Source: a virus
Lineage: Duplodnaviria; Heunggongvirae; Uroviricota; Caudoviricetes
Length of the DNA stretch: 34,224 nucleotides
Strand: one strand, 5' to 3'
IMG/VR virus record: IMGVR_UViG_2563366968_000004
Span: 1-34,224 of that record
Part shown: positions 1 through 34,224 of the stretch, piece after piece
How positions within the stretch are numbered: the stretch's first letter is position 1
Layout: each line of letters begins with the position of its first letter
The notes under the pieces: generated by a model
The model's database searches: none
What the model was told of the DNA's origin: nothing
What the model saw: only the letters and a program-made list of their open reading frames with translations
Program-made: the position numbers and the translations under genes

Positions 1-1254
1 ATGCTGGAACAAATGGGCATTGCCGCGAAGCAAGCCTCGTATAAATTAGCGCAACTCTCCAGCCGCGAAAAAAATCGCGTGCTGGAAAAAATCGCCGATG
101 AACTGGAAGCACAAAGCGAAATCATCCTCAACGCTAACGCCCAGGATGTTGCTGACGCGCGAGCCAATGGCCTTAGCGAAGCGATGCTTGACCGTCTGGC
201 ACTGACGCCCGCACGGCTGAAAGGCATTGCCGACGATGTACGTCAGGTGTGCAACCTCGCCGATCCGGTGGGGCAGGTAATCGATGGCGGCGTACTGGAC
301 AGCGGCCTGCGTCTTGAGCGTCGTCGCGTACCGCTGGGGGTTATTGGCGTGATTTATGAAGCGCGCCCGAACGTGACGGTTGATGTCGCTTCGCTGTGCC
401 TGAAAACCGGTAATGCGGTGATCCTGCGCGGTGGCAAAGAAACGTGTCGCACTAACGCTGCAACGGTGGCGGTGATTCAGGACGCCCTGAAATCCTGCGG
501 CTTACCGGCGGGTGCCGTGCAGGCGATTGATAATCCTGACCGTGCGCTGGTCAGTGAAATGCTGCGTATGGATAAATACATCGACATGCTGATCCCGCGT
601 GGTGGCGCTGGTTTGCATAAACTGTGCCGTGAACAGTCGACAATCCCGGTGATCACAGGTGGTATAGGCGTATGCCATATTTACGTTGATGAAAGTGTAG
701 AGATCGCTGAAGCATTAAAAGTGATCGTCAACGCGAAAACTCAGCGTCCGAGCACATGTAATACGGTTGAAACGTTGCTGGTGAATAAAAACATCGCCGA
801 TAGCTTCCTGCCCGCATTAAGCAAACAAATGGCGGAAAGCGGCGTGACATTACACGCAGATGCAGCTGCACTGGCGCAGTTGCAGGCAGGCCCTGCGAAG
901 GTGGTTGCTGTTAAAGCCGAAGAGTATGACGATGAGTTTCTGTCATTAGATTTGAACGTCAAAATCGTCAGCGATCTTGACGATGCCATCGCCCATATTC
1001 GTGAACACGGCACACAACACTCCGATGCGATCCTGACCCGCGATATGCGCAACGCCCAGCGTTTTGTTAACGAAGTGGATTCGTCCGCTGTTTACGTTAA
1101 CGCCTCTACGCGTTTTACCGACGGCGGCCAGTTTGGTCTGGGTGCGGAAGTGGCGGTAAGCACACAAAAACTCCACGCGCGTGGCCCAATGGGGCTGGAA
1201 GCACTGACCACTTACAAGTGGATCGGCATTGGTGATTACACCATTCGTGCGTAA
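1..1254 (+). CDS. proA: Gamma-glutamyl phosphate reductase (glutamate-5-semialdehyde dehydrogenase), complete 417 aa
   Basis: Full-length translation recognised as enterobacterial ProA (aldehyde dehydrogenase fold). Synteny proA then thrW is the established E. coli arrangement. Confidence 0.95.
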
Positions 1255-1300
1255 ATAAAACCGGGTGATGCAAAAGTAGCCATTTGATTCACAAGGCCAT

Positions 1301-1329
1301 TGACGCATCGCCCGGTTAGTTTTAACCTT
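1301..1329 (+). promoter_or_regulatory. Putative thrW promoter (-35 TTGACG, 17 bp spacer, -10 TAACCT)
   Basis: Hexamers read directly about 40 bp upstream of the tRNA 5' end; -10 is weak, so low confidence. Confidence 0.25.
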
Positions 1330-1368
1330 GTCCACCGTGATTCACGTTCGTGAACATGTCCTTTCAGG

Positions 1369-1444
1369 GCCGATATAGCTCAGTTGGTAGAGCAGCGCAT
1401 TCGTAATGCGAAGGTCGTAGGTTCGACTCCTATTATCGGCACCA
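1369..1444 (+). tRNA. thrW: tRNA-Thr (anticodon CGT), 76 nt with encoded CCA
   Basis: Cloverleaf readable: acceptor stem GCCGATA/TATCGGC, anticodon loop TTCGTAA with anticodon CGT at 1402-1404, T-arm GGTTCGACTCC. Sits directly downstream of proA, the known thrW integration hotspot. Confidence 0.9.
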
Positions 1445-1460
1445 TTCAAACATCTCCCCA

Positions 1461-1550
1461 AGTCTACTAAAGTCTTTCAAAACCCCTTATAATCCGCGTA
1501 TTAAAGCCCCGTTCGTCTTTTGACGTCTACTAAAGTCCCTCAAAATCTAC
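1461..1550 (+). repeat. Two direct copies of GTCTACTAAAGTC(T/C)(T/C)TCAAAA between tRNA and integrase (candidate integrase arm-type sites, attL region)
   Basis: Copies at about 1461-1482 and 1527-1548, read directly. Position between the tRNA 3' end and the int start fits recombination arm sites. Confidence 0.4.
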
Positions 1551-1556
1551 GGTCAG

Positions 1557-1609
1557 ATGGGGGTACTTATGGGGGTATTTGCTGTTCGGTTTAGTGGAGG
1601 TACCCCCAA
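1557..1609 (+). repeat. TGGGGGTA octamer repeats (2 direct, 1 inverted) immediately upstream of int
   Basis: ATGGGGGTACTTATGGGGGTAT at 1557-1578 and the inverted copy TACCCCCAA at 1601-1609. The same 22-nt motif recurs at 19754-19777. Confidence 0.4.
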
Positions 1610-2824
1610 GTGAAACTCAATGCCCGTCAAATAGACACAGCCAAGCCAAAAGAGAAGGCTTACAAGCTGGCCGATGGTGGCGGTTTGTATCTCTTGGTAA
1701 AACCTAATGGAGGTAAATACTGGCGACTTAAATATCGTGTAGCTGGTAAAGAGAAGCTATTGGCACTAGGTGTTTATCCTGAGGTTACTCTAGCCGATGC
1801 TCGGGCAAAACGTGAAGATGCGAAAAGAGGTATCGCTGGTGGTATCGATCCGATGGAAGCGAAACGAGAGGAAAAGATTGCCCGGGAAACGCAGTTAAAC
1901 AACACCTTCAAAGATATTGCCCTTGAGTGGCACAGCAGCAAATTAAAAAAATGGTCTGCTGGTTATGCTTCAGACATCCTCGAAGCCTTCAACAAAGATG
2001 TGTTCCCTTACATTGGCAAAAAACCCATCGCCGAAATCAAACCACTTGAACTTCTGAATGTGCTGCGTCGCATCGAGGGGCGCGGTGCTACAGAAAAAGC
2101 TAAAAAAGTGAGGCAACGGTGCGGGGAAGTTTTCCGCTATGCAATAGTCACTGGTCGCGCAGAGTATAACCCTGCACCAGACCTTACTAGCGCGATGCAA
2201 GGCCATGAATCTAATCATTACCCTTTCCTTACAGCCAAAGAATTACCTGATTTTTTCAAGGCATTGTCCAGTTACTCAGGAAGCGCATTGGTTGTTATGG
2301 CGGCTCGTCTACTGATTATCACCGGCTTGCGGACTGGCGAACTACGTGGCGCATTATGGGATGAAATTGATTTCAACAAGGCTATCTGGGAGATACCCGC
2401 TTCACGTATGAAAATGCGGCGGCCTCATATTGTGCCATTGTCTGAGCAGGCTCTTTCGCTTATTGGGAAGATTAGAGAAATAACAGGCAATTACCCTCTT
2501 ATGTTTCCCGGGCGCAATGATCCAAGGAAAACAATGAGCGAGGCCAGCATAAACCAAGTGTTTAAGCGCATTGGCTACGCTGGACGTGTAACTGGTCATG
2601 GGTTCCGGCACACTATGAGTACGATTTTGCATGAGCAGGGCTATAACACCGCGTGGATAGAAACGCAGCTCGCTCACGTTGATAAGAACTCAATTCGTGG
2701 CACATACAACCATGCGCAATATCTGGATGGAAGGCGGGAGATGCTTCAATGGTATGCCGACTATATGGATTCTCTCGAGCATGACGGAAATGTGGTGCAT
2801 ATGGTGTTTGAAAAACACGCATGA
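1610..2824 (+). CDS. int: Tyrosine-type site-specific integrase, P4-like (404 aa), GTG start
   Basis: N-terminal DUF4102-like arm-binding region (KLADGGGLYLLVKPNGGKYWRLKYR), C-terminal catalytic domain with R...HGFRHT...Y motifs. GGAGG 9 nt upstream of the GTG. Confidence 0.9.
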   Translation: MKLNARQIDTAKPKEKAYKLADGGGLYLLVKPNGGKYWRLKYRVAGKEKLLALGVYPEVTLADARAKREDAKRGIAGGIDPMEAKREEKIARETQLNNTFKDIALEWHSSKLKKWSAGYASDILEAFNKDVFPYIGKKPIAEIKPLELLNVLRRIEGRGATEKAKKVRQRCGEVFRYAIVTGRAEYNPAPDLTSAMQGHESNHYPFLTAKELPDFFKALSSYSGSALVVMAARLLIITGLRTGELRGALWDEIDFNKAIWEIPASRMKMRRPHIVPLSEQALSLIGKIREITGNYPLMFPGRNDPRKTMSEASINQVFKRIGYAGRVTGHGFRHTMSTILHEQGYNTAWIETQLAHVDKNSIRGTYNHAQYLDGRREMLQWYADYMDSLEHDGNVVHMVFEKHA

Positions 2825-2968
2825 AACAACTGGACAAGTATACAGAGGTTTACTAAAGTATAGGGGAGTAGATTGATAAAAACTCACAGAGGATTGCTAT
2901 TTAACAGTTAGCCCTGGAGAAGGGCAATCGCTCTTTTACAAACGAAGGTGTATTGAGCCTTCTACGTC

Positions 2969-3030
2969 GCTGACAAAGCGGAATGTTCTTTAACAGGCTT
3001 TGGCGCTGACAAAGCGCAATTGTTCTTTAA
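2969..3030 (+). repeat. Tandem direct repeat CGCTGACAAAGCG(G/C)AAT(G/T)GTTCTTTAA (2 copies) in the int-alpA intergenic region
   Basis: Read directly; likely regulatory site for the alpA/early promoter. Confidence 0.35.
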
Positions 3031-3252
3031 AACTACTGGATGTCACGCCTAATAGCGTGATCCTGCCGAAATGCAGGGTAGCTCTACCCTTGTGGAGCAA
3101 ACAAACCAAAACAATCTGACTATCTTTTATAAAAGACCGCAATATGTTTTTCATATTGTGGTCTTTGGCGTATTCGACATTTGACGCAAATAAAACTCTC
3201 GCCATTCGTTGCAGGAGGGGGTTATTGCGTCATTAGTACAGGATATTAATAA

Positions 3253-3456
3253 ATGGCTAATTACAATTCATTAATTCGTCTCTCTGAAGTTCAAAGGCGA
3301 ACTGGTTATAGCAAAGCATGGATTTATCGTCTTATTAGTCAGGGGAGGTTCCCTAAACAGGTAAAAATTGGAAGTCGGGCAATTGCTTTTGTTGAGTCTG
3401 AAATAGATGAATGGATTGAGAAGTGTATATTAGAATCTAGAGACGAGGTGGCCTGA
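3253..3456 (+). CDS. alpA: AlpA-family transcriptional regulator / excisionase-like (67 aa)
   Basis: Hallmark AlpA sequence (LIRLSEVQRRTGYSKAWIYRLISQGRFPKQVKIGSRAIAFVESEIDEWI). Int-AlpA pairing is typical of P4-like and PICI elements. Confidence 0.85.
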   Translation: MANYNSLIRLSEVQRRTGYSKAWIYRLISQGRFPKQVKIGSRAIAFVESEIDEWIEKCILESRDEVA

Positions 3457-3887
3457 TGGAAAAGAAAAACCGCCCATTACAGGCGGCTAATTCAGATATT
3501 CGTGTATCTGATGTTACGCCCCTTACAAAATCCCCTCAAGCACCAAAGCGCACACCGAAAAAGCATCGTGCCAGAGTCTATATGCTGCGTACTGGTATAG
3601 AGGGATGGACAGAAAATGACATTCTTCGCTACTGCCGTCTGTCTTCTGGTCGTAACTATGCAACAGAGTTAGAACGCCAGCTTGGAATCACTCTGGAGCG
3701 TATCGACGAAAAGAATCCTGATGGTATCGGAACACACCTTCGCTACCGTTTCTCCTGCCGTGGTGATGTTCTGAAAGTGATCACTCATATTAACCATCTT
3801 GCGAACATAAATGATCACAACGGACTTTCTCAGCAGGAAATTGCCGACATTCTGAAACTCTACCCGGACGCGTTTAACGCCGCCTAA
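3456..3887 (+). CDS. Hypothetical protein (143 aa)
   Basis: ATG overlaps the alpA stop (translational coupling); basic N-terminus; no family recognised. Confidence 0.55.
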   Translation: MEKKNRPLQAANSDIRVSDVTPLTKSPQAPKRTPKKHRARVYMLRTGIEGWTENDILRYCRLSSGRNYATELERQLGITLERIDEKNPDGIGTHLRYRFSCRGDVLKVITHINHLANINDHNGLSQQEIADILKLYPDAFNAA

Positions 3888-3899
3888 CGGAGACTGAAA

Positions 3900-4733
3900 A
3901 TGAACATCGAAAAAAGCAGATTAATTTCTGAGGCCGCCCCTCATCTGAACGCCTCTCTGGGCACAATTAACGGTAATGAATTTGCCGCAATTGTCCCGGT
4001 TATTCCTGGTCATATCGGTGGGCGTGAAACCAATATTGTTAGCGCAAAAGCGTTACACAAAGCGTTGGGCGTGGGAAAAGACTTCTCTACATGGATCACT
4101 GATCGCATCTCTGAATATGACTTCACCATTGGGCACGATTACTCAGTCCATAAAACTATTTCCCCAAATTTGGGGAAAATCCCGAATGGCGCGGCTTACA
4201 GCAAGATTAAGCAGTCTGGCAGACCCGGCAAAGACTATCTGTTAAGTGTCGGAATGGCGAAAGAACTGGCAATGATCGAACGCAATGATCAGGGGCGCGC
4301 TATCCGCCGTTATTTCATCCAGTGCGAGGAAGAATTACAGCGTAGCGTGCCTGAAATCGCCGCCCGCTATCGTCGCCAGCTAAAAGCCCGTCTCAGTGCC
4401 GCAAACAACTTTAAGCCAATGTGCGATGCGCTGAATATGGCCCGTGCCGAGATGGGTAAAACGACGCAGCAACACCACTACACAAACGAGAGCAATATGA
4501 TTTCTCGTATCGTTCTTGGTGGGCTAACTGCTAAACAGTGGGCGCGGATAAATGGCTATTCTGGCGAACCTCGCGACCATATGAACGCAGAACAACTTGA
4601 GCACCTCTCATATCTCGAAAGCACCAATATCACGTTAATTGATATGGGCATGGAATATGAGCAGCGCAAAGGAGAACTCACCCGACTGTCGCAACGCTGG
4701 CTCGCCAAGCGTCTGGAGGCGGTCAATGTTTAA
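3900..4733 (+). CDS. Phage antirepressor-like protein (Ant/KilA-C-like domain), 277 aa
   Basis: GGAG RBS; central region (DFSTWITDRI, LSVGMAKELAMIERNDQGRAIRRYF) resembles the phage antirepressor family. Confidence 0.55.
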   Translation: MNIEKSRLISEAAPHLNASLGTINGNEFAAIVPVIPGHIGGRETNIVSAKALHKALGVGKDFSTWITDRISEYDFTIGHDYSVHKTISPNLGKIPNGAAYSKIKQSGRPGKDYLLSVGMAKELAMIERNDQGRAIRRYFIQCEEELQRSVPEIAARYRRQLKARLSAANNFKPMCDALNMARAEMGKTTQQHHYTNESNMISRIVLGGLTAKQWARINGYSGEPRDHMNAEQLEHLSYLESTNITLIDMGMEYEQRKGELTRLSQRWLAKRLEAVNV

Positions 4734-4908
4734 GCCGACAGGAACACCACAACCTCAAAAACGCTACAAAGATGCCCACGGAGCACTCGTTACTGTCGAA
4801 AGCGTGTCTCACAACCGAGTGACGTTTTATCGCGACGGGTATCAATCGCCATGCGTACAACCGCTGGCGCGTTTCATGAAGGAGTTCGCGGAGGTTAACA
4901 AATGCTAA
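4726..4908 (+). CDS. DUF4222-like small protein (60 aa)
   Basis: ATG overlaps the previous stop. Pattern YKD-G-V-V...RV-FYRDGY-C-PL-F-F-E matches the small phage protein family that recurs at 26264-26485. Confidence 0.5.
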   Translation: MFKPTGTPQPQKRYKDAHGALVTVESVSHNRVTFYRDGYQSPCVQPLARFMKEFAEVNKC

Positions 4909-5930
4909 CCGTCCAGAAGAAGACATTTTCACTGGCTGGTATGTCGCCAAAATCCAGCAATATGACAGCAAAGTCAGGCATTAATACAGCAGATACAAGC
5001 AAAGTTTATCATTTGCTGGTGGTAGGAGCGGATGCCTTAACTATGTCAGAAATTACGGTCGATGGTGTTAGCGTTGAGAAGGTCAGCGGCTGCGCCAGAG
5101 AATTTCTGGTCGTAGATCACCTGTTCTGCTCGTGTAGTGACTCCACAAAAACATTCGTCCACGTGCGTGACGTTAACGAAATGAGCGCGATGTATTGTGC
5201 ATCTGGTGCTTCCAATAGTGAGTTTTCGGAGTCCATAAAAAAGAGCTTGCCGTTATGCGGCAACACGGTTTATGGTTATAAGGCACCTCATAAAACGGGT
5301 GCCGGGATTAGGACCCCGCAGGCAATCGAGGCGATACATGACGCGCCAGCGTCTTTTTTTGTATCGGCGCACACGCACACCTTATCAATGGTGGGCTGTA
5401 TGGGGCTGACTTCGGTCAGGCTGGTTTCCTTGATTGCCAGTAGTCCTAACCCTGTACAGTCCACCGCCAGCGAGCTTAGGACCTCCGGCGGTGGCTATAA
5501 ACCATCAATCAAGGAGGCTGCCACATGCTGGCTACTACCCCTACCCAAAAACCGCAATTTATCTGGATTATCGCCGCAGTTCGCCGCGATTGCCCGACAA
5601 TTACCGCCAAAATTCATCATATTGCTGCCGAGTCTGAACGCGATGCTCGCCGTTCTCTGGTGCGCGATCACGTCTGCTTTTTTGCTGGTCGTATCCGCAT
5701 GGAGGTGGCACATGATTAAAACCTACGATGTGCATATGGATCCCCTCGAACGCACAAGCCAGATCATCACACTGACAGAAGTGATTAACGACATTCTGGT
5801 GAGCAACTCTCCCTCACGAGACGAAAGGCTGAAGGCGTTACTCGCGATATTGGATCTCGCCGTTCGTGACGTTCATTTCCTGCTGGAAGGTGGACAAATG
5901 CCAGTAAAAACGGGGGCAACCAATGAATAA
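4902..5930 (+). CDS. Hypothetical ORF (342 aa as one frame); probably a composite, the central part looks non-coding in this frame
   Basis: ATG overlaps the upstream stop (ATGCTAA). The N-terminal ~150 aa and the C-terminal 72 aa (from the internal ATG at 5712, with GGAGG RBS) look protein-like; the middle is Leu/Pro/Ser-rich and overlaps better ORFs in other frames. Confidence 0.3.
5525..5719 (+). CDS. Hypothetical small protein (64 aa)
   Basis: Strong AGGAGG RBS 7 nt upstream of the ATG; translation is protein-like. Confidence 0.4.
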   Translation: MLATTPTQKPQFIWIIAAVRRDCPTITAKIHHIAAESERDARRSLVRDHVCFFAGRIRMEVAHD

Positions 5931-6117
5931 CTCAATTAATACCCCTCGCCTTACGTCCGCACTTCAATTAATCGAGCAAGCAGCGGCTGTCCTGGTTGCT
6001 GTCAGTCTTTCGGCTGAAGAAATGGACGCTGCTGATGTCGTGGATGCGATTAAAGCGTGCTCATCTTTGGTTAACGATGCCCGTGCCGAGCTGGTAATTC
6101 TTGGGGGTGAAAAATGA
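5923..6117 (+). CDS. Hypothetical small protein (64 aa)
   Basis: ATGA start/stop overlap within a chain of coupled small ORFs typical of satellite/phage early operons. Confidence 0.5.
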   Translation: MNNSINTPRLTSALQLIEQAAAVLVAVSLSAEEMDAADVVDAIKACSSLVNDARAELVILGGEK

Positions 6118-6377
6118 ATATCAACTTAATTTATCGTCATCCGTGTGAGCTGGAAATTGAATCATTGCTGGGGCGCGAAGAGCCATATCCAGACACATTC
6201 ACTCCCGCAGATTGCGCGACTGAACGGCTTACCAGAGCGCGCACAGGTCTGGTTCATGTGATGAATGAGATTGTTCCCTCGGTGGGAGGGGAACAGGCGA
6301 CAGTAATCAATAGCTGGCTACAAAAAGTTACCTCCCTGATAGATATCGGTTTAATCGATGTGGAGAGTGCGAAATGA
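6114..6377 (+). CDS. Hypothetical small protein (87 aa)
   Basis: ATGA overlap coupling with the neighbouring ORFs. Confidence 0.5.
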   Translation: MNINLIYRHPCELEIESLLGREEPYPDTFTPADCATERLTRARTGLVHVMNEIVPSVGGEQATVINSWLQKVTSLIDIGLIDVESAK

Positions 6378-6595
6378 CCAACATCCAGCTCATTGAAGCG
6401 CAATGTCGCATCGAACAGGTTCAGACTGTTTTAGGGTTCTGGCTTGAAGGGGCCAGCCCCAGCAACAGAGACAAGTTAATGATTGGCGCGGTTATGTCAC
6501 TGCTCAATGGCGTACCAGAAGCTATTCAGGAAGCGGACGAATTGTTGGGCAAATATGAGTTACAGAATCATTCAGGCGAGGCGAAACATGAATAA
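6374..6595 (+). CDS. Hypothetical small protein (73 aa)
   Basis: ATGA overlap coupling with the neighbouring ORFs. Confidence 0.5.
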   Translation: MTNIQLIEAQCRIEQVQTVLGFWLEGASPSNRDKLMIGAVMSLLNGVPEAIQEADELLGKYELQNHSGEAKHE

Positions 6596-7190
6596 TTTCT
6601 TAACTTTCCATGCAGAAGCAACGCCTGACGGCGTAAACATCATGTACCGCAGCAACGATGGCATGACAGAACGCGTTGAGGCCGTCTCATATATTGATGC
6701 CGTAAATCGTCTGGATGCCGGGGATTATGACGATAAACCAGATGAAGGCATGTTTATACATCTCGCTATTGCCAGTGGCGGCAACCAGGGATATTTCGAT
6801 TACACATCACAGCATCACGTGATTATGTGGCGCTGGCTGATAGCAACAGCATTCATCAATGAAATGAGAAAGGAAAACGGCACCGTCAGCATTATTGATG
6901 ACAGTGGCAATCATTCCGTGGTTTCTGTTTATTCCAATGGCATCGTCGCCATGCCGCTGTATCCAGTAGCAGAGCGCCTCGCTATGGCAAACAACATTGA
7001 GGGCGCAATGATCGAGAAATATGGTGTTGATGTCGGAACAAAGAATGCCATCATTTTTTACAGCAACATGTTCGATGTCGAACAGGGAACACTCACTTCG
7101 TTTGGGCGAGAAGTGCTTGCCGATCTTCACAACAGCTTTATTGCCGAACTAAACGAAAACGGCATCCCAGAAGCACCAGTGACGCACTAA
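6588..7190 (+). CDS. Hypothetical protein (200 aa, start at internal ATG 6588)
   Basis: ATG at 6588 overlaps the upstream stop by 8 nt; the longer ORF from 6483 begins with an implausible N-terminus. Confidence 0.5.
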   Translation: MNNFLTFHAEATPDGVNIMYRSNDGMTERVEAVSYIDAVNRLDAGDYDDKPDEGMFIHLAIASGGNQGYFDYTSQHHVIMWRWLIATAFINEMRKENGTVSIIDDSGNHSVVSVYSNGIVAMPLYPVAERLAMANNIEGAMIEKYGVDVGTKNAIIFYSNMFDVEQGTLTSFGREVLADLHNSFIAELNENGIPEAPVTH

Positions 7191-7202
7191 ACGGGGGCCA
7201 GA

Positions 7203-9554
7203 ATGCGAAACATTGATCTTATCCGTCAGGTTATCAGTGCGTCTGAAAACAACTGGCCTCATGTGCTGGGCTGCCTGAACATAAATGTCCCTGACTCTCC
7301 GCGCCGTCATGCTCCCTGCCCTGCATGTGGGGGCAAAGATCGATTCCGGTTCGATGACAACGGGCGCGGTAGCTTCATCTGTAATCAGTGCGGCGCTGGT
7401 GATGGGCTGGATTTAATTAAACGCGTAAATAACTGCGACACAACAGAGGCGGCGCTTCTTGCCGCTGATGTTCTGGGTATTGATTACCGGACAACGGAAA
7501 CACCAGAAGCCACCAGCCAGAAACGGGAACAACTGGAAACCGAGCGCCAGCGACGCGAACAGGAGCGCCTGAAAAGGGCAGAGAAGGACGAACAACAAAG
7601 ACGGGATACGTTTTCCCGTCAGTTTGATGACATGCGCAGAAAGGCTGTAAACGGCAAATCTGATTATCTGGTTGCGAAAGGGGTAGGTGATTTTACATTC
7701 CCCGTGTTGCCCGATGGATCTCTGTTGCTGGCGCTGGTGGATAAATCCGGCGCAGTCACAGCAGCACAGACTATTACCCCACATGGTGAAAAAAGACTCC
7801 TGACAGGTTCGGCAAAGCGGGGGGCATATCACGCCATAAACGCACAGAAACGACCTCACAGCATCATAATTGCTGAGGGGGTGGCTACCGCCCTGTCGTG
7901 CCATTTAATTCGCCCTGACGCAATGACAGTGGCAGCAATCGACGCTGGCAACCTGTTGCCAGTAGCGGAAGTCATGCGCAGAACATATCCGCAGGCACAA
8001 ATAATCATTGCCGCAGATAACGATCACCAGCAAGGAGACTCAGAAAGTGGAGGGATCAACACGGGGAAAGATGCCGCAGAGAGGGCCGCTATTTCCGTAG
8101 CTGGCAGGGTGTCTCTGCCACCGACTGACTATAAAGCCGACTGGAACGACTATCACCAACAACACGGGCTGGCGGCAGCCACAGCAGCATTTAAAGATTC
8201 GATGTACCAGCCACGGGGGAAAGGGGCGCAGGTGAAAAATCACAAACAGTCAGTCGGGGCGCTGAATGAGATCAGTTCTGGCGAGGTGTTAAGCGATGAT
8301 GAAATTGCTGTCCTCGAAGAAATCAACCGGACGTTTACGCATGTCACCATCGGCGGGAAACACAAGGTGGTGTCGCTAAAGCCTTCTCAAACCGGCGGTG
8401 TATCGCACGTTTTCGAGGATTTATCACAATTTCAGCATTATTTTCATCATAAACCGAGAGTCGCCAGAAAGCTGGCGGGATCGGCGTGGCTGTCATGGAG
8501 TGGGAAGAACTACAAGCCAGGAGGCGTAGGATTTTATCCAGTACCAGACAAATGCCCTGACGATGTTTTTAATCTGTATGAGGGGCTGGCACTGGAACCA
8601 ATTGAAGGAGATTGCACGGTATACCTTAATCACCTGTTGCAGGTTGTCTGTGCCGGTAATGAAGAGGCATGCCAATATCTTATCCAGTGGATGGCGCACA
8701 TTATCCAAAAGCCTGATGAAAAACCGTCCGTGGCAATCGTGATGAAATCTGTCCCGGGCACAGGGAAAGGCACAACGGTTAAACCGCTGCTGCAAATACT
8801 GGGGCAGTACGCCGCCCACATTAACGGGGCGGGACATATTTCAGGGCGCTTCAATTCAATACTTGCTAACAAGCTACTGGTATTTGCTGACGAAGTGACG
8901 ATCCACAAGCCGTCTGAAGCTGACAGACTTAAAGCGATTATTAGCGAACCGACGTTTAACCTTGAGCGCAAGGGAATTGATGCTGAACCAATGCCGAATT
9001 TTGCCCGGTTGATATTTGCCAGTAACAGCACACAGGTATTACAGGCAGGGATAAGAGAGCGTCGCTATCTCGTGCTTGAGCCATCTCCTGAAAAAGCACA
9101 GAGCCGGGAGTATTTTGATCGGCTGTACAGTTGGCTTAATGATGGCGGTGCCGCAAAGTTGCTTTGGCATCTTAAAGGGGTGGATCTCTCAGGTTTTGAC
9201 CCTCAACGAGCGCCACAGACCGATGCCTTACGTGAAGAAATCTTGCTGGGGCTGTCTGGCGTTGAATTGTTTCTTTATGGCGAGCTAATCAATGAACCTC
9301 CGTTTAATGGCGAAGTCCGTTTGTTTGCAAAGGATATGGTTAGTCGGTTTGTAGCGTGGTCGCTTGAGCGTGGGGAAAAGCTTAAAGAACCAGCTGCCAG
9401 ATCACTACTGGGTAAATCACTTGCACAAATGGGGCTGGTGAAGCATGGAAGACCAGACCGAGGGAATGGCGTGTTCTACGAACTACCAGAGGTCGGAGTT
9501 CTACAGGCTGCGTTTGCCCGTCTGATCGGTATGGGGGGTTATGATGTTTTTTAA
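7203..9554 (+). CDS. Primase/helicase replication protein (zinc ribbon + TOPRIM primase + SF3/D5-like NTPase), 783 aa
   Basis: CPACGG...CNQCG zinc ribbon, TOPRIM-like IIIAEGVATAL...AADND, Walker A VPGTGKGT and Walker B LVFADEV; same domain logic as P4 alpha and PICI pri-rep. Confidence 0.9.
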   Translation: MRNIDLIRQVISASENNWPHVLGCLNINVPDSPRRHAPCPACGGKDRFRFDDNGRGSFICNQCGAGDGLDLIKRVNNCDTTEAALLAADVLGIDYRTTETPEATSQKREQLETERQRREQERLKRAEKDEQQRRDTFSRQFDDMRRKAVNGKSDYLVAKGVGDFTFPVLPDGSLLLALVDKSGAVTAAQTITPHGEKRLLTGSAKRGAYHAINAQKRPHSIIIAEGVATALSCHLIRPDAMTVAAIDAGNLLPVAEVMRRTYPQAQIIIAADNDHQQGDSESGGINTGKDAAERAAISVAGRVSLPPTDYKADWNDYHQQHGLAAATAAFKDSMYQPRGKGAQVKNHKQSVGALNEISSGEVLSDDEIAVLEEINRTFTHVTIGGKHKVVSLKPSQTGGVSHVFEDLSQFQHYFHHKPRVARKLAGSAWLSWSGKNYKPGGVGFYPVPDKCPDDVFNLYEGLALEPIEGDCTVYLNHLLQVVCAGNEEACQYLIQWMAHIIQKPDEKPSVAIVMKSVPGTGKGTTVKPLLQILGQYAAHINGAGHISGRFNSILANKLLVFADEVTIHKPSEADRLKAIISEPTFNLERKGIDAEPMPNFARLIFASNSTQVLQAGIRERRYLVLEPSPEKAQSREYFDRLYSWLNDGGAAKLLWHLKGVDLSGFDPQRAPQTDALREEILLGLSGVELFLYGELINEPPFNGEVRLFAKDMVSRFVAWSLERGEKLKEPAARSLLGKSLAQMGLVKHGRPDRGNGVFYELPEVGVLQAAFARLIGMGGYDVF

Positions 9555-9581
9555 TATAGTCTTTTTACAAGAAGATCGTTT

Positions 9582-9690
9582 TTACCTGTACCACCTATAC
9601 CACTTTGCTAATTCAGTATTAAAAACAATGTGTTATAGTGGTACAGGTCAATATCTTACCTATACCAGACCTGTACCACCTATACCATTA
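9582..9690. repeat. Iteron cluster CCTGTACCACC(TATACCA) (2 direct copies plus an inverted GGTACAGG copy); candidate ori
   Basis: Copies at 9584-9601, 9632-9644 (inverted) and 9671-9688, immediately downstream of the primase gene. Resembles P4 type-I iterons (TGTTCACC). Confidence 0.5.
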
Positions 9691-9730
9691 ACAAACGCAT
9701 TTCTTCTGGCTGGCTGAGAGGGAACAGCCA

Positions 9731-9961
9731 ATGATGAGCACACCATTTTACAAAGTGCGCCAGTTAGCTTCTTCCTCTGGCTGGCAGCTACGGTTTGAGG
9801 GGCGTTCAGACTGGCTACCCATTGCGGCATGGGCGAATGTTGAAATGTGTATTGACGGCGATACCGTTGAAATCATTATTCCCTGCGTGGCAAGTCGGGA
9901 CGGCTGTATAGAGCCAACAGATATGGCAGCAGAAATCAGAGAGGTAAAACATGAACAATAA
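9731..9961 (+). CDS. Hypothetical protein (76 aa)
   Basis: ORF with purine-rich RBS, lying between the two iteron clusters. Confidence 0.5.
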   Translation: MMSTPFYKVRQLASSSGWQLRFEGRSDWLPIAAWANVEMCIDGDTVEIIIPCVASRDGCIEPTDMAAEIREVKHEQ

Positions 9962-10688
9962 CTATTGCATACCGCAGGGAATGACCAGAACGGAGCGCGA
10001 AGAATTAAAAAGTTTCGCTACACAGTGCGGGAATGCTGGCGACATCCAAAGTCTGGAACGCACTTTAATTATGATTGCGCACTGGATGCGTCAGGGGCAA
10101 AGGGTTTCATTTACTGAATATGCCAGCCAGTGGACAGAGGCACAGCGCGAACGGAGCGACGGTAATCACTCAACACCCGAAATGGCGAAGCAATGGCCTT
10201 TCAGTGGTAAACGCTGTATCAGTCCCGGTGGTTCAGATTATTACCCTGCTGGTGTGGGAGATGAGCCATGTTGTGACGAGACTGAAATCCGCCACGCAGT
10301 GACAGTAATTACCGCTGAATACCCACAATTTAACCTTGACGGACTGGCGCTCCACAACCGGAATGCGGACTGGGAAAACCCGCTTGATAACCCGTCATTT
10401 ATCGTATCGGCGAAAAGCTGCCTGAGATGGATCAGAGACAACGGGATGAGTAATGCCCAGATTGAGAGCTTCCCGCAGGATAACCCCACATCTGACACGT
10501 TGAAGCATGAAGTGGAGCGATATAACCAGATAAACCACCAGCACAGTGATCACCCGCACTATATCCCCAACGGAGCATTTATTGCGGCGATGGTGGCAAG
10601 CGGCTACAAGGTTAAGCCAGCGGGAAGAATGAACGCATTTTTCAATATTTCAAAAAAAGGATTATGTGCTGCTATGGGTAAAAATTAA
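9951..10688 (+). CDS. Hypothetical protein (245 aa)
   Basis: ATG overlaps the upstream ORF; no family recognised. Confidence 0.55.
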   Translation: MNNNYCIPQGMTRTEREELKSFATQCGNAGDIQSLERTLIMIAHWMRQGQRVSFTEYASQWTEAQRERSDGNHSTPEMAKQWPFSGKRCISPGGSDYYPAGVGDEPCCDETEIRHAVTVITAEYPQFNLDGLALHNRNADWENPLDNPSFIVSAKSCLRWIRDNGMSNAQIESFPQDNPTSDTLKHEVERYNQINHQHSDHPHYIPNGAFIAAMVASGYKVKPAGRMNAFFNISKKGLCAAMGKN

Positions 10689-10691
10689 ATA

Positions 10692-10800
10692 AATGGTACA
10701 GGTCTGTACAGGTGGGGAGAGGTCATTTTTACCCACCTGTACCACCTGCAGGCCGCGCTACACAAGGGTTTGTGACATGGTGGTACAGGTGGTACAGCAA
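10692..10800. repeat. Second iteron cluster (GGTACAGG / CCTGTACC in both orientations); candidate crr-like cis replication region
   Basis: GGTACAGGTCTGTACAGGTGG, CACCTGTACCACCTGCAGG and GGTGGTACAGGTGGTACAGC read directly; same core as the 9582-9690 cluster. Confidence 0.5.
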
Positions 10801-11162
10801 AAACAGCGATTTTCTTTATAAGGTATGTTTTGCTCATCTGGCAGACGGAGGTATTCGCTGCGGTTTGGCACGTAGCCCAGAACAGCAAAGAGTTTTACGA
10901 GACTTTTGTAAAATCCAGTGTACAAGGGCGTGACGTTTTTGAAGGAGAGACCTACGAAATTTTCGTAGTTCAAAAAATAGCCTCTGAGATGTTGTTATGC
11001 CTGTTCAGCAAACCATCCGCATAGCTGATCGCGAATCAAATTACCAATGGAGCCAGAAGCAAGGGCAGAACTGGAAAGCGCCTGCCGTGAAGAGTAATGC
11101 GACATCATAAATATAGTTTTTAGAGTCCATAAAAAACCTGTCAAAACCTGACATACAGAACG

Positions 11163-11196
11163 ATGCCACCAGCTACTGAGCGGTGGCATTTTTTTG
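11163..11196 (+). terminator. Rho-independent terminator (GCCACC-loop-GGTGGC followed by TTTTTTT)
   Basis: ATGCCACCagctactgagcGGTGGCAT then a T7 run, read directly; insulates the downstream operon. Confidence 0.55.
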
Positions 11197-11290
11197 TGCT
11201 ATTTGTTTCATATTTTGCAATCACAATGATGAATGTTGCGTTTTGTGAAACTATAATGACTGTTGTTTTATACAGTTCTAAGGGGACGTT

Positions 11291-11464
11291 ATGGCTATTT
11301 CAGTAAAGCCAGTATTGATAAGTGAGAAGCAAATGGAAGCGATAAAGAAAATTCAGGAGGAGCAGCGTAAAAAATCAGAGGTAGGAGTTGCGCCAACGAT
11401 CCACGAAATTGCTCGGGGATTAATGGATAAGGCGCTGGCTTACACTTTAACTGGACGTGGGTAA
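11291..11464 (+). CDS. Small protein (57 aa), possibly a ribbon-helix-helix type DNA-binding protein; first gene of the cargo operon
   Basis: AAGGGG RBS 6 nt upstream of the ATG; TATAAT at 11253-11258. Absent from the ORF track (below 60 aa). Stop is 5 nt before the next ATG. Confidence 0.45.
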   Translation: MAISVKPVLISEKQMEAIKKIQEEQRKKSEVGVAPTIHEIARGLMDKALAYTLTGRG

Positions 11465-11468
11465 ATTT

Positions 11469-12935
11469 ATGGCTACTTGGCAACAAGGAATCAACTCAGG
11501 CGGTTTTCTGGCTGGCATCGGTACGCAAAACGAGAATGCGCCAAAGGCAAGCGACATTAACGCAACGCTTGGTCTGATCCGCGAAAACAATGAACTGGCT
11601 CGCTCAGGTGCAAATAACGTTGCTCTGACAGGTCTTCGTGGTCTGGCTGGAGTTGCTGATATTTATAAGCAGCAGCAACAGCAGGAGCGTAAAGCGGCAT
11701 TCCAGAAAGGTTATGCAGATGCTTATGCGTCCGGTGACAGGGAGCAGATGCGTAATCTTATTACAGCATTCCCAGAAGAGTTTGAGGAAGTCCGTAAAGG
11801 GATGAGTTATGTCGATGATGCTCAAAGGGATGATTATGGCAATCTGGCGCTCAAAGCACAGGTAGCCTCATCGCTTGGTCCGGGCGCATTTGGCAGGTTC
11901 ATGATGGATAATGAGCAGGAGATGCGTCGTTTAGGTATCCCTCCAGAAACTATTGCTGAAATGCAGGTTAATGACCCGCAGGGCTTCCAGCATTTCGCAG
12001 GTAATCTGGCGCTGTTTTCTCTCGGTCATGAGAAGTATTTCGATATCAAAGATCAAATGGAAGGTCGGGATATTGAGCGTGGCAAGTTGGCAGAGACAAT
12101 CCGCAGCAATCAGGCTGGCGAAGCACTTCAGGCGAGAGGGCAGGATATTAGCCGAGCAAATGCGTTAACGTCAGCATATGCACCAACAGCAGCAATGCAG
12201 AATTACAATCAGTACGCGCAAATGTTAAAGGCGGATCCAGAGGGGGCGGCGGCATTTGCGGCAGCGGCTGGAATTAATACAAACGCCAAAAAATTAATGA
12301 GTGTTAGAGAAAACGATGATGGCACTGTCACAAAATACTACACAGACGGAAGTGAAGAGCAGGGAAAACTAAACCAGCCAATATCTGGAGATGGGTTTCG
12401 TCCAATAGCTTTGCCAACAGCCCAAAAGATCATGGAAAAGTCGCCAGAAGGGGCTAAAAAAGCTGCTGGATTTGCATACAGGGTTAGGGATGCTCTTGAT
12501 TCAATAGATACACTGAAAGACCAGCTTAGCCCACAGCGAGTGGCGATCATTAATAATGCTTTGGGTAATGGGACGCTGGCTAACTTAACGCTCAGCCCAG
12601 CAGAGCAGCAATACGTTGTTAATGCTAATGACGCAATAATGGCAATACTCCGTCAGGAAACAGGGGCATCTATCCTACCAGCTGAAATGTCCAAATATTA
12701 TCAAATGTATTTCCCTCAGCCTGGTGATTCCACAAAAACCATTGATACCAAGCGCCGGAAGATGGAAAACCAGTTCAATTCGCTGAAAGCTGCTTCTGGT
12801 CGAACTTATGATGCTTTGCGGGTTATTTCAGCAGTTGACAGAGGAACTGCTTCTTCGTCGCAGACATTGCCGCAATCTGAGCAGGTATCACAGCCAGCAG
12901 CCAGCAGTAACTTTTCTTCACTATGGGGTGATTAA
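11469..12935 (+). CDS. Large Ala/Gln-rich hypothetical protein (488 aa from ATG 11469; 492 aa if GTG 11457 is used)
   Basis: Long ORF with good coding character, poly-Q tract (QQQQQ), predicted helical/coiled-coil; no catalytic motif recognised by eye. Confidence 0.7.
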   Translation: MATWQQGINSGGFLAGIGTQNENAPKASDINATLGLIRENNELARSGANNVALTGLRGLAGVADIYKQQQQQERKAAFQKGYADAYASGDREQMRNLITAFPEEFEEVRKGMSYVDDAQRDDYGNLALKAQVASSLGPGAFGRFMMDNEQEMRRLGIPPETIAEMQVNDPQGFQHFAGNLALFSLGHEKYFDIKDQMEGRDIERGKLAETIRSNQAGEALQARGQDISRANALTSAYAPTAAMQNYNQYAQMLKADPEGAAAFAAAAGINTNAKKLMSVRENDDGTVTKYYTDGSEEQGKLNQPISGDGFRPIALPTAQKIMEKSPEGAKKAAGFAYRVRDALDSIDTLKDQLSPQRVAIINNALGNGTLANLTLSPAEQQYVVNANDAIMAILRQETGASILPAEMSKYYQMYFPQPGDSTKTIDTKRRKMENQFNSLKAASGRTYDALRVISAVDRGTASSSQTLPQSEQVSQPAASSNFSSLWGD

Positions 12936-15040
12936 TGGCTAAAGCATGGAAAGATGTTATCGCCTCTCCACAGTATCAGGCGTTAGCACCAGAACAAAAA
13001 GCGCAGGCTCAGGAGCAATACTTCAATGAAGTCGTTGCCCCGAAAGCCGGAGAAAGTGTAGAGCAGGCTAAGCAGGCTTTTTATGCTGCCTATCCACTAC
13101 CATCAACGAATGCAATAGACCGATCCCAATCAGCAACTCAAAATATTCAACATACATCATCTGATAATTCTCTTGCGTCAGGGTATGCAAAGTTAGCTAC
13201 TCAGCAAAGAGAGGGGCTTGAGCGTTCAGCAGAACAGGGAGCCAGTCTTGGGGCTGCGATGCGCGATGCTATAACAGGCGAAAGCCGAATGACTCCAGAG
13301 ATGGAGAGACTGCAAAATGTCGCCTCTGCCCCAGAATTGAACTCACTAAGCATGGATGCCCTAAAGGCTGGATGGTCTCAACTTTTCGGCTCTGACGCGT
13401 CTCAGGAAAAGATTCTTCAGGGAATGGGGGCGACATTAAGGCAGGATGAGAAGGGGAATACTATCGTTTCTCTGCCATCAGGTGATTATGCCCTGAACAA
13501 GCCGGGTTTATCACCGCAAGACCTGACCTCGTTTCTTGCTAATGCGTTGGCGTTTACACCAGCGGGCAGGGCCGGAACGGTGCTGGGGGCCATAGGAAAA
13601 TCAGCAGCTACAGATTTAGCACTACAGGGAGCCACCAGCCTTGCTGGTGGAGAAGATATTGATCCGTTACAAACGGTAATTTCTGCTGGCATTGGTGGTA
13701 TTGGTAAGGGGCTGGAAAATACAGCGAGTGCGGTTTCGAGGGCTGTTCGTGGTGATATGTCGCCTGAAGCAAAGGCTGCTGTCGACTTTGCATCGGAAAG
13801 AAATCTGCCGTTAATGACCAGTGACATGCTGAAAGATAAAACCTTTATGCAGAGTCAGGCTCAGACATTAGGCGAAAGAGTTCCTTTTTTTGGAACCGGT
13901 AAGAATCGGCTGAATCAACAACAAGCACGAGAAAATTTAGTCAGAACATTTAGCGATGGTCTGGGTGGCATTTCTGATAAACAGCTTTATGAATCTGCGA
14001 CTAAAGGGCAACAAAAATTCATTGAGGCAGCAGGAAAGCGATATAACCGCATAATTGACGCTATGGGGGATACCCCTGTCGATCTCTCAAACACGGTAAA
14101 AGCTATCGACAATCAGATTGCCGTGTTAAGCCGCCCGGGCAAATCTCAGGATAGAGCCGCGGTAAAAGTCTTGCAGCAATTTAAAGACGATATCACCAGC
14201 GGACCAAATGACCTGCGTCTGGCGAGGGAAAACAGAACCGATCTTCGAAAGCGATTTATGGCGTCATCTGACACTGTTGATAAAGATACGCTCCAGAAAG
14301 CCAGCGATATTATCTACAAGGCATATACGGCGGATATGAAAAAAGCCGTAGCCAAAAATCTTGGAGCAGACGAAGCCATTAATATGGCAAGGGTTGATCG
14401 CTCATGGTCTAAATTCAATGACATGATGGGAAGAACGCGCGTTCAAAAGGCAATAGCCAGCGGCAAGGCCACGCCTGAGGATGTAACAAAACTCGTTTTT
14501 AGCCAAAGCCCATCAGAACGTTCTCAGCTTTACAGGCTTCTGGATGACAATGGTAGGCAAAACGCACGAGCAGCCATAGTTCAGAATGCTGTAGATAAGG
14601 CGACTGATCCGTCTGGAAATATCAGTGTTGAGAAGTTTATTAATGCGTTACACCGGAACAGGAAGCAATCAGCAACTTTCTTTAAAGGCGTACATGGAAA
14701 GGAACTGGACGGCGTTATTAAATACCTCAACGATACAAGACACGCGGCAAAAGCGAACGTTCAAAACTTAAATGGTCAGCAGCTTTATGGATTGTTAGTT
14801 GGTGGTGGCATCATAAACGCAGCAGTATTAGCGGGGATGCTAAAAACGGCTGCGTTTGTTGTTCCTGCTGCTGGTGCCGTAGGCGGAGCAGCGAAGGCAT
14901 ACGAAAGCCCTGTTATACGAAATGCCTTGTTACGTCTGGCAAATACGCCAAAAGGTAGCACAGCATATGACAGAGCGATCAGTACGGTCACACAATCGCT
15001 CACCAGAGTCGCACAGGCATCACAAAAAGAATCTCAATAA
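12935..15040 (+). CDS. Large Ala/Gln-rich hypothetical protein (701 aa) with C-terminal Gly/Ala-rich hydrophobic hairpin
   Basis: TAATG overlap with the upstream gene. Hydrophobic glycine-zipper segment LYGLLVGGGIINAAVLAGMLKTAAFVVPAAGAVGGAAKA at about 14783-14900; no canonical Walker A. Confidence 0.75.
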   Translation: MAKAWKDVIASPQYQALAPEQKAQAQEQYFNEVVAPKAGESVEQAKQAFYAAYPLPSTNAIDRSQSATQNIQHTSSDNSLASGYAKLATQQREGLERSAEQGASLGAAMRDAITGESRMTPEMERLQNVASAPELNSLSMDALKAGWSQLFGSDASQEKILQGMGATLRQDEKGNTIVSLPSGDYALNKPGLSPQDLTSFLANALAFTPAGRAGTVLGAIGKSAATDLALQGATSLAGGEDIDPLQTVISAGIGGIGKGLENTASAVSRAVRGDMSPEAKAAVDFASERNLPLMTSDMLKDKTFMQSQAQTLGERVPFFGTGKNRLNQQQARENLVRTFSDGLGGISDKQLYESATKGQQKFIEAAGKRYNRIIDAMGDTPVDLSNTVKAIDNQIAVLSRPGKSQDRAAVKVLQQFKDDITSGPNDLRLARENRTDLRKRFMASSDTVDKDTLQKASDIIYKAYTADMKKAVAKNLGADEAINMARVDRSWSKFNDMMGRTRVQKAIASGKATPEDVTKLVFSQSPSERSQLYRLLDDNGRQNARAAIVQNAVDKATDPSGNISVEKFINALHRNRKQSATFFKGVHGKELDGVIKYLNDTRHAAKANVQNLNGQQLYGLLVGGGIINAAVLAGMLKTAAFVVPAAGAVGGAAKAYESPVIRNALLRLANTPKGSTAYDRAISTVTQSLTRVAQASQKESQ

Positions 15041-15058
15041 CTGGTTAGCCATGGATGG

Positions 15059-15478
15059 CTAATTTTTGTTCTTTGCTCTCATCCATAGGTAAAGAAGGGA
15101 AAGAACAAGACAAAAAACAGAGAATAGATAACCTACCTCATATGGTGCGCCAAAAAAATTAGCTATTGATACGGGCAAAAAAGCTGAAGCGATCAAAATT
15201 GAAAGGCAAAAAATAAGCCCAGTAATATAGTTTATTAAATTCTTAAATGAGAAACGTTTTGCTTGATTTACGGTCTTAACGAACGATCGCTTAACGACGG
15301 ATAAAAGCAAATAGATGGCGACAGTTGCTAATGCCCCTTTCCACCAGTCTGGATATAGTTTTGCGACAATCAGACCAAGTAAAACCATGATGACAGCCTG
15401 AGCATTCACACCAACCCTCCCTTTAGCTTTGTTTAGAATGGCAATCATCATATATCCAAGACATGGCATTTGGTACAT
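15059..15478 (-). CDS. Small integral membrane protein (139 aa, about 4 TM helices), convergent to the 701 aa gene
   Basis: Four hydrophobic segments in the translation; stop is 18 bp from the stop of the 701 aa gene. Start codon uncertain (several in-frame Met, no strong SD). Confidence 0.6.
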   Translation of the reverse strand: MYQMPCLGYMMIAILNKAKGRVGVNAQAVIMVLLGLIVAKLYPDWWKGALATVAIYLLLSVVKRSFVKTVNQAKRFSFKNLINYITGLIFCLSILIASAFLPVSIANFFGAPYEVGYLFSVFCLVLSLLYLWMRAKNKN

Positions 15479-15595
15479 AGCTTGGGTCGGGATTTCAAAT
15501 CCGCTCCCAGTTGATGGGGCCGTTACAGTACGCGCATATCCGCTTTATGTGAAACAGGAAGATTTTTCTGATATCACTGCCACAGCAAAACACCA

Positions 15596-15618
15596 ATTTC
15601 GAGACAAGTACGCGCGCG
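15596..15618 (+). repeat. Direct repeat copy A: ATTTCGAGACAAGTACGCGCGCG
   Basis: One of three copies of ATTT(C/T)G-GACAAGTACGCGCGCG (also 15880 and 18178); contains alternating CG. Related degenerate copies at 15525-15543 and 15659-15680. Confidence 0.4.
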
Positions 15619-15879
15619 AGGGGTATCAGTTGCAAAAAATTTTGCAACTACGTCCGACCAGTACGCGCACGATGGAGGGGAGTACCATAAAACTGTTCTC
15701 TACATAAGTCAGAGTAGTGGTGATGTGTTGATTATCGGCGTATATGCGCACAGGACGCGCTATGACGATGTTTTATGCGGGTACACCAATCACATGTATC
15801 TGGTGTGATAAATCGCGTTACATGACCTCTCATGTTGTGCTGGTGGTTATCACGACTTTCTGAATCTGGCCTTTGCCTG

Positions 15880-15908
15880 ATATTTTGCGACAAGTACGCG
15901 CGCGTAGC
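15880..15908 (+). repeat. Direct repeat copy B: ATTTTGCGACAAGTACGCGCGCGTAGCA (contains 12-bp palindrome TACGCGCGCGTA)
   Basis: Read directly; lies about 380 bp upstream of the Abi gene. Confidence 0.4.
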
Positions 15909-16283
15909 ATCGAAATTATCGGATGGCGTATGCTGCTGGCAATATGAAGACCGATAGTATTAACCGAAAAGCGATTAAGGAGTGCCAACTTTTCAGTAGA
16001 GAAACTAGCCAGCATAGGAAAATGTAGAAATTACCCAATTAATAGGTAAAAGTTATTGACACAGCCTGTAGTGGATAACGATATGAATAAAAACCACATA
16101 TAGTGGTTTTTCGTGAGTGATGATAGTACCTATGTTAGTTTCCTAAGTAACTGTGCATTGACATGTGGATAACTTCGGATAGAGTTACACTCAACTGAGC
16201 CCGGCCCCCTGGCTTTATCTTGTCTTAGATGAGAAATTGTTATGGCCGGGCCTTCTTGTATCTGGAGGTAGGAAACCTTTTGT

Positions 16284-17246
16284 ATGGCTGTTCCGGTTAA
16301 GGTTCATAAAGAATATGATGAACTTGTCGATTTATTGCTGTCTCGGGGTATGGATGTGCCAGATCGCGAACATGCTATCAAGAAAATCTCACAAGTAGGC
16401 TACTACCGATTATCAGGCTTTTGGTACCCCTGCCGAATCCCCCATATAACAACAGACAATATTAGAACCAGACTCGATCAGGTTCGTCCAGGTACTAATT
16501 TTCGCGCAGTATATGACCTCTATTTATTCGATAAAAATCTGCGTTTGCAGATGATGAATGCGTTAGAACGCATTGAGGTTTATGTTCGGTCAGTTATTGC
16601 TCATGAGCTTGGTAAGATATCTCCTTTAGCATATCTTGATGACTCGCTAATAAATCCAAAACACTTTAGACCACGTTCCCATGGTCGCCCAAGCGCCAGA
16701 GAAGAATGGATAAATAAACATAATGCCGAGATTGCTAAAAGTCGCGAAGACTTTATCAAATGGCATGAAAACAAGTACGAAGGTCTTCCTTTCTGGGTGG
16801 TTATTGAAGTGTGGGACTTCGGCTTAATGTCAAAGTATTATGCGATGCTAAAAGACAGCTATCGCAACAGGATACTATCTAGGCTAGGGATAGCGGCAGG
16901 CAATGGAGCTATCTTCCAAAACTGGCTTAGCGCAATGAATGTGCTAAGGAATCGGTGCGCTCACCATTCACGCATCTGGAACAAGGTCAACGAACCAAGA
17001 TTAATGCCTTTGCCAAATGAGCCGTACTTTGAACAATTAAATATGAATGATGATGCGTACGAAAGAATGTACGGAATGATCGCTGTGTTATGGTTTTTAG
17101 TGAAAAAAATTGGACCGGGATCTGACTGGATAAAAAAAGTTGCCAACCTTGTAGATAACAAGCCTAACTTACCAGGATGTAACCTGACAGCCATGGGATT
17201 ACCTGATAATAACGGTTTCCCAAGGCATTTATTTGATATTGAATAA
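16284..17246 (+). CDS. Abortive infection protein, Abi_2 family (AbiD/AbiF-like), 320 aa
   Basis: N-terminal region (LLSRGMDV..., QVGYYRLSGFWYP, VYDLYLFDKNLRLQMMNALERIEVYVRSVIAHE) matches the Abi_2 family pattern. AT-rich gene with a roughly 800 bp AT-rich leader. Confidence 0.8.
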   Translation: MAVPVKVHKEYDELVDLLLSRGMDVPDREHAIKKISQVGYYRLSGFWYPCRIPHITTDNIRTRLDQVRPGTNFRAVYDLYLFDKNLRLQMMNALERIEVYVRSVIAHELGKISPLAYLDDSLINPKHFRPRSHGRPSAREEWINKHNAEIAKSREDFIKWHENKYEGLPFWVVIEVWDFGLMSKYYAMLKDSYRNRILSRLGIAAGNGAIFQNWLSAMNVLRNRCAHHSRIWNKVNEPRLMPLPNEPYFEQLNMNDDAYERMYGMIAVLWFLVKKIGPGSDWIKKVANLVDNKPNLPGCNLTAMGLPDNNGFPRHLFDIE

Positions 17247-17247
17247 A

Positions 17248-17703
17248 TTATAGCGATGGCGCTGAATGTAGCGCCACTGATAACTTTTCAGCATTGCTTC
17301 CCTGACGCTTCCACGCGCTGTAAATATCTTTATCCCATGCCTTACCAGCTTTTGTTTGATAGCCTGCTTCATTGATCCGTTCAGCTATCACGCGCCCATT
17401 ATCAAATCCCTGTCGGATGGTATCGGCAATGATCTTTATAACTGCCGTTTCGTTATATGGCTTTGGTGGGATGTTCGGCTTTCCGGCAATAAGCGACGCA
17501 GCGGCTTTTTCCATGCGCTCCACCAGCCCAAGCATTCGTGAATCAATAGACTTTTCCGGCTGTCCCAGCTTCATGCGAATCGCATCAACAAGCCAGGAGG
17601 TTTTATCCCCTCCAGAAGCGAGAACAGACCGATTAAACTCATCCTGCAATTCAGATGGGATGCGGAACGCGACCAGATTAGATTTGCTCATTGCAAAGAC
17701 CAT
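17248..17703 (-). CDS. Putative DNA-binding protein with N-terminal ribbon-helix-helix-like motif (151 aa)
   Basis: N-terminus NLVAFRIPSELQDEFNRSVLASGGDKTSWLVDAIRMKL resembles the CopG/Arc RHH fold; stop is 1 bp from the Abi stop (convergent). Confidence 0.55.
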   Translation of the reverse strand: MVFAMSKSNLVAFRIPSELQDEFNRSVLASGGDKTSWLVDAIRMKLGQPEKSIDSRMLGLVERMEKAAASLIAGKPNIPPKPYNETAVIKIIADTIRQGFDNGRVIAERINEAGYQTKAGKAWDKDIYSAWKRQGSNAEKLSVALHSAPSL

Positions 17704-17715
17704 ATCAGTGAGTAA

Positions 17716-17750
17716 TATCCATACAGTATACCACTGTATAACACTGTTAT
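17716..17750. promoter_or_regulatory. Operator-like palindromes in the divergent promoter region (TACAGT-N5-ACTGTA and GTATAACA-C-TGTTATAC)
   Basis: Perfect inverted repeats read directly between the divergently oriented RHH-like and PerC-like genes. Confidence 0.3.
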
Positions 17751-17855
17751 ACGCTCAAATATCAGCCAGAAAATAACGGACCAATCACAAAGCTATCGCT
17801 GTGTTGTTGGTTCAGAGCTGGGCTGTGTTGGTTCAAAATAATCTGAGAGGCAGAA

Positions 17856-18137
17856 ATGATAAGGGACAGGAAAGCTGAAGAGCTGGAGTCAAAAGGGCTA
17901 TACCGGAGAGCTGCCGCACGATGGATGGAAGTCATGCTGTTATGCACCGAGGACGATGATCGGGAATGGATAAAGCGCCGCCGTGAAACGTGTCTGGAGA
18001 ACGTGAAGCGCCCGCCCGTGAAGGTTGAGGACTTTGGCGACCTGCATAAAGCTGTTACCGAAACGCAACACCGCATGGGGATAGCGCAACCGAACGGTAA
18101 CGCCTTCCGGTTAAATGGCGGCAAGAGGCAAAGGTAG
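17856..18137 (+). CDS. PerC-family transcriptional regulator (93 aa)
   Basis: Signature ELESKGLYRRAAARWMEVML is characteristic of the PerC family. Confidence 0.7.
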   Translation: MIRDRKAEELESKGLYRRAAARWMEVMLLCTEDDDREWIKRRRETCLENVKRPPVKVEDFGDLHKAVTETQHRMGIAQPNGNAFRLNGGKRQR

Positions 18138-18177
18138 ACCACCAGAGGGAAATCATCCTCTGGCTGGCGGTTTCTGG

Positions 18178-18208
18178 TATTTCGGGACAAGTACGCGCGC
18201 GCGTAGCA
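18178..18208 (+). repeat. Direct repeat copy C: ATTTCGGGACAAGTACGCGCGCGCGTAGCA (14-bp palindrome TACGCGCGCGCGTA)
   Basis: Same motif as 15596 and 15880; copies B and C bracket the Abi/RHH/PerC module. Confidence 0.4.
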
Positions 18209-18434
18209 CCCAATCGGTGAGGAAATAGCGGCGACCTGAATGGTCAAAATCACAACGCAGCTATCCCCGTAAGCAGCGCTTAACGGAATAGCAGTAACCT
18301 GAATCCAGTGGGGAGGGGGTAGTCAAATCTCTACAGCCCTGACTATCCGGGACTGCCCGCCCCATCGTTTTTTTATACCCGCGAAAAATGAAATTTAATC
18401 CGGGCGTGTTTCATCCTTCCAGAGGGTATGACGT

Positions 18435-18620
18435 ATGACACCACGCGAAATAGCCTTATTGACCATCGCCAAACTTGAGCACGGAGGCCACCAGCTTACA
18501 CAGGCAGATCAACGGGAGATAGAACGATCAGTTAATGCCGATATAGCCCGGCGCGACAGGTTCCGCGAAATGATGCGAGCACCTGCCTACCAGTGGAAGA
18601 AGCCAGCGCCGCGCAGGTAG
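18435..18620 (+). CDS. Hypothetical small basic protein (61 aa)
   Basis: ORF with GAGGG RBS; no family recognised. Confidence 0.35.
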   Translation: MTPREIALLTIAKLEHGGHQLTQADQREIERSVNADIARRDRFREMMRAPAYQWKKPAPRR

Positions 18621-18740
18621 ATATGGGATTATTCCACATGTAACTTATGCGTATTAAGCAAATTTCCTTTATTCACCTTTACAGAATTGTGAGTACGTCA
18701 GTATCGTTATCCTTCCGATTCGCATTTATTCAGGATTTGC

Positions 18741-19283
18741 ATGTACCAGCTAAAGATAACCATCCGAGACAGCAAACCACCTATATGGCGGCGTGTGCTG
18801 GTTCCAGAGCAAATCCCCTTTAGTAAACTTCATGCCGTGATCCAGTTAGCTTTTGGCTGGAATGACGAACACCTGTATATGTTCGAGAAAGGGCGTAAAG
18901 GTGATCCAGGTAGCGAGTATCGCGTATGGGGTGAGGATGAAAGCATGGGTAACGCGGCAATCACGCCACTATGGGCGGCGCTCCAGAATGAGGGTGACAA
19001 GCTGGTTTACACGTATGACTTTGGCGACTGGTGGGATTGCGTCATTGTGCTGGAGAAGCAAACACACGATACGAGTAATCAGCCCATTAGCTGCCTGCGT
19101 GGGAAAGGCACCACCCCGGCGGAAAACTCAGGCGGCTTGCATGGTTACAATGAATTGCTATTACAGGCCAGAGAGTCTGATAATCCTGAGCAGGCCGAGA
19201 TCCACAATTTCCTGATGCTGGATATTGAACGCCGGGTTTACGACCTGAGCCGCATCAACGACAGATTGCAGGCTATTTACTGA
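18741..19283 (+). CDS. Plasmid pRiA4b ORF-3-like family protein (180 aa)
   Basis: N-terminal LKITIRDSKPPIWRRVLVP...FGWNDEHLYMF and the YDFGDWWD motif resemble the pRiA4b ORF-3 family; assignment from memory. Confidence 0.6.
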   Translation: MYQLKITIRDSKPPIWRRVLVPEQIPFSKLHAVIQLAFGWNDEHLYMFEKGRKGDPGSEYRVWGEDESMGNAAITPLWAALQNEGDKLVYTYDFGDWWDCVIVLEKQTHDTSNQPISCLRGKGTTPAENSGGLHGYNELLLQARESDNPEQAEIHNFLMLDIERRVYDLSRINDRLQAIY

Positions 19284-19635
19284 CCCGCATGTATTCACCT
19301 GATATTGCGTTGTCAGCGCCGCCAGTATCGCGCATAACAGCGCACTGACCGGGTAAACCGTAGCGCACGACCGTTGCGTTAGTATCACCGCCGCGCCGTA
19401 TCTGGCGCGATTCATACACTGTCACCCGCTCAAGCAGTCCACCAGCAACCATGCTTTCCAGTGTGCGCCGGGTTGATTCGAGCTGGTGACGCTTATCGAA
19501 CGACACCATGCCATGAAGCAGGTAGGCCACACCCGACACATCGAACGGCGGCGCACCAATCTCACCAGTCACCCATTCGAGGTTATCCGGTTCAAAGTAG
19601 CTAAGTATCTCTTTTTTGCGACTGGTCATTCTCAT
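19273..19635 (-). CDS. Hypothetical protein (120 aa), convergent and overlapping the pRiA4b-ORF3-like gene by 11 nt
   Basis: Clean ORF; no family recognised. Confidence 0.45.
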   Translation of the reverse strand: MRMTSRKKEILSYFEPDNLEWVTGEIGAPPFDVSGVAYLLHGMVSFDKRHQLESTRRTLESMVAGGLLERVTVYESRQIRRGGDTNATVVRYGLPGQCAVMRDTGGADNAISGEYMRVSK

Positions 19636-19753
19636 GGCTGGCTGATTCCTTATTGTGGGATAGCACTATCATACAATAAGTGGGTTAAAGGGAGAGCGTT
19701 ACCGCCTGATATGCTGTATGAATAACAACCAAATTTCAGGGGCGGAAAAAGAT

Positions 19754-19777
19754 ATGGGGGTACTTTTGGGGGTATCT
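19754..19777 (+). repeat. Second copy of the ATGGGGGTACTT(A/T)TGGGGGTAT motif at the satellite/prophage junction
   Basis: 21 of 22 positions identical to 1557-1578; lies in the AT-rich gap between the last satellite gene and the lambdoid integrase. Confidence 0.4.
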
Positions 19778-19862
19778 ATAAAAAATGAACAATAAAAAAG
19801 GCAACAAAAACAAAGATTATCGCCTATGTGTATTGTTCCTATTATCCATTTAAATCAATAAG

Positions 19863-21026
19863 TTACACATCATTAGTACCTTCCTTATTTTTTGACTGGG
19901 ACAAATTTGGGACCGATGGGTTCAGGATCGAGTCTATTTGCCGTGCGTGTTCGGTAAGGTGATTAGGTGCAAGGTGAGCATATCGACGAACCATTTCGAT
20001 AGACTCCCAGCCTCCCATTTCCTGTAACACTGACAACGGGACTCCGGCTTGAACCAGCCAGCTTGCCCAGGTGTGTCTCAAGTCGTGAAATCTGAAATCA
20101 TCAATACCAGCCCGTCTCAGCGCCGCTTTCCAGGCTGTGTTTGCGTCATACCGCATCTTCCTGACCGTTGGCGCTTTCGTTCCGTCTGGTTTGGTACAGC
20201 TTTCCTTGTACACAAATACCCAACGGTGATGATTCCCGATTTGTTTTTTCAATACGCGACATGCAGTATCATTCAGCGCAACGCCAATTGCGCGGTTTGA
20301 TTTACTCTCTTCCGGGTTTATCCATGCCACCCGGCGCTGCATGTCTATTTGTTGCCATTCAAGGTTGATGATGTTCGAGCGTCTTAAGCCTGTTGCCAGT
20401 GCAAATTCAACAACAGACTTTAATGGCTCCGGACATTCATCAATCAGCCTTTGTGCTTCATGGGGCTCCAGCCAGCGGATCCGTTTATTCTTTGGTTGAG
20501 GCACTTTAATAATTGGTGCCTTATCCAGCATTTTCCATTCACGCTCTGCGGCTCTTAGTAGGGCCTTTATAAATGAAAGATGCGTAGCCTTTGTTGCAAC
20601 GGACGCTGGTTTTGGCATGTATTCTGGAACAGGTTTCCCTTTTTTTCTGCATGCTTCTGCCCTGAGTTTCCAGTTTTCCTCATGACGCCGGTTCGTCATT
20701 TTCTGCATTGCTGAATAAATTTTTGATTCAGTAATGTCTCTTAGTTGCATTCCTGCGAAATGTTGAAGCCAGAATCCGATCCGGCTTTTGTCATCGTCCA
20801 GTGATTTTTTATGTGCTTTCTCTTCGAGCCACCTGATACACGCCTCCTCGAACGTCATATCAGGTATTTCACCAAGTTTGCTGACCCGCCATGCTTCAGC
20901 CTTTAGCTTGTCATGGAGCTCTGTCGCCTGCCTTTTGTCCTTTGTTCCAAGAGACTGTTTAAATCTTTTACCGTTCGGCAATGTGAAACTGGCGTACCAT
21001 ATTTCACCTCTGCGGAAGAGTGACAT
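19863..21026 (-). CDS. intR: Lambdoid prophage tyrosine integrase (Rac IntR-like), 387 aa
   Basis: Translation recognised as closely related to Rac-type IntR ([46 protein letters not shown]..., ...[18 protein letters not shown]...RYAHLAP). Confidence 0.9.
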
Positions 21027-21253
21027 TTTCTTTCCTCTGTTATGCCATCACCCGCGCTCACCAGGACAGTATGCAGCGGAGACTGAAGCGCCGCAATGCA
21101 GGCTTGTCGTGTTGTGAGGTAAGGAGATTTTAGTTTAGTGGGGTCTTTGCGTGTTGCCTGTAGGCGGCCTGTTCGTATCCAGTTGGTAGCGGTAGGTCTG
21201 GATATCTTGAGAAACTGACAGGCCTCATCGAGTGTGAGGCTGTATGGCTCCAT
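20903..21253 (-). CDS. xis: Excisionase (Xis-like HTH), start at internal ATG 21253
   Basis: [33 protein letters not shown] is an excisionase-type HTH. ATG has a GAGGTG RBS and a TAATG overlap with the upstream gene; 3' end overlaps int. Confidence 0.6.
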
Positions 21254-21558
21254 TATTTCACCTCTTGCTGTGTCATTGTTGAAAAATGGATACCAGCTCG
21301 TTGCTGCCAGACGATCCAACCGAGAGTCATATCCCATGCCATGTATTCGTTATCGCCGTTTTTTGCTCTCCGACGATCTACTAAGTCACCGAAACGCTTT
21401 TCCATGAATAATTCATAGGCTTCGCGTTCATCTGGCTCTACTTCCAGAGATACGAGTGCGATTTCATAAGCACGGCGCTCAATATCGTCTCGAACCTCTA
21501 GGCTGCTGATTCGTTCTTTGATTTCTTTAATCAGTTCTTTATTGGTAAATGTGGTCAT
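21253..21558 (-). CDS. Hypothetical early protein (101 aa), Rac YdaC-like
   Basis: Position between xis and the next early genes; resemblance to small Rac early proteins is tentative. Confidence 0.5.
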   Translation of the reverse strand: MTTFTNKELIKEIKERISSLEVRDDIERRAYEIALVSLEVEPDEREAYELFMEKRFGDLVDRRRAKNGDNEYMAWDMTLGWIVWQQRAGIHFSTMTQQEVK

Positions 21559-21920
21559 TATGCTCCAGCCTCCGGTGCTTTTGGCATTACTGCCCAGTGA
21601 GTGATATTGACGTTTTCAAGGTCCCCGACCTGAAATGTCCACTGCCATTCTCCGGTTTCTTTTTGTCCCCAGGTGTACCAGAGAGAACGCCAGCCAATCA
21701 GCCAGCCTTCTCCATTAGCATCAAATAACAGAACACTTTCATTTGCTGGTGGCAGTTCAGCTGACACTGGTATTATTTTGTTTTCCAGTGCCGCACATTT
21801 AGCTTCAAGCGCGTCGAATTTACGTACCAGGTACTCAGCATTTGTTTCGTTCACTTTCAGATCTCGCGGTACACATTTCCCGCGAAGAAACCCTTCCATT
21901 TCGAAAACATTCATGCGCAT
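21558..21920 (-). CDS. DUF551-like phage protein (120 aa)
   Basis: C-terminal W-rich motif (WYTWGQKETGEWQWTF...THWAVMP) typical of DUF551; ATGA overlap with the downstream gene. Confidence 0.55.
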   Translation of the reverse strand: MRMNVFEMEGFLRGKCVPRDLKVNETNAEYLVRKFDALEAKCAALENKIIPVSAELPPANESVLLFDANGEGWLIGWRSLWYTWGQKETGEWQWTFQVGDLENVNITHWAVMPKAPEAGA

Positions 21921-22447
21921 TTGCGTAACTCCGATAAATCGTTAAAACGTTCCATAAACATCCCGTAGGCATGACCCGGTGCCAGTGGAATCACGTTGAA
22001 CATCTCTGTTGCCGGGATGCCTTCCAGTACAGGCCAGAAAGAGCCATCATCAAGCCCGAGATCGCGGCGTTCGGTTGCCAGCATGATGAGATCGGCATAT
22101 TTCACGGGTGTACTCATAACTGGGGGTAACCCGTATTTCTCACGGATTACGGCGTCTATTTTTTCTTCCATCCGTTTATAGTCAGGAAGAAGGCGTTTCA
22201 GTGGTGCGGGAATGTCCTGGCAATACGCTTCTGTTGCATCATGCATTAACGCTTCAAAAGCAAATTCCTGCGGCACCAGCTGGCTGCAAAGAACCGCATG
22301 TTGGGCGACGCTGTAGAAGTGCGAAAGATGACCGGCAAAGCGACAGATATTTGAAAGGGAAACCGCGATATCGTTAATATCGATGTCGTCTTTATTTATC
22401 TTGTCATAATAAAAATGCTTCCCGGAAAAAGTTTTAATAAATGACAT
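21911..22447 (-). CDS. HD-domain phosphohydrolase (YfdR-like 5'-deoxynucleotidase), 178 aa from ATG 22447
   Basis: HD motif in ...FEALMHDATEAYCQDIP...; GGAG RBS 8 nt upstream of the internal ATG (MSFIKTF...). Matches CPS-53 YfdR in size and sequence. Confidence 0.8.
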   Translation of the reverse strand: MSFIKTFSGKHFYYDKINKDDIDINDIAVSLSNICRFAGHLSHFYSVAQHAVLCSQLVPQEFAFEALMHDATEAYCQDIPAPLKRLLPDYKRMEEKIDAVIREKYGLPPVMSTPVKYADLIMLATERRDLGLDDGSFWPVLEGIPATEMFNVIPLAPGHAYGMFMERFNDLSELRKCA

Positions 22448-22574
22448 TTTGTTCTCCACGTATATGCACTGCACCGCGCTGAATTCTGGTAAAAGGAAGC
22501 CCTCACCATCCGGTGATTATTGAGTTAATTACGTTTCCATAAATGCCCCCGCAGGGGCATTTGCAGTAATGAAA

Positions 22575-23399
22575 TCAGGCGGTGAAAGTACCAATAAAGG
22601 TTTCTACTTTGCTGTCTTTGAATTTCTCAACAAGCAGATCACGAAATTCGTTAGCCATTTCTTCCTGCACCGCTTCCAGCTGAATAATGCGCAGAACCAG
22701 TACAGGACGATCGCCAGTGATAATGCTGAGGCGTAATTTAAACGGACGTTCTTTCAGACCTTCAAACGGAACGCATTTAAATTCAAATGTCACTGGCATA
22801 ATGTCTTTGGTCTTCGCTTCGACAGACTCCATCAGGGAGCGTTTGCCGCTGAAGTCATTATCTTCAAAATCAGCGGTCTGGTTCGCTTCAATTGTGATTT
22901 TACGGATCGCCGCAGCCGCTTTGGTTGCCTGAATGGCGTCACCATTAGCATCAAAGCCCACAAGGTAGTCGGCCCAGTCTTCAATCCATTCTGCCAGTGA
23001 CTTCTGGGAGTTACGCTCGCCGTTAACAGACAACAGGGCAGAGAACGGTGCTGTCTTTTTCAGTTTGAGAGTGGCGGTGTTATCTGCGTGACCTGGTTCA
23101 TCAATAGTACCCAGGTTAAGCACACTGACGGCTCGCATATTATCGGCATCGATAAAGCAGCGGGTGCCTTCATCTGCAAGATCTTTAGAATAACGGGTAA
23201 AGTCATCGATGCTGGCAGTGGAAAGCGCACCACGGAAACGGAAGCGATTTAAATTAAATTTTTCCAGATCATGAATGCGGAAATTCTCAGGCAATGCCAC
23301 AGCATCGGCACCAATCTTACTGATAATTTCATTAACACCCTGAGCAGAAATAAGGGCATGGATTTGATTAATTGCGGTTGCGTCTAAGTTCTGAGACAT
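22575..23399 (-). CDS. DUF2303 family protein (YfdQ-like), 274 aa
   Basis: Translation recognised as YfdQ-like; same gene order as the CPS-53 yfdP-yfdQ-yfdR cluster. Confidence 0.75.
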
Positions 23400-23464
23400 A
23401 ATAAGTCCTCACTATATAAAGATATTCAGTGATGAGATAAATAATCAGTTTATTAAGAACGATA

Positions 23465-23827
23465 TTAATGACCTGCTGCGCGTAGTTTTCCGTCAGGTTC
23501 ACCGGCAAGAGTCAGTAATTGTCCCTGGTCTTCCTGCAGAATAGTCAGGCGACCACCGCGATTGACATACATCGGCGTTTCGGTGGTGTCTTCTTCGGAA
23601 ATTTTCCCGCGGTTAGTTGGGCGAACATATGAGAGTTTGTGTTTGATTTTCACACGGTTCTCATCAAACGGTTCGATTTCCAGGTTGAGCGAGACCTTAC
23701 CTTTGGTTTTCGTGTTCATCACACCGGAAGCGACTTCACTGAGAACAGCGCCGATTTTGGTTTCAAATACGCCGCCGTCCAGCTCCCCGATAAATGCCTG
23801 CACATCAGTACTGCGTTCGCTAGCCAT
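23465..23827 (-). CDS. YfdP-like protein (120 aa from ATG 23827)
   Basis: GAGGAG RBS upstream of the internal ATG (MASERSTDVQAFIGELDGG...); the longer ORF to 24058 has an implausible N-terminus. Confidence 0.65.
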   Translation of the reverse strand: MASERSTDVQAFIGELDGGVFETKIGAVLSEVASGVMNTKTKGKVSLNLEIEPFDENRVKIKHKLSYVRPTNRGKISEEDTTETPMYVNRGGRLTILQEDQGQLLTLAGEPDGKLRAAGH

Positions 23828-24529
23828 TTTGCTGCTCCTCATCATATCGACCCTGCAAGGTCGGTTGGTTTCTCCACAAAACAGAGAAGAACACCTGCGG
23901 TGACTGCCGCCCGGATGGATTGGGTTATGAGCCCGTCGTCCGGTGATTCTCTTCTCTGTTTTGTAAAAAGAGCGGTACCAGCCGGAAGCAAGGGTACAAA
24001 CTGGTACCGCCAAAGCAGTGGCTGTTGTGGTGGGGTTGTCACTCAGGCGTATGGTCAACCTGACAATCCGGTGCCCTCAACGGGGAAAGAGTAACCCCGC
24101 CATACTTACCGCCGCGCCATTTCGCGGATTACCACAACGCTGAGAGCACTTAGCCAGTTACGGCACCACACTTTGTCGCGGCTCCATAAATGCCCTCATC
24201 GTTGCACCCTGGTCTCTTCCCAGGCGTCAAACCGAATCGCCACGCTGGTTAGGCGTCTTATCAGCATCATCATTGACTTGCACATTCCGGCTACCTGGTT
24301 TGTTTGCCCGAGCAAGGAGTGGATTGTCCCCTTTAACGTCCCCAGACCGCTAACGACGCATGTGCCATACGCCGTGTTACAACCAAATTTTGTTAGTACC
24401 TTGTTTGTTTGTCTGGAAAGAAAGATAAAATGAAGTTGCGCATTATGCAAGTGTTTTTGTTGCGAGATATGCAATTTAAAGGGTAATGAAAAGCCACCTT
24501 TGGGTGGCTAATTGATGAGGAGGTAAGGG

Positions 24530-25222
24530 TTAATTGTGTCGCTTAAGGGTTTGTGACTGGCTGATTAAGACCTTTCCAAAGACCATAAACCGGTGTTCAT
24601 TTTCGCTGGTAATTCCCCATTCACGGTAAATCTGGTTATCAGAAATCACCAGTAGTTTGTCAGGTATCATTTGCAGTCGTTTGACATAAATTTTATCATC
24701 AAAACCAAATACATAGATACCATCTCCATCAAACTGATTGATACTGACATCAACGAAGATGAGATCTCCTGGCTCAATGGTTGGACACATACTGTCCCCA
24801 CGAACGTTGATAACTTTAATGTGATTGGCTGGCCGTCCGCCAAACATCGATACAGCATTATCAGTTCTGTATTCAATGGCATGAATCACATCAATGACAT
24901 CACCGCCCTGGATAAGGCCATTTCCCGCACTGGCACTGACATCCAGCATTTCAATACGGAATACATCCTTCACCTGCGCAACATCCTCACTAATACTGTT
25001 TTTACATACAGTATTACTTTTGACGTCTGAGGTAAAGAGATCAGCAATATCAACACCTAAGCTCCTGGCAATATTACTCAGGGCTTGTTCAGTGAATTGT
25101 TTCTGCTTACCTGTTTCCAGGCGTGAGATATTCGCCGCATCCACTCCTATTGCTTCAGCGAGATCGGCGATTTTCATGTTCTTCGCCTGGCGAAGTTGTC
25201 TGACTCGGTTTCCTATGTTCAT
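24530..25222 (-). CDS. cI: CI-like prophage repressor (N-terminal XRE HTH + C-terminal S24 LexA-like peptidase), 230 aa
   Basis: HTH (MKIADLAEAIGVDAANISRLETGKQ), S24 motifs (RGDSMCPTIEPGDLIFVD, Ser nucleophile; YVKRL, Lys); divergent from the cro-like gene. Confidence 0.85.
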   Translation of the reverse strand: MNIGNRVRQLRQAKNMKIADLAEAIGVDAANISRLETGKQKQFTEQALSNIARSLGVDIADLFTSDVKSNTVCKNSISEDVAQVKDVFRIEMLDVSASAGNGLIQGGDVIDVIHAIEYRTDNAVSMFGGRPANHIKVINVRGDSMCPTIEPGDLIFVDVSINQFDGDGIYVFGFDDKIYVKRLQMIPDKLLVISDNQIYREWGITSENEHRFMVFGKVLISQSQTLKRHN

Positions 25223-25319
25223 GCGTTTATTACATTTCTTTATTGCGCGTTAAGCAAATCAACTTGCGCAAAATATTTGCGTGAAATAATATGCTCATCA
25301 CGCAATATGTGGAGGTCAT
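25223..25319. promoter_or_regulatory. Immunity-region operators/promoters (TTGCG...CGCAA palindromes between cI and cro)
   Basis: CGCAAAATATTTGCG and TTGCGTGA-N13-TCACGCAA inverted repeats read directly between the divergent repressor genes. Confidence 0.5.
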
Positions 25320-25580
25320 ATGCAATCACCATTACGGAATGTGCGTAAGGCGCACGGATTTACTTTGCAGCATGTTGCTGCTGGCGTTCAGGTCAATCCA
25401 GCGACGCTGAGTCGTATTGAAAGACTGGAACAAATTCCATCTATCGATCTTGCAGAACGTCTGGCCAATTTTTTTAAGGGTGAAATCAGCGAAATGCAGA
25501 TTCTTTATCCGGCACGTTTTCAATCTAGCCAAAACCAGAATGGGTTTAAACCACAGGAACAGGAGGTAAGCCGTGGGTAA
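25320..25580 (+). CDS. cro: Cro-like HTH regulator (86 aa)
   Basis: GGAGG RBS 5 nt upstream; HTH (FTLQHVAAGVQVNPATLSRIE); divergent from cI. Confidence 0.65.
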   Translation: MQSPLRNVRKAHGFTLQHVAAGVQVNPATLSRIERLEQIPSIDLAERLANFFKGEISEMQILYPARFQSSQNQNGFKPQEQEVSRG

Positions 25581-26130
25581 TCATCACTGGAAAGTGGAAA
25601 AACAGCCTGAGTGGTACGTGAAAGCTGTCAGAAAAACTATCGCGGCGTTGCCGGGGGGTTACGCTGAAGCTGCTGAGTGGCTGGATGTAACAGAGAACGC
25701 ATTATTTAACCGCCTTCGTGCCGATGGCGATCAGATTTTCCCGCTGGGATGGGCAATGATTTTACAACGTGCTGGTGGCACTCACTTCATTGCCGACGCT
25801 GTGGCGCAGTCTGCAAATGGCGTCTTTGTGTCTCTTCCTGACGTCGAGGATGTGGACAATGCCGATATTAACCAGCGTTTACTGGAAGTCATTGAACAGA
25901 TCGGCAGTTATTCAAAACAGATTCGTTCGGCAATCGAAGACGGTGTAGTGGAACCGCATGAGAAGACAGCAATTAACGACGAGCTGTACCTCTCAATTTC
26001 GAAGCTGCAGGAGCATGCAGCACTTGTCTACAAAATTTTTTGCGTTTCAGAAAGTAATGACGCCCGCGAGTGTGCAGCTCCGGGCGTCGTGGCGTCGATT
26101 GCTTCTGGTTGTGGAGAAACTAACGCATGA
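25573..26130 (+). CDS. Phage regulatory protein, CII-like (185 aa)
   Basis: Position directly after cro; weak resemblance to CII/CP76-type regulators. Assignment tentative. Confidence 0.45.
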
Positions 26131-26465
26131 ACAGTTTAACAACACACTACCGTCGCTCGCAACTGATTGCGCTTCCTGTACCGGGTGGAAAAGCGAAGGT
26201 GGAGTATTGCTATGCAGTAAATGTACCAGGTGACAGGGAAATTGTAACCCACAGCTTTGCTGAGTGGGCTGTGGGAGATTTCAACCGGCAGAAGGAGACA
26301 GTCCTTTGCGACAAGTTAACCGCTGGTTCAAAGATCACTACGGAGTGCCCGTCAGAGTCATTCGTTGGGAGCCGGAAACACAACGGGTTATCTACCTCCG
26401 TGAAGGCTATGAGCATGAGTGCTTCAGCCCGCTCGAACAGTTTCGTCGTAAATTCAGGGAAATAG
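26127..26465 (+). CDS. Hypothetical ORF (112 aa); 3' two-thirds overlap the DUF4222 frame
   Basis: ATGA overlap with the upstream gene suggests a real start, but the C-terminal half is Ser-rich and overlaps a better ORF in another frame. Confidence 0.3.
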
Positions 26466-26485
26466 AGGTCGGTCATGAGCACTAA
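26264..26485 (+). CDS. DUF4222 family protein (73 aa from GTG 26264; possible TTG start at 26306)
   Basis: [45 protein letters not shown] matches the family pattern; paralog of the satellite ORF at 4726-4908. Confidence 0.5.
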
Positions 26486-27416
26486 ATTAACCGGCTATGT
26501 ATGGGATGGTTGCGCTGCGTCAGGCATGAAATTATCCAGCGTGGCAATTATGGCCCGCCTGGCTGATTTCAGTAATGACGAAGGTGTGTGCTGGCCATCA
26601 ATTGAAACTATTGCCCGTCAGATTGGCGCGGGGATGAGTACCGTCAGAACGGCTATCGCACGGCTGGAAGCAGAAGGCTGGTTAACGCGTAAGGCGCGTC
26701 GCCAGGGTAACCGCAATGCGTCGAATGTTTATCAGCTTAACGTTGCGAAGCTTCAGGCAGCGGCATTTTCTCAACTGTCAGATTCTGACCCGTCAAAATC
26801 TGACGCATCAAAATCTGACACGTCAAAATTTGATGCGTCGAAATCTGGCAAAAAAGCGGGTTTTCACCCGTCAGAATCTGGCGGGGATCCGTCAGTAAAA
26901 TCAAAACATGATCCGTCAGATAAAAAACCTTCTCGTCCGGACGCTTCGCAACCGGACACGCAGACGGCTGAACAGGATTTTTTAACTCGCCATCCTGATG
27001 CGGTTGTATTCAGCCCTAAAAAGCGCCAGTGGGGAACGCAGGATGATTTGACCTGCGCACAGTGGCTCTGGAAAAAAATCATTGCCCTGTACGAGCAGGC
27101 CGCCGAATGTGACGGCGAGGTGGTTCGTCCCAAAGAACCGAACTGGACAGCATGGGCAAACGAAATTCGCCTGATGTGTGTGCAGGATGGTCGTACTCAC
27201 AAACAAATCTGCGAGATGTACAGCCGCGTCAGCCGCGATCCGTTCTGGTGCCGTAACGTGCTCAGCCCGTCGAAGTTGCGGGAAAAATGGGATGAGCTTT
27301 CCCTGCGCTTATCGCCGTCCGTCAGCACGCACACAGAAAAACGTGAAGACCCGTACTTCAAAGCCAGTTACGACAACGTGGACTACAGCCAGATCCCGGC
27401 AGGATTCAGGGGGTGA
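26475..27416 (+). CDS. Replication initiation protein (N-terminal HTH, low-complexity linker encoded by iterons, C-terminal DnaT-like domain), 313 aa
   Basis: N-terminal winged-HTH-like region; internal DNA iterons encode an SK/SD-rich linker; C-terminal domain resembles DnaT-like phage replication proteins. Position equals lambda O. Confidence 0.7.
   Translation: MSTKLTGYVWDGCAASGMKLSSVAIMARLADFSNDEGVCWPSIETIARQIGAGMSTVRTAIARLEAEGWLTRKARRQGNRNASNVYQLNVAKLQAAAFSQLSDSDPSKSDASKSDTSKFDASKSGKKAGFHPSESGGDPSVKSKHDPSDKKPSRPDASQPDTQTAEQDFLTRHPDAVVFSPKKRQWGTQDDLTCAQWLWKKIIALYEQAAECDGEVVRPKEPNWTAWANEIRLMCVQDGRTHKQICEMYSRVSRDPFWCRNVLSPSKLREKWDELSLRLSPSVSTHTEKREDPYFKASYDNVDYSQIPAGFRG
26780..26930 (+). 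repeat. Origin-like iteron array inside the replication gene (about 15-bp unit CGTCAAAATCTGAC(G/A), 4 good and about 4 degenerate copies)
   Basis: Tandem copies at 26791, 26806, 26821 and 26836, with degenerate copies at 26868, 26889 and 26914, followed by an A-rich stretch. Confidence 0.5.
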
Positions 27417-27418
27417 TC

Positions 27419-27907
27419 ATGAGTCTTTTGAATGACGTTCAGAAATTCATTGAAGCCCATCCGGGCTGTACTTCCGGAGACATTGCGGATGCTTTTGCAG
27501 GTTACTCACGGCAGCGCGTTCTGCAGTCAGCAAGCAAGTTACGTCAGAGTGGGCGTGTGGCTCACCGTTGTGAAGGAGATACACGCAGACATTTCCCGCG
27601 CCTGACTGAGAGAGCGCAGGAGCCGGAACCACAATCTGTTCGTGAAACCAGACCTGTGCGCAATTTCTATGTCGGCACTAACGACCCCCGGGTGATTTTG
27701 TGCCTGACCCGCCAGGCGGAAGAACTGGAGTCCAGGGGCTTATACCGTCGTGCTGCAACGGTGTGGATGGCGGCATTCCGTGAAAGCCACTCCCAGCCAG
27801 AACGAAACAATTTTCTGGCGCGTCGTGAACGGTGTTTACGGAAAAGCAGTAAGCGGGCTGCATCAGGTGAAGAGTGGTACCTCTCAGGGAATTACGTGGG
27901 GGCTTAA
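27419..27907 (+). CDS. Protein with C-terminal PerC-like domain (162 aa from ATG 27419)
   Basis: C-terminal QAEELESRGLYRRAATVWMAAF parallels the PerC signature at 17856-18137; start is coupled to the upstream stop. Confidence 0.6.
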   Translation: MSLLNDVQKFIEAHPGCTSGDIADAFAGYSRQRVLQSASKLRQSGRVAHRCEGDTRRHFPRLTERAQEPEPQSVRETRPVRNFYVGTNDPRVILCLTRQAEELESRGLYRRAATVWMAAFRESHSQPERNNFLARRERCLRKSSKRAASGEEWYLSGNYVGA

Positions 27908-28559
27908 TGAGTAATAAATATTGCCAGGCGCTGGTGGAGCTGCGGAACAAACCAGCCCATGAACTGAAGGCAGTGGGCGATCAGTGGCGCACGCCGGACA
28001 ACATTTTCTGGGGAATTAACACCCTGTTTGGCCCGTTTGTTCTGGATCTGTTCACTGACGGTGATAACGCCAAATGTGCTGCGTATTACACGGCGGAAGA
28101 CAACGCGCTGGCGCATGACTGGTCAGAACGCCTTGCGGAGCTTAAAGGTGCTGCCTTTGGTAATCCCCCATACAGCCGCGCCAGTCAGCATGAGGGGCAA
28201 TACATCACCGGCATGCGTTACATCATGAAGCATGCCAGTGCCATGCGTGATAAAGGCGGGCGCTATGTTTTCCTGATCAAAGCTGCCACCAGCAAGTGTG
28301 GTGGCCGGAAGATGCAGATCATATTGCTTTTATTCGCGGGCGTATTGGTTTTGAACTGCCTGCCTGGTTTATCCCGAAGGATGAGAAGCAGGTGCCGACA
28401 GGCGCTTTCTTCGCTGGTGCTATTGCTGTTTTCGACAAGACCTGGAAGGGACCGGCAATCAGCTACATCGGGCGCGATGAACTTGAGGCATGTGGTGAGG
28501 CCTTTCTGGCGCAGGTTCGCCAGCAGGCAGAAAAACTGGTCAGGGAGATGGCGGCATGA
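27907..28559 (+). pseudogene. Phage DNA N6-adenine methyltransferase (Dam-type, NPPY motif), apparently frameshifted near 28290-28298
   Basis: N-terminal part in frame 1 (MSNKYCQALVELRNKP...FGNPPYSRAS...RYVFLIKAATS) and C-terminal part in another frame (VWWPEDADHIAFIRGRIGFELPAWFIPKD..., 28296-28559). The frame-1 ORF runs on to 28824 with an Arg-rich tail. Confidence 0.55.
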
Positions 28560-28882
28560 CGACGTTAACTCAATGCCAGCAGCAGGTGCTGGATATGCTG
28601 ATTTCTTATCAGAAAGAACGTGGCTTCCCGCCAACCAATCAGGAGGTGGCAACCATGCTGGGATACCGTTCAGTGAATGCAGCGGTGGAGCATCTTCGCG
28701 CACTGGAGAAAAAAGGCGTCATCACGATAAAGCGTGGCGTGGCCCGGGGCATCACGCTTCATACCGCGGTGAAGGACGACGACAGCGAGGCGGTCGGGAT
28801 TATCCGCTCACTGCTTGCCGGTGAGGAAAACGCAAGGCTGCGTGCAGCCCACTGGTTACATGAGAGGGGCCTGAAAGTATGA
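28556..28882 (+). CDS. LexA-N-terminal-like DNA-binding domain protein (108 aa)
   Basis: QQQVLDMLISYQKERGFPPTNQEVATMLGYRSVNAAVEHLRALEKKGVI resembles the LexA winged-helix DNA-binding domain; ATGA overlap with the upstream gene. Confidence 0.6.
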   Translation: MTTLTQCQQQVLDMLISYQKERGFPPTNQEVATMLGYRSVNAAVEHLRALEKKGVITIKRGVARGITLHTAVKDDDSEAVGIIRSLLAGEENARLRAAHWLHERGLKV

Positions 28883-29268
28883 AGCTGATCCTGCCTTTTC
28901 CGCCCAGCGTGAACACGTACTGGCGACACCCCAACAAAGGGGCGTTTGCTGGTAAGAGCCTGATAAGCGCGGCGGGGCGAAAATTCCAGAGCGCGGCGTG
29001 CGCAGCAATAGTTGAGCAGTTACGTCGTCTGCCGAAACCAACGTCGGCACCTGCTTCAGTGGAGATCGTGTTGTTTCCTCCGGATAACCGGATCCGCGAT
29101 CTGGACAACTATAACAAGGCGCTGTTTGACGCCCTGACCCACGCGGGGGTGTGGGAAGACGACAGTCAGGTGAAAAGAATGCTGGTGGAGTGGGGACCGG
29201 TTATCCCGGAAGGGAAGGTCGAGATCACTATCAGTAAGTACGAGAAAACGGCGGGTGCAGCTGCCTGA
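28879..29268 (+). CDS. rusA: Holliday junction resolvase RusA (129 aa)
   Basis: Pattern PPSVNTYWRH...RDLDNYNKALFDALTHAGVWEDDSQV matches RusA; typical nin-region location. Confidence 0.85.
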   Translation: MKLILPFPPSVNTYWRHPNKGAFAGKSLISAAGRKFQSAACAAIVEQLRRLPKPTSAPASVEIVLFPPDNRIRDLDNYNKALFDALTHAGVWEDDSQVKRMLVEWGPVIPEGKVEITISKYEKTAGAAA

Positions 29269-29287
29269 TTAAGAGGAGAAACGAAGT

Positions 29288-30097
29288 ATGAATAATCTGA
29301 TGGTCATTGATGGTATTGAAGTTCGTCGTGATGCTTATGGGCGTTACAGCCTGAACGATCTGCATCGCGCAGCAGTAGCATCTGGTGCAAATGCCAGAAC
29401 CAAGGAGCCAGGAAAGTTTCTTTCCAGCCAACAAACTGTTGAGCTTGTTCATGAATTAACCAACACCCAGAATTTGGGTGTTGACCCGGTGAGCGTGATT
29501 CATGGGGGAAATGAACGGGGAACGTATGTCTGTAAGGAACTGGTGTATGCCTATGCAATGTGGATCAGCCCGTCATTCCATCTGAAGGTGATCCGTACTT
29601 TCGATATGGTAACCAGCGCGCCGGAAAAGTTATCCGGACAGGCTGCTGACAAGATGCAGGCTGGCGTGATTCTGCTGGACTTTATGCGCCGGGAGTTAAA
29701 TCTGTCTAACTCATCTGTGCTTGGGGCCTGTCAGAAACTCCAGGAGGCTGTTGGCTTACCGAATCTGGCACCGCGCTATGCCATTGATGCACCTGCTGAC
29801 GCGCCTGATGGCTCAAGCCGCCCCACGCTGTCGCTGAGTGCACTGCTGAAGCAGTATGGTATCCGCCTGACGGCTAATCAGGCATATCACCAGATGGCGA
29901 AGCTGGGGATCGTTGAACAACGCGAACGATACAGCCGTACCGCGATTAACAACATCAAAAAATTCTGGTCGCTGACCGCGAAAGGCTGCATGTTCGGCAA
30001 GAACATCACCAGTCCTGCAAATCCGCGCGAGACGCAGCCGCATTTCTTCGAATCCCGATTTCCTGAGCTGTTAAAGCTGCTCGATACCGTTCATTGA
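29288..30097 (+). CDS. KilA-N domain protein (269 aa)
   Basis: N-terminal KilA-N pattern (YSLNDLHRAA...GTYVCKELVYAYAMWISPSFHLKV). Confidence 0.75.
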   Translation: MNNLMVIDGIEVRRDAYGRYSLNDLHRAAVASGANARTKEPGKFLSSQQTVELVHELTNTQNLGVDPVSVIHGGNERGTYVCKELVYAYAMWISPSFHLKVIRTFDMVTSAPEKLSGQAADKMQAGVILLDFMRRELNLSNSSVLGACQKLQEAVGLPNLAPRYAIDAPADAPDGSSRPTLSLSALLKQYGIRLTANQAYHQMAKLGIVEQRERYSRTAINNIKKFWSLTAKGCMFGKNITSPANPRETQPHFFESRFPELLKLLDTVH

Positions 30098-30098
30098 G

Positions 30099-31094
30099 GT
30101 GACTGTGAGAGCACTACTGACCCCTGAAATTGCCCCGCGTATGGGGATCGTATTGTTCAGGCCAGGTTCAGAGCTGATGCCCCTGTTTATGCAGGGGCGT
30201 GTCCTGCTGGAGCCTGAGCCGGAACGTTATTCATCTTTTGCCAGTGGTGCCGTTCCGGCTGCATCACAACCGCTGGCGGATGATCCTGCCGTTCGGGCCG
30301 TGTTCCGCAATGAGGCAGTGATCCGTCGTGCTGGTGGCGTGGAATGTCTTGAAAGCTGGTTACTTCGTGAAAAAGGCTGCCAGTGGCCTCATTCCGACTG
30401 GCACAGCGAGAACATGACCACAATGCGACACGCGCCGGGCGCAATCCGTCTGTGCTGGCACTGCGATAACCAACTGCGCGATCAGTTCACGGAACGGCTG
30501 GAATCAATGGCAACGGATAACTGTGCCCGCTGGGTGTTGTCTGTTGTGCGTCGGGATCTCGGTTTTGATGACAGTCACGTTGTGACAATGCCGGAACTGT
30601 GCTGGTGGCTGATTCGTAATGATCTGGCGGATGCCTTACCGGAAAGTGCAGCCCGTAAGGCACTGAGATTACCGAAGCCTGTTGTGCCGTCTGTCACCCG
30701 GGAAAGTGACCTGGTGCCTTCGGTTCCTGCCACCAGCATCATCCAGGATAAAGCGAAAAAGGTGCTGGCGCTGAAAGTGGATCCGGAGTCGCCGGACTCT
30801 TTTATGTTACGCCCAAAACGTCGCCGCTGGGTTAATGAAAAGTACACGCGATGGGTTAAGACGCAGCCGTGCGCATGTTGTGGAAAACCTGCTGATGATC
30901 CCCACCACCTGATAGGCCACGGTCAGGGTGGAATGGGGACAAAAGCGCATGACCTCTTTGTGTTGCCTTTGTGCAGAAAGCATCACGACGAGCTGCATGC
31001 GGATAATGTGGCATTCGAAGAGAAGTATGGCTCCCAGCTGGAGCTGATATTTCGTTTTATCGATCGTGCGCTGACGATTGGTGTGCTGGCCTGA
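30099..31094 (+). CDS. DUF968 family protein with C-terminal HNH-like Cys/His motif (YdfU-like), 331 aa
   Basis: C-terminal [21 protein letters not shown]...CRKHHDELH; GTG start at 30099, possible alternative ATG at 30141. Confidence 0.7.
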
Positions 31095-31111
31095 TTTTGT
31101 GGAGAAAGTTG

Positions 31112-31495
31112 ATGCGTGATATTCAGATGGTTCTTGAGCGTTGGGGAGCGTGGGCGGCTAATAATCATGAAGATGTGACCTGGTCGTCCATTGCCGCCGG
31201 TTTTAAGGGATTAATTCCTTCAAAAGTAAAATCTCGCCCGCAATGTTGTGACGATGACGCGATGATCATTTGCGGGTGCATGGCCCGTCTGAAAAAGAAC
31301 AACAGCGATTTGCACGATTTATTAGTAGATTATTATGTAGTCGGTATGACATTCATGTCACTGGCAGGTAAGCATTGCTGCTCTGATGGTTATATCGGGA
31401 AAAGGTTACAAAAAGCTGAGGGCATAATTGAAGGGATGTTAATGGCATTAGATATCCGGTTAGAGATGGATATCGTTGTTAATAACTCTAATTAA
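31112..31495 (+). CDS. Q: Late-gene antiterminator Q (127 aa from ATG 31112)
   Basis: [18 protein letters not shown]... recognised as lambdoid Q (phage 21/82/DLP12 quuD-like); GGAG RBS 7 nt upstream. Confidence 0.8.
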
Positions 31496-31527
31496 TATGC
31501 CAATTGTTTACTAAAAATTATTAAAAA

Positions 31528-31545
31528 TGGGGCGTTGAGACGCCC
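31528..31545 (-). terminator. Candidate intrinsic terminator for the porin gene (GGGGCG-loop-CGCCCC followed by a U-run on the minus strand)
   Basis: On the minus strand the hairpin is followed by ATTTTTAATAATTTTT; it lies about 140 bp downstream of the porin stop. Confidence 0.4.
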
Positions 31546-31684
31546 CCAAAAATAAAGGGTAATATATAACAGAAGGTTTATATAGTTAGAAGCAAGGTTG
31601 TGCTTCTAAAGGAAGTGGCTTGAGGGAGCCACTTATATGTTGGGGAGGCAACGCCTCCCGCAACATATCTTTTTCGTAATCAGA

Positions 31685-32767
31685 TTAGAACTGGTAAACC
31701 AGACCTACAGCAACGATGTCATCAGTATCAATACCAGCTGTTTTGGTAAACTTACTATCGTCAATTAAGTTGATTTTGTAATCAACAAAAGTGGACATGT
31801 TTTTATTAAAGTAGTAAGTAGCACCGACATCGACATACTTGACTAAGTCTCGGTCACCATGAACACCAAGGTCTTTACCTTTTGACTGAAGGTAAGCAAC
31901 AGATGGGCGCAGACCGAAGTCAAACTGATATTGTGCTACTGCTTCAAAGTTTTGTGCTTTGTTTGCAATATGGTTATTACCAAAAACGGTCATATTCTGA
32001 GTTTCAGAATATGTGGTAGCCAGATAGATATTGTTCGCATCATATTTCAGGCCTGCAGCCCATACTTCCGCATTTTTGCCGGAGGCATTGAATTTGCTCT
32101 TACCATAGGCGACCTGACCGTCAGTGCGATCTGATTTAGCATAGGTTGCACCCACGCCGAATCCTTCATACTCATAAGTAGTGGAGAAACCGAAACCATC
32201 ACCATTGGCTTCAGTTACGTCAGTGCGGTCATTTTTACCCTGATACTGAGCAGCAAAGTTCAGGCCATCGACCAGACCAAAGAAGTCGTTGTTACGATAA
32301 GTTGCAACACCAGTAGTGCGACCAGTCATGAACACATCTGTTTGGGTCCAGGTATCACCACCGAATTCTGGCAGGACGTCAGTCCACGCACCGATGTCGT
32401 ATGCTACACCGTAGTTACGGCCGTAATCGATTGAGCCGTAATCACCAAATTTCAGGCCTGCAAATGCAAGACGGGTTTTGTCTTTGGAAGAACCTTGAGA
32501 TTCAGCGCGGTTGCCTTTGAATTCATATTCCCACTGACCGAAACCAGTCAGTTGATCGTTGATTTGGGTTTCACCTTTGAAGCCAAGACGGGCATAAGTA
32601 GTATCACCATCATCTGCATCATTAGAGGAGAAGTAGTGCTTAGCATTAACTTTCCCGTACAGATCCAGCTTGTTACTGTCTTTATTATAAATTTCAGCTG
32701 CCTGAGCAGACATCGCCATCAGTACTGATGCAGCTACAGCAGAAATTGCCACTGTTAATTTTTTCAT
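31685..32767 (-). CDS. nmpC: Outer-membrane porin, OmpC/OmpF/PhoE family (phage-borne NmpC/Lc-like), 360 aa
   Basis: Signal peptide ([23 protein letters not shown]), general-porin motifs and C-terminal ...GLVYQF. Opposite strand between Q and the lysis genes, as in DLP12 and phage PA-2. Confidence 0.9.
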
Positions 32768-33196
32768 CGTGAGCCCTTTTTTTTGAACTATTATTAAAAA
32801 ATGATGTCACTGCGCGATAAATATTCATCTAATCAATGTGATTATTTCAAGATGTAAGTTTTGGTTTCTCGTTTGATTTGTGAAGTAGATCTCTATTTTT
32901 ATCTGAACTTTTTTCTATCGAATCCTATTCATAGCTCTTGGCTGAATAAAAATAAATCTATTAGCCAATTTATACTAACGGTTGTTATTTATAAGTGCTC
33001 TATAATTTGAAGGTTCAATTTAAATCGGCTAAAAATAACACTGGAAATTATTTGTTGGTTATTTGTTGAGATTTGCTTATGTATTTGTAGTGGTGTTTTC
33101 AATACTCGGTAGCATTCTCGCAAATATCATTTAGTGGTTTACGTACGTAAAAAATTGGTTATGCTGTTAAGAGTGGTTACTTCGTCACACAGCTTA

Positions 33197-33230
33197 AACC
33201 CGCCGTCGAGCGGGTTTTTCCATTTTTTGA
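33197..33230 (+). terminator. Intrinsic terminator (AAACCCGC-loop-GCGGGTTT plus T-run); candidate tR' of the late operon
   Basis: Hairpin followed by TTCCATTTTTT, read directly, about 110 bp upstream of the holin start. Confidence 0.5.
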
Positions 33231-33340
33231 GTCTCGATATTAGCTGATAACCCAATACCTGAGTTATTCACTGACTTCGAGTCTGTTACGTTTCGTAGTA
33301 TTCCCTCAATTTACACCCGCTTTGTCTGCGAGGTGGGGTT

Positions 33341-33556
33341 ATGAAATCCATGGATAAGTTAACAACGGGTGTCGCCTATGGCACCTCAGCAGGTAGTGCC
33401 GGGTACTGGTTTTTACAGCTGCTAGATAAAGTCACGCCCTCACAGTGGGCGGCAATTGGAGTGCTGGGTAGCCTGGTATTTGGCCTGCTGACGTACCTGA
33501 CAAACCTTTATTTCAAGATTAAAGAAGATAAGCGTAAGGCTGCGAGAGGTGAATAA
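33341..33556 (+). CDS. essD: Holin, lambdoid class II (phage 21 S / EssD-like), 71 aa
   Basis: Two TM helices plus charged C-terminus; the stop overlaps the endolysin start. Confidence 0.85.
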
Positions 33557-33821
33557 TGTCGCCATCATTACGCAAGGCTGTAGCAGCTGCTATTGGTGGT
33601 GGGGCTGTTGCCATAGCGTCTGTGCTCATCACTGGTCCGAGTGGTGACGATGGTCTGGAAGGTGTCAGCTACATACCATATAAAGATATTGTTGGTGTAT
33701 GGACTGTATGTCACGGGCATACAGGAAAAGACATCATGCTCGGTAAAACGTATACCAAAGCAGAATGCAAAGCACTCTTGAATAAAGACCTTGCCACTGT
33801 CGCCAGACAAATTAACCCGTA
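33556..33821 (+). pseudogene. rrrD: SAR endolysin (RrrD / phage 21 R-like lysozyme) truncated after about 89 codons by IS1
   Basis: N-terminal SAR domain and start of the lysozyme domain end with ...QINPYIEV at 33821; the reading frame then runs into IS1 terminal sequence. Confidence 0.7.
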
Positions 33822-34224
33822 CATCGAAGTCGGTAATGACTCCAACTTATTGATAGTGTTTTATGTTCAGATAATGCCCGATGACTTTGTCATGCAGCTC
33901 CACCGATTTTGAGAACGACAGCGACTTCCGTCCCAGCCGTGCCAGGTGCTGCCTCAGATTCAGGTTATGCCGCTCAATGCGCTGCGTATATCGCTTGCTG
34001 ATAACGTGCAGTTCTCCCTTCAGGCGTGATTCATAAAGCGGCCAGCCATCCGTCATCCATACCACGACCTCAAAGGCCGACAGCAGGCCCAGAAGACGCT
34101 CCAGCGTGGCCAGCGTGCGTTCACCGAATACGTGCGCAACAACCGTCCTCCGTATCCTGTCATACGCGTAAAACAGCCAGCGCTGGCGCGATTTAGCCCC
34201 GACATAGCCCCACTGTTCGTCCAT
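33822..34224 (-). mobile_element. IS1 insertion sequence, partial (runs off the window end)
   Basis: Begins with the IS1 terminal inverted repeat GGTAATGACTCCAACTTATTGATAGTG at 33822 and contains the insB 3' portion. Confidence 0.85.
33847..34224 (-). CDS. insB: IS1 transposase InsB, C-terminal 125 codons (partial, 5' end outside the window)
   Basis: Translation [22 protein letters not shown]...[15 protein letters not shown] recognised as InsB. Confidence 0.8.

Follow-up and report, generated by a model that had tools for sequence, protein, structure and literature searches.

The threonine tRNA gene thrW in this stretch of DNA (34,224 nucleotides, hereafter the window) is occupied by two elements in tandem: a P4-related integrative island and, directly beside it, a lambdoid prophage with its integrase gene on the opposite strand. 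An initial sequence-only reading had described this layout, together with a 22-nt motif shared by both ends of the island, and both observations held upon analysis. The locus thus raises the question of what the motif is, which element arrived first, and whether the two are functionally coupled. We consider it probable that the motif comprises the arm sites of the island's own P4-type integrase (Int), that the prophage integrated first and the island second, and that no helper link between the two is needed.

A doubled repeat lies at both ends of the island

Matches to ATGGGGGTACTT(A/T)TGGGGGTAT were found exactly twice in the window, at 1557-1578 and 19754-19775, both being the 22-mer ATGGGGGTACTTWTGGGGGTAT on the + strand, while 100 dinucleotide-preserving shuffles produced no match, even with 3 mismatches tolerated. 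Both copies are intergenic, the left one lying between thrW and the island int, and the right one between a 120-aa ORF and the prophage int; hence, the right-hand copy is not within a gene, a possibility raised by the initial reading. Each copy consists of two tandem 12-bp repeats with the core TGGGGGTA, placing this 8-mer at 1558, 1570, 19755 and 19767 on the + strand, with a fifth copy at 1601 on the − strand. A single stray copy lies at 22121, where random expectation for an 8-mer in 2 x 34 kb is ~1 match. Measured from the heptamer TATTATC, the five copies are positioned at -85, -73, +127, +139 and +170 (inverted), and the window shares these offsets with the island-only genome STW0522-31 and with an island copy inserted at srkA. 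The place equivalent to the right-hand repeat is occupied in island-only genomes and in the srkA copy alike.

The int-side arm contains a second pair of direct repeats, whose shared segment GTCTACTAAAGTC occurs within the window only at 1462 and 1525. Equivalents of this pair are found at matching positions, with a different sequence, in P4 itself, in an island with a related Int (L006) and in a true P4-like satellite at thrW (L007); the pair may be bound by a host factor or by an excisionase (AlpA/Vis). The interval from thrW to int yielded no sigma-70-like promoter.

Features of the island, its attachment sites and the adjoining prophage end (window coordinates)
Feature	Position	Strand	Evidence or detail
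thrW, tRNA-Thr(CGU), intact copy, forms island attL	1369-1444	+	ARAGORN; Rfam tRNA model
Identity block common to island attL and attR, TCCTATTATCGGCACCA	1428-1444	+	TCCTATTATC again at 19837
Second direct-repeat pair, int-side (P') arm	1460-1545	+	AAGTCTACTAAAGTCTTTCAAAA at 1460-1482; ACGTCTACTAAAGTCCCTCAAAA at 1523-1545
P'-arm doubled arm-type repeat	1557-1580	+	Two 12-bp units, core TGGGGGTA, +127/+139 from heptamer
Fifth arm-type repeat, inverted	1597-1608	-	TACCCCCA at 1601-1608; 1 nt short of int GTG start (1610)
Island integrase, P4-family tyrosine recombinase, N-terminal arm-binding domain	1610-2824	+	Pfam
AlpA/Vis-type excisionase-regulator	3253-3456	+	Pfam Phage_AlpA 7.4e-20
isrK-like RNA	5283-5359	+	Rfam, above gathering score; inside annotated 'ash' ORF
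C4 antisense RNA	5384-5471	+	Rfam, above gathering score; inside annotated 'ash' ORF
Primase-helicase (Zn ribbon, Toprim, DUF5906)	7203-9554	+	Pfam, PHROGs
Iteron-like ACCTATACC repeats, just downstream of primase gene	9584-9687	+	Tandem Repeats Finder
gp20-like ejection-protein gene	11457-12935	+	Pfam/PHROGs; P22 type
gp16-like ejection-protein gene	12935-15040	+	Pfam/PHROGs; P22 type
Right-hand cargo: Abi_2	16284-17246		Pfam; RefSeq of STW0522-31 island
Right-hand cargo: PerC	17856-18137		Pfam; RefSeq of STW0522-31 island
Right-hand cargo: pRiA4b ORF-3	18741-19283		Pfam; RefSeq of STW0522-31 island
Right-hand cargo: 120-aa ORF	19273-19635	-	Pfam; RefSeq of STW0522-31 island
P-arm doubled arm-type repeat	19754-19777	+	Two 12-bp units, core TGGGGGTA, -85/-73 from heptamer
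Island attR, internal junction of tandem	19837-19848	+	TCCTATTATC then CA; acceptor-stem GGCAC (5 nt) deleted
Prophage left end, contiguous with thrW in phage-only lysogens	19849-21337	-	Alignment to L001
Prophage int, P22/SfII-type	19863-21026	-	90% identical to P22 Int
Prophage xis	20903-21337	-	Part of prophage left end

The island is P4-related and carries P22-type ejection genes

The island spans 18.4 kb (~1438-19846) within the 3' end of thrW and is 99.9% identical to that of STW0522-31. Domain and repeat searches bore out the presence of a P4-family int and of alpA, together with a primase gene and iteron-like repeats. In its Int, Pfam recognised Arm-DNA-bind_3 (1.4e-28), Phage_int_M and Phage_integrase, and full-length comparison with P4 Int gave 42% identity, while the N-terminal half of the primase is 33% identical to P4 alpha. 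The iteron-like repeats occupy the position of crr in P4 and, by this analogy, may serve as the replication origin. The two Rfam matches (RF01394, 63 bits; RF01695, 80 bits) point to a C4-family antisense RNA system as in P1/P7, a family to which the CI immunity RNA of P4 is related. An AntA-type antirepressor is encoded as well. With its int, alpA and primase genes, C4-family antisense RNA and Abi defence-type cargo, the island resembles two SatelliteFinder classes, the P4-like satellites and the Gram-negative PICIs.

The initial reading had found no virion genes in the satellite, which proved wrong: the cassette at 11457-15040 encodes homologues of the P22 ejection proteins gp20 and gp16 (56% and 30% identity, respectively; Pfam Inj_translocase, 6.8e-85; phrog_917 and phrog_770). 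Real P22-like proviruses carry alleles to which the gp16-like protein shows 94-99% identity; dN/dS is 0.13-0.16 in divergent pairs and 0.38 in one near-identical pair. The island thereby has a late-gene block, like the 'elongated' PICIs, which, as do cf-PICIs, contain captured phage late genes; its own late genes are P22-type ejection proteins, and it has no capsid, terminase or packaging-redirection genes, nor the sid, psu and delta genes of P4, and it bears other cargo. No description of P22-type ejection proteins captured by such an island was found in the searchable literature.

The attachment site suggests that the island arrived after the prophage

The crossover heptamer TATTATC lies at 1431-1437 (thrW nt 63-69), at the junction of the T-stem and acceptor stem. 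In the srkA-inserted island, attL and attR have only TATTAT in common, and the predicted attP is present in L016 as a directly joined junction (...GTGTATTGTTCCTATTATCGGCACCATTCAAAC...). The initial reading had found no second copy of the thrW 3' end, yet a partial one lies at the internal junction of the tandem (19837-19848), having been overlooked because the tRNA fragment has a 5-nt deletion. Deletions from this same point amount to 5 nt in the window, 4 nt in L002 and 1 nt in L003, L005 and L007. Variable-length acceptor-stem deletions in attR, at Thr and other tRNA genes, have been described for PICIs, and for these only (Williams lab 2023, PMC10111431); in both PICIs and the island they start from a fixed acceptor-stem position (PMC10111431; Williams 2002). 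The loss of GGCAC is an instance of this known tRNA-fragment 'damage' by PICI/P4-type integrases, though the five-base deletion could also have arisen after integration instead of during it.

On the other side of this junction, the prophage carries an integration module of the P22/SfII/SfV/SfIV type. SfII, SfIV and SfV match the window from 19846, where the alignment to the phage-only genome L001 also begins, immediately after thrW. The SfII attP contains the 46-nt 3' half of thrW, of which 12 nt are left at the window junction because the island inserted between thrW and the prophage. Moreover, the P22 record annotates as the core a segment equal to thrW nt 38-60 (window 1406-1428), and this segment is absent from the internal junction. 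We therefore infer that the prophage integrated first, regenerating a thrW copy into which the island inserted afterwards, an argument which presumes that a P22-type Int needs its annotated core and that the junction does not derive from homologous recombination with another genome. Thus, of the two matters that the initial reading had left open, the junction is now located, and the order of arrival can be deduced on these premises.

The repeats correspond to the arm sites of phage P4

The attP arms of P4, reportedly first described by Pierson and Kahn in 1987, have the same organization as those of the island: each arm bears two tandem 12-bp repeats, and one inverted unit coincides with the beginning of int. 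The 'attP arm sequence repeats' annotated in the P4 GenBank record (NC_001609; P' arm at 3942-3965, inverted copy at 3915-3926, across the start of P4 int) lie at -82, -70, +127, +139 and +168 (inverted), agreeing with the island offsets within 3 bp. Their core, TGGGGGCA, equals TGGGGGTA in 7 of 8 bases, with CA in P4 where the island has TA. The repeats of L007, at -82, -70, +127, +139 and +170, all read GGGGGCA, so the TA/CA difference is consistent over all five copies of an element. Both integrases have an arm-binding domain, and in both elements the identity block takes in the final 17-20 nt of the target tRNA gene, leuX for P4 and thrW for the island. The initial reading had suggested arm or regulatory sites, and sequence and position support arm sites; these are annotated in P4 and predicted, from sequence and layout, in the island. 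Lambda Int, which uses the arm-type sites P1, P2 and P'1-P'3, is alike in principle, as a heterobivalent tyrosine integrase whose N-terminal domain binds arm sites flanking the core, but its sites differ in sequence, number and spacing, and lambda int does not overlap them.

In the circular attP, the doubled TGGGGGTA repeat of the P arm lies ~80 bp upstream of TATTATC, that of the P' arm lies in the same orientation ~130 bp downstream, and the fifth, inverted copy is placed on the int start codon. Integration splits attP: the P' sites come to lie beside thrW and int (1557-1608), whereas the P sites mark the opposite end of the island (19754-19777), and it is because of this split that the motif brackets the island. 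From homology with P4, the N-terminal domains of an Int tetramer would occupy the arm sites while its catalytic domains act on the core, and Int bridging the two would assemble the complexes for integration and for excision. By analogy, the sites adjoining the int start, three in number, probably also let Int repress its own gene, as in P4, where Int binding near the int transcription start represses int according to a passage in PMC2951348 that cites Piazzolla 2006.

A comparable layout was reported in helper-embedded PICIs (HE-PICIs), with a doubled motif 81 bp upstream of the attP centre and a co-oriented copy 132 bp downstream; the protein bound there may, according to that study, be AlpA, the arm domain of Int or some other one (PMC10111431). 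The motif centres of the island, at ~78 bp on the upstream and ~134 bp on the downstream side, are close to these values, whereas the sequences differ (TGTATTGC in HE-PICIs, TGGGGGTA in the island), and the motif of that study was found only in helper-embedded elements, while the island is chromosomal and sits at a tRNA gene.

Other readings of the motif and of the tandem

The doubled repeats could instead bind the AlpA/Vis-type regulator, or another island regulator, and so steer the direction of excision or int transcription. The island does encode AlpA, a protein that the HE-PICI study names as another possible binder of the corresponding motif there (PMC10111431). As this AlpA is homologous to P4 Vis (39% identity), Int and AlpA are not cleanly separable as binders by sequence comparison, and L014, in which Int (strongly) and alpA (36% identity) diverge together, cannot tell the two proteins apart. 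Nevertheless, we regard this explanation as unlikely: sites on both arms at fixed offsets, together with the inverted one where int begins, reproduce the annotated P4 arm layout; L006 keeps the repeats with no AlpA/Vis homologue within 20 kb; the GGGGGCA core is common to P4, L006 and L007, whose Int arm domains agree in 57-60 of 88 residues, whereas their small HTH proteins are only 32-50% identical over short stretches; and the excisionase has the separate repeat pair at 1460-1545 available. Also linking the repeats to Int, the same island body at yicC-yicG has an unrelated Int (29% identity) and another doubled motif, GTGTACATA, at both ends with 12-bp spacing. A further candidate, that the 22-mers are themselves core recombination sites and that the island entered a pre-existing copy, e.g., in the thrW-int spacer of the prophage, draws on the usual attL/attR signature of direct repeats bracketing an island, just inside int and before the neighbour. 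This candidate, which we hold to be extremely improbable, is refuted by phage-only lysogens, which run from thrW directly to window 19846 with no motif copy, and by the srkA copy and the joined attP junction, since island copies in these contexts and at thrW hold both motifs internally, at a fixed distance from a different crossover sequence, TATTAT(C). Neither the P-arm repeat nor TGGGGGTA was found in the SfII attP.

For the tandem itself, the initial reading had raised a helper/satellite pairing. In such a unit, the island would target thrW beside this prophage type, or be kept there, because the prophage mobilises it, and the shared site would serve co-induction. These two types of element stand side by side in ~149 of 5426 complete E. 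coli genomes, the opposite order, thrW-phage-island, being found in 148 of the 5426, and the AntA-type antirepressor and AlpA of the island could react to a resident prophage or influence it. This number, however, is close to the 131 expected by chance (638 x 1118 / 5426), leaving a helper relationship unsupported. Comparison with single-element genomes (phage-only L001; island-only L002, L003 and H141) bore out that the two are separable, each being common alone in many genomes, and the island body also resides at srkA, a secondary site used by the same integrase, and, with another integrase, at yicC-yicG. The ejection genes match P22-like podovirus alleles (the window ends before the prophage's own late genes), while prophages with this int/attP module include myovirus-type SfV/SfII-like phages, and in ECNB21-M121 the virion encoded by such a prophage beside the island is of the contractile-tail, HK97 type. 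Only one other genome has the order of the window, and its prophage is an IS1-truncated remnant. A functional helper-satellite unit is thus quite improbable.

Taken together, the motif and the tandem are not new biology, P4-type arm sites being already known; the tandem is an ordinary outcome when two integrases act on separate segments of the same tRNA gene.

A doubled motif laid out like the attP arm repeats of P4

The sequence-only reading had drawn attention to a 22-nt motif shared by both ends of the satellite, and this motif proved to be real: ATGGGGGTACTTWTGGGGGTAT occurs in exactly two copies in the window, both on the plus strand, and zero matches to it were found in 100 shuffles with up to 3 mismatches allowed. 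Both copies are intergenic, so the concern that the one at 19754-19777 might lie inside a gene can be set aside. Each copy consists of two 12-bp units with the core TGGGGGTA, such that doubled, co-oriented repeats with a 12-bp period stand on both arms, accompanied by an inverted copy at the start of the island integrase gene (int). An extra copy of the core, at 22121, is within the number expected by chance. Counted from the first base of the crossover heptamer TATTATC, the repeats lie at -85, -73, +127, +139 and +170 (the last inverted), and these offsets are the same in the window, in the island-only strain STW0522-31 and in a copy of the island inserted in srkA. The motif is not present in the attP of Shigella phage SfII.

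Features of the island and of its two ends
Feature	Position	Strand	Remarks
22-mer copies	1557-1578; 19754-19775	+	window search
Doubled repeats on the two arms	1557-1580; 19754-19777		12-bp period
Arm core TGGGGGTA	1558, 1570, 19755, 19767	+	window search
Arm core TGGGGGTA, inverted copy	1601-1608	-	at int start
Direct-repeat pair (GTCTACTAAAGTC...CAAAA)	1460-1482; 1523-1545		between att core and arm sites
attR tRNA-fragment deletion, directly after TATTATC	19837-19848		5 nt in the window; 4 nt in L002 (island-only genome); 1 nt in L003 (island-only genome), L005 and L007 (P4-like satellite)
P4-family integrase, AlpA, AntA-type antirepressor, Ash-family protein	thrW to ~19846		Pfam, PHROGs
Further island genes: Zn-ribbon/Toprim/DUF5906 primase, Abi_2, PerC and pRiA4b-ORF3 proteins			Pfam, PHROGs
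isrK-like RNA	5283-5359	+	Rfam, 63 bits
C4 antisense RNA	5384-5471	+	Rfam, 80 bits
22-nt repeat AGTTTT(C/T)(G/A)GAGTCCATAAAAAA	5221-5242; 11115-11136
Iteron-like ACCTATACC repeats	9584-9687		about five copies directly after the primase gene; candidate origin element
Iteron-like GGTACAGGT/ACCTGTACC copies	10690-10800	both	candidate origin element
Terminator-like hairpin	11166-11195		upstream of the ejection genes
P22-type ejection genes	11457-15040		gp20-like (Inj_translocase 6.8e-85), gp16-like (phrog_770)
GAC(A/C)AGTACGCGC(G/A)CG repeats	15603-15618; 15656-15671; 15887-15902; 18184-18199		non-coding stretches between cargo genes

The P4 GenBank record labels 'attP arm sequence repeats' that, in int orientation, lie at -82, -70, +127, +139 and +168 (the last inverted, over the int start codon), with the core TGGGGGCA. 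L007, a genuine P4-like satellite at thrW with psu and delta, presents GGGGGCA at -82, -70, +127, +139 and +170, and L006, another thrW island, has TGGGGGCA twice plus an inverted copy in its one visible arm. The likeness of the window's repeats to those of P4 lies in their layout (doubled on both arms, inverted at the int start), in their distances to the crossover and in a related core. By element, the core reads TGGGGGTA in all five copies of the window and GGGGGCA in the five copies of L007 and of P4 and in the three of the visible arm of L006; this TA/CA difference is uniform over all copies within an element, as expected of sites read by one protein. An equivalent doubled motif has been described in helper-embedded PICIs, 81 bp upstream and 132 bp downstream of the attP centre, with either the arm domains of Int or AlpA proposed as its binder (PMC10111431). 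The layout of the motif and its homology to the P4 repeats are plain from these alignments, and on sequence comparison we conclude that the 22-mers are the putative P-arm and P'-arm arm-type sites of the island attP. The earlier suggestion that both ends carry arm sites is thus borne out by the P4-like layout, the offsets and the arm domain of Int, and the feature belongs to a well-known kind, i.e., P4-type attP arm repeats plus the known damage to the tRNA at attR. Of note, the direct-repeat pair between the att core and the arm sites has differing repeats at the equivalent positions in L006, L007 and P4, and is a candidate excisionase or host-factor site.

The N-terminal domain of Int is the likely binder of the repeats. 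Island Int is 42% identical to P4 Int over its full length (405 aa), and its Pfam domains comprise an N-terminal Arm-DNA-bind_3 (1.4e-28), Phage_int_M and Phage_integrase. The presence of this arm-binding domain and the precedent of P4 point to Int, as do the persistence of the repeats in L006, which has no AlpA/Vis homologue within 20 kb, and the retention of the GGGGGCA core while the small HTH proteins are very different and the Int arm domains share 57-60 of 88 residues. That AlpA, rather than Int, binds the doubled repeats would fit the homology of AlpA and P4 Vis, and also the observation that alpA is a different one in every island with a replaced Int; the case in point is the island at yicC-yicG (L014), which has the same body, an unrelated Int (29% identity) and a different doubled motif, GTGTACATA, with 12-bp spacing at both ends. 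However, L006 keeps its repeats without AlpA, and although this discriminates weakly between the two proteins, we consider binding by AlpA unlikely. In L014 (strain 723_010814_2_1), GTGTACATA is found at 3290-3320 and 23265-23295, and inverted ATGTACA copies lie near its int start. That this island pairs a different Int with a different doubled motif also speaks for arm-type sites.

With three sites adjoining the int start, Int of the island may, as in P4, repress its own gene. PMC2951348, citing Piazzolla 2006, describes autoregulation by P4 Int through binding near its own promoter. Promoter scans detected no sigma-70-like promoter at 1380-1680 or 19550-19900, so such autoregulation is argued purely by analogy. 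The arm-site layout of P4 is conserved to the base pair in P4-related islands that differ in cargo, and lends itself to the automatic delimitation of such islands.

Island boundaries and the crossover site

The sequence-only reading had found no second copy of the 3' end of thrW, which lies at 1369-1444. Alignment of the full tRNA 3' 25-mer across the window, with up to 3 mismatches allowed, recovered thrW as the sole match; the 3'-end 10-mer TCCTATTATC, by contrast with what had been reported by eye, recurs at 19837, and this match together with comparison to other genomes located attR, a partial copy of the tRNA end carrying a 5-nt deletion. Deletions of this kind take the acceptor-stem portion out of the fragment, which explains why attR of such islands is missed when the tRNA 3' 25-mer is the query. 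Shortening of the attR tRNA fragment is known for Thr among other tRNAs, in PICIs only (PMC10111431). Excision from the window genome would leave thrW without GGCAC.

The proposed comparison of genomes lacking one element at thrW showed that phage-only and island-only loci both exist, so the two elements are separable: the phage is known alone in L001, and the island in L002, L003 and H141. In L001 (strain D3, a phage-only lysogen), thrW is followed directly by the sequence beginning at window position 19846. STW0522-31 is 99.9% identical to the window over 1-19866, and both in this strain and in Z1323HEC0399 the right end of the island, with the motif, is followed by a partial tRNA copy and then by native chromosome.

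The crossover was placed using FDAARGOS_1255 (L004), in which the same island resides in srkA (96-99.8% identity in shared parts). There, attL reads GATCGA/TATTAT/CGGCACCATTC and attR GTTCC/TATTAT/GCCACCGAC; as the two have only TATTAT in common, strand exchange falls in the heptamer TATTATC, at window 1431-1437 (thrW nt 63-69). This copy (L004 19369-40292) has the same integrase and splits the protein-coding srkA; the secondary site used there, GATCGATATTATGCCACCGAC, is similar to the core in thrW. The predicted attP of the island should read ...GTGTATTGTTCCTATTATCGGCACCATTCAAAC..., and an IMG/VR contig (L016, IMGVR_UViG_2617270975_000009) presents this predicted attP joined directly and intact at 9590-9900, with the motif pairs 212 bp apart. 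As a multi-copy IS element (>120 matches) stands at the start of the contig, which may hold a tandem island pair, we do not claim it as an excised circle; circle or tandem alike, the joined junction confirms the island ends. The boundaries of the island are now set to the base pair, including attL, attR, the crossover heptamer and the arm sites.

Content and class of the island

Several traits of P4-like satellites recur in the island, whose int is of the P4 family and whose primase is of the alpha type; it also encodes an AlpA/Vis protein and an antisense RNA (immunity-type) of the C4 family, part of a system related to the CI immunity RNA of P4. The strict definition of a P4-like satellite calls for sid, psu and delta, and Pfam and PHROGs searches of the island gave no Psu, Sid or Ogr/Delta matches, whereas L007, at the same site, has psu and delta. 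When the island proteins were compared to P4 by tblastn, int and the N-terminal half of the primase alone matched. Judged by sequence features alone, the island also has the layout of a Gram-negative PICI, with int-alpA-...-primase co-oriented at the left end, a length of 18.4 kb, well below that of a phage, and attL and attR both mapped.

The isrK and C4 RNAs lie inside an ORF labelled 'ash family protein' (4902-5930), a call that may be partly spurious; parts of isrK and of a site at 5506 are complementary to the C4 RNA, in the manner of C4/ant-type antisense control. The 22-nt repeat listed in the table precedes both the isrK/C4 region and the terminator-like hairpin. A segment at 10889-11439, which may be a control region, is 93% conserved in the island at srkA despite the different cassette alleles. 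Some of the four GAC(A/C)AGTACGCGC(G/A)CG repeats fall within 15484-15969, which is kept between island variants.

The neighbouring prophage and the order of arrival

The element to the right, from 19846 onward, matches Shigella phages SfII, SfIV and SfV as well as several lambdoid coliphages; its far attR and late genes lie beyond the window. Its Int is 90% identical to P22 Int. The core given in the P22 record, ATGCGAAGGTCGTAGGTTCGACT, corresponds to thrW nt 38-60 (window 1406-1428), and the attP of SfII holds the 46-nt 3' half of thrW.

At the internal junction, the P arm and heptamer of the island are joined to the thrW-proximal sequence of the prophage, forming a hybrid att site that is without thrW nt 38-60 and retains TCCTATTATC..CA only. 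Since the P22 core is absent, a P22-type Int would have had no site there, and the prophage must already have been at thrW. The prophage would therefore have come first, the island then entering the thrW copy regenerated at the prophage attL to yield thrW-island-[remnant]-prophage. Had the island been resident first, the only way in for the phage would have been the intact thrW, with thrW-phage-[46 nt]-island as the result; a phage arriving first, followed by an island entering the 46-nt copy at the prophage attR, would give this same arrangement. As the reverse order can be reached by both histories, only the order of the window is diagnostic. This provides a rule for reading thrW arrays: a P22-type Int acts at nt 38-60 and a P4-type Int at nt 63-69, so that thrW-island-phage arises only if the phage came first.

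The reverse junction was sought with a chimeric probe made of the SfII P arm, the 46 nt and the island P' arm; the probe matched in full in 148 of 5426 complete genomes, and the junction was confirmed in ECNB21-M121 (L012 20001-20171). The order of the window was seen in one complete genome only, CP131_Sichuan (98.3% identity), where the deletion is of 1 nt, not 5 nt, and the prophage body is a different, IS1-truncated one; these differences in deletion length and prophage mark it as an independent event. The exact junction of the window was not found in the complete E. coli genomes of the collection. The tandem is the ordinary outcome of two integrases using different sublocations of thrW.

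The sequence-only reading had also raised the tandem as a helper/satellite pair, with consequences for co-induction and mobilisation, and for this we found no support. With the island int region in 638 genomes and the prophage int region in 1118, ~131 co-occurrences are expected if the two are independent and ~149 were observed, as a raw count that ignores phylogeny. Arguing against a helper link, the body of the island is also known with other integrases and from other sites, the ECNB21-M121 prophage with this int module combines an HK97-type head with a contractile tail, and the ejection genes of the island are of P22 type. In the 148 genomes with the common order, thrW-phage-island, the island comes immediately after the late-gene end of the prophage, where, speculatively, it could be carried along by in situ headful packaging.

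A P22-type ejection cassette in the island

The satellite had been described as having no virion genes, a statement that must be corrected given its gp20- and gp16-like ejection genes. Sister islands at srkA (L004 30020-35188) and yicC-yicG (L014 14730-19388) carry gp14/gp7/gp20/gp16-like sets, whereas the island of the window has the gp20-like and gp16-like genes only, without gp14-like and gp7-like ones. The segments on either side of the cassette are conserved from one island variant to another, and about a dozen loci in IMG/VR pair island genes with it. A scan of genome contigs with the gp20-like protein returned two loci, one a partial sister island and the other a Citrobacter prophage.

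Related alleles are found in several genuine P22-like proviruses (L017, L023-L028) that have portal, coat, gp4, gp10, gp26, gp14 and gp7: their gp16 alleles are 94-99% identical to that of the island, and their gp20 alleles are 51-88% identical. Comparing island-borne with phage-borne alleles, dN/dS was 0.13-0.16 in divergent pairs, and 0.38 in one near-identical pair with too few substitutions to be informative. The gp16-like gene is under purifying selection (dN/dS ~0.13-0.16, divergent pairs).

Upstream of the ejection genes, a search for a lambdoid/P22 late-promoter (PR'/qut-like) element found no similarity to the P22 late region, the window prophage, SfII or P4, and the terminator-like hairpin was the sole feature to emerge from the promoter/terminator search. 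Regulation of the cassette by the C4 RNA was considered and rejected, the one 12-nt complementarity inside the gp20-like gene being unconvincing with ~0.08 expected by chance.

'Late gene capture' by PICIs in general has already been published; our literature search found no description of satellites carrying ejection/injection-protein genes. We tentatively raise the idea, as possible rather than probable, that the island represents a lineage of P4-related satellites not described before, with a swappable P22-type ejection-gene cassette as its hallmark. If so, its helpers would be P22-like podoviruses and not the neighbouring prophage, and the satellite would bring its own DNA-delivery proteins, a piracy strategy for which no description was found. 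Such proteins might serve to match or bypass superinfection exclusion in recipient lysogens, or to spoil helper virions. The more interesting lead is a widespread family of E. coli islands that combine P4-type integration, immunity and replication modules with P22-type ejection genes.

Follow-up and report, generated by a model that had tools for sequence, protein, structure and literature searches.

A putative bipartite iteron-type replication origin behind a primase-helicase gene in an EcCIMP1-like phage-inducible chromosomal island

The window analysed here, that is, the whole stretch of 34,224 nucleotides, carries a phage-inducible chromosomal island (PICI) integrated at thrW. A tRNA-Thr gene is followed by an integrase gene, and every island gene up to position 15040 lies on the plus strand (Table 1). 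The island displays the features of PICIs: an integrase at a specific att site, an AlpA/HTH regulator, unidirectional transcription, and a pri-rep gene followed by a putative origin. Pfam and PHROG scans of the larger open reading frames (ORFs) detected AntA, Ash, primase and P22-type ejection proteins. The initial annotation had called the element a satellite; it is a phage-inducible island of the EcCIMP1 type and not a P2-dependent satellite of the P4 type. RefSeq lists no sid, psu or delta gene for a sibling copy of this element in another E. coli genome, a copy that has a different integrase and integration site and is 100% identical to the window over 9400-11000.

EcCIMP1 is the PICI of E. 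coli MP1 mobilised by the P22-like phage Kapi1 (PMC11773190). It occupies the same thrW/proA integration site and shows the same order of integrase, HTH regulator, AntA antirepressor, Ash, primase, ejection ('DNA transfer') proteins and PerC (PMC11773190). The left arm of an EcCIMP1-type island is 95% identical to that of the window, and the late region is also common to both. The difference lies in the replication gene: EcCIMP1 has a DUF927-type C-terminal half, whereas the island of the window carries a DUF5906/winged-helix cassette. EcCIMP1-type islands excise and are transduced, and induction, replication and high-frequency transfer dependent on a helper phage have been shown for EcCIMP1 (PMC11773190), which does not contain the replicon cassette of the window. 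The EcCIMP1 paper mentions no ori, and the origin of the family is not described there.

Table 1. Features of the island and of its candidate replicon, with positions in the window
Feature	Position	Strand	Description
tRNA-Thr	1369-1444		
Integrase gene	1610-2824	+	
Primase-helicase gene	7203-9554	+	P4-alpha-type; 783 aa; Pfam domains
Replicon cassette	8225-10888	+	helicase/winged-helix half, cluster A, ORF76, ORF245, cluster B
C-terminal 148 aa	9108-9551	+	predicted winged-helix DNA-binding domain; candidate iteron reader
Cluster A	9584-9688		iterons 9586-9593 (+), 9595-9602 (+), 9639-9646 (-), 9660-9667 (+), 9671-9678 (+), 9680-9687 (+)
Cluster A AT-rich spacer	9603-9637		35 nt, 77% A+T; candidate DNA-unwinding site
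ORF76	9731-9961	+	76 aa; small all-beta protein (structure prediction)
ORF245	9951-10688	+	245 aa; cargo gene; overlaps the end of ORF76
Cluster B	10694-10797		iterons 10694-10701 (-), 10704-10711 (-, degenerate), 10737-10744 (+), 10781-10788 (-), 10790-10797 (-)
Cluster B inner spacer	10747-10778		GC-rich, 44% A+T

The primase-helicase, the candidate initiator, has, in the order of the P4 alpha protein, a Zn ribbon (aa 34-69), a Toprim domain (aa 221-322) and a DUF5906 SF3 helicase (aa 515-614, E 1.4e-19); its C-terminus is predicted to be a winged helix. Over the N-terminal 335 residues it shares 33% identity with P4 alpha (BLASTP, E 1e-40), and Zn_Ribbon_Prim, Toprim_3 and DUF5906 occupy collinear positions in the two proteins (DUF5906 at aa 500-608 in alpha). 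The helicase core matches the NrS-1 primase-helicase in PDB. The protein has no match to D5_N, and the NCBIfam model TIGR01613 (P4-family primase C-terminal domain) scores 19.3 bits, far under its cut-off of 108.7. It differs from alpha in the helicase flanks and the origin-binding domain, which show no detectable sequence similarity. Homology between the C-terminal domain and the P4 origin-binding domain was sought by BLASTP, hhalign and hmmsearch against PDB and was not found; the likeness is at the level of the predicted fold only, the structural matches of the predicted winged helix including the P4 origin-binding domain 1KA8. All of 16 homologues have A97, R98, G114, R115, G121 and Y124 of the 148-aa domain, residues that fall in its putative recognition helix and wing, and the loci examined among these homologues carry the same iteron core.

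The first iteron starts 32 nt after the stop codon of the primase-helicase gene. The repeat unit is 9 bp long, with a core CTRTACCA, the fuller form being ACCTRTACCAC, and the third position of the core alternates between G and A (CTGTACCA / CTATACCA). Six copies are present in cluster A (9586-9687) and four to five in cluster B (10694-10797), the 34 kb window being essentially free of them elsewhere. With at most one mismatch, CCTGTACCACC matches seven times in the window, against 0.28 matches expected and none of 100 shuffles reaching seven; six of the seven fall inside clusters A and B. The exact 8-mer CTGTACCA occurs eight times in the 34,224 bases, compared with about one expected occurrence, and seven of these copies lie within 9586-10797. 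The densest 120-nt window holds six cores when one mismatch is allowed, versus a maximum of three in 200 shuffles and of two outside the clusters. The shuffles thus rule out a chance origin of the clusters.

The initial annotation had placed motif clusters in both orientations at 9582-9690 and 10692-10800, about 1.1 kb apart, and the unit map agrees. They lie, as it had also stated, right after the primase-helicase gene, which ends at 9554, and enclose two ORFs of 76 and 245 aa. Motif counting likewise supports the enrichment of its repeat unit. However, the 11-mer that it proposed undercounts the units, because the true unit is 9 bp with the G/A alternation at core position 3.

The two clusters differ in their spacers, that of A being AT-rich and that of B GC-rich (Table 1). 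Duplex stability is low at 9609-9643, a 35-nt stretch that overlaps the A spacer and belongs to the least stable 1% of the whole window (above the 99th percentile for low stability); the stretch just upstream of cluster A (9539-9573) also exceeds this percentile. Short shared strings had suggested that A and B are direct paralogues, but their alignment in the same orientation gives z = -0.7, against z = 6.5 for A and the reverse complement of B. Cluster B is therefore an inverted paralogue of A, and 88% complementarity is seen between its outermost arms and those of A (9580-9603 and 10780-10803). An E. coli variant of 97% identity differs by 14 substitutions in the two intergenic regions, all of which spare the ten 8-bp cores (p about 0.013); one of the substitutions improves the degenerate unit of cluster B.

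The layout of cluster A, two iterons, an AT-rich spacer, one inverted iteron and three direct ones, is that of P4 ori1 as given in the annotated P4 record. In a common frame of 126 nt the iterons start at 11+, 20+, 64-, 85+, 96+ and 105+ in cluster A and at 11+, 21+, 65-, 86+, 97+ and 107+ in P4 ori1, so that the spacings (9|44|21|11|9 versus 10|43|22|11|10) agree within 2 nt. A TTTTAC lead-in and the AT-rich spacer, 85% A+T in P4, are common to both. The initial annotation had described the iterons as P4-like; this holds for their number, orientation and spacing, but not for their sequence, CTRTACCA being different from the P4 type 1 iteron TGTTCACC.

The same annotation had likened the whole region to the ori/crr organisation of P4. 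Iterons directly 3' of the gene, and a second iteron region at a distance, are indeed found in both systems, and cluster A corresponds to ori1. In P4, however, the region next to the 3' end of alpha is crr, a pair of direct 120-bp repeats that contain iterons and are needed in cis, and ori1 is found 2.3 kb upstream of the alpha start and 4.7 kb from crr, whereas here the ori1-like unit abuts the gene. Moreover, cluster B is not a crr equivalent in sequence: it consists of one unit, which is inverted relative to A and about 1 kb away from it, and its similarity to the crr unit gives z of at most 0.4.

Comparison with a sibling island of the EcCIMP1 type (L002) reveals how this region is inherited. 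Homology runs over 1869-7188 (95%) and 7203-8224 (88%), breaks inside the primase-helicase gene and resumes at 10889 (94%), 90 nt beyond cluster B. In L002, the replaced segment comprises a DUF927 C-terminal half and a single cluster of GTTGGTTCA iterons of about 115 bp, and ORF76 and ORF245 are absent. A primase domain 85-88% identical to that of the window comes with GTTGGTTCA iterons when it is fused to the DUF927 half, and stand-alone helicase/winged-helix proteins devoid of the primase domain keep CTRTACCA iterons. The iterons thus travel with the helicase/winged-helix half of the protein and not with the primase half. Islands that are otherwise 95% identical have swapped cassettes made of the helicase/origin-binding half and its cognate iterons, with the junction inside the primase-helicase gene. 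Such swapping would account for the specificity of replication among co-resident satellites and for the compatibility to be expected between them. The segment from about 8225 to 10888, together with the primase domain, can be proposed as the minimal replicon of this variant of the EcCIMP1 family.

This co-inheritance bears on the idea that the repeats are mainly transcriptional operators for ORF76, ORF245 and the downstream operon of ejection proteins, bound by the primase-helicase or by another regulator. ORF76 is preceded by cluster A and the late-region genes by cluster B, and the iteron origins of plasmids commonly double as autoregulatory sites. Nevertheless, we consider this explanation very improbable. 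The clusters co-vary with the helicase/winged-helix half, while the sibling island, with its other iterons, has regulators of 95% identity, and the geometry of cluster A equals that of a proven origin, P4 ori1. In addition, loci devoid of any ORF between or behind the clusters still retain them. A search for promoters and terminators found none in either cluster; the lone sigma-70-like site, at 9852-9879 (3.7 expected), overlaps neither A nor B.

The arrangement is conserved in other genera. Layouts of both CTRTACCA clusters, A and B, lie behind homologues 49-64% identical to the primase-helicase in Buttiauxella, Xenorhabdus, Methylobacter and Methylomonas; in Pantoea, whose homologue falls in the same range of identity, only the A layout is present. 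In the homologous loci, the first 1.3 kb or so behind the gene contain nearly all exact cores (8 of 8, 7 of 7 and 7 of 7, for example). The layout of cluster A was found in 12 related loci and that of cluster B ('- ... + [spacer] - -') is kept in 10, from five genera. A homologue of 34% identity has CTGTTCCA in place of CTRTACCA. The design of P4 ori1 would thereby be extended to a wider group of primase-helicases, reaching methanotrophs.

By contrast with the clusters, the interval between them is variable, from about 15 bp to about 1 kb across loci: about 15 bp in Buttiauxella massiliensis, ORF76 only in Xenorhabdus and two genes in E. coli. ORF76, whose structure was predicted from a shallow alignment, is kept between the two clusters in E. 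coli, Buttiauxella and Xenorhabdus, and behind A in Pantoea. For ORF245 there was no match in Pfam, NCBIfam or PADLOC and one weak PHROG match, itself of unknown function (E 7e-4). It has 29 clusters of homologues, the named ones belonging to Enterobacterales.

Because inverted paralogues bracket both ORFs and their outermost arms are largely complementary, A and B might be terminal inverted repeats delimiting a small mobile cassette, with ORF76 and ORF245 as its genes. This seems to us extremely improbable, the least credible of the explanations considered. In three related loci (L017, L011 and L012) A adjoins B with nothing between. ORF245 stands outside the A-B pair, after cluster B, in Xenorhabdus, and in locus L003 it is found behind an unrelated RepA-helicase origin where CTRTACCA repeats are missing. 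The interval encodes no transposase or recombinase, and the searches revealed no unrelated locus at which 9580-10803 stands by itself between target-site duplications. The A-B interval is regarded here as a putative cargo slot.

A more serious alternative is that cluster A alone constitutes the origin, cluster B being a non-essential duplicate, either a relic or a redundant second origin, with no role in cis. The full P4-ori1 layout together with the AT-rich spacer is present in A alone, and the DUF927 replicon of the sibling island makes do with one cluster. The Pantoea stewartii locus keeps A and ORF76 and has no B within 6 kb, which suggests that B may be dispensable. The Pantoea protein, however, could be a remnant left by truncation, the primase half being missing from its open frame. 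Furthermore, the layout of B has been kept in the 10 loci despite the variable distance from A, its cores are free of substitutions in the 97% variant, and the boundary of the exchanged cassette takes B in. We therefore regard an origin limited to A as unlikely. Spacer composition speaks against a firm assignment of roles to A and B, as both spacers are AT-rich in Xenorhabdus and the A spacer is just 53-59% A+T in Buttiauxella massiliensis and Methylobacter.

Taken together, these in silico indications make it probable that clusters A and B form a bipartite, iteron-type replication origin of this EcCIMP1-like island. The initial annotation had already read the region as an origin recognised by the primase-helicase, a reading that is consistent with the collinearity with alpha, the ori1 geometry, the conservation across genera and the co-inheritance. 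After induction and excision of the island, the primase-helicase would bind the 9-bp iterons through its C-terminal winged-helix domain. In cluster A, the opposed iterons around the 35-nt spacer would position the SF3 helicase for melting the DNA there and entering it, and the N-terminal Toprim primase would then prime synthesis, as in P4 ori1. Cluster B, with its GC-rich spacer about 1 kb away, may be a second binding platform cooperating with A by protein-mediated looping, and may be required in cis. It would in this respect be analogous to P4 crr, acting as an enhancer or regulator of initiation and not as a melting site. The interval between the two halves presumably tolerates cargo, in this case ORF76 and ORF245.

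Besides the origin that melts, some iteron plasmids (for example P1 incA, F incB/incC and RK2) carry an auxiliary array of repeats bound by the initiator. Pairing between such an array and the origin, known as 'handcuffing', can modulate initiation. The initiators of these plasmids, winged-helix dimer/monomer proteins of the Rep family, recruit the host DnaB. The region described here resembles these plasmids in having a second repeat array, but differs in that the putative initiator is itself an SF3 primase-helicase.

According to Fillol-Salom et al. (2018, PMC6092414), the origins of Gram-negative PICIs lie directly 3' of pri-rep, and in them two sets of iterons flank an AT-rich region at which melting is presumed to occur. 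Cluster A has the form reported for EcCICFT073 and others, as does the cluster of the sibling island L002, and the exchangeable Pri-Rep alleles, each with its own iterons, and the unidirectional transcription are also shared with the published PICIs (PMC6092414). The published origins are one compact region, however, whereas the putative origin of the window is split into two mutually inverted halves that enclose coding cargo of as much as 1 kb. The Pri-Rep allele of the window and the CTRTACCA iteron were not found in the searchable literature. The segments 9584-9688 and 10694-10797 represent a concrete and testable putative origin in a variant of the EcCIMP1 family.

The inverted relationship of A and B allows speculation, which we offer with considerable reserve, that the origin of the family is a quasi-palindrome of two P4-ori1-type units arranged tail to tail, its centre being a permissive site for gene insertion. 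If, in addition, both halves have to act together, the replicon would exemplify looping by the initiator over distances of 0.02-1 kb and could be an evolutionary intermediate toward the ori/crr arrangement of P4. On this reading ORF76, found only inside this origin, would be an origin-embedded accessory factor of replication or of copy-number control. Preservation of the ori1 geometry despite an unrecognisable sequence of the origin-binding domain would then point to a fixed assembly geometry of SF3 primase-helicases, common to P4 and many satellites.

Two other signals at the clusters are produced by the repeats themselves. Rfam matches, all sub-threshold and to miRNA models, are caused by the inverted iterons, and a structured RNA was rejected. 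ORF58 (9541-9717), which overlaps cluster A, was also rejected as a gene and flagged as a repeat artefact: its tblastn 'homologues' are the translated iterons (YLYHLYH) of other loci.

The repeat unit measures 9 bp, with the core CTRTACCA inside a fuller ACCTRTACCAC, and is dense from position 9584 and again from 10694. The initial annotation had described two motif clusters in both orientations, about 1.1 kb apart and enclosing two ORFs; its coordinates, orientations, separation and ORFs are all correct, and motif counting places the clusters far above shuffled sequences. With at most one mismatch, CCTGTACCACC has seven matches in the window against 0.28 expected, and none of 100 shuffles reached seven. 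The exact core CTGTACCA occurs eight times in the 34 kb (about one by chance), seven copies falling inside 9586–10797. With one mismatch permitted, the densest 120-nt window holds six units (maximum of 200 shuffles, three), and beyond the clusters the count is two or fewer. A chance origin of the repeats is excluded.

Coordinates of features in the window (cluster layouts show unit orientation)
Feature	Position	Strand	Remarks
tRNA-Thr (thrW)	1369–1444		
Primase-helicase ORF	stop at 9554		783 aa
Cluster A	starts 9586, 9595, 9639, 9660, 9671, 9680		++ (35-nt spacer, 77% A+T) − (13 nt) +++
Cluster B	starts 10694, 10704, 10737, 10781, 10790		−, degenerate − (21 nt) + (32-nt spacer, 44% A+T) − −
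Inj_translocase	11457–12935		P22-type ejection protein
DNA-transfer/transglycosylase protein	12935–15040		P22-type ejection protein
AbiD-family abortive-infection gene	16284–17246		PADLOC AbiD, E 2.7e-57; island accessory region
Prophage integrase	19863–21026	minus	
Prophage S24-type cI repressor	24530–25222	minus	
Prophage CII	25573–26130		
Prophage HTH_36 replication-type protein	26475–27416		
Prophage porin gene	31685–32767	minus	
Prophage PerC-domain protein, KilA-N, DUF968			

In the annotated record of the satellite phage P4, from which its features were taken, crr lies 46–345 nt downstream of alpha, and ori1 (9310–9413), read in the orientation of alpha, begins with a pair of iterons; a 35-nt spacer (85% A+T) separates these from a single inverted iteron, and after another 13 nt come three more. 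In a common 126-nt frame the units start at 11+, 21+, 65−, 86+, 97+ and 107+ in P4 ori1 and at 11+, 20+, 64−, 85+, 96+ and 105+ in cluster A. Both have a TTTTAC lead-in, and the spacer of A is easily melted by duplex stability. As cluster A and ori1 are just 56% identical overall (z = 2.4), their likeness is architectural and not alignable homology. Cluster B could be aligned with A in reverse complement (z = 6.5), but not in direct orientation and not with the P4 crr unit. The proposal of an origin on the P4 ori/crr plan is supported, with the refinement that A is an ori1-like unit and B an inverted A instead of a copy of crr.

The primase-helicase is collinear with P4 alpha, with Zn ribbon, Toprim and DUF5906 at matching positions and an N-terminal domain 33% identical; no sequence similarity is recognizable in the helicase flanks and C-terminus. 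The C-terminal part has a predicted DNA-binding fold. In P4, according to work attributed to Ziegelin, Lanka and colleagues and to Flensburg and Calendar, the C-terminal domain of alpha reportedly binds type 1 iterons in both ori and crr, and the latter is said to be required in cis. Iteron origins 3′ of a satellite primase-helicase are established for P4 and phage-inducible chromosomal islands (PICIs), so the kind is already known; EcCICFT073's pri-rep-ori segment is able to replicate a plasmid (PMC6092414). Neither the primase-helicase allele of the window nor its iteron turned up in the literature that could be searched. The novelty lies in this allele and iteron, in a near-exact P4 ori1 geometry despite a DNA-binding domain unrecognizable by sequence, and in the split, inverted, cargo-bearing arrangement.

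A survey of one genome per species with a profile of 21 homologues gave 18 loci; in nearly all of them the CTRTACCA core leads the over-represented 8-mers of the sequence downstream of the gene. Nearly all exact core copies in each 4–14 kb locus lie there (for example 8/8 and 7/7). The layout of A is identical in E. coli, Buttiauxella, Pantoea, Xenorhabdus, Methylobacter and Methylomonas, and that of B is constant in ten loci; no B was found in the Pantoea locus examined. A Sansalvadorimonas homologue, only 34% identical, has CTGTTCCA instead. A 97%-identical E. coli variant carries 14 substitutions in the two intergenic regions and none in ten well-formed cores (p about 0.013), while 10705 T>G brings the degenerate unit of B nearer the consensus.

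Compared with L002, a sibling island of the EcCIMP1 type, the window is 95% identical over 1869–7188 and 88% identical across the initial 1,020 nt of the primase gene; homology is lost over 8225–10888 and returns from 10889. The N-terminal 45% of the two proteins are 85% identical. The replacement segment of L002 codes for a DUF927 C-terminal half. Its stop codon is directly followed by three GTTGGTTCA units and then, beyond 40 nt of AT-rich sequence, by three more in inverted orientation, with no ORFs. Conversely, Pantoea, Buttiauxella massiliensis, Methylobacter and Methylomonas have helicase/winged-helix proteins lacking Zn ribbon and Toprim, still followed 3′ by CTRTACCA iterons. The iterons therefore track the helicase/C-terminal half both ways. 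Lying immediately 3′ of the gene, they have a conserved geometry and are inherited with its helicase/winged-helix half; both clusters and the two ORFs lie within one exchangeable cassette, with its right edge 90 nt past cluster B. That the clusters serve as operators only is very improbable, as no promoters were found in them and the repeats go with the helicase half, not with regulators. The gene is itself a mosaic (7203–8224 versus 8225–9554) with a recombination junction near codon 340, and in other enterobacterial islands the same Zn-ribbon/Toprim N-terminal domain (74–88% identical) is joined to at least three C-terminal halves: DUF5906/winged helix (783 aa), DUF927 (918–925 aa) and DUF5906+D5_N+Pox_D5 (816 aa).

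The A–B distance varies widely. The halves are closest in B. massiliensis (about 15 bp); two other Buttiauxella separate them by about 40 bp, Methylobacter by about 120 bp, Xenorhabdus by about 300 bp, and E. coli together with one Buttiauxella by about 1 kb. The interval may be a cargo slot. ORF76, which has a good ribosome-binding site, is kept (41–74% identity) directly after A. Cluster B lies beyond it in E. coli, Buttiauxella and Xenorhabdus, and in Xenorhabdus the gene takes up exactly the whole interval; in Pantoea, where no B was found, ORF76 likewise comes after A. It is missing where the A and B halves are adjacent and is therefore not essential to the replicon. Its predicted fold is a small all-beta barrel, for which neither structure nor family comparisons gave a convincing match. 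ORF245, found in named Enterobacterales genomes and with no assignable function, is a mobile cargo gene: E. coli and one Buttiauxella alone have it within the interval, and in Xenorhabdus it comes after B. A homologue occurs in a different satellite-like island (L003 5608–6018, E. coli ARS-C101), directly after a putative origin, 400 nt of AT-rich sequence with AAAAGTGAGG/GTGAG repeats that follow a RepA-family helicase gene; ORF245 thus recurs beside unrelated origins. The empty intervals of relatives and the independent movement of ORF245 make it scarcely credible that the clusters are terminal repeats of a mobile cassette.

We consider it probable that the clusters are an initiator-binding iteron origin. 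The winged helix would read CTRTACCA, and A, through its oppositely oriented units, would load the SF3 helicase across its AT-rich spacer; cluster B could be a second binding platform, cooperating with or regulating A via looping. For this specific division of labour our confidence is only about even, because both Xenorhabdus spacers are AT-rich, the A spacer of some relatives is not, and Pantoea lacks B. It is unlikely that B is a dispensable duplicate. The B spacer (10747–10778; likewise in the compared loci L004, L012, L017 and L018) is GC-rich in the E. coli, Buttiauxella and Methylobacter lineages, with a common GGCCGCGCC-like motif beside a short potential hairpin (e.g. GCCAGAGCTGGC in L004); that of Xenorhabdus has 79–91% A+T.

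The window is E. coli chromosome, with proA and tRNA-Thr at its start. An island of about 18 kb follows; its genes include those for integrase, AntA antirepressor, Ash and the primase-helicase, a pair of hypothetical genes, genes for ejection proteins of the P22 type and one that is AbiD-like. By gene order and integration site, the island at thrW (1369–19000) is an EcCIMP1-like PICI and not a P4-type satellite. For the type element, EcCIMP1, experiments have shown excision and transduction by the P22-like phage Kapi1 (PMC11773190). Of 5,426 complete E. coli genomes, about 130 carry the 1.6-kb region of interest at ≥95% identity; every match is chromosomal, and at least two integration contexts are represented. 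Relative to L002, the island lacks about 1.3 kb coding for a DUF2824 protein and a 225-aa protein (11439–11649 versus L002 9551–10848). The AbiD-family gene is likely anti-phage cargo. The ejection proteins occupy the place of a packaging module, and a second mobile element, a lambdoid prophage (19863–34224), adjoins the island.

Just right of the cassette lie about 110 nt (10889–11000) that over 400 E. coli genomes with other replication modules share at 88–92% conservation. A conserved stretch of about 300 nt without a long ORF (10889–11190), ending before the late genes in a terminator-like hairpin and T-run at 11172–11195 (GCTACTGAGCGGTGGC ATTTTTTTGT), could be a leader or small RNA, with no match in Rfam. 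The 110 nt have the look of a control region, operator or promoter, serving the ejection-protein operon; the 15-nt palindrome TACGAnnnTTTnGTA occurs there twice, 57 nt apart (10896–10910 and 10953–10967), and KilAC antirepressor genes on plasmids match a 39-nt piece of the stretch.

Follow-up and report, generated by a model that had tools for sequence, protein, structure and literature searches.

A probable E-protein cassette of P22-like phage origin in an EcCIMP1-like PICI

The window, meaning the whole 34,224-nt stretch of DNA analysed here, contains a module of four genes, three of them co-directional and the fourth convergent with the others (Table 1). All four ORFs of the original prediction are real according to the ORF list, and the translational coupling proposed for the three plus-strand genes is borne out by their spacing: the TAA stop of the 57-aa leader ORF is followed after 4 nt by the ATG of the gp20-like gene, and the stop of the latter overlaps the start of the gp16-like gene in a TAATG at 12933–12937. 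The stop codon of the convergent 139-aa gene lies 18 bp from that of the 701-aa gene. Upstream of the module, the anticipated terminator is present as a hairpin (ATGCCACC...GGTGGCAT plus T7) that is conserved in other islands and identical in one of them, L002. The similarity of this hairpin to P22 P_R'/qut/t_R' was not above that of shuffled controls, and neither a promoter nor a regulatory element that would tie the module to a helper was found.

Table 1. Features of the module and of the island that carries it (positions in the window)
Feature	Position	Strand	Basis or remark
thrW tRNA-Thr(CGU), attL side	1369-1444	+	ARAGORN; proA upstream; EcCIMP1 locus
Tyrosine integrase, P4-type domain set	1610-2824	+	Arm-DNA-bind_3, Phage_int_M, Phage_integrase
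AlpA-type HTH gene	3253-3456		Protein accession = EcCIMP1 alpA
Primase/helicase: Zn-ribbon, Toprim, DUF5906	7203-9554	+	Pfam
E-cassette leader: two 22-nt repeat copies, hairpin, promoter region, most of small ORF	10889-11439	+	
Terminator-like hairpin and T-run, 5' of module	11163-11196	+	Scan match at 11172-11187
Leader ORF, 57 aa	11291-11464	+	ORF list; PGAP WP_001018522.1
Replaceable E-cassette slot, whole	11440-15484		EcCIMP1 homology stops 11439, resumes 15484
gp20-type ejection protein gene, 488 aa	11469-12935	+	PF16928, phrog_917, PGAP
gp16-type ejection protein gene, 701 aa, intact	12935-15040	+	phrog_770, tblastn
Gly/Ala-rich hydrophobic segment of gp16, aa 614-649	14774-14881	+	Position conserved in gp16 homologues
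Candidate bidirectional terminator: hairpin and T-run between convergent genes	15043-15064		Scan, 9 pairs
Small polytopic membrane protein gene, 139 aa	15059-15478	-	ORF list; PGAP start 15448 = 129 aa
Right flank of cassette	15484-15969		96.5% identity to EcCIMP1, 99% to phage contig L015
AbiD/Abi_2 abortive-infection gene	16284-17246	+	PF07751 3.6e-52; PADLOC AbiD 2.7e-57
attR: degenerate thrW 3' end copy TCCTATTATC	19838-19850		

The two large proteins are Ala/Gln-rich, as had been observed (Ala 13.7–14.1%, Gln 7–7.8%). They were also described as unrecognised, a label that does not hold because standard profile libraries name both at once. The 488-aa protein can be assigned as a homologue of the DNA-ejection protein gp20 of P22. 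PF16928 (Inj_translocase) matches aa 12–228 with an E-value of 6.6e-85 and 284.7 bits, against a curated cut-off of 29.7 bits, phrog_917 matches aa 1–488 on profile positions 1–504 of 509 (5.7e-144), and PGAP gives the name “phage DNA ejection protein”. A GTG start at 11457 is possible for this gene; homologues begin with MATWQQG at the ATG. The gene lies directly 5′ of the gene 16 homologue and is coupled to it, in the order found in P22, N7 and HS1. It is a mosaic allele, with an N-terminal 234 aa that is 58% identical to HS1 gp20, a C-terminal half that is unrelated, and 88% identity to gp20 of the P22-like prophages L022 and L023. As a protein of the gp20 type, it would be expected to serve as a periplasmic tunnel component.

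The 701-aa protein, in turn, is identified by its sequence as a full-length homologue of P22 gp16, the inner-membrane component of the ejection set. The “DNA transfer protein” profile phrog_770 aligns with aa 19–699 on positions 3–666 of 668 (4.1e-163), and PGAP calls the product an ejection protein. In tblastn searches, 100% of the gp16 of Sf6, ST64T and phage L was covered at 32–33% identity, as was 90% of Escherichia phage N7 ORF13 at 66–67.5%. The protein shares 30% global identity with P22 gp16 and 71% with the homologue of a Yersinia P22-like prophage, and a precomputed PF26808 match exists on the gp16 homologues of L006 and L007, which are 71–77% identical to it. In many genomes PGAP marks the gp16 gene as partial, a flag that is not borne out because the ORFs are full length relative to phage profiles and homologues. 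No stop codons interrupt any copy examined, and dN/dS ranges from 0.15 to 0.30.

A C-terminal Gly/Ala-rich hydrophobic hairpin had been read as a sign of pore-forming or glycine-zipper function. The segment itself is real, being the sole strongly hydrophobic stretch of the protein (aa 617–649, nt ~14783–14881), but the functional reading is not supported, as the segment is a conserved gp16 element: an alignment of P22, N7, Yersinia and Edwardsiella sequences places it between TGQ and YES..RN.LLRLANT motifs in all gp16 homologues. The complete C-terminal block (TGQ, hydrophobic Gly/Ala segment, YES..RN.LLRLANT..G..AY.RA) is present in the 701-aa protein. Residue mapping places G532 and P546 of P22 gp16, positions that mutate to escape SieA exclusion (PMC10883804), at G614 and K637.

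The leader that precedes these genes is island-specific. It is 93% identical to its counterparts in L002 and EcCIMP1 (L009), with differing flanks, and of 5426 complete E. coli genomes, 499 contain its core (11100–11440). The 57-aa ORF and its L002 counterpart diverge from about nt 11440 onwards, and the last ~8 codons of the former arose at the junction with phage-derived DNA. The 57-aa product gave zero tblastn matches in 50,697 phage records and no match in Foldseek, PDB, Pfam, PHROG or NCBIfam; its AF2 model (pLDDT 77.6) has an extended N-terminus followed by helices at 12–28 and 37–53.

Comparison with related islands identifies the host element (~1430–19850) as an EcCIMP1-like PICI integrated at thrW; beyond 19866 there is no further homology to the island-only genome L001. 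The integrase, AlpA gene and primase in canonical order, the att repeats and a size within 10–20 kb are all typical of PICIs, whereas the rule that such islands lack phage structural and lysis genes is broken here by two virion ejection genes. Coat, portal, terminase, tail and lysis genes were not found in the island. When every island ORF of 100 aa or more was scanned against Pfam, Psu, Sid and Ogr/Delta of the P4 core set (psu/sid/delta) were absent, the only P4-like traits being the P4-type integrase, Ash and an alpha-like primase. The satellite context beside an Abi gene was correctly predicted. The Abi gene lies in a second variable slot (~15969–17838, with boundaries set against EcCIMP1) outside the E-cassette, and the module, which had been taken for variable defence cargo, sits instead in a conserved island slot. 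A circular 12 kb episomal relative of the island, deposited as a “plasmid”, is suggestive of helper-dependent excision and replication of such islands.

The evidence shows what the genes are and where they came from, as well as the limits of the cassette, a wide distribution in E. coli and recent exchange with genuine P22-like phages. The PICI family with this slot is found in ~9% of complete E. coli genomes, and the slot keeps its place downstream of the primase even where islands differ in their integrases and primases, and does so in Edwardsiella too. Other islands fill it with gp14, gp7, gp20 and gp16, with or without the membrane gene, and a junction search found the reduced cassette lacking gp14 and gp7 in 217 of the 5426 complete E. 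coli genomes. In an episomal relative, the cassette is almost wholly deleted. Alleles are strongly mosaic between islands. Window positions 12873–15969 (gp16, membrane gene and right flank) are 99% identical at the nucleotide level to the P22-like phage contig L015, and other segments are 93–96% identical to P22-like prophages. The right flank, common to islands and P22-like phage, is a probable recombination anchor. Since the block has been exchanged with phages at 99% identity, recent import, and not selection inside islands, could account for the unbroken ORFs and the low dN/dS.

Hydropathy analysis and a low-confidence AF2 model both give the 139-aa protein about four hydrophobic helices, in agreement with the convergent 4-TM protein that was predicted. 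Its family comprises only 32 relatives, all from Enterobacterales and all annotated as “hypothetical”. Homologues with 72–99% identity are convergent to gp16 in the true P22-like prophages L007, L015 and L022, where they sit exactly between the homologues of genes 16 and 9, and the protein is best classed as a member of an orphan family that some P22-like phages carry in their sieA slot. SieA of P22 acts against the gp16/gp20 conduit of an incoming phage (PMC10883804; Leavitt et al., mBio 2024). The 139-aa gene matches sieA (PF26849, types A–C) in position and orientation relative to gene 16, its product is likewise a small polytopic membrane protein, and SieA escape mutations fall in the gp16 segment encoded next door. 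However, it shares neither sequence nor profile similarity with types A and B. BLASTP gave an E-value of 0.99 against type A and 31 against type B (HS1), compared with 9e-23 for type A against type B as a positive control, and hhalign of the 139-aa and type A family profiles gave a probability of 0.6%. The conserved cytoplasmic SieA motif FxRYPxEAxxFNK (PMC10883804) is absent from the 139-aa sequence and from its family alignment. The predicted analogy of a large effector with a small membrane partner has a real counterpart in P22 SieA acting against gp16/gp20, but the 139-aa protein does not belong to the SieA family.

The locus combines a known kind of satellite with ordinary P22-type ejection genes. 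Its close relative EcCIMP1 is a PICI of E. coli MP1 that depends on the P22-like phage Kapi1 for its mobilisation (Pick, Stadel, Raivio, ISME J 2025, PMC11773190). It is excised only on Kapi1 induction and transduced by Kapi1, and this pair is the only one for which helper-dependent excision, replication and packaging have been shown experimentally (PMC11773190). The ejection genes of EcCIMP1 are structural genes that went unrecognised as such; they were described as “DNA transfer-like” or DUF2824, with a packaging role as the authors' guess (PMC11773190).

We favour, with somewhat better than even confidence, the explanation that the region is an E-protein cassette through which the satellite would supply ejection proteins to helper-built particles, the membrane gene having an exclusion-type function; these are the most likely roles of the two parts. 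The cassette consists of the island-specific leader joined to a block from P22-like phages (gene 20, gene 16 and the convergent membrane gene). Induction of a P22-like helper, together with activation of the island, would lead to synthesis of island gp20 and gp16 and to their loading into helper-built procapsids, and at the next infection the two proteins would form the trans-envelope conduit for satellite DNA entry. In P22 virions, whole foreign E-protein sets are functional, gp16 and gp20 fail if swapped singly, and gp7 is the only E-protein that can be swapped alone (PMC10883804), so that loading of the island pair is plausible and fits a cassette with only gp20 and gp16. Like sieA in a prophage, the gene for the 139-aa protein would be active in the resident island, and its product would most likely target incoming P22-type ejectosomes at the inner membrane, as a functional analogue of SieA and not a homologue. 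In favour of this explanation are the P22 gene order, the island backbone close to that of EcCIMP1, the conserved slot, the intact genes with their low dN/dS, the presence of SieA determinants in gp16 and gp20 (PMC10883804), and a superinfection immunity that depends on EcCIMP1 and that no known defence system explains.

Several observations count against this explanation. The cassette lacks gp14 and gp7, the latter being the outer-membrane pore component, and therefore cannot build a conduit alone. The supply of ejection proteins also has to be set beside the failure to find a tie to a helper, the possible recent import of the block, the episomal relative that has nearly lost its cassette, the prophage adjacent to the island, which is probably lambda-type and not P22-type, an EcCIMP1 transduction of only ~5e3 per ml, and the occurrence of a Kapi1-like prophage in only 2 of 21 EcCIMP1 strains (PMC11773190). 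As regards exclusion, the 139-aa protein lacks both homology to SieA types A and B and the SieA motif, and EcCIMP1 shows immunity yet has no annotated 139-aa gene.

Homology-facilitated transduction is known for plasmids carrying phage DNA, and the cassette could conceivably matter as DNA in the same way. With several kilobases closely matching the late region of the helper, the excised island would enter the helper's replicating concatemers by recombination and travel with them through headful packaging, or else the cassette would be a mere residue left by such recombination. We consider this pair of possibilities, taken jointly, fairly unlikely. The near-identity of the gp16 block to a phage contig, the 93–96% matches elsewhere, the mosaic alleles and the shared right flank would all be accommodated, a reduced cassette would do equally well, and EcCIMP1 is transduced specifically, at low frequency, without a terminase or pac function (PMC11773190). 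Nevertheless, EcCIMP1 and its proven helper have only ~590 bp in common in the cassette region, at 81% identity. Moreover, recombination needs no long intact ORFs, yet all copies examined are intact, and the island-specific leader, ribosome-binding sites and coupled starts resemble an expression unit.

It is also conceivable, though distinctly unlikely, that island gp20 and gp16 serve in defence, either by co-assembling with the non-matching helper set and so spoiling the infectivity of helper progeny, or by being made in the resident cell and jamming incoming conduits. P22 virions lose infectivity when one of gp16 and gp20 is foreign, although the protein is incorporated (PMC10883804), EcCIMP1 adds to superinfection immunity against Kapi1 without a recognisable defence system (PMC11773190), its gp20 is <30% identical to any phage gp20, and an Abi gene adjoins the module here. 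Against such interference, Kapi1 titres after induction are no lower with EcCIMP1 than without it (PMC11773190), no PADLOC model matches the module, and the gp16 encoded in the window is so close to that of a phage (99% identity) that it would be compatible with that phage type and not poisonous to it.

Decay offers another account, in which the genes are inert leftovers of a P22-like prophage with no present function, but it is highly unlikely. This is close to the alternative in the original prediction, a remnant of phage ejection or tape-measure genes: ejection-gene identity and phage origin are upheld by phrog_917 and phrog_770, whereas “remnant” is probably wrong for intact genes in a defined slot. 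Of the refuting outcome named in the original prediction only one half came true: the large proteins are plainly homologous to virion proteins, but the window holds no further P22-type virion gene, gp14 and gp7 also being missing. Decay would explain that absence along with the PGAP partial flags and the cassette loss in the episomal relative. The full-length ORFs point the other way, as do sharp, identical boundaries in hundreds of genomes, with a conserved backbone, several att sites and occurrence in other genera, and the status of the relative EcCIMP1 as a functional PICI.

Finally, an undescribed defence system or a pore-forming toxin (the 701-aa protein) with a small membrane immunity protein, as originally proposed from the hydrophobic Gly/Ala segment, the convergent 4-TM gene and the neighbouring Abi, is barely credible even though gp16 proteins are membrane-active (PMC8954989), being already largely refuted by full-length homology to virion ejection proteins and by synteny with the same trio in complete P22-like prophages, where it lies between gp7 and the tailspike; the hydrophobic segment is common to all gp16 proteins, none of the four proteins matched a colicin or pore-forming domain, bacteriocin, lysis or immunity family or defence model in Pfam, NCBIfam or PADLOC, and P22-type gp20 and gp16 in a known satellite slot do not make a new toxin/immunity system.

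Among known systems, P22 provides the template for the block itself. Its ejection-protein operon runs 14-7-20-16 and is followed 22 bp later by a convergent sieA, with which immI starts, and the same order and coupling are seen here and in E. coli P22-like prophages such as HS1. The gp20 N-terminal Inj_translocase domain and the gp16 C-terminal motif block with its hydrophobic segment are shared, and a true P22-like phage contig carries gp16 and the membrane gene in near-identical form. Unlike in P22, the block resides in a satellite devoid of coat, portal, terminase, tail and tailspike genes, lacks genes 14 and 7, would be driven by an island-specific leader, and ends in a membrane gene that is not a SieA homologue.

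EcCIMP1 is the nearest relative of the island as a whole. Both occupy the thrW (proA-yagU) site, with 95.9–99.8% nucleotide identity on both sides of the cassette, and the matching segments include the integrase, AlpA, AntA, DUF4222, Ash and small ORFs, as well as PerC, pRiA4b-ORF3 and attR. In both, a conserved leader and then P22-type ejection genes follow downstream of the primase. EcCIMP1 differs in its DUF927 primase and in a full cassette that encodes gp14, gp7, a 439-aa gp20 and a 906-aa gp16 with an SLT domain, its ejection proteins being only 22–24% identical to those of the window; it has a co-directional 232-aa ORF after the cassette, with no annotated 139-aa homologue and no Abi.

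More broadly, the island resembles P4-like elements and EcCICFT073-type PICIs in its P4-type integrase, AlpA, Ash, P4 alpha-like primase and PerC, and in its tRNA integration, ~18 kb size and variable defence slot. It differs from them in having no psu, sid, delta, Rpp/Ppi, small terminase or capsid genes; its helper-exploitation slot holds podophage ejection genes instead.

The four open reading frames (ORFs) of the module were present as the original prediction had described them. The stop codon of the 57-aa leader lies 4 nt ahead of the ATG of the 488-aa ORF, the stop of the latter overlaps the start of the 701-aa ORF as TAATG, and the minus-strand 139-aa ORF ends 18 bp past the 701-aa stop. 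Borne out as well were the Ala/Gln-rich composition of both large proteins, the hydrophobic stretch of the 701-aa protein (aa 617–649, the sole strongly hydrophobic one), the polytopic nature of the small membrane protein (about four hydrophobic helices), and the adjacent Abi gene, a member of AbiD/Abi_2. What is refuted is the suggestion of a new defence or toxin system, as the gene families are known and have already been named in RefSeq. The 488-aa protein matches the Pfam family Inj_translocase, the “DNA/protein translocase of phage P22 injectosome” (6.6e-85), and a match to phrog_917 spans its full length. The 701-aa protein is matched by phrog_770, “DNA transfer protein”, over aa 19–699, and its alignment with the gp16 proteins of P22-like phages runs from end to end, at 67% identity to that of Escherichia phage N7 and 32–39% to those of Sf6, ST64T, phage L, and Proteus phages. 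The names given by PGAP (RefSeq) are “phage DNA ejection protein” and “P22-gp16 family phage DNA ejection protein”, respectively. Among the P22 ejection proteins, gp7 is assigned to the outer membrane, gp20 to the periplasmic tunnel, and gp16 to the inner membrane, and membrane-spanning elements are a conserved feature of gp16 proteins (PMC8954989).

PGAP calls the gp16-type gene a pseudogene in many genomes (“partial, missing C-terminus”, ~605 codons), as noted for the gene at window 12935–15040, in the island-only genome L001 (15773–17588), and in the island of L002 (16860–18675). The ORF is intact at 701 aa, with an alignment that reaches the very end of phage gp16 homologues, and the call looks like an annotation artefact. 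The local Pfam library was without PF26808 (Phage_P22_gp16), PF26849 (SieA), and probably PF25688 (P22_gp7), all of which are included in precomputed annotations; Pfam negatives for SieA, gp16, and probably gp7 therefore carry no weight. No match to any of the four module proteins was obtained with PADLOC or NCBIfam scans, nor to the 139-aa and 57-aa proteins with tblastn against 50,697 phage records. A model of the leader (pLDDT 78) has an extended N-terminus and two helices. Neither Foldseek nor a PDB sequence search returned a match to it, so a ribbon-helix-helix identity is unproven; the model of the 139-aa protein (pLDDT 56) was too poor for a structure search.

The Gly/Ala-rich hydrophobic segment of the 701-aa protein had been likened to glycine-zipper or pore-forming domains. 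Alignment of the C-termini places it at a conserved position in the gp16 proteins of P22, N7, Yersinia, and Edwardsiella, flanked by TGQ and YES..RN.LLRLANT motifs. Escape of P22 from its superinfection exclusion protein, SieA, involves the gp16 substitutions G532W and P546S, combined with changes in gp20 (residues 338–350; PMC10883804). Of the two gp16 residues, G532 supplies the glycine of TGQ, and P546 falls within the hydrophobic segment. Because these two positions map to G614 and K637 of the window’s protein, the supposed glycine zipper is instead the gp16 element implicated in SieA sensitivity.

The convergent membrane gene also has a counterpart in phage gene order. In P22, genes 14-7-20-16 are followed 22 bp on by a convergent sieA, and phage N7 and prophage HS1 are arranged alike. 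The 139-aa protein is not itself SieA: BLASTP gave E values of 0.99 against type A (P22) and 31 against type B (HS1), as compared to 9e-23 for type A versus type B as the positive control, while profile–profile hhalign returned a probability of 0.6% and the FxRYPxEAxxFNK motif is absent. Instead, it belongs to an orphan family of ~32 proteins, restricted to Enterobacterales, whose members hold exactly the sieA slot in genuine P22-like prophages. For example, a Yersinia prophage encodes portal, scaffold, coat, gp4, gp10, gp7, gp20, and gp16, then the 139-aa homologue, and then the tailspike, while an IMG/VR prophage (L022) has the order gp26-gp14-gp7-gp20-gp16, 139-aa homologue, two ORFs, Arc/Mnt-like, Ant, tailspike, and integrase. 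The protein is thus a positional analogue of SieA. With its gene in that slot and in an orientation of its own, the simplest reading would be that the resident island expresses it for an exclusion-type role.

The island that carries the module is a thrW-integrated phage-inducible chromosomal island (PICI) of ~18.4 kb. Past thrW, it encodes a P4-type integrase, an AlpA-type HTH protein, AntA, DUF4222, Ash, small ORFs, a Zn-ribbon/Toprim/DUF5906 primase, the module, AbiD, a 151-aa ORF, PerC, and a pRiA4b-ORF3 protein, and homology to the island-only genome stops at 19866. It is 99.96% identical to the island of NZ_CM192140 and is, judging by sequence, a close relative of EcCIMP1, which occupies the same locus in E. 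coli MP1, with identities of 95.9% to window 1–7188, 93% over the leader, 96.5% over 15484–15969, and 99.75% from PerC to attR. EcCIMP1 is a functional PICI that excises only upon induction of the P22-related phage Kapi1 and is transduced by it at low frequency; it does not lower the yield of Kapi1, and it adds superinfection immunity against that phage without a recognisable defence system (PMC11773190). On our reinterpretation, the “packaging candidates” of EcCIMP1 are the P22 14-7-20-16 set. Its gp20 is <30% identical to any sequenced phage gp20, and its gp16-type protein (L009 14481–17201) carries the SLT lytic transglycosylase domain at the N-terminus. No gene-level data on the cassette were found in the MP1 transcriptome paper. 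A circular, EcCIMP1-like island of 12,152 bp, deposited as an E. coli plasmid (NZ_CP148430.1), encodes AlpA, AntA, Ash, a DUF927 primase, the same 57-aa leader protein, PerC, and an integrase. In this element, perhaps a satellite that was assembled while excised or replicating, a deletion (corresponding to window 11885–17292) has removed the membrane gene, the Abi slot, and the cassette down to 420 nt of gene 20.

Features of the island, its variable slots, and the adjoining prophage (window coordinates)
Feature	Position	Details
thrW	1369-1444	downstream of proA
22-nt repeat ATGGGGGTACTT[A/T]TGGGGGTAT	1557-1578; 19754-19775	once near each island end, att-proximal
22-nt repeat AGTTTTyrGAGTCCATAAAAAA	5221-5242; 10958-10979; 11115-11136	two copies just upstream of leader hairpin, one within Ash gene
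Overlapping ORFs	9731-9961; 9951-10688	76 and 245 aa; between DUF5906 primase and leader
Hairpin + T-run	11163-11196	upstream of module
Leader ORF	11291-11464	57 aa
Slot 1	~11440-15484	leader ORF 3' end to 6 nt past membrane gene ATG
Slot 1 in window		gp20, gp16, membrane gene
Slot 1 in L002		gp14 (phrog_651), gp7 (phrog_598), gp20, gp16, membrane gene
Slot 1 in EcCIMP1		gp14, gp7, 439 aa gp20, 906 aa gp16 with SLT domain, 232 aa ORF
gp20-type gene	11469-12935	488 aa
gp16-type gene	12935-15040	701 aa
Hairpin	15043-15064	between convergent genes
Membrane gene	15059-15478 (-)	139 aa
28-nt repeat CTGrTATTTyGsGACAAGTACGCGCGCG	15591-15618; 15877-15904; 18174-18201	two copies upstream of AbiD in shared right flank; third ~35 bp downstream of PerC gene
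Slot 2	~15969-17838	AbiD in window; alpA_1 in EcCIMP1; M78 peptidase pair in metagenomic locus L008
AbiD/Abi_2 gene	16284-17246	
151 aa gene	17248-17703 (-)	abuts Abi stop
Degenerate tRNA 3'-end copy	~19840	
Lambdoid prophage	19863-34224	in tandem at island attR
S24 repressor gene	24530-25222	in lambdoid prophage
Porin gene	31685-32767	in lambdoid prophage

The window and EcCIMP1 differ at two slots, and an island at yicC-dinD (L002), with a different integrase and a DUF927 primase, adds a third version of the first. The contents of the slots across islands indicate that it is the ejection genes, and not Abi, with which the membrane gene moves. The module, first viewed as defence cargo beside an Abi gene, is a core slot of the island family, and Abi resides in a slot of its own. 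An island in Edwardsiella tarda has genes for a primase, SSB, gp20, gp16, and the membrane protein, and more genes lie beyond these, among them Abi_2 and one that resembles a small-terminase gene. The latter (L006 7008–7508) encodes a 166-aa protein with an N-terminal small-terminase match (Terminase_2, 1e-09), which suggests redirection of packaging by some members of the family; within the window, neither an Edwardsiella-like small terminase nor P22-type virion genes besides the cassette were found.

Several other elements of the backbone can be recorded. The overlapping 76- and 245-aa ORFs belong to no family beyond a weak phrog_9576 match and are backbone-specific, being absent from DUF927-primase islands. 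The 151-aa protein has a ribbon-helix-helix-like N-terminus (weak phrog_30270 match, aa 5–49), and since its gene is kept in Abi-less islands such as the circular element, it belongs to the backbone and is not a partner of Abi. The 28-nt repeats may mark sites at which the variable slot recombines or is regulated, an island regulator, for instance AlpA, could bind at the 22-nt repeat near the leader, and the att-proximal 22-nt repeats are probably arm-type sites of the integrase.

A scan of IMG/VR with the 701-aa protein recovered 79 loci, which marker proteins classified as 58 P22-like prophages, 9 islands, and 12 loci too short to call. One phage locus (L015) encodes portal, scaffold, gp4, and gp10 that are 96–99% identical to those of HS1, alongside a gp14, gp7, and gp20 of its own, and has 99.0% nucleotide identity to window 12873–15969 (gp16, membrane gene, and right flank). 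Three others (L022–L024) match the 5′ part of gp20 and gp16 at 93–96%, and the L002 island is almost identical to the window in gp16 and the membrane gene (dS 0.01), with leader, gp20, and Abi much more diverged. The gp20 of the window is only ~51% identical to that of the L015-type phage, as against 88% for prophages of the L022/L023 type. This near-identity of parts implies that the block is in active recombinational exchange among islands and with P22-like phages, and such exchange points to HS1-type P22-like phages as likely helpers. As recent phage–island exchange confounds it, the dN/dS of 0.15–0.30 is given less weight as an argument for selection inside islands.

The lambdoid prophage next to the island, with its 387-aa integrase, yfdT/S/R/Q-like genes, CII-like gene, replication genes, Dam, and KilA-N, was rejected as a helper for want of support. 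The early region’s nearest relative has head and virion genes of the lambda type, those for the virion of this prophage fall beyond the window, and the island–prophage junction had no match among the complete E. coli genomes in the collection. Control of the leader by a helper’s late functions was likewise rejected, since the leader had no similarity beyond shuffled controls to P22 P_R′/qut/t_R′ or to the late region of the adjoining prophage, and no strong sigma-70 promoter was found in it.

About 9% of complete E. coli genomes contain the PICI family, and the island-specific leader is found in 499 of 5426 (≤3 copies per genome). The module is ≥80% complete in 314 genomes, and the reduced-cassette junction, in which the leader abuts gp20, is present in 217 and with both primase backbones.

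The identity of the genes, their origin in P22-like phages, the cassette boundaries, and prevalence are thereby demonstrated. As to function, induction would lead to production of island gp20 and gp16 and to their loading into the procapsids of the helper, where they could serve DNA delivery by satellite particles. Whole foreign E-protein sets function in P22, whereas a single swap of gp16 or gp20 yields particles that are non-infectious even if the protein is incorporated, and gp7 is swappable alone; moreover, the C-terminal regions of gp20 and gp16 set SieA sensitivity (PMC10883804). The swap results fit a cassette reduced to gp20 and gp16, with gp7 and gp14 coming from the helper. It is conceivable, albeit on balance rather unlikely, that P22-like phages have satellites equipped with swappable “ejectosome cassettes” (gp20/gp16, in some cases gp14/gp7, plus a sieA-slot gene) that decide whose DNA crosses the envelope. 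By this proposal, a satellite’s own gp20/gp16 in helper capsids could give it access to cells, helper lysogens above all, in which the helper’s ejection proteins are excluded, and the linked 139-aa protein would represent a new, non-homologous family of injection-blocking exclusion proteins acting on the gp16 hydrophobic segment encoded beside it.

Among the rivals to the loading of island gp20 and gp16 into helper procapsids, the genes could be an inert remnant. The cassette could also provide DNA homology for cointegrate hitch-hiking, or be a by-product of recombination, but this is weakened by the EcCIMP1–Kapi1 pair, which shares only ~590 bp (gp14 region) at 81% identity, and by ORFs that are uniformly intact. 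Similarly weakened is the possibility that island E-proteins act as poison subunits, given the unchanged Kapi1 titres and the 99% identity to a phage’s own gp16. The toxin/immunity system read into the large gene and its convergent membrane partner is a further rival and a very improbable one, the large proteins being P22-type ejection proteins.

If the ejectosome-cassette proposal is true, this would be the first satellite to supply ejection proteins, and it could explain the superinfection immunity from EcCIMP1-like islands. The handles gained are the exact cassette boundaries, a common reduced gp20+gp16 form that matches the published single-swap failure, a candidate helper type with an HS1-like virion module and a 99% identical gp16, and an orphan sieA-slot membrane protein as a candidate new exclusion protein. 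To our knowledge, no satellite contributes ejection proteins, and EcCIMP1 was the only one carrying them that was found in the literature. Neither the gene families nor the P22 layout nor the island family is new; the variant here is the reduced cassette, with different alleles and an orphan gene in the sieA slot. Other satellites fill the equivalent slot with capsid-remodelling or packaging-redirection genes, and the presence of intact podophage ejection genes at that position in a PICI poses a well-defined and testable question.

Follow-up and report, generated by a model that had tools for sequence, protein, structure and literature searches.

The question raised by this locus is what the short direct repeats around a phage-defence gene are for. 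They lie in a stretch of viral DNA of 34,224 nt (the window), and a preliminary description took them for the borders of a cassette that holds an Abi_2 abortive-infection gene, an RHH-like gene and a PerC-like regulator. If they are not borders, what are they copies of, and why would a mobile element keep them?

The region under study is the accessory end of a phage-inducible chromosomal island (PICI) of the EcCIMP1 family (Table 1). EcCIMP1 is the PICI of E. coli MP1, which phage Kapi1 induces and transduces (Pick, Stadel & Raivio 2025, PMC11773190), the transduction being of very low frequency. Excision and transfer, as demonstrated for EcCIMP1, occur only upon induction of the helper phage; this island is without a terminase gene, and its packaging mechanism is unknown according to the authors (PMC11773190). 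A search of the text of that paper returned neither cos nor any discussion of the repeats. The window island shares with EcCIMP1 about 9 kb of DNA homology, the integration site, the att core TCCTATTATC reported for EcCIMP1 (PMC11773190), and the layout of the integrase, AlpA, antirepressor, ash, primase and PerC genes. The integration site is a tRNA-Thr gene at 1369–1441, between proA and the yagU side, and the proA–tRNA-Thr context also appears in the RefSeq annotation of an identical locus. In that annotation an integrase, an AlpA-type regulator, a primase (PHROG match 1.3e-92) and PerC are all present, and there are no capsid, lysis or terminase genes. The window island differs from EcCIMP1 in having other ejection-protein genes, another primase allele and a 106-bp deletion in its origin-like iterons, and its accessory slot contains Abi_2 and a 151-aa gene in place of alpA_1 and a 72-aa gene. 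Despite the differing ejection genes and cargo, EcCIMP1 has three copies of the repeat motif, as does the window island, and its cos region (see below) is identical.

The repeats themselves proved to be real, with three copies in the same orientation (A, B and C) and further degenerate ones. Exact matches to GACAAGTACGCGCGCG lie at 15603, 15889 and 18186, and a match with two mismatches at 15656, always on the + strand; 0.26 matches were expected, and four were reached in 0 of 100 shuffles. A repeat finder returned a 28-nt family at 15591, 15877 and 18174. Copies B and C are near-duplicates over 37–38 nt. The core had been described as a perfect palindrome, which is true of copy B (TACGCGCGCGTA) but not of copy C, which has a 14-nt version, or of copy A, where it is imperfect. 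Conservation is lowest in this palindromic run of CG. It is the asymmetric 5' half of the repeat that is conserved, and this half is equal to part of the small-terminase gene (terS) of the helper phage. The supposed AT-rich leader of about 800 bp does exist as an 805-nt gene-free stretch, but it is AT-rich only at ~15900–16200 (GC 0.355–0.39), the GC content around copies A and B being 0.44–0.485. Copies B and C do flank the Abi, 151-aa and PerC genes, as claimed, but a replication-origin-like iteron cluster also lies between them.

Table 1. Features of the window island and of its accessory end, in window coordinates
Feature	Position	Strand	Evidence or remark
EcCIMP1-family PICI (satellite)	1428–19846	+	integrated at tRNA-Thr; att core TCCTATTATC at 1428–1437 and 19837–19846
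Degenerate motif copy, ACAGTACGCGCATAT	15525–15539	+	read from the sequence; best local match to Kapi1 terS just 8 nt
Motif copy A, TTTCGAGACAAGTACGCGCGCG	15597–15618	+	reads QFRDKYARE in the terS frame; Kapi1 terS match 17/18
Perfect palindrome between copies A and A', GTTGCAAAAAATTTTGCAAC	15629–15648	n/a	sequence; 23-nt self-complementary match
Degenerate motif copy A', GACCAGTACGCGCACG	15656–15671	+	2 mismatches
Motif copy B, core 15889–15904	15877–15913	+	reads IFCDKYARV; Kapi1 terS match 19/20, one gap
Decayed ES18-type small-terminase fragment (5' part, N-terminal region)	15906–15960	+	ES18/SPN3UB terS, 85–91% identity, E 2e-3 to 6e-3
Probable abi promoter, TTGACA-N16-TAGAGT	16158–16185	+	best sigma-70-like site in the region; spacer holds DnaA-box-like TGTGGATAA
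Structured abi 5'UTR	16199–16275	+	GC-rich hairpin 16199–16252, then CUUCUU tract able to pair with GGAGG ribosome-binding site
Abi_2 / AbiD-AbiF-type gene, HEPN-like motif RNRCAHH	16284–17246	+	Pfam Abi_2 3.6e-52; PADLOC AbiD 2.7e-57
151-aa gene, RHH-like N-terminus	17248–17703	-	convergent; core gene linked to origin, conserved in Serratia
Two overlapping palindromes (ATACAGT..ACTGTAT; ATAACA-C-TGTTAT)	17720–17749	n/a	upstream of 151-aa gene; sequence
Two remaining TGTTGGTTCA iterons, origin-like cluster	17805–17835	+	sequence comparison with relatives including EcCIMP1
PerC-family regulator	17856–18137	+	Pfam PerC 1.7e-30
Motif copy C, core 18186–18201	18174–18212	+	reads VFRDKYARA-stop; Kapi1 terS match 17/18
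cos region, SfII/SfV/SfIV/phiP27/ST64B type	18305–18408	+	82–95% identity, E down to 2e-22

Each repeat is a short copy, itself non-coding, of the same segment of an Sf6-type terS. The core conserved in almost all of them, TTTYGNGACAAGTACGC, is present exactly once in Kapi1, inside terS, a gene that makes up about 1% of the genome. The shared pattern TTYGNGACAAGTACGCG has one match in the 39.4-kb Kapi1 genome, at 18876–18892, where 0.02 would be expected even with one mismatch allowed. All pattern positions (17/17) match within the terS of Kapi1 and Sf6, in a stretch that may or may not be the mapped pac site. Kapi1 TerS is identical to the gene 1 protein of Sf6 (gp1; PDB 3HEF, 4DYQ) at every aligned residue, and in both phages the copied segment comprises nt 173–189 of terS, codons F-R-D-K-Y-A-R/K-A. 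Copies A, B and C keep the terS frame, F(R/C)DKYAR, yet lie in no conserved ORF, and copy A extends to AKHQFRDKYAR, as against AKHEDFRDKYAK in TerS. What almost all copies have kept coincides exactly with their match to Kapi1 terS, whereas the CG run varies; the island copies have CGCGCG where Kapi1 has AAGGCA. Of the non-island IMG/VR contigs with the exact 16-mer of the islands, 18 have it inside an Sf6-type terS gene and at the homologous codons; no enterobacterial terS containing it was found in database searches, which included a scan of 185,579 species.

The repeats are also uncommon and restricted to this satellite family. A search of other genomes had been proposed in the preliminary description, with frequent occurrence genome-wide and no tie to cargo boundaries as the outcome that would speak against its proposal; among 185,579 species, each represented by one genome, a 21-nt pattern retrieved only two Serratia elements and four unrelated MAG hits. 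Other island lineages have one or two copies at differing places (L022, L045, L059, L196 and two Serratia islands). The same ~17–22 nt persist across two genera and four or more island lineages; their position differs, their orientation does not. All of the motif copies share their direction with the ES18-type fragment and with the cos site.

Because they copy the terS of a helper inside a satellite, the repeats are most likely packaging signals and not cassette borders. More specifically, we put at about one half the probability that they are pac-type sites for an Sf6-type terminase, which would serve the packaging of the satellite into helper capsids. The pac sites of P22-like phages lie inside terS, that of P22 being 22 bp (PMC8022706, PMC9611059). 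We infer that the TerS octamer of Kapi1, or of another P22-like helper, would bind the copies as it does in its own gene, that TerL would cut nearby, and that headful packaging would run in the + direction, so that island concatemers would enter helper capsids; as a side effect, the copies could titrate helper TerS. The pac of Sf6 reportedly lies within the gene 1 segment coding for the DNA-binding domain of TerS. Since codons 56–63, which correspond to the motif, are presumably at or just beyond the end of this domain, the motif may not coincide with pac. The low frequency at which Kapi1 transduces EcCIMP1, and the AAGGCA of Kapi1 in place of the CG run, also weigh against a pac role.

Given that a cos site and an ES18-type terS fragment are also carried, the gene-free DNA of the island resembles a set of packaging signals suited to helpers of several types. 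The ES18-type fragment abuts copy B and is longer in relatives such as L058, which is collinear with nt 74–196 of ES18 terS (pairwise E 6e-10); across strains its truncations are nested, with ends at query positions 39, 75, 95, 122 and 171. The cos site, of the type found in HNH-dependent phages, is complete and follows copy C by about 100 bp. Its cohesive-end equivalent, TGCCCGCCCC at 18354–18363, aligns with the annotated CGCCCGCCCC of phiP27 and with the same bases in SfII; the annotated cos site of phiP27 lies between the HNH and terS genes, and the island homology spans that region. The cos region is absent from Kapi1, and a cos of the SfII type cannot, to judge from its sequence, serve this phage. 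Tentatively, we consider it possible rather than probable that EcCIMP1-family islands hold a library of packaging signals from at least three unrelated terminase systems, namely several copies of the Sf6-type intragenic pac region, the ES18-type terS fragment and the complete SfII/phiP27-type cos. If this is true, both cos phages and headful podoviruses could package one and the same terminase-less satellite. No protein resembling Rpp or Ppi was recognised among the proteins of the window island other than that of the 61-aa ORF which follows cos.

Could the copies be inert instead? The motif columns are conserved no better than the rest of the 437-nt block, and 56 distinct Sf6-type terS genes show no clear synonymous-site constraint at the motif position. 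Of the five copies, those at 15525 and 15656 are in decay, and so, visibly, is the terS fragment of another type beside copy B, with the nested truncations just described. Such features would be expected of functionless leftovers from one or more decayed Sf6-type terS genes, or from recombination with a helper, that were duplicated in the island. We nevertheless find this unlikely: comparison with Kapi1 terS revealed no other Sf6-type terS remains in the island beyond the motif, the same few nucleotides have been kept across the lineages and genera listed above with their orientation unchanged, and copy B is intact in the shortest locus variant, which stops directly after it and has lost everything beyond.

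Less probable still is a regulatory role, in which a DNA-binding protein of the island or of the host, such as the 151-aa RHH-like protein, PerC or AlpA, would use the copies as operators or promoter elements, or in which they would be Z-DNA-prone supercoiling switches. Every copy is indeed intergenic, the core forms a palindrome in B and C and alternates between purines and pyrimidines, and the Serratia copy lies between the gene for the RHH homologue and the origin iterons. However, the palindrome and the CG run belong to the variable part of the repeat and not to the conserved one, and the presumed partners do not accompany it consistently: the RHH homologue was not detected in a 13.9-kb stretch (L022) with a motif copy and a PerC homologue, and the PerC homologue was not detected in the 8-kb Serratia stretches. 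Moreover, the 151-aa gene already has a conserved site of its own, for the two overlapping palindromes upstream of it are likely its operator and a similar palindrome is found at the same place in Serratia. Finally, the match to helper terS would be left unexplained.

As for the neighbouring genes, the convergent ORF of the preliminary description is present; profile searches of Pfam and the PDB gave no match for the 151-aa protein, and 'RHH-like' therefore refers solely to the sequence pattern of the N-terminus. Homologues occur beside the iterons in Serratia (L090, 67% aa) and beside abi in another relative (L179, 73% aa). The rest of the iteron cluster was removed by the 106-bp deletion, at 17839. 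The PerC-like regulator was confirmed by its Pfam match (Table 1); the homologue in EcCIMP1 represses LEE1 (PMC11773190).

The original proposal, that the copies are attC- or att-like recombination sites which delimit and mobilise cargo, we regard as very improbable. The direct repeats B and C lie on either side of 2.3 kb, and in one class of relatives homology stops exactly after B, at 15913, yet no repeat boundary other than this right edge of B coincides with a swap point. At copy C homology never breaks, and copy A is at no boundary; other left breakpoints are at 15949, 15966–15969 and 16203, and the right ones at 17281, 17293 or 17838. Relatives carry single copies without adjacent variable cargo, there is no recombinase gene from 15041 to 19846, TCCTATTATC is the site on which the island integrase acts, and an excised B–C unit would take the origin-like region and PerC along. 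In the ~25 loci compared there were no circular B–C excision products, no empty sites with one hybrid repeat, and no unrelated cargo with this repeat at both of its ends. Hardly credible, lastly, is a leftward antisense transcript that would pair over 17–18 nt with helper terS mRNA and lower the helper's terminase: satellites commonly interfere with helper packaging, and a promoter-like TTGCCA-N16-GATAAT (15942–15915) points through B, A' and A into a gene for a 139-aa membrane protein, but 7 promoter-like sites were found where shuffles gave 7.6, this one is missing from the L002-type loci that break at 15913, there is no such arrangement at copy C or at the copies of other lineages, and no Rfam family matched.

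The Abi_2 gene is a separate accessory gene of predicted defence function, in a slot of variable content that has the block of copies A and B on one side and the origin-linked 151-aa gene on the other. Its description as AbiD/AbiF-like satellite cargo was borne out by the Abi_2 domain (177.8 bits, Pfam gathering cut-off 25.6), by PADLOC (AbiD, 192.6 bits) and by the slot, which differs between strains and may contain a second Abi allele, a small 66–73-aa gene or an alpA-type gene. A HEPN-type R-x4-6-H motif, LRNRCAHHSRIW, was recognised by eye in the translation. The two TTGACA...GTGGATAAC elements noticed earlier are indeed present, at 16056 and 16158, against 0.01 expected. TTGACA of the probable abi promoter is at -126 in every relative; its spacer is not conserved, and the DnaA-box-like GTGGATAAC that sits in it is absent from relatives of 76% identity. 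The abi 5'UTR has a fold z-score of -2.9, and in a consensus structure from 8 sequences two pairs are changed on both sides and several on one side. This structured leader probably limits abi expression. The Rfam abiF motif (RF03085) gave no match at E ≤ 5 in 15400–18800.

How EcCIMP1, an island lacking terminase and capsid genes, enters Kapi1 particles now has two concrete candidate answers, both easy to mutate, in the copies that resemble terS and in a cos site not remarked on before. Should the copies be pac sites, the satellite would have duplicated the intragenic pac of its helper and would carry signals for helpers of several types. In that case the conserved 17-nt core would pinpoint the sequence recognised by Sf6-type TerS and so narrow down what this protein recognises; TerS–DNA recognition in pac phages is hard to show in vitro (PMC9611059). 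Short repeats beside satellite defence genes can be hijacking signals and not cassette borders. The Abi gene itself, of a known family and in a known kind of slot, adds little.

How does the locus compare with known systems? RCd22 of C. difficile is an upstream RNA antitoxin of an AbiF/Abi_2 system (PMC12373285). Systems of this type and the window Abi both have an Abi_2 domain protein with an R-x4-H motif, a promoter about 126 nt upstream, and a structured leader ending in a GC hairpin before the ribosome-binding site; the window leader, unlike theirs, has one hairpin unit and not two abiF motifs. The defence hotspots of P4-like satellites and PICIs (for example PMC13586616 and bioRxiv 10.1101/2021.01.21.427644) are likewise fixed slots in which defence or accessory genes are interchanged between strains. 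The window slot is set apart by its PICI, which is of another family, and by its neighbours, a block of candidate packaging signals and a gene linked to the origin; few alternative contents have been seen in it.

Like the intragenic pac of P22-like phages (P22 gene 3; Sf6 gene 1), the island motif is a short asymmetric terS sequence, of ~17–22 nt (nt 173–189 of an Sf6-type terS) compared with the 22 bp of P22; in the known systems TerS recognises the site and starts headful packaging there. The island motif differs in being outside any gene, in its 3–5 copies and in the CG run in place of phage AAGGCA, and it may or may not overlap the mapped Sf6 pac. Among satellites, SaPIbov5 carries a phage cos site and is packaged by both cos and pac helpers, EcCICFT073 combines cos with Rpp, and P4 has the cos of P2. 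The window island resembles all three in having no terS or terL of its own and in carrying a copy of a helper DNA recognition site, here a full cos of the SfII/phiP27 type, and differs from them in that its proposed second signal copies an intragenic pac region and is present in multiple copies.

The direct repeats noticed in the preliminary description are real: GACAAGTACGCGCGCG was found three times exactly and once with two mismatches, all four on the + strand, against 0.26 matches expected, and none of 100 shuffles reached four. We are highly confident that these repeats derive from a phage small-terminase gene (terS, encoding TerS). The pattern common to all copies, TTYGNGACAAGTACGCG, has a single match in the genome of Kapi1, the P22-like helper phage of the E. 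coli MP1 island EcCIMP1, at 18876-18892 (0.02 expected, even with one mismatch allowed). The match lies inside terS, at codons ...HEDFRDKYAKA..., and all aligned residues of Kapi1 TerS are the same as in the Sf6 gene 1 protein of known crystal structure. Translated in the terS frame, copies A, B and C read QFRDKYARE, IFCDKYARV and VFRDKYARA-stop, all with F(R/C)DKYAR, and none of the three lies within a conserved ORF. In 18 environmental contigs the exact 16-mer falls within Sf6-type terS at the homologous codons, F.DKYARA, so the part described as GC-alternating corresponds to the Arg-Ala codons CGC GCG. All 56 distinct Kapi1/Sf6-type terS genes retrieved contain GACAAGTACGCGAAGGCA, one of them with AAA for the AAG Lys codon.

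A real gene across copy A was considered and rejected. A 126-aa ORF is open there in the related loci L058 and L063 (L numbers denote loci and contigs compared with the window), but it is frameshifted in the window and L003, the motif is in another reading frame in L022, and tblastn of its C-terminal part gave no match. Phage N7, which carries the nearest database homologue of the island gp16, lacks the motif and has a TerS of a different type. No intact E. coli terS with the motif turned up either: when the B region was compared with 5,426 E. coli genomes by distant blastn, only unannotated DNA of this island matched.

Features of the window discussed in the text, with their positions and supporting matches
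Feature	Position	Evidence or remark
att core TCCTATTATC	1428; 19837	
Rfam isrK and C4 antisense RNA, adjoining	5283-5471	63 and 80 bits
P22-type ejection genes, gp20-like and gp16-like, and the membrane-protein gene after them	11457-15478	gp20-like: Inj_translocase, 6.8e-85; gp16-like: 67.5% identical to phage N7 gp16
Weaker motif copy	15525-15539	visible in sequence
Copy A	15597-15618	GACAAGTACGCGCGCG exact at 15603; 28-nt repeat family (repeat finder) at 15591
Perfect palindrome GTTGCAAAAAATTTTGCAAC	15629-15648	between copies A and A'
Copy A' (degenerate)	15656-15671	GACAAGTACGCGCGCG with two mismatches at 15656
Copy B	15877-15913	GACAAGTACGCGCGCG exact at 15889; 28-nt family at 15877
Decayed ES18-type terS fragment	15906-15960; L058 6323-6432	abuts copy B on the right; database match E 2e-3
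abi 5'UTR	16186-16283	
GC-rich hairpin in abi 5'UTR	16199-16252	
Abi_2 ORF	16284-17246	Pfam 3.6e-52; PADLOC AbiD 2.7e-57
151-aa ORF, convergent with Abi_2	17248-17703 (-)	
Remaining iterons	17805-17839	two
PerC ORF	17856-18137	1.7e-30
Copy C	18174-18212	GACAAGTACGCGCGCG exact at 18186; 28-nt family at 18174
cos region of SfII/SfV/SfIV/phiP27/ST64B type	18305-18408	complete, within the island, some 100 bp to the right of copy C; identity 82-95%, lowest E 2e-22
61-aa ORF	18435-18620	weak match to a PHROG of unknown function (2.1e-6)
SfII/SfIV-like prophage	19863-34224	60-67% of stretch at 96-97% identity

The repeat is rare in other genomes: a search of its 21-nt pattern in one genome per species (185,579 species) returned two Serratia elements and four unrelated MAGs only. 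The exact 16-mer has three settings in IMG/VR, namely relatives of the island, the ash leader of a second lineage (L022, L045, L059) and environmental phage contigs; a CG palindrome with the pattern in L186, an intergenic hairpin with a T run behind it, was treated as an unrelated match. EcCIMP1 carries the same three motif copies, with ejection genes, membrane-protein gene and cargo all different, and its homology with the window restarts exactly at the 480-bp block that holds the copies. In the compact relative L196 the ash leader holds one copy and a second follows PerC, and the Serratia elements have one copy and a partial second beside origin iterons. In the metagenomic contig L063/L140 (IMG/VR 3300045988_004969), a Kapi1-like terS-to-gp26 segment is joined to gp20/gp16 of the island type, the motif block and alpA_1, either through true recombination between phage and island or through chimeric assembly.

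Island DNA without its own terS, if packaged by an Sf6-type terminase, would need a packaging site of the pac type. The island's own cos site is unusable with Kapi1, and the co-oriented terS look-alike copies would be the obvious candidates. The Sf6 pac reportedly lies within gene 1, in the stretch coding for the DNA-binding domain (work attributed to Leavitt et al., 2013); the reviews compared give no coordinates for it. In P22-like phages the pac site is inside terS, and that of P22 comprises 22 bp (PMC8022706, PMC9611059). From these sequence comparisons we regard pac-type signals as a plausible function of the repeats and the most likely mechanism, with a probability of about one half. Two EcCIMP1 genomes (2 x 19,963 bp) come close to one Kapi1 genome (39,436 bp), a ratio that would fit headful packaging of concatemers. 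Against pac-type signals stand the sequence AAGGCA in Kapi1 vs CGCGCG in the island, the rarity with which Kapi1 transfers EcCIMP1 (PMC11773190), and two conservation tests, per column over 12 distinct sequences and at synonymous sites of 56 distinct terS genes, neither of which gave a clear signal of extra conservation of the motif.

The next reading, that the copies are inert relics, is unlikely. It would agree with the per-column test, in which the motif was no better conserved than the block around it. It sits less easily with the orientation of the copies, identical across lineages, and with the near-invariant part across lineages, TTTYGNGACAAGTACGC, which is the part in common with phage terS. 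That the repeats serve as operators or Z-DNA switches is less probable still, and would draw on the alternating CG core. The perfect palindrome TACGCGCGCGTA ascribed to that core is found in copy B only; that of copy C measures 14 nt, and that of copy A is imperfect. Across lineages the CG run varies in length, and it is interrupted in L196. In copy C it also varies by strain (18186-18206, CGCGCGCGCG, in the window vs 5258-5276, CGCGCGCG, in L002), as expected from slippage of a dinucleotide run.

Two other traces of packaging DNA accompany the repeats. A longer version of the ES18-type fragment, in L058, is collinear with ES18 terS nt 74-196 (pairwise E 6e-10), and the extent of truncation differs among strains. 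The case for this remnant is made from DNA alignments only, tblastn of the 39-aa translation being not significant. In the cos region, TGCCCGCCCC at 18354-18363 aligns with the annotated phiP27 cohesive-end site, between the phiP27 HNH and terS genes. EcCIMP1 has this region unchanged and Kapi1 lacks it; the word cos is not used in the text of the EcCIMP1 paper (PMC11773190). The prophage to the right of the island, in tandem with it, is an adjacent candidate for a cos helper, since the island's cos site is of that phage family. The 61-aa ORF comes directly after the cos site, at the place of terS in cos phages.

The Abi gene does occupy a variable slot, the contents of which differ among about 25 related loci: another Abi allele (L004, L083), a 66-73-aa gene (L002, L003), or an alpA-type gene with a 72-aa gene (EcCIMP1, L058). 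The proposal that the repeats bracket this cassette is mostly unsupported, because the homology breakpoints are scattered (left, 15913 directly after copy B, 15949, 15966-15969 and 16203; right, 17281, 17293 and 17838), with none at copy C and no boundary at copy A in these loci. The left endpoints are nested, and in the shortest version copy B is whole with all sequence beyond it gone. Cassette recombination sites are thus a very improbable explanation of the repeats. The Abi, putative RHH and PerC genes do lie between copies B and C, and so does an origin-like iteron cluster. In relatives (L002 4770-4895; L096) this cluster, between the 151-aa gene and perC, has three direct TGTTGGTTCA and then three inverted ones, with an AT-rich spacer between the two groups. 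Because a 106-bp deletion has left two iterons in the window, its island may replicate poorly.

The Abi_2 and PerC assignments were confirmed; the 151-aa ORF, first called RHH-like, had no profile match and no PDB match. The Abi gene is a new representative of an established family, and the slot it occupies is of a type already known from satellites. Relatives that are 88-89% identical to it in protein (76-78% in DNA) have other surroundings; in L179 and L183 a diverged homologue of the 61-aa protein is upstream of abi and a homologue of the 151-aa protein is the convergent neighbour. The leader is AT-rich at 15900-16200 (GC 0.355-0.39) and not in its other parts. Of its two proposed 'TTGACA...GTGGATAAC' elements, the second is the conserved, probable abi promoter, TTGACA-N16-TAnAnT at -126; control by the DnaA-box-like sequence in the promoter spacer was rejected, this spacer not being conserved. 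The 5'UTR hairpin is conserved with compensatory changes (L179-L184, also L004), as is a CUUCUU tract, a possible anti-Shine-Dalgarno, which could base-pair with the ribosome-binding site GGAGG. The predicted fold of the leader is stronger than those of shuffled sequences (z -2.9), and the arrangement resembles the RNA-controlled AbiF system of C. difficile (PMC12373285); the Rfam abiF motif was not detected near abi (15400-18800, E <= 5). The same search found no Rfam family at the repeats, and the arms flanking copy B are gone from L002-type loci; a structured RNA there was rejected, and an antisense RNA against helper terS, which the likeness to terS might suggest, is hardly credible.

The att cores delimit an island of 18.4 kb, and parts of 15000-19900 are contained in 2,099 of 5,426 complete E. 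coli genomes. In a RefSeq genome with the identical locus, the order is proA, tRNA-Thr, integrase, HTH regulator, antirepressor, ash, primase, two P22-type ejection proteins, small membrane protein, Abi, PerC, PRiA4_ORF3 protein and second integrase. The isrK and C4 RNAs are within the ORF annotated as 'ash family'. The membrane-protein gene (139 aa, opposite strand) follows the ejection genes, which is the position of sieA in P22.

This layout is like that of EcCIMP1, a phage-inducible chromosomal island reported in 2025. Kapi1 induces and transduces that island at very low frequency; no terminase or capsid genes could be identified in it, and its packaging is by a mechanism that its authors state to be unknown (PMC11773190). 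The two islands have the insertion site and att core in common, with about 9 kb of DNA homology to the EcCIMP1 sequence fetched from strain MP1. EcCIMP1 has two of the iteron clusters, reminiscent of P4 ori and crr. The motif copies and the cos site, taken as a pair, suggest a concrete way in which the EcCIMP1-type family of islands may be packaged.

Follow-up and report, generated by a model that had tools for sequence, protein, structure and literature searches.

The closest described counterparts of the genes analyzed here are yfdP, yfdQ, yfdR, yfdS, and yfdT of the Escherichia coli K-12 prophage CPS-53 (KpLE1). YfdR binds domain I of DnaA at Phe46, in competition with DiaA and DnaB, and yfdQ and yfdR in multicopy, together with either yfdS or yfdT, block initiation at oriC, an effect that does not need yfdP (PMC4776307). 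The replication effect was seen at multicopy only, and the authors allow for an overexpression artifact; purified YfdR inhibited DiaA and DnaB binding only moderately, and deletion of yfdQRST left both initiation and HU resistance unchanged (PMC4776307). All of the published work was conducted in K-12, whose native leader and promoter are deleted.

Here we analyzed a window of 34,224 nt, comprising the whole stretch of DNA of IMG/VR record IMGVR_UViG_2563366968_000004 (positions 1 to 34,224). The region addressed lies at the promoter-proximal end of the early-left (pL) operon in a lambdoid prophage of the SfV/mEp460/CPS-53 type. Its genes are encoded on the minus strand in the order yfdP, yfdQ, hairpin, yfdR, yfdS, yfdT, xis, int:

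23465..23827, minus strand: yfdP, 120 aa; phrog_204 (1.2e-49); 99.2% identity to K-12 YfdP
22575..23399, minus strand: yfdQ, DUF2303, 274 aa; PF10065 (7.7e-93); 99.3% identity to K-12 YfdQ
21911..22447, minus strand: yfdR, HD-domain phosphohydrolase fold, 178 aa; phrog_318 (3e-111); 99.4% identity to K-12 YfdR
21558..21920, minus strand: yfdS, DUF551 (Pfam), 120 aa; 100% identity to K-12 YfdS
21253..21558, minus strand: yfdT, 101 aa; phrog_660; 98% identity to K-12 YfdT
19863..21253, minus strand: ORF; phrog_2907 excisionase (1.3e-50); HTH_17

By sequence, the yfdP-yfdQ-yfdR cluster represents the already described early genes of a common lambda-like prophage of E. coli, given that the proteins are 98-100% identical to YfdP/Q/R/S/T of K-12 CPS-53 and that the block was matched in 4943 of 5426 complete E. 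coli genomes. The gene content of the YfdQRST DnaA-targeting module (Noguchi and Katayama 2016) is present, with 98-100% identity for the four proteins; window YfdQ, YfdR, YfdS, and YfdT differ from the K-12 proteins by 0-2 residues. A preliminary description of this DNA had assigned the first three genes, in this order, as YfdP-like, DUF2303, and YfdR-like with an HD domain, had placed them in the early-left operon, and had called for a homology search to confirm the assignments. Both the assignments and the order are borne out by the ORFs, Pfam, PHROG, and identity to K-12, and the homology search confirmed YfdP, YfdQ, and YfdR at 98-100% identity. A GTG start codon of yfdR at 22474 was considered and replaced by the annotated ATG at 22447 (178 aa).

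The early-left placement likewise holds, as the operon runs leftward of a cI-type S24 repressor gene and of two operators of the pattern TTGCN7GCAA located within 24436-24474, an interval that would provide pL promoter function. The elements upstream of yfdP are as follows:

25243..25257, between cI and cro: third operator copy, TTGCGCGTTAAGCAA
24530..25222: cI-type repressor (HTH and Peptidase_S24)
24492..24509: terminator-like hairpin after cI (terminator scan)
24460..24474, minus strand: OL/pL operator 2, TTGCGAGATATGCAA, 15-bp palindrome (pattern search)
24436..24450, minus strand: OL/pL operator 1, TTGCGCATTATGCAA, 15-bp palindrome (pattern search)
23971..24011, minus strand: T0, 13-bp hairpin GGCGGUACCAGcc...ggCUGGUACCGCU followed by CUUUUU (fold)
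23828..23971, minus strand: leader RNA, about 145 nt (fold, covariation, covariance model)

T0, directly upstream of the leader, looks like a putative intrinsic terminator. Its U-run, GCCGCCCTTTTTTAC, is conserved across genera, and a G+C stem with a U-run is found at this position in most related loci. The possibility that T0 stems from tRNA genes located 5' of the leader was rejected as a general explanation, because ARAGORN made only one odd call in 45 loci. The window phage has no N homolog, and its relatives have been speculated to use a put-like mechanism (PMC12315714). A put-like hairpin nearer to pL, at 24352-24378, has ACGGCG...CAUGCGUCG in common with stem I of HK022 putL. We keep this candidate as no more than a lead: the shared 9-mer is not significant window-wide, the fold z-scores are unremarkable, and the space after cro is too small for a putR.

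The leader is predicted to fold into a three-way junction with a closing helix of 21-24 bp. Its long helix P1 pairs a 5' arm at about 23969-23948 with a 3' arm at about 23893-23872. The tip of P2 is GGGCUCAUAACCC (23922-23934), P3 is GCGG-CAGUCA-CCGC, a GUGGAGAAAC motif is positioned between P3 and P4, and the P4 hairpin, CGACCUUGCAGGGUCG (23848-23863), is followed by the SD and the ATG. The most conserved hairpin tip of the leader, GGG-CUCAUAA-CCC, is identical to the anticodon stem-loop of initiator tRNA-fMet. The MFE z-score of the leader is -4.4, RNAalifold detected compensatory changes in 13 of 42 pairs among 11 leader sequences, and a covariance-model alignment of 33 leader sequences was 97.6% paired. 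Double changes affected 21 of the 42 pairs (86 cells); slid controls reached 4-9 pairs (4-19 cells), and shuffles 0/500. We found the leader in 2491 of 5426 E. coli genomes (46%), in which it is unannotated, and in many other Enterobacterales prophages; in other phages the same leader is located ahead of rdgC, yfdR, or xis. Searches of Rfam 15 with the leader and the hairpin after yfdQ gave no match at E<=1 over 21000-25600 and noise only at E<=10 over 23780-24120, and a further 13 loci yielded nothing in their leader regions at the gathering threshold.

Several known RNAs were considered as identities of the leader. The AgvB/AsxR anti-sRNAs and the Pas sRNAs are encoded in the late region, and the AgvB and AsxR families of Rfam did not match. 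The put RNA of HK022 was rejected because the covariance model finds nothing in HK022. Moreover, each phage carries the leader only once, and no copy follows pR, so that it is not one of the paired copies that are expected of put; it is located about 450 nt from pL, after a terminator-like hairpin. We dropped a proposed pairing of the leader loop with the start codon (CUCAU with AUGAG), which fails in rdgC-type loci. If functional, the leader could serve N-less lambdoid phages as a new element for processive antitermination or RNase III processing, mimic the tRNA-fMet anticodon arm and thereby bind MetRS or the P site of the 30S subunit, or act as a decoy for tRNA-fMet-cleaving VapC-type toxins. 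Absent from both Rfam and genome annotation, it provides a concrete candidate for control of the early-left operon in N-less lambdoid phages.

YfdQ matches PF10065 over residues 7-272 of its 274 residues with 311 bits (cutoff 26.6). YfdP belongs to its family according to the phrog_204 match and its position directly 5' of the DUF2303 gene, and all close YfdP homologs carry a precomputed PF27127. In a one-genome-per-species collection, from which all species-locus counts given here were drawn, yfdP was directly upstream of yfdQ in 79/79 loci. A scan of viral contigs with a YfdQ alignment returned near-identical E. coli contigs only and is uninformative on diversity. The same pairing is found in four distant phages, namely P13374, LPPA56, CP2, and Vibrio 24E30.2, and in genes 23/24 of Vibrio phage VvAW1 (PMC3558961). 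Consequently, yfdP and yfdQ are an obligate two-gene pair.

An AF2 model of YfdP (pLDDT 71) consists of one long helix and a curved beta-sheet, and the acidic motif SEEDTTETPMYV of YfdP is invariant. The AF2 model of YfdQ (pLDDT 76) contains two beta-beta-beta-alpha units. Foldseek comparison of both models with a PDB copy up to April 2026 and without 9o7m gave noise only (best E 0.04), and comparison of the YfdQ model with BFVD returned uncharacterized DUF2303 proteins only. We looked for fold or sequence similarity of YfdP and YfdQ to DNA-binding families and found none. A solved YfdQ homolog was identified by a profile match (4e-57) to PDB 9o7m, entitled "YfdQ Protein" and comprising 36 YfdQ chains. 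This protein is 93.5% identical to ORF37 of Xanthomonas phage CP2 and is thus the YfdQ of a CP2-like Xanthomonas phage; a literature search found no mention of 9o7m, and the structure is apparently unpublished. From the 36 chains, YfdQ is probably a large homo-oligomer. No homologs of YfdP were found in the PDB, and neither was the CP2 neighbor ORF36.

Around the pair, the gene order is gam-recT-exo-ssb-yfdP-yfdQ in P13374, dnaQ-like-yfdP-yfdQ-ssb in Vibrio 24E30.2, and yfdP-yfdQ-DUF1351-ERF-YqaJ in CP2, and RecT and YqaJ are encoded near DUF2303 in JC1 (PMC9144972). In distant phages, yfdPQ is found beside recombination or SSB genes, which suggests that it functions in DNA transactions. Alternatively, YfdP and YfdQ might form an unrecognized homologous-recombination pair (annealase, mediator, or end-binding) in place of a missing Rec module. 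Such a role would be in agreement with the positions of yfdPQ beside SSB, exonuclease, or annealase genes, and with the window prophage, in which exo, bet, gam, erf, and recT are all missing from the int-to-cI interval according to the ORF list, Pfam, and PHROG. The modeled beta-beta-beta-alpha units of YfdQ follow a pattern reminiscent of Rad52-type annealases, and the 36 chains in 9o7m would suit a filament or stacked rings. However, yfdPQ coexists with complete Rec modules in P13374, CP2 (ERF and YqaJ), JC1 (RecT and YqaJ), and ArgO145 (PMC12315714) and is therefore not a substitute for one. Foldseek detected no match of YfdQ above noise to Redbeta, RecT, Rad52, Erf, or Ku, and YfdP and YfdQ had no Pfam, PHROG, or fold match to the proteins of lambdoid Rec modules (Redbeta, RecT, Erf, Sak, Exo, RecE, Gam, Abc2). 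We consider a recombination substitute improbable, an idea that was also weighed and rejected by the authors of PMC12315714, and we prefer an accessory role of YfdP and YfdQ in DNA transactions.

In other phages, the leader is followed by an RdgC-family gene and then by yfdR. We rejected YfdQ as a remote homolog of RdgC (hhalign probability 0.14). The SSB, exonuclease, and annealase genes that consistently accompany yfdPQ, together with its positional exchange with rdgC, provide a testable functional context for DUF2303. It is possible, and we propose it tentatively, that the leader is an undescribed cis-encoded RNA family heading yfdPQ and that YfdP-YfdQ is a new two-protein DNA-binding module exchangeable with RdgC.

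The spacer between yfdQ and yfdR comprises 127 nt, with a fold z-score of -2.85 for the entire spacer, and contains two hairpins:

22541..22562, minus strand: post-yfdQ hairpin, AAATGCCCC-CGCA-GGGGCATTT, 9 bp, -15 kcal/mol, identical in K-12
22487..22508, minus strand: second spacer hairpin, UGGUGAGGGCUUCCUUUUACCA (spacer fold)

A stem-loop separating the DUF2303 and HD genes had been noted in the preliminary description; it is present, with a position that required correction by one base. The post-yfdQ hairpin begins 12 nt after the yfdQ stop and is a G+C-rich stem-loop with a tetraloop and 5 G-C pairs in its 9-bp stem. No run of 5 or more U follows within 8 nt of the stem, and beyond the GC core the sequence reads AUUUAUGG. 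With this weak U-tract, the hairpin is absent from a standard terminator scan. Within 60 nt 3' of yfdQ, a hairpin of <= -10 kcal/mol was found in 70 of 71 distinct sequences from other species, compared with 11 of 71 dinucleotide shuffles. The hairpin is present even in loci without yfdR, and in loci without yfdPQ a hairpin of this type is located directly after the leader, before yfdR. We conclude that the yfdPQ unit ends, on its 3' side, at the post-yfdQ hairpin. This hairpin may act as a leaky terminator or stabilize the 3' end of the mRNA, and attenuation of transcription by it is plausible.

It is also conceivable that the hairpin at 22541-22562 is a mere recombination scar or module-boundary sequence devoid of any role as RNA. 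Its location exactly at the junction of yfdPQ presence and absence would be expected of such a scar, as would the different long hairpin that follows rdgC at the equivalent position and the weakness of the U-tract. However, post-yfdQ stems vary in sequence across genera while their pairing is kept by compensatory changes where the flanks are unconserved, which points to selection for pairing and not for sequence identity as a recombination site. A mere scar thus appears quite improbable to us, and we continue to regard the hairpin as a candidate RNA element.

Downstream of the hairpin, yfdR, yfdS, and yfdT are coupled: the end of yfdR and the beginning of yfdS share 10 nt, and the yfdT start overlaps the yfdS stop (ATGA). 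The preliminary description had grouped yfdP, yfdQ, and yfdR as a conserved trio. This is correct for the invariant yfdP-yfdQ pair, but yfdR is facultative, being present in 61 of 80 species loci and directly adjacent to yfdQ in 54. The trio thus does not correspond to the real units, namely yfdP-yfdQ, the hairpin, and yfdR-yfdS-yfdT. As yfdR is missing from a quarter of yfdPQ loci, the three genes are not an obligate system, and yfdPQ must do something that does not depend on DnaA targeting. Redrawn in this manner, as an obligate yfdP-yfdQ and a coupled yfdR-S-T with a hairpin between them, the units provide guidance on which genes to co-express.

YfdR is a member of the HD superfamily, with the H...HD...D motif present as AQH, MHD, and QD in alignment with the HD-domain structure PDB 2gz4 (3.3e-14). 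Its match phrog_318 is annotated as "deoxyribonucleoside 5' monophosphate phosphatase". The HD fold and motif of the 5'-deoxynucleotidase-like enzyme named in the preliminary description are therefore retained here, but with NCBIfam YfdR scores 19.8 bits against a cutoff of 122 for the YfbR equivalog NF003009, and with Pfam it scores 24.1 bits for YfbR-like PF12917, just under the cutoff of 25.9. On these scores, YfdR is a relative, not an ortholog, of YfbR. According to literature cited in PMC4776307, the affinity of YfdR for nucleotides is much lower than that of YfbR.

It had been proposed that YfdR and its partners YfdP and YfdQ form a candidate anti-defense or superinfection-exclusion module that would alter nucleotide pools or break down nucleotide signals, in a role that was described as not established. 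The intact HD motif, the PHROG annotation as a dNMP phosphatase, and the position of the trio in an early operon, a frequent site of anti-defense genes, could be accommodated by such a role. There is also a precedent in Dmp of phage T5, an HD-type dNMPase serving host takeover. To our knowledge, no anti-defense family that degrades nucleotide signals is HD- or YfdR-like. None of the five proteins matched any PADLOC family, which together with the distance of YfdR from YfbR and the low nucleotide affinity reported in PMC4776307 makes an anti-defense or exclusion role unlikely. Moreover, DnaA is the only demonstrated partner of YfdR, and DnaA binding and oriC inhibition upon overexpression have been published (PMC4776307), so that the cluster is not entirely without an established role. 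The block is best linked to host DNA replication shut-down, not to nucleotide-based anti-defense.

Deletion of yfdQ causes greater sensitivity to MMS and H2O2, and deletion of yfdS greater sensitivity to H2O2, according to work cited in PMC4776307. These phenotypes could reflect lysogenic-conversion or stress-tolerance genes (H2O2, acid, MMS) that are retained for the benefit of the host and not for lytic growth. Retention of the block in the defective CPS-53 of K-12, despite the deleted immunity region and leader, and its frequency among E. coli genomes could be understood in the same way. However, the deletion phenotypes are weak, and the pair also occurs in phage genomes of viral collections, including Xanthomonas phage CP2 and Vibrio podophage VvAW1. 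In intact prophages these genes are located behind a repressor-controlled OL/pL, a terminator-like hairpin, and a long leader, and should therefore be silent in lysogens. We thus doubt that host benefit accounts for these genes, and favor a role in lytic growth.

With moderate confidence, we propose an early operon of two units, in which yfdPQ acts as a DNA-transaction accessory, a leaky hairpin forms the junction, and YfdQRST shuts off or hijacks host replication. Unit A would be the yfdP-yfdQ cassette, bounded by the structured 5' leader and the conserved 3' hairpin, and Unit B would be yfdR-yfdS-yfdT with overlapping stop and start codons. Upon induction, loss of the repressor from OL would allow transcription through both units. 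YfdP-YfdQ would be an accessory in DNA transactions, as suggested by the distant phages, in which the pair is always beside SSB, exonuclease, or annealase genes; in some relatives, RdgC would replace yfdPQ in the same operon slot. As the module junction, the post-yfdQ hairpin would set the ratio of yfdPQ to yfdRST expression. By analogy to the action of lambda P on DnaA, the task in the phage life cycle would be shut-off or hijacking of host replication in lytic growth, and any nucleotidase activity of the YfdR HD fold would be weak and probably secondary.

In comparison with known systems, K-12 CPS-53 agrees with the window in the five genes and their order, in protein sequence (98-100% identity), and in an identical yfdQ-yfdR spacer hairpin. 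By contrast, CPS-53 has lost the immunity region and the leader, with yfdO/iteron DNA fused 21 nt upstream of yfdP, whereas the window prophage retains cI, OL, a leader region of about 600 nt, and P22-type xis-int. Like lambda P and Bacillus subtilis SirA, YfdR is a small accessory protein that binds DnaA and lowers oriC initiation, and YfdR and SirA both use the DnaA domain I Phe46/Phe49 surface (PMC4776307). YfdR is unrelated to these proteins in sequence and differs from them in its HD phosphohydrolase fold and in its requirement for YfdQ and YfdS or YfdT in vivo; lambda P, unlike YfdR, binds domain III of DnaA. YfdR shares the HD fold and motif with YfbR, Atu1052 (2gz4), and T5 Dmp and is weakly similar to Pfam YfbR-like, but differs from them in scoring below the YfbR cutoffs, in its reportedly low nucleotide affinity, and in having a protein, DnaA, as its known partner. 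RdgC occupies the same slot as yfdPQ between the leader RNA and yfdR in related phages, but is one protein rather than two and is not homologous to YfdQ. The leader resembles HK022 put and the RNase III site of the lambda N leader in being a structured RNA encoded in cis close to the beginning of an early operon. Unlike put, it is twice the size, has a closing helix of 21-24 bp, and is present in one copy per phage at about 450 nt from pL. The thrS operator carries a copy of a tRNA anticodon arm, and in this respect the leader is similar to it.

The cluster lies in a leftward string of minus-strand genes beside a cI-type repressor gene, as read from the ORF list and the sequence.

24530-25222, minus-strand leftward string: cI-type repressor (HTH and Peptidase_S24)
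about 700 nt between the cI-type repressor gene and yfdP, same string: no convincing ORF
23465-23827, minus: yfdP
22575-23399, minus: yfdQ
127 nt, minus: yfdQ-yfdR spacer
22541-22562, minus: hairpin AAAUGCCCC-UGCG-GGGGCAUUU, -15 kcal/mol, beginning 12 nt past the yfdQ stop
21911-22447, minus: yfdR
21558-21920, minus: yfdS, start overlapping the yfdR stop
21253-21558, minus: yfdT, ATGA overlap
20903-21253, minus: xis, P22-type
19863-21026, minus: int

Two 15-bp palindromes of the form TTGCN7GCAA are located just left of cI (24436-24450 and 24460-24474), and a third between cI and cro (25243-25257). These three palindromes flanking cI probably serve as OL and OR in this immunity type, which makes the yfdP-yfdT block the early-left operon; pL would be active at OL. 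The three-gene cluster with its hairpin and the early-left placement proposed in the preliminary description were borne out. The xis and int ORFs overlap by 124 nt, and in a 99.9% identical genome the xis site is annotated only as a 66-nt remnant (pseudogene). In the left part of the window (plus strand), a tRNA-Thr(CGU) gene (1369-1444) is followed by a 404-aa ORF (1610-2824), and hits to isrK sRNA (5283-5359) and C4 antisense RNA (5384-5471) exceed the Rfam gathering threshold. Together these features suggest that a second integrated element, with RNA immunity of the P1/P7 type, is present.

Homology supports the YfdP/Q/R assignments made earlier. YfdP matches phrog_204, and PF27127 is assigned to its homologues; YfdQ matches DUF2303 over its full length (E 7.7e-93); YfdR matches phrog_318 (3e-111), aligns its H/HD/D motif with that of the HD-domain structure 2gz4 (3e-14), and does not reach the curated YfbR-family cut-offs. 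Identities to K-12 YfdP, Q, R, S and T, encoded in cryptic prophage CPS-53, are 99.2, 99.3, 99.4, 100 and 98.0%, respectively, and the hairpin in the yfdQ-yfdR spacer is identical to the K-12 copy. Of 5426 complete E. coli genomes, 4943 match the 3.4-kb block (1292 with at least 80% coverage), and the genes are already annotated there as yfdP/Q/R/S/T; further matches include phages mEp460, 2H10, cdtI and SfV as well as Stx2c phages. The cluster is thus a known one, and finding the trio here is ordinary.

The trio had been described as conserved, which held for two of its members. Among 80 loci, sampled as one genome per species from Enterobacterales, Marinobacter, Hahella, Photobacterium, Vibrio and pseudomonads, a YfdP homologue was directly upstream of YfdQ in all 79 having upstream sequence. 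YfdR was present in only 61 of the 80 (54 directly adjacent, 7 at 0.5-2 kb), and YfdS and YfdT were rare. The yfdP-yfdQ pair is also kept in Stx2a phage P13374, Pseudomonas phage LPPA56, Xanthomonas phage CP2 and Vibrio phage 24E30.2, and has been reported in VvAW1 (PMC3558961). The conserved unit is thus yfdP-yfdQ, with yfdR a frequent optional neighbour. In P13374, which comes from the O104:H4 outbreak strain, the YfdP homologue is divided over two reading frames (L166, 3058-3434), and the annotation gives two small ORFs there, followed by an intact yfdQ; a frameshift or a pseudogene could account for this.

The hairpin after yfdQ was present in essentially every locus examined, including those where yfdR is absent. 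Its stem sequences vary while pairing is kept (AAUUGCCCUG/CGGGGCAAUU, AAAUACCCCA/UGGGGUAUUU, UAAGCGUCG/CGGCGCUUA, GGGGCG/CGCCCC and others), and a hairpin at -10 kcal/mol or below formed in 70 of 71 distinct post-yfdQ sequences compared with 11 of 71 shuffles. Phage contigs lacking yfdPQ have a hairpin of this type directly between the leader RNA described below and yfdR, and rdgC loci have a different long hairpin in the equivalent position, 3' of rdgC. We conclude that the post-yfdQ hairpin is under selection as an RNA structure and that it marks where the first-gene cassette ends on its 3' side. The tail of the window copy is weakly U-rich and a terminator scan made no call at 22541-22562; most likely, the hairpin would act as a leaky terminator or a 3' stabiliser.

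Upstream of yfdP, approximately 145 nt before the ATG (23971-23828, minus strand) are 75-92% identical in nucleotide sequence across genera and constitute a structured leader RNA.

24011-23971, minus: T0, terminator-like hairpin with U-run
leader, minus: P1, long closing helix of 21-24 bp
inside P1, minus: P2 and P3, internal three-way junction
23922-23934, minus: P2 tip GGGCUCAUAACCC, three G-C pairs, loop CUCAUAA
leader, after the three-way junction and before P4, minus: motif GUGGAGAAAC
23848-23863, minus: P4, small G+C hairpin, followed by SD and ATG

The structure has a fold z-score of -4.4 and is supported by RNAalifold on 11 sequences. With a covariance model, 31 of the species loci had the leader ahead of yfdP at 114-166 bits, and roughly a dozen others had it at E < 1e-3. 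In an alignment of 33 sequences, 97.6% of cells were paired, and 21 of 42 pairs had changes on both sides (86 cells) compared with 4-9 pairs and 4-19 cells for slid partners; none of 500 shuffles reached the covariation values of the leader. Reverse-strand scores were approximately 100 bits lower, and the many G-U pairs favour the yfdP-sense strand. No Rfam family matched the leader regions. In more divergent leaders (Yersinia, Serratia, Proteus), P1 and P4 are retained and the interior differs. Of 5426 E. coli genomes, 2491 carry the leader, with up to 5 copies; these have either no annotation or a 'hypothetical protein' call overlapping them.

Small G+C hairpins with UGCAG in the loop recur 15-25 nt upstream of yfdP, yfdR and rdgC starts (minus strand, 23848-23863 and about 22463-22476; also in viral contigs L174, L204 and L211), and many leaders have a UGCAG loop in P3 as well; the recurring loop may be a motif for protein binding or processing. 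The stretch of approximately 420 nt from the presumed pL to T0 (24012-24435, minus) contains no convincing ORF and includes patches conserved in other genera. A hairpin at 24352-24378 has ACGGCG...CAUGCGUCG in common with HK022 putL stem I, a likeness that is not statistically secure.

The leader is not confined to yfdP. A motif scan of viral contigs gave 107 usable leader sites, with YfdP approximately 90 nt downstream at 75. The remaining 32 have the same full-length leader (96-142 bits with the covariance model) and precede yfdR directly, an RdgC-family gene or xis-int (including contigs L174, L209, L211, L288, L170 and L207). The RdgC-family genes are of two divergent types (Pfam 1.5e-115 and 5.4e-31), often with yfdR next. 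It follows that the leader belongs to the early-left operon of this phage group, and that either yfdPQ or rdgC can fill the slot for the first gene. One contig (L171) has a partial P2-P3 copy upstream of a holin/lysozyme pair.

The P2 tip is identical in sequence to the anticodon stem-loop of E. coli initiator tRNA-fMet (CGGGCUCAUAACCCGA in the tRNA, CGGGCUCAUAACCCAA in the leader). The compared tRNA sequence, annotated tRNA-Met, is present at 100% identity in 5426 of 5426 genomes (median 4 copies). CUCAU is kept in 29 of 31 species, with UUCAU in one further species; the pentamer's two 3' neighbours in the loop are variable (AA, UC, UA). ARAGORN and the Rfam tRNA model made no tRNA call on the tip.

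AF2 models of YfdQ (pLDDT 76) and YfdP (pLDDT 71) gave no significant fold match. The only solved DUF2303 structure, PDB 9o7m ('YfdQ Protein'), for which a literature search found no paper, is 93.5% identical to ORF37, the yfdQ homologue of CP2 (L168, 3065-3886); its 36 chains may reflect a large assembly. A homology comparison of YfdQ with RdgC was negative, and we rejected YfdQ as an RdgC homologue. Gene orders are gam-recT-exo-ssb-yfdP-yfdQ in P13374, dnaQ-like-yfdP-yfdQ-ssb in Vibrio 24E30.2 and yfdP-yfdQ-DUF1351-ERF-YqaJ in CP2 (the neighbour being described as DUF1351-like). In JC1, RecT and YqaJ are nearby, and virions contained the DUF2303 protein, as seen by mass spectrometry (PMC9144972); VvAW1 has SSB and an exonuclease nearby (PMC3558961). 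These neighbourhoods and the exchange with rdgC place yfdPQ among DNA-transaction accessory genes. As it coexists with complete Rec modules, yfdPQ is not a replacement for them.

An anti-defence or nucleotide-pool role, as initially put forward, found no backing: PADLOC models matched none of the five proteins, and there was no evidence for nucleotide signalling or dNTP depletion. The gene names of that interpretation stand; its unit boundaries do not, and function is better explained by the published link to DnaA and replication. Noguchi and Katayama (2016) showed that multicopy yfdQ and yfdR with yfdS or yfdT suppress over-initiation mutants and inhibit oriC initiation in the wild type, yfdP being dispensable, and that excess YfdQRST in extracts inhibits replication from oriC in vitro (PMC4776307). 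In the same work YfdR bound DnaA domain I at Phe46, in competition with DiaA and DnaB. Deletion of yfdQRST caused no initiation phenotype, and the authors left an overexpression artefact possible; yfdQ and yfdS deletions gave weak H2O2 or MMS sensitivity, and YfdR had much lower nucleotide affinity than YfbR (PMC4776307). In CPS-53 of K-12, the immunity region and leader are deleted, and in MG1655 (L165, 1355-1604) iteron-like repeats belonging to the yfdO region are joined to the sequence 21 nt before the yfdP ATG. Because of this deletion, the K-12 experiments lacked the native control region and never included the leader. The leader RNA and the yfdPQ/rdgC exchange are the parts worth pursuing. 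Genes of the yfdP/Q/R types are common in early-left operons of phages without a Rec module and of some with one; the authors of that paper doubt that these are recombination genes in disguise, and speculate that such N-less phages might use a put-like RNA (PMC12315714).

Follow-up and report, generated by a model that had tools for sequence, protein, structure and literature searches.

The methyltransferase gene at 27907-28559 of the window, by which we mean the whole stretch of 34,224 nucleotides that was analysed, is very probably a genuine, vertically inherited pseudogene that arose through loss of one G in the codon for Glu130. Profile search assigns the gene to family TIGR01712/PF05869, the phage N-6-adenine-methyltransferases, and the intact gene product is predicted to be an orphan phage DNA adenine methyltransferase of 217 aa. 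A full-length match to the family profiles is obtained at the DNA level, across two frames, and the (D/N)PPY motif IV that is required of the family is present in the form NPPY (AAT CCC CCA TAC, 28162-28173, plus strand, by direct translation). A single uninterrupted ORF for the whole TIGR01712/PF05869 domain is absent from the window copy. Judged from its sequence, the locus, in an E. coli prophage, is a pseudogene of this family rather than a functional member of it. The deletion has already been annotated elsewhere and is an ordinary instance of decay in a prophage gene.

The 5' part of the pseudogene (27907-28293, plus strand) holds codons 1-129 in the original frame. The piece read in the 27907 frame matches positions 3-100 of the 169 positions of PF05869 (E 1.8e-29) and positions 1-100 of the 165 positions of TIGR01712, where it scores 156.3 bits against a cut-off of 97.05. 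The 3' part (28296-28559, plus strand) holds codons 131-217 and the stop codon (28557-28559) in the -1 frame and shows up as a GTG-initiated ORF of 87 aa, which matches positions 102-167 of PF05869 and 103-165 of TIGR01712 (81.3 bits); an intact homologue covers positions 1-165 of TIGR01712 with 255.6 bits. A preliminary description had put an N-terminal methyltransferase part with the NPPY motif in the 27907 frame and a C-terminal part in another frame from about 28296 to 28559, and the profile matches agree with it on both counts. Its estimate that the first part makes up two-thirds of the protein is slightly generous, as 129 of 217 codons amount to 59%.

Beyond the break, the original frame continues out of register from 28294 to 28824 (plus strand), giving in the ORF list a read-through tail of 176 codons with its stop at 28822-28824. 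This tail overlaps the downstream LexA-like gene, taking in its start and the greater part of its length. Its translation has an Arg content of 15%, compared with 5% in the genuine part, and profile search gives no Pfam match past residue 130 of the 27907 frame, so that the Arg-rich tail to 28824 which the preliminary description thought implausible is indeed a string of 176 residues without homology. No relative was found by sequence search of the PDB (best E 0.75), and a literature search by PF05869 and by the RefSeq product name returned nothing specific to the gene.

The gene is part of an operon. The upstream neighbour, a PerC/YfdN family gene (27413-27907, plus strand; PF06069, named from the RefSeq annotation of homologous loci), ends in a TAA that overlaps the methyltransferase ATG at 27907 (TAATG). 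The downstream neighbour is a gene with a LexA DNA-binding domain (28556-28882, plus strand; PF01726). Its ATG shares bases with the stop codon of the original methyltransferase frame (ATGA), and it has its own AGGGAG 8 nt upstream. A RusA Holliday-junction resolvase gene (28879-29268, plus strand; PF05866) comes next in the same operon. Within its lambdoid prophage, the methyltransferase gene belongs to the replication/nin region.

The position of the lesion is given by DNA alignment with three intact phage homologues, in which the window lacks a G between 28293 (C) and 28294 (A), in the context CCAGC[G]AAGTG. The missing G breaks the Glu130 codon GAA, and the junction without it reads CCAGCAAGTG (within 28280-28310). 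An alignment of 94 alleles recovers the same gap column. The single-base indel that had been suspected near 28290-28298 is therefore real in the alignment and can be assigned to one base. Megablast finds 42 homologues in phage records at 95-99.5% identity and, among the matches listed, every homologue spans 654 bases, against 653 in the window. Those phage records annotate one methyltransferase CDS here, and their gene order is O, PerC/YfdN, methyltransferase, LexA-like, RusA, KilA-N, DUF968, Q.

Intact members of TIGR01712/PF05869 include URC08972.1 (217 aa, from phage vB_EcoM-689R6), WCJ00146.1 (phiSTEC1575-Stx2k) and BAT32394.1 (Stx2a_1447). The window gene resembles the intact phage homologues in its DNA (98-99.5% identity over the whole gene), its neighbourhood and its NPPY motif, but differs in being one G short in codon 130, so that the 217-aa protein cannot be encoded. 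When its two pieces are joined they rebuild a 217-aa protein that is 99% identical to the homologue of Escherichia phage vB_EcoM-689R6. The sole substitution, E22A, lies in the 5' piece, the codon for Glu130 is broken, and the 3' piece is 100% identical over residues 131-217. A two-piece match of this kind to an intact protein is far beyond chance.

A single-base indel is also the typical form of an assembly error, and the preliminary description had offered sequencing or assembly error as one of its options, according to which the real genome would keep the G and an intact 217-aa gene. The distribution of the deletion makes this extremely unlikely. The 80-bp junction region occurs in 1,730 records of a RefSeq set of 5,426 complete E. 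coli genomes; 1,728 of these (~99.9%) have the intact single-frame junction and two have the deletion. The two carriers, E. coli YJ6 from Myanmar and ETEC6 from Bangladesh, are complete genomes, and PGAP labels both loci ‘phage N-6-adenine-methyltransferase, frameshifted’ with a pseudogene flag (HXS64_RS17475 in YJ6, NZ_AP023235.1; FNW97_RS02675 in ETEC6, NZ_CP041627.1). Beyond these two genomes from different countries, the 36-nt deletion junction is matched exactly by two contigs of IMG/VR and three from metagenomes, which come from different projects. The intact junction is present in at least 120 IMG/VR contigs. The deletion junction was not found among the GTDB species representatives, a negative that carries no weight as the set has one genome per species.

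The 3' remnant gives a further handle on the distribution, as an 87-aa ORF is expected as a separate gene call only where the upstream frame is broken. The exact 87-aa C-terminal product is recorded on 325 contigs (NCBI, ENA, Logan), and the deletion junction is present in all ten assemblies fetched from the records of this ORF, eight of which are otherwise clean. One assembly, GCA_000350885.1, is 100% identical on contig KB732375.1 (85593-97856) to window 22296-34224, with 11.9 kb compared. Two others, L138 (GCA_020556595.1) and L139 (GCA_020556585.1), show 11-14 gap openings when 11.5 kb are aligned with the window, and many of their gene calls are in fragments. They look typical of uncorrected long-read assemblies and are unsuited as independent support for single indels; the many other indels and broken genes that they carry in this region are what an explanation by error would lead one to expect.

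The deleted G is surrounded by unique sequence, AGC[G]AAG, and is not part of a homopolymer; there are no runs of five or more bases within 120 nt of it, the nearest being at 28165 and 28531, and in over 1,700 other assemblies with this context the G was called correctly. With the deletion recurring across RefSeq, IMG/VR, metagenomes and further assemblies, and with no homopolymer at the site, error can be excluded for practical purposes. Pseudogenisation, which the preliminary description had listed first and had applied to a putative anti-restriction methyltransferase, is supported by the homologue alignment and by the identical deletion in many assemblies.

In the inherited pseudogene, translation from 27907 would yield 129 genuine residues, including a VLDLF stretch and NPPY, followed by 176 unrelated ones. 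VLDLF is a candidate for a motif-I-like AdoMet-binding sequence. The 305-codon shifted product is most likely inactive, as it is without the final 40% of the conserved domain, and the 3' part would be an untranslated remnant, its GTG having no ribosome-binding site.

Some full-length active enzyme could nevertheless be made if ribosomes changed frame at the break, either by programmed -1 frameshifting, which had been thought the less likely option from the start, or by low-level spontaneous slippage. A shift by -1 is indeed what would be needed, and with the -1 frame open from 28254 there is an overlap zone of 43 nt ahead of 28296. The zone does not have the sequence expected of a frameshift site: there is no X XXY YYZ slippery heptamer at 28254-28300, and the only one in the ORF, CCCGGGG at 28743, is far downstream. 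A 7-bp inverted repeat, GCCACCA...TGGTGGC (28285-28306), flanks the deleted G, which sits in its 8-nt loop. As a hairpin, however, the repeat is no better than shuffled sequence on folding (z = -1.69), and it encloses the site, whereas a stimulatory structure would be downstream. Any tie between the inverted repeat and the deletion is speculative. The two-frame layout is moreover a rare derived state, confined to the two carriers among the 1,730 RefSeq records, which excludes a conserved feature; almost all copies are single ORFs, and members of the deletion lineage have lost the 5' end of the gene to an IS element. Recoding at this site is accordingly hard to credit.

The same can be said of a split enzyme, in which the N-terminal catalytic fragment and a separately translated 87-aa fragment would together form an active methyltransferase. 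Both halves are still open, the second begins with a GTG at 28296 directly after the break, and gene callers do call the 87-aa ORF. Ahead of this GTG, where the sequence is AAGCTGCCACCAGCAA, there is no Shine-Dalgarno-like element, and the N-terminal product would be burdened with its unrelated 176-residue tail. Homologues organised as two separate functional genes were looked for: in the 45 inspected of 587 phage records the homologue is one continuous aligned piece and never two genes. Two relatives (L137 and L007) are entirely without the 5' half. A working enzyme in two parts is very unlikely here.

The history of the allele can be read from its relatives, and is consistent with an inherited pseudogene. 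The window allele is 100% identical to the YJ6 and ETEC6 alleles over 653 bp, the deletion included. Over the early region (~21,500-32,500, ~11 kb) the window differs from YJ6 and ETEC6 at 10-12 positions, and the flanks diverge sharply. The prophages of YJ6 and ETEC6 are at the tRNA-Arg/DLP12 locus (argU in YJ6) and have an intD integrase, in contrast to the window, which has an SfIV-like integrase beside elements at tRNA-Thr. The deletion allele is consequently found in at least two prophage/integration contexts, argU/DLP12 in YJ6 and the SfIV-like integrase in the window. The G was probably lost in an ancestor of the early-region module, and the deletion has since been carried, partly by recombination, into many E. 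coli strains.

Among the 94 distinct alleles that were aligned, those with the deletion are mutual nearest neighbours, a clustering that fits a single origin. In one allele, L009, the deletion is on a partly different haplotype, with a 3' patch of third-codon-position variants that is found also in intact alleles. The patch suggests recombination after the deletion or, possibly, a second independent origin. A recurrent hotspot was considered and rejected, as the deletion alleles cluster together and the 3' SNP patch of L009 is common among intact alleles. The extra 1-bp gap that L009 and L011 seemed to have is an artefact of the alignment end, where a mosaic boundary lies (29248). The deletion aside, the window allele is only two substitutions from the nearest intact allele and thus has no accumulated-mutation signature of long neutrality; by this measure the deletion allele is young.

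The prophages that host the deletion have other signs of decay as well, and so do relatives in its lineage. L137 and L007 have an IS3-family element in place of window 26815-28013, with loss of the first 107 nt of the gene, and in L141 the LexA-like gene is truncated. Independently, 112 IMG/VR copies with the intact junction include four other unique single-base indels and one nonsense mutation. These lesions (in L036, L073, L080, L128 and L037) are 1-bp deletions at the window-equivalent positions 27993 and 28437, insertions of a T at ~28050 and ~28327, and a single premature stop codon. Some of the five may be draft-assembly errors. With ~5 of 112 copies broken by other lesions, loss of the methyltransferase gene is commonplace in prophages.

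That hundreds of contigs carry the allele might indicate tolerance of the loss, or even an advantage in it, rather than simple decay. Selection might have acted on inactivation of the methyltransferase or on altered translation across the LexA-like start, and so have spread the allele to 325 contigs and at least two contexts. The frameshift does abolish the ATGA stop/start overlap with the LexA-like gene, and in the deletion allele ribosomes in the shifted frame would run on past it to 28824. Any polar effect on the LexA-like gene is probably modest, since the gene has its own AGGGAG ribosome-binding site. The allele is at a frequency of ~0.1% of copies in complete genomes, its spread is accounted for equally well by clonal hitch-hiking in a successful lineage, and the other independent null alleles are all singletons. 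Adaptive loss is on these grounds unlikely. Still less likely is that the frameshift is a retained regulatory or functional variant, with expression of the downstream LexA-like and RusA genes altered by ribosomes that read the 305-codon frame over the LexA-like start, or with the 129- or 87-residue fragment functional. Such a variant, if true, could explain why the allele has persisted in different prophage contexts and on contigs numbering in the hundreds.

The left end of the window (1-11000) starts in chromosomal sequence, with a 417-aa ORF of the aldehyde dehydrogenase family (1-1254, proA-like), followed by tRNA-Thr(CGU) at 1369-1444 and then directly by a P4-like satellite island. The island has an integrase (1610-2824), AntA- and Ash-domain proteins, isrK (5283-5359), a C4 antisense RNA (5384-5471) and a primase (7203-9554) with Zn-ribbon, Toprim and DUF5906 domains. 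A 342-aa ORF at 4902-5930 shares its strand with the isrK and C4 RNA genes and overlaps both. The one Pfam match in this ORF, to Ash, begins at residue 124, and the 5' part of the ORF is therefore probably non-coding. Further to the right are P22-type ejection-protein genes without head or tail genes (Inj_translocase, 11457-12935; a 701-aa ORF, 12935-15040), an Abi_2 abortive-infection-like gene (16284-17246) and a PRiA4_ORF3 gene (18741-19283). The segment 11457-19635 seems to be what is left of a prophage with defence-type cargo; it separates the P4-like island from the lambdoid prophage.

The integrase gene of the lambdoid prophage (19863-21026, minus strand) is a mosaic. The part above 20758 matches the integrase of the YJ6 and ETEC6 prophages, which is of the intD type, and the 71 differences from that integrase are concentrated in 20758-21000. 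Below 20758, the C-terminal part resembles the integrase of Shigella phage SfIV (98.8%), and everything leftward is unlike the sequence in YJ6 and ETEC6. The 22-nt sequence ATGGGGGTACTT[A/T]TGGGGGTAT is present as a direct repeat at 1557-1578 and 19754-19775, 18.2 kb apart and in each case adjoining an integrase gene, and may be related to att or arm sites.

At the right end, an OmpC/NmpC-like porin gene (31685-32767, minus strand; Porin_1, E 1.9e-151), which is annotated ompC in the RefSeq relatives, sits between the Q antiterminator gene (31097-31495) and the lysis genes. The lysozyme gene (33556-34224 region) is cut by IS1 to 118 aa, compared with 165 aa in relatives. The IS1 ORF (DDE_Tnp_IS1) is at 33847-34224 on the minus strand, and similarity to other prophages ends at 33832. 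With its lysozyme gene cut short, the window prophage is defective in lysis too.

Methyltransferases that are switched off by a frameshift are also known from phase-variable systems, or ‘phasevarions’, which the window gene resembles in this one respect. Phase variation works through a simple-sequence or homopolymer tract. The window gene is unlike the phasevarions in that its deleted base is in the unique sequence AGC[G]AAG with no tract of five or more bases nearby.

A second comparison is with M.EcoPA8orf6770P, an MT-A70 methyltransferase of Stx phages that is a 16S rRNA methyltransferase (PMC10810198). Like the window gene, it is a prophage gene that is annotated as a DNA adenine methyltransferase and is disrupted in some strains, there by IS629 (PMC10810198). 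It differs in belonging to the MT-A70 family, in its DPPW motif, in its location in the phage genome and in needing a partner subunit. A relation of the window gene to this rRNA methyltransferase (PMC10810198) is ruled out by the difference in family, MT-A70 with DPPW, and in locus. The Dam homologues of STEC prophages, M.EcoVT2Dam and M.EcoGV, are reported to target GATC (PMC6602927). If orthology and family membership are assumed, the intact form of the window gene may, by extension from these two enzymes, have the same GATC specificity.

The importance of the deletion beyond annotation is very small. In practice, the window copy should be labelled a pseudogene and left out of predictions of strain methylomes or of restriction protection by prophages. 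The shared deletion is a handy lineage marker for the prophage early-region module in E. coli, and the locus illustrates ordinary prophage decay, with a frameshift in the methyltransferase gene, an IS1 in a lysis gene and IS-mediated deletions in relatives.
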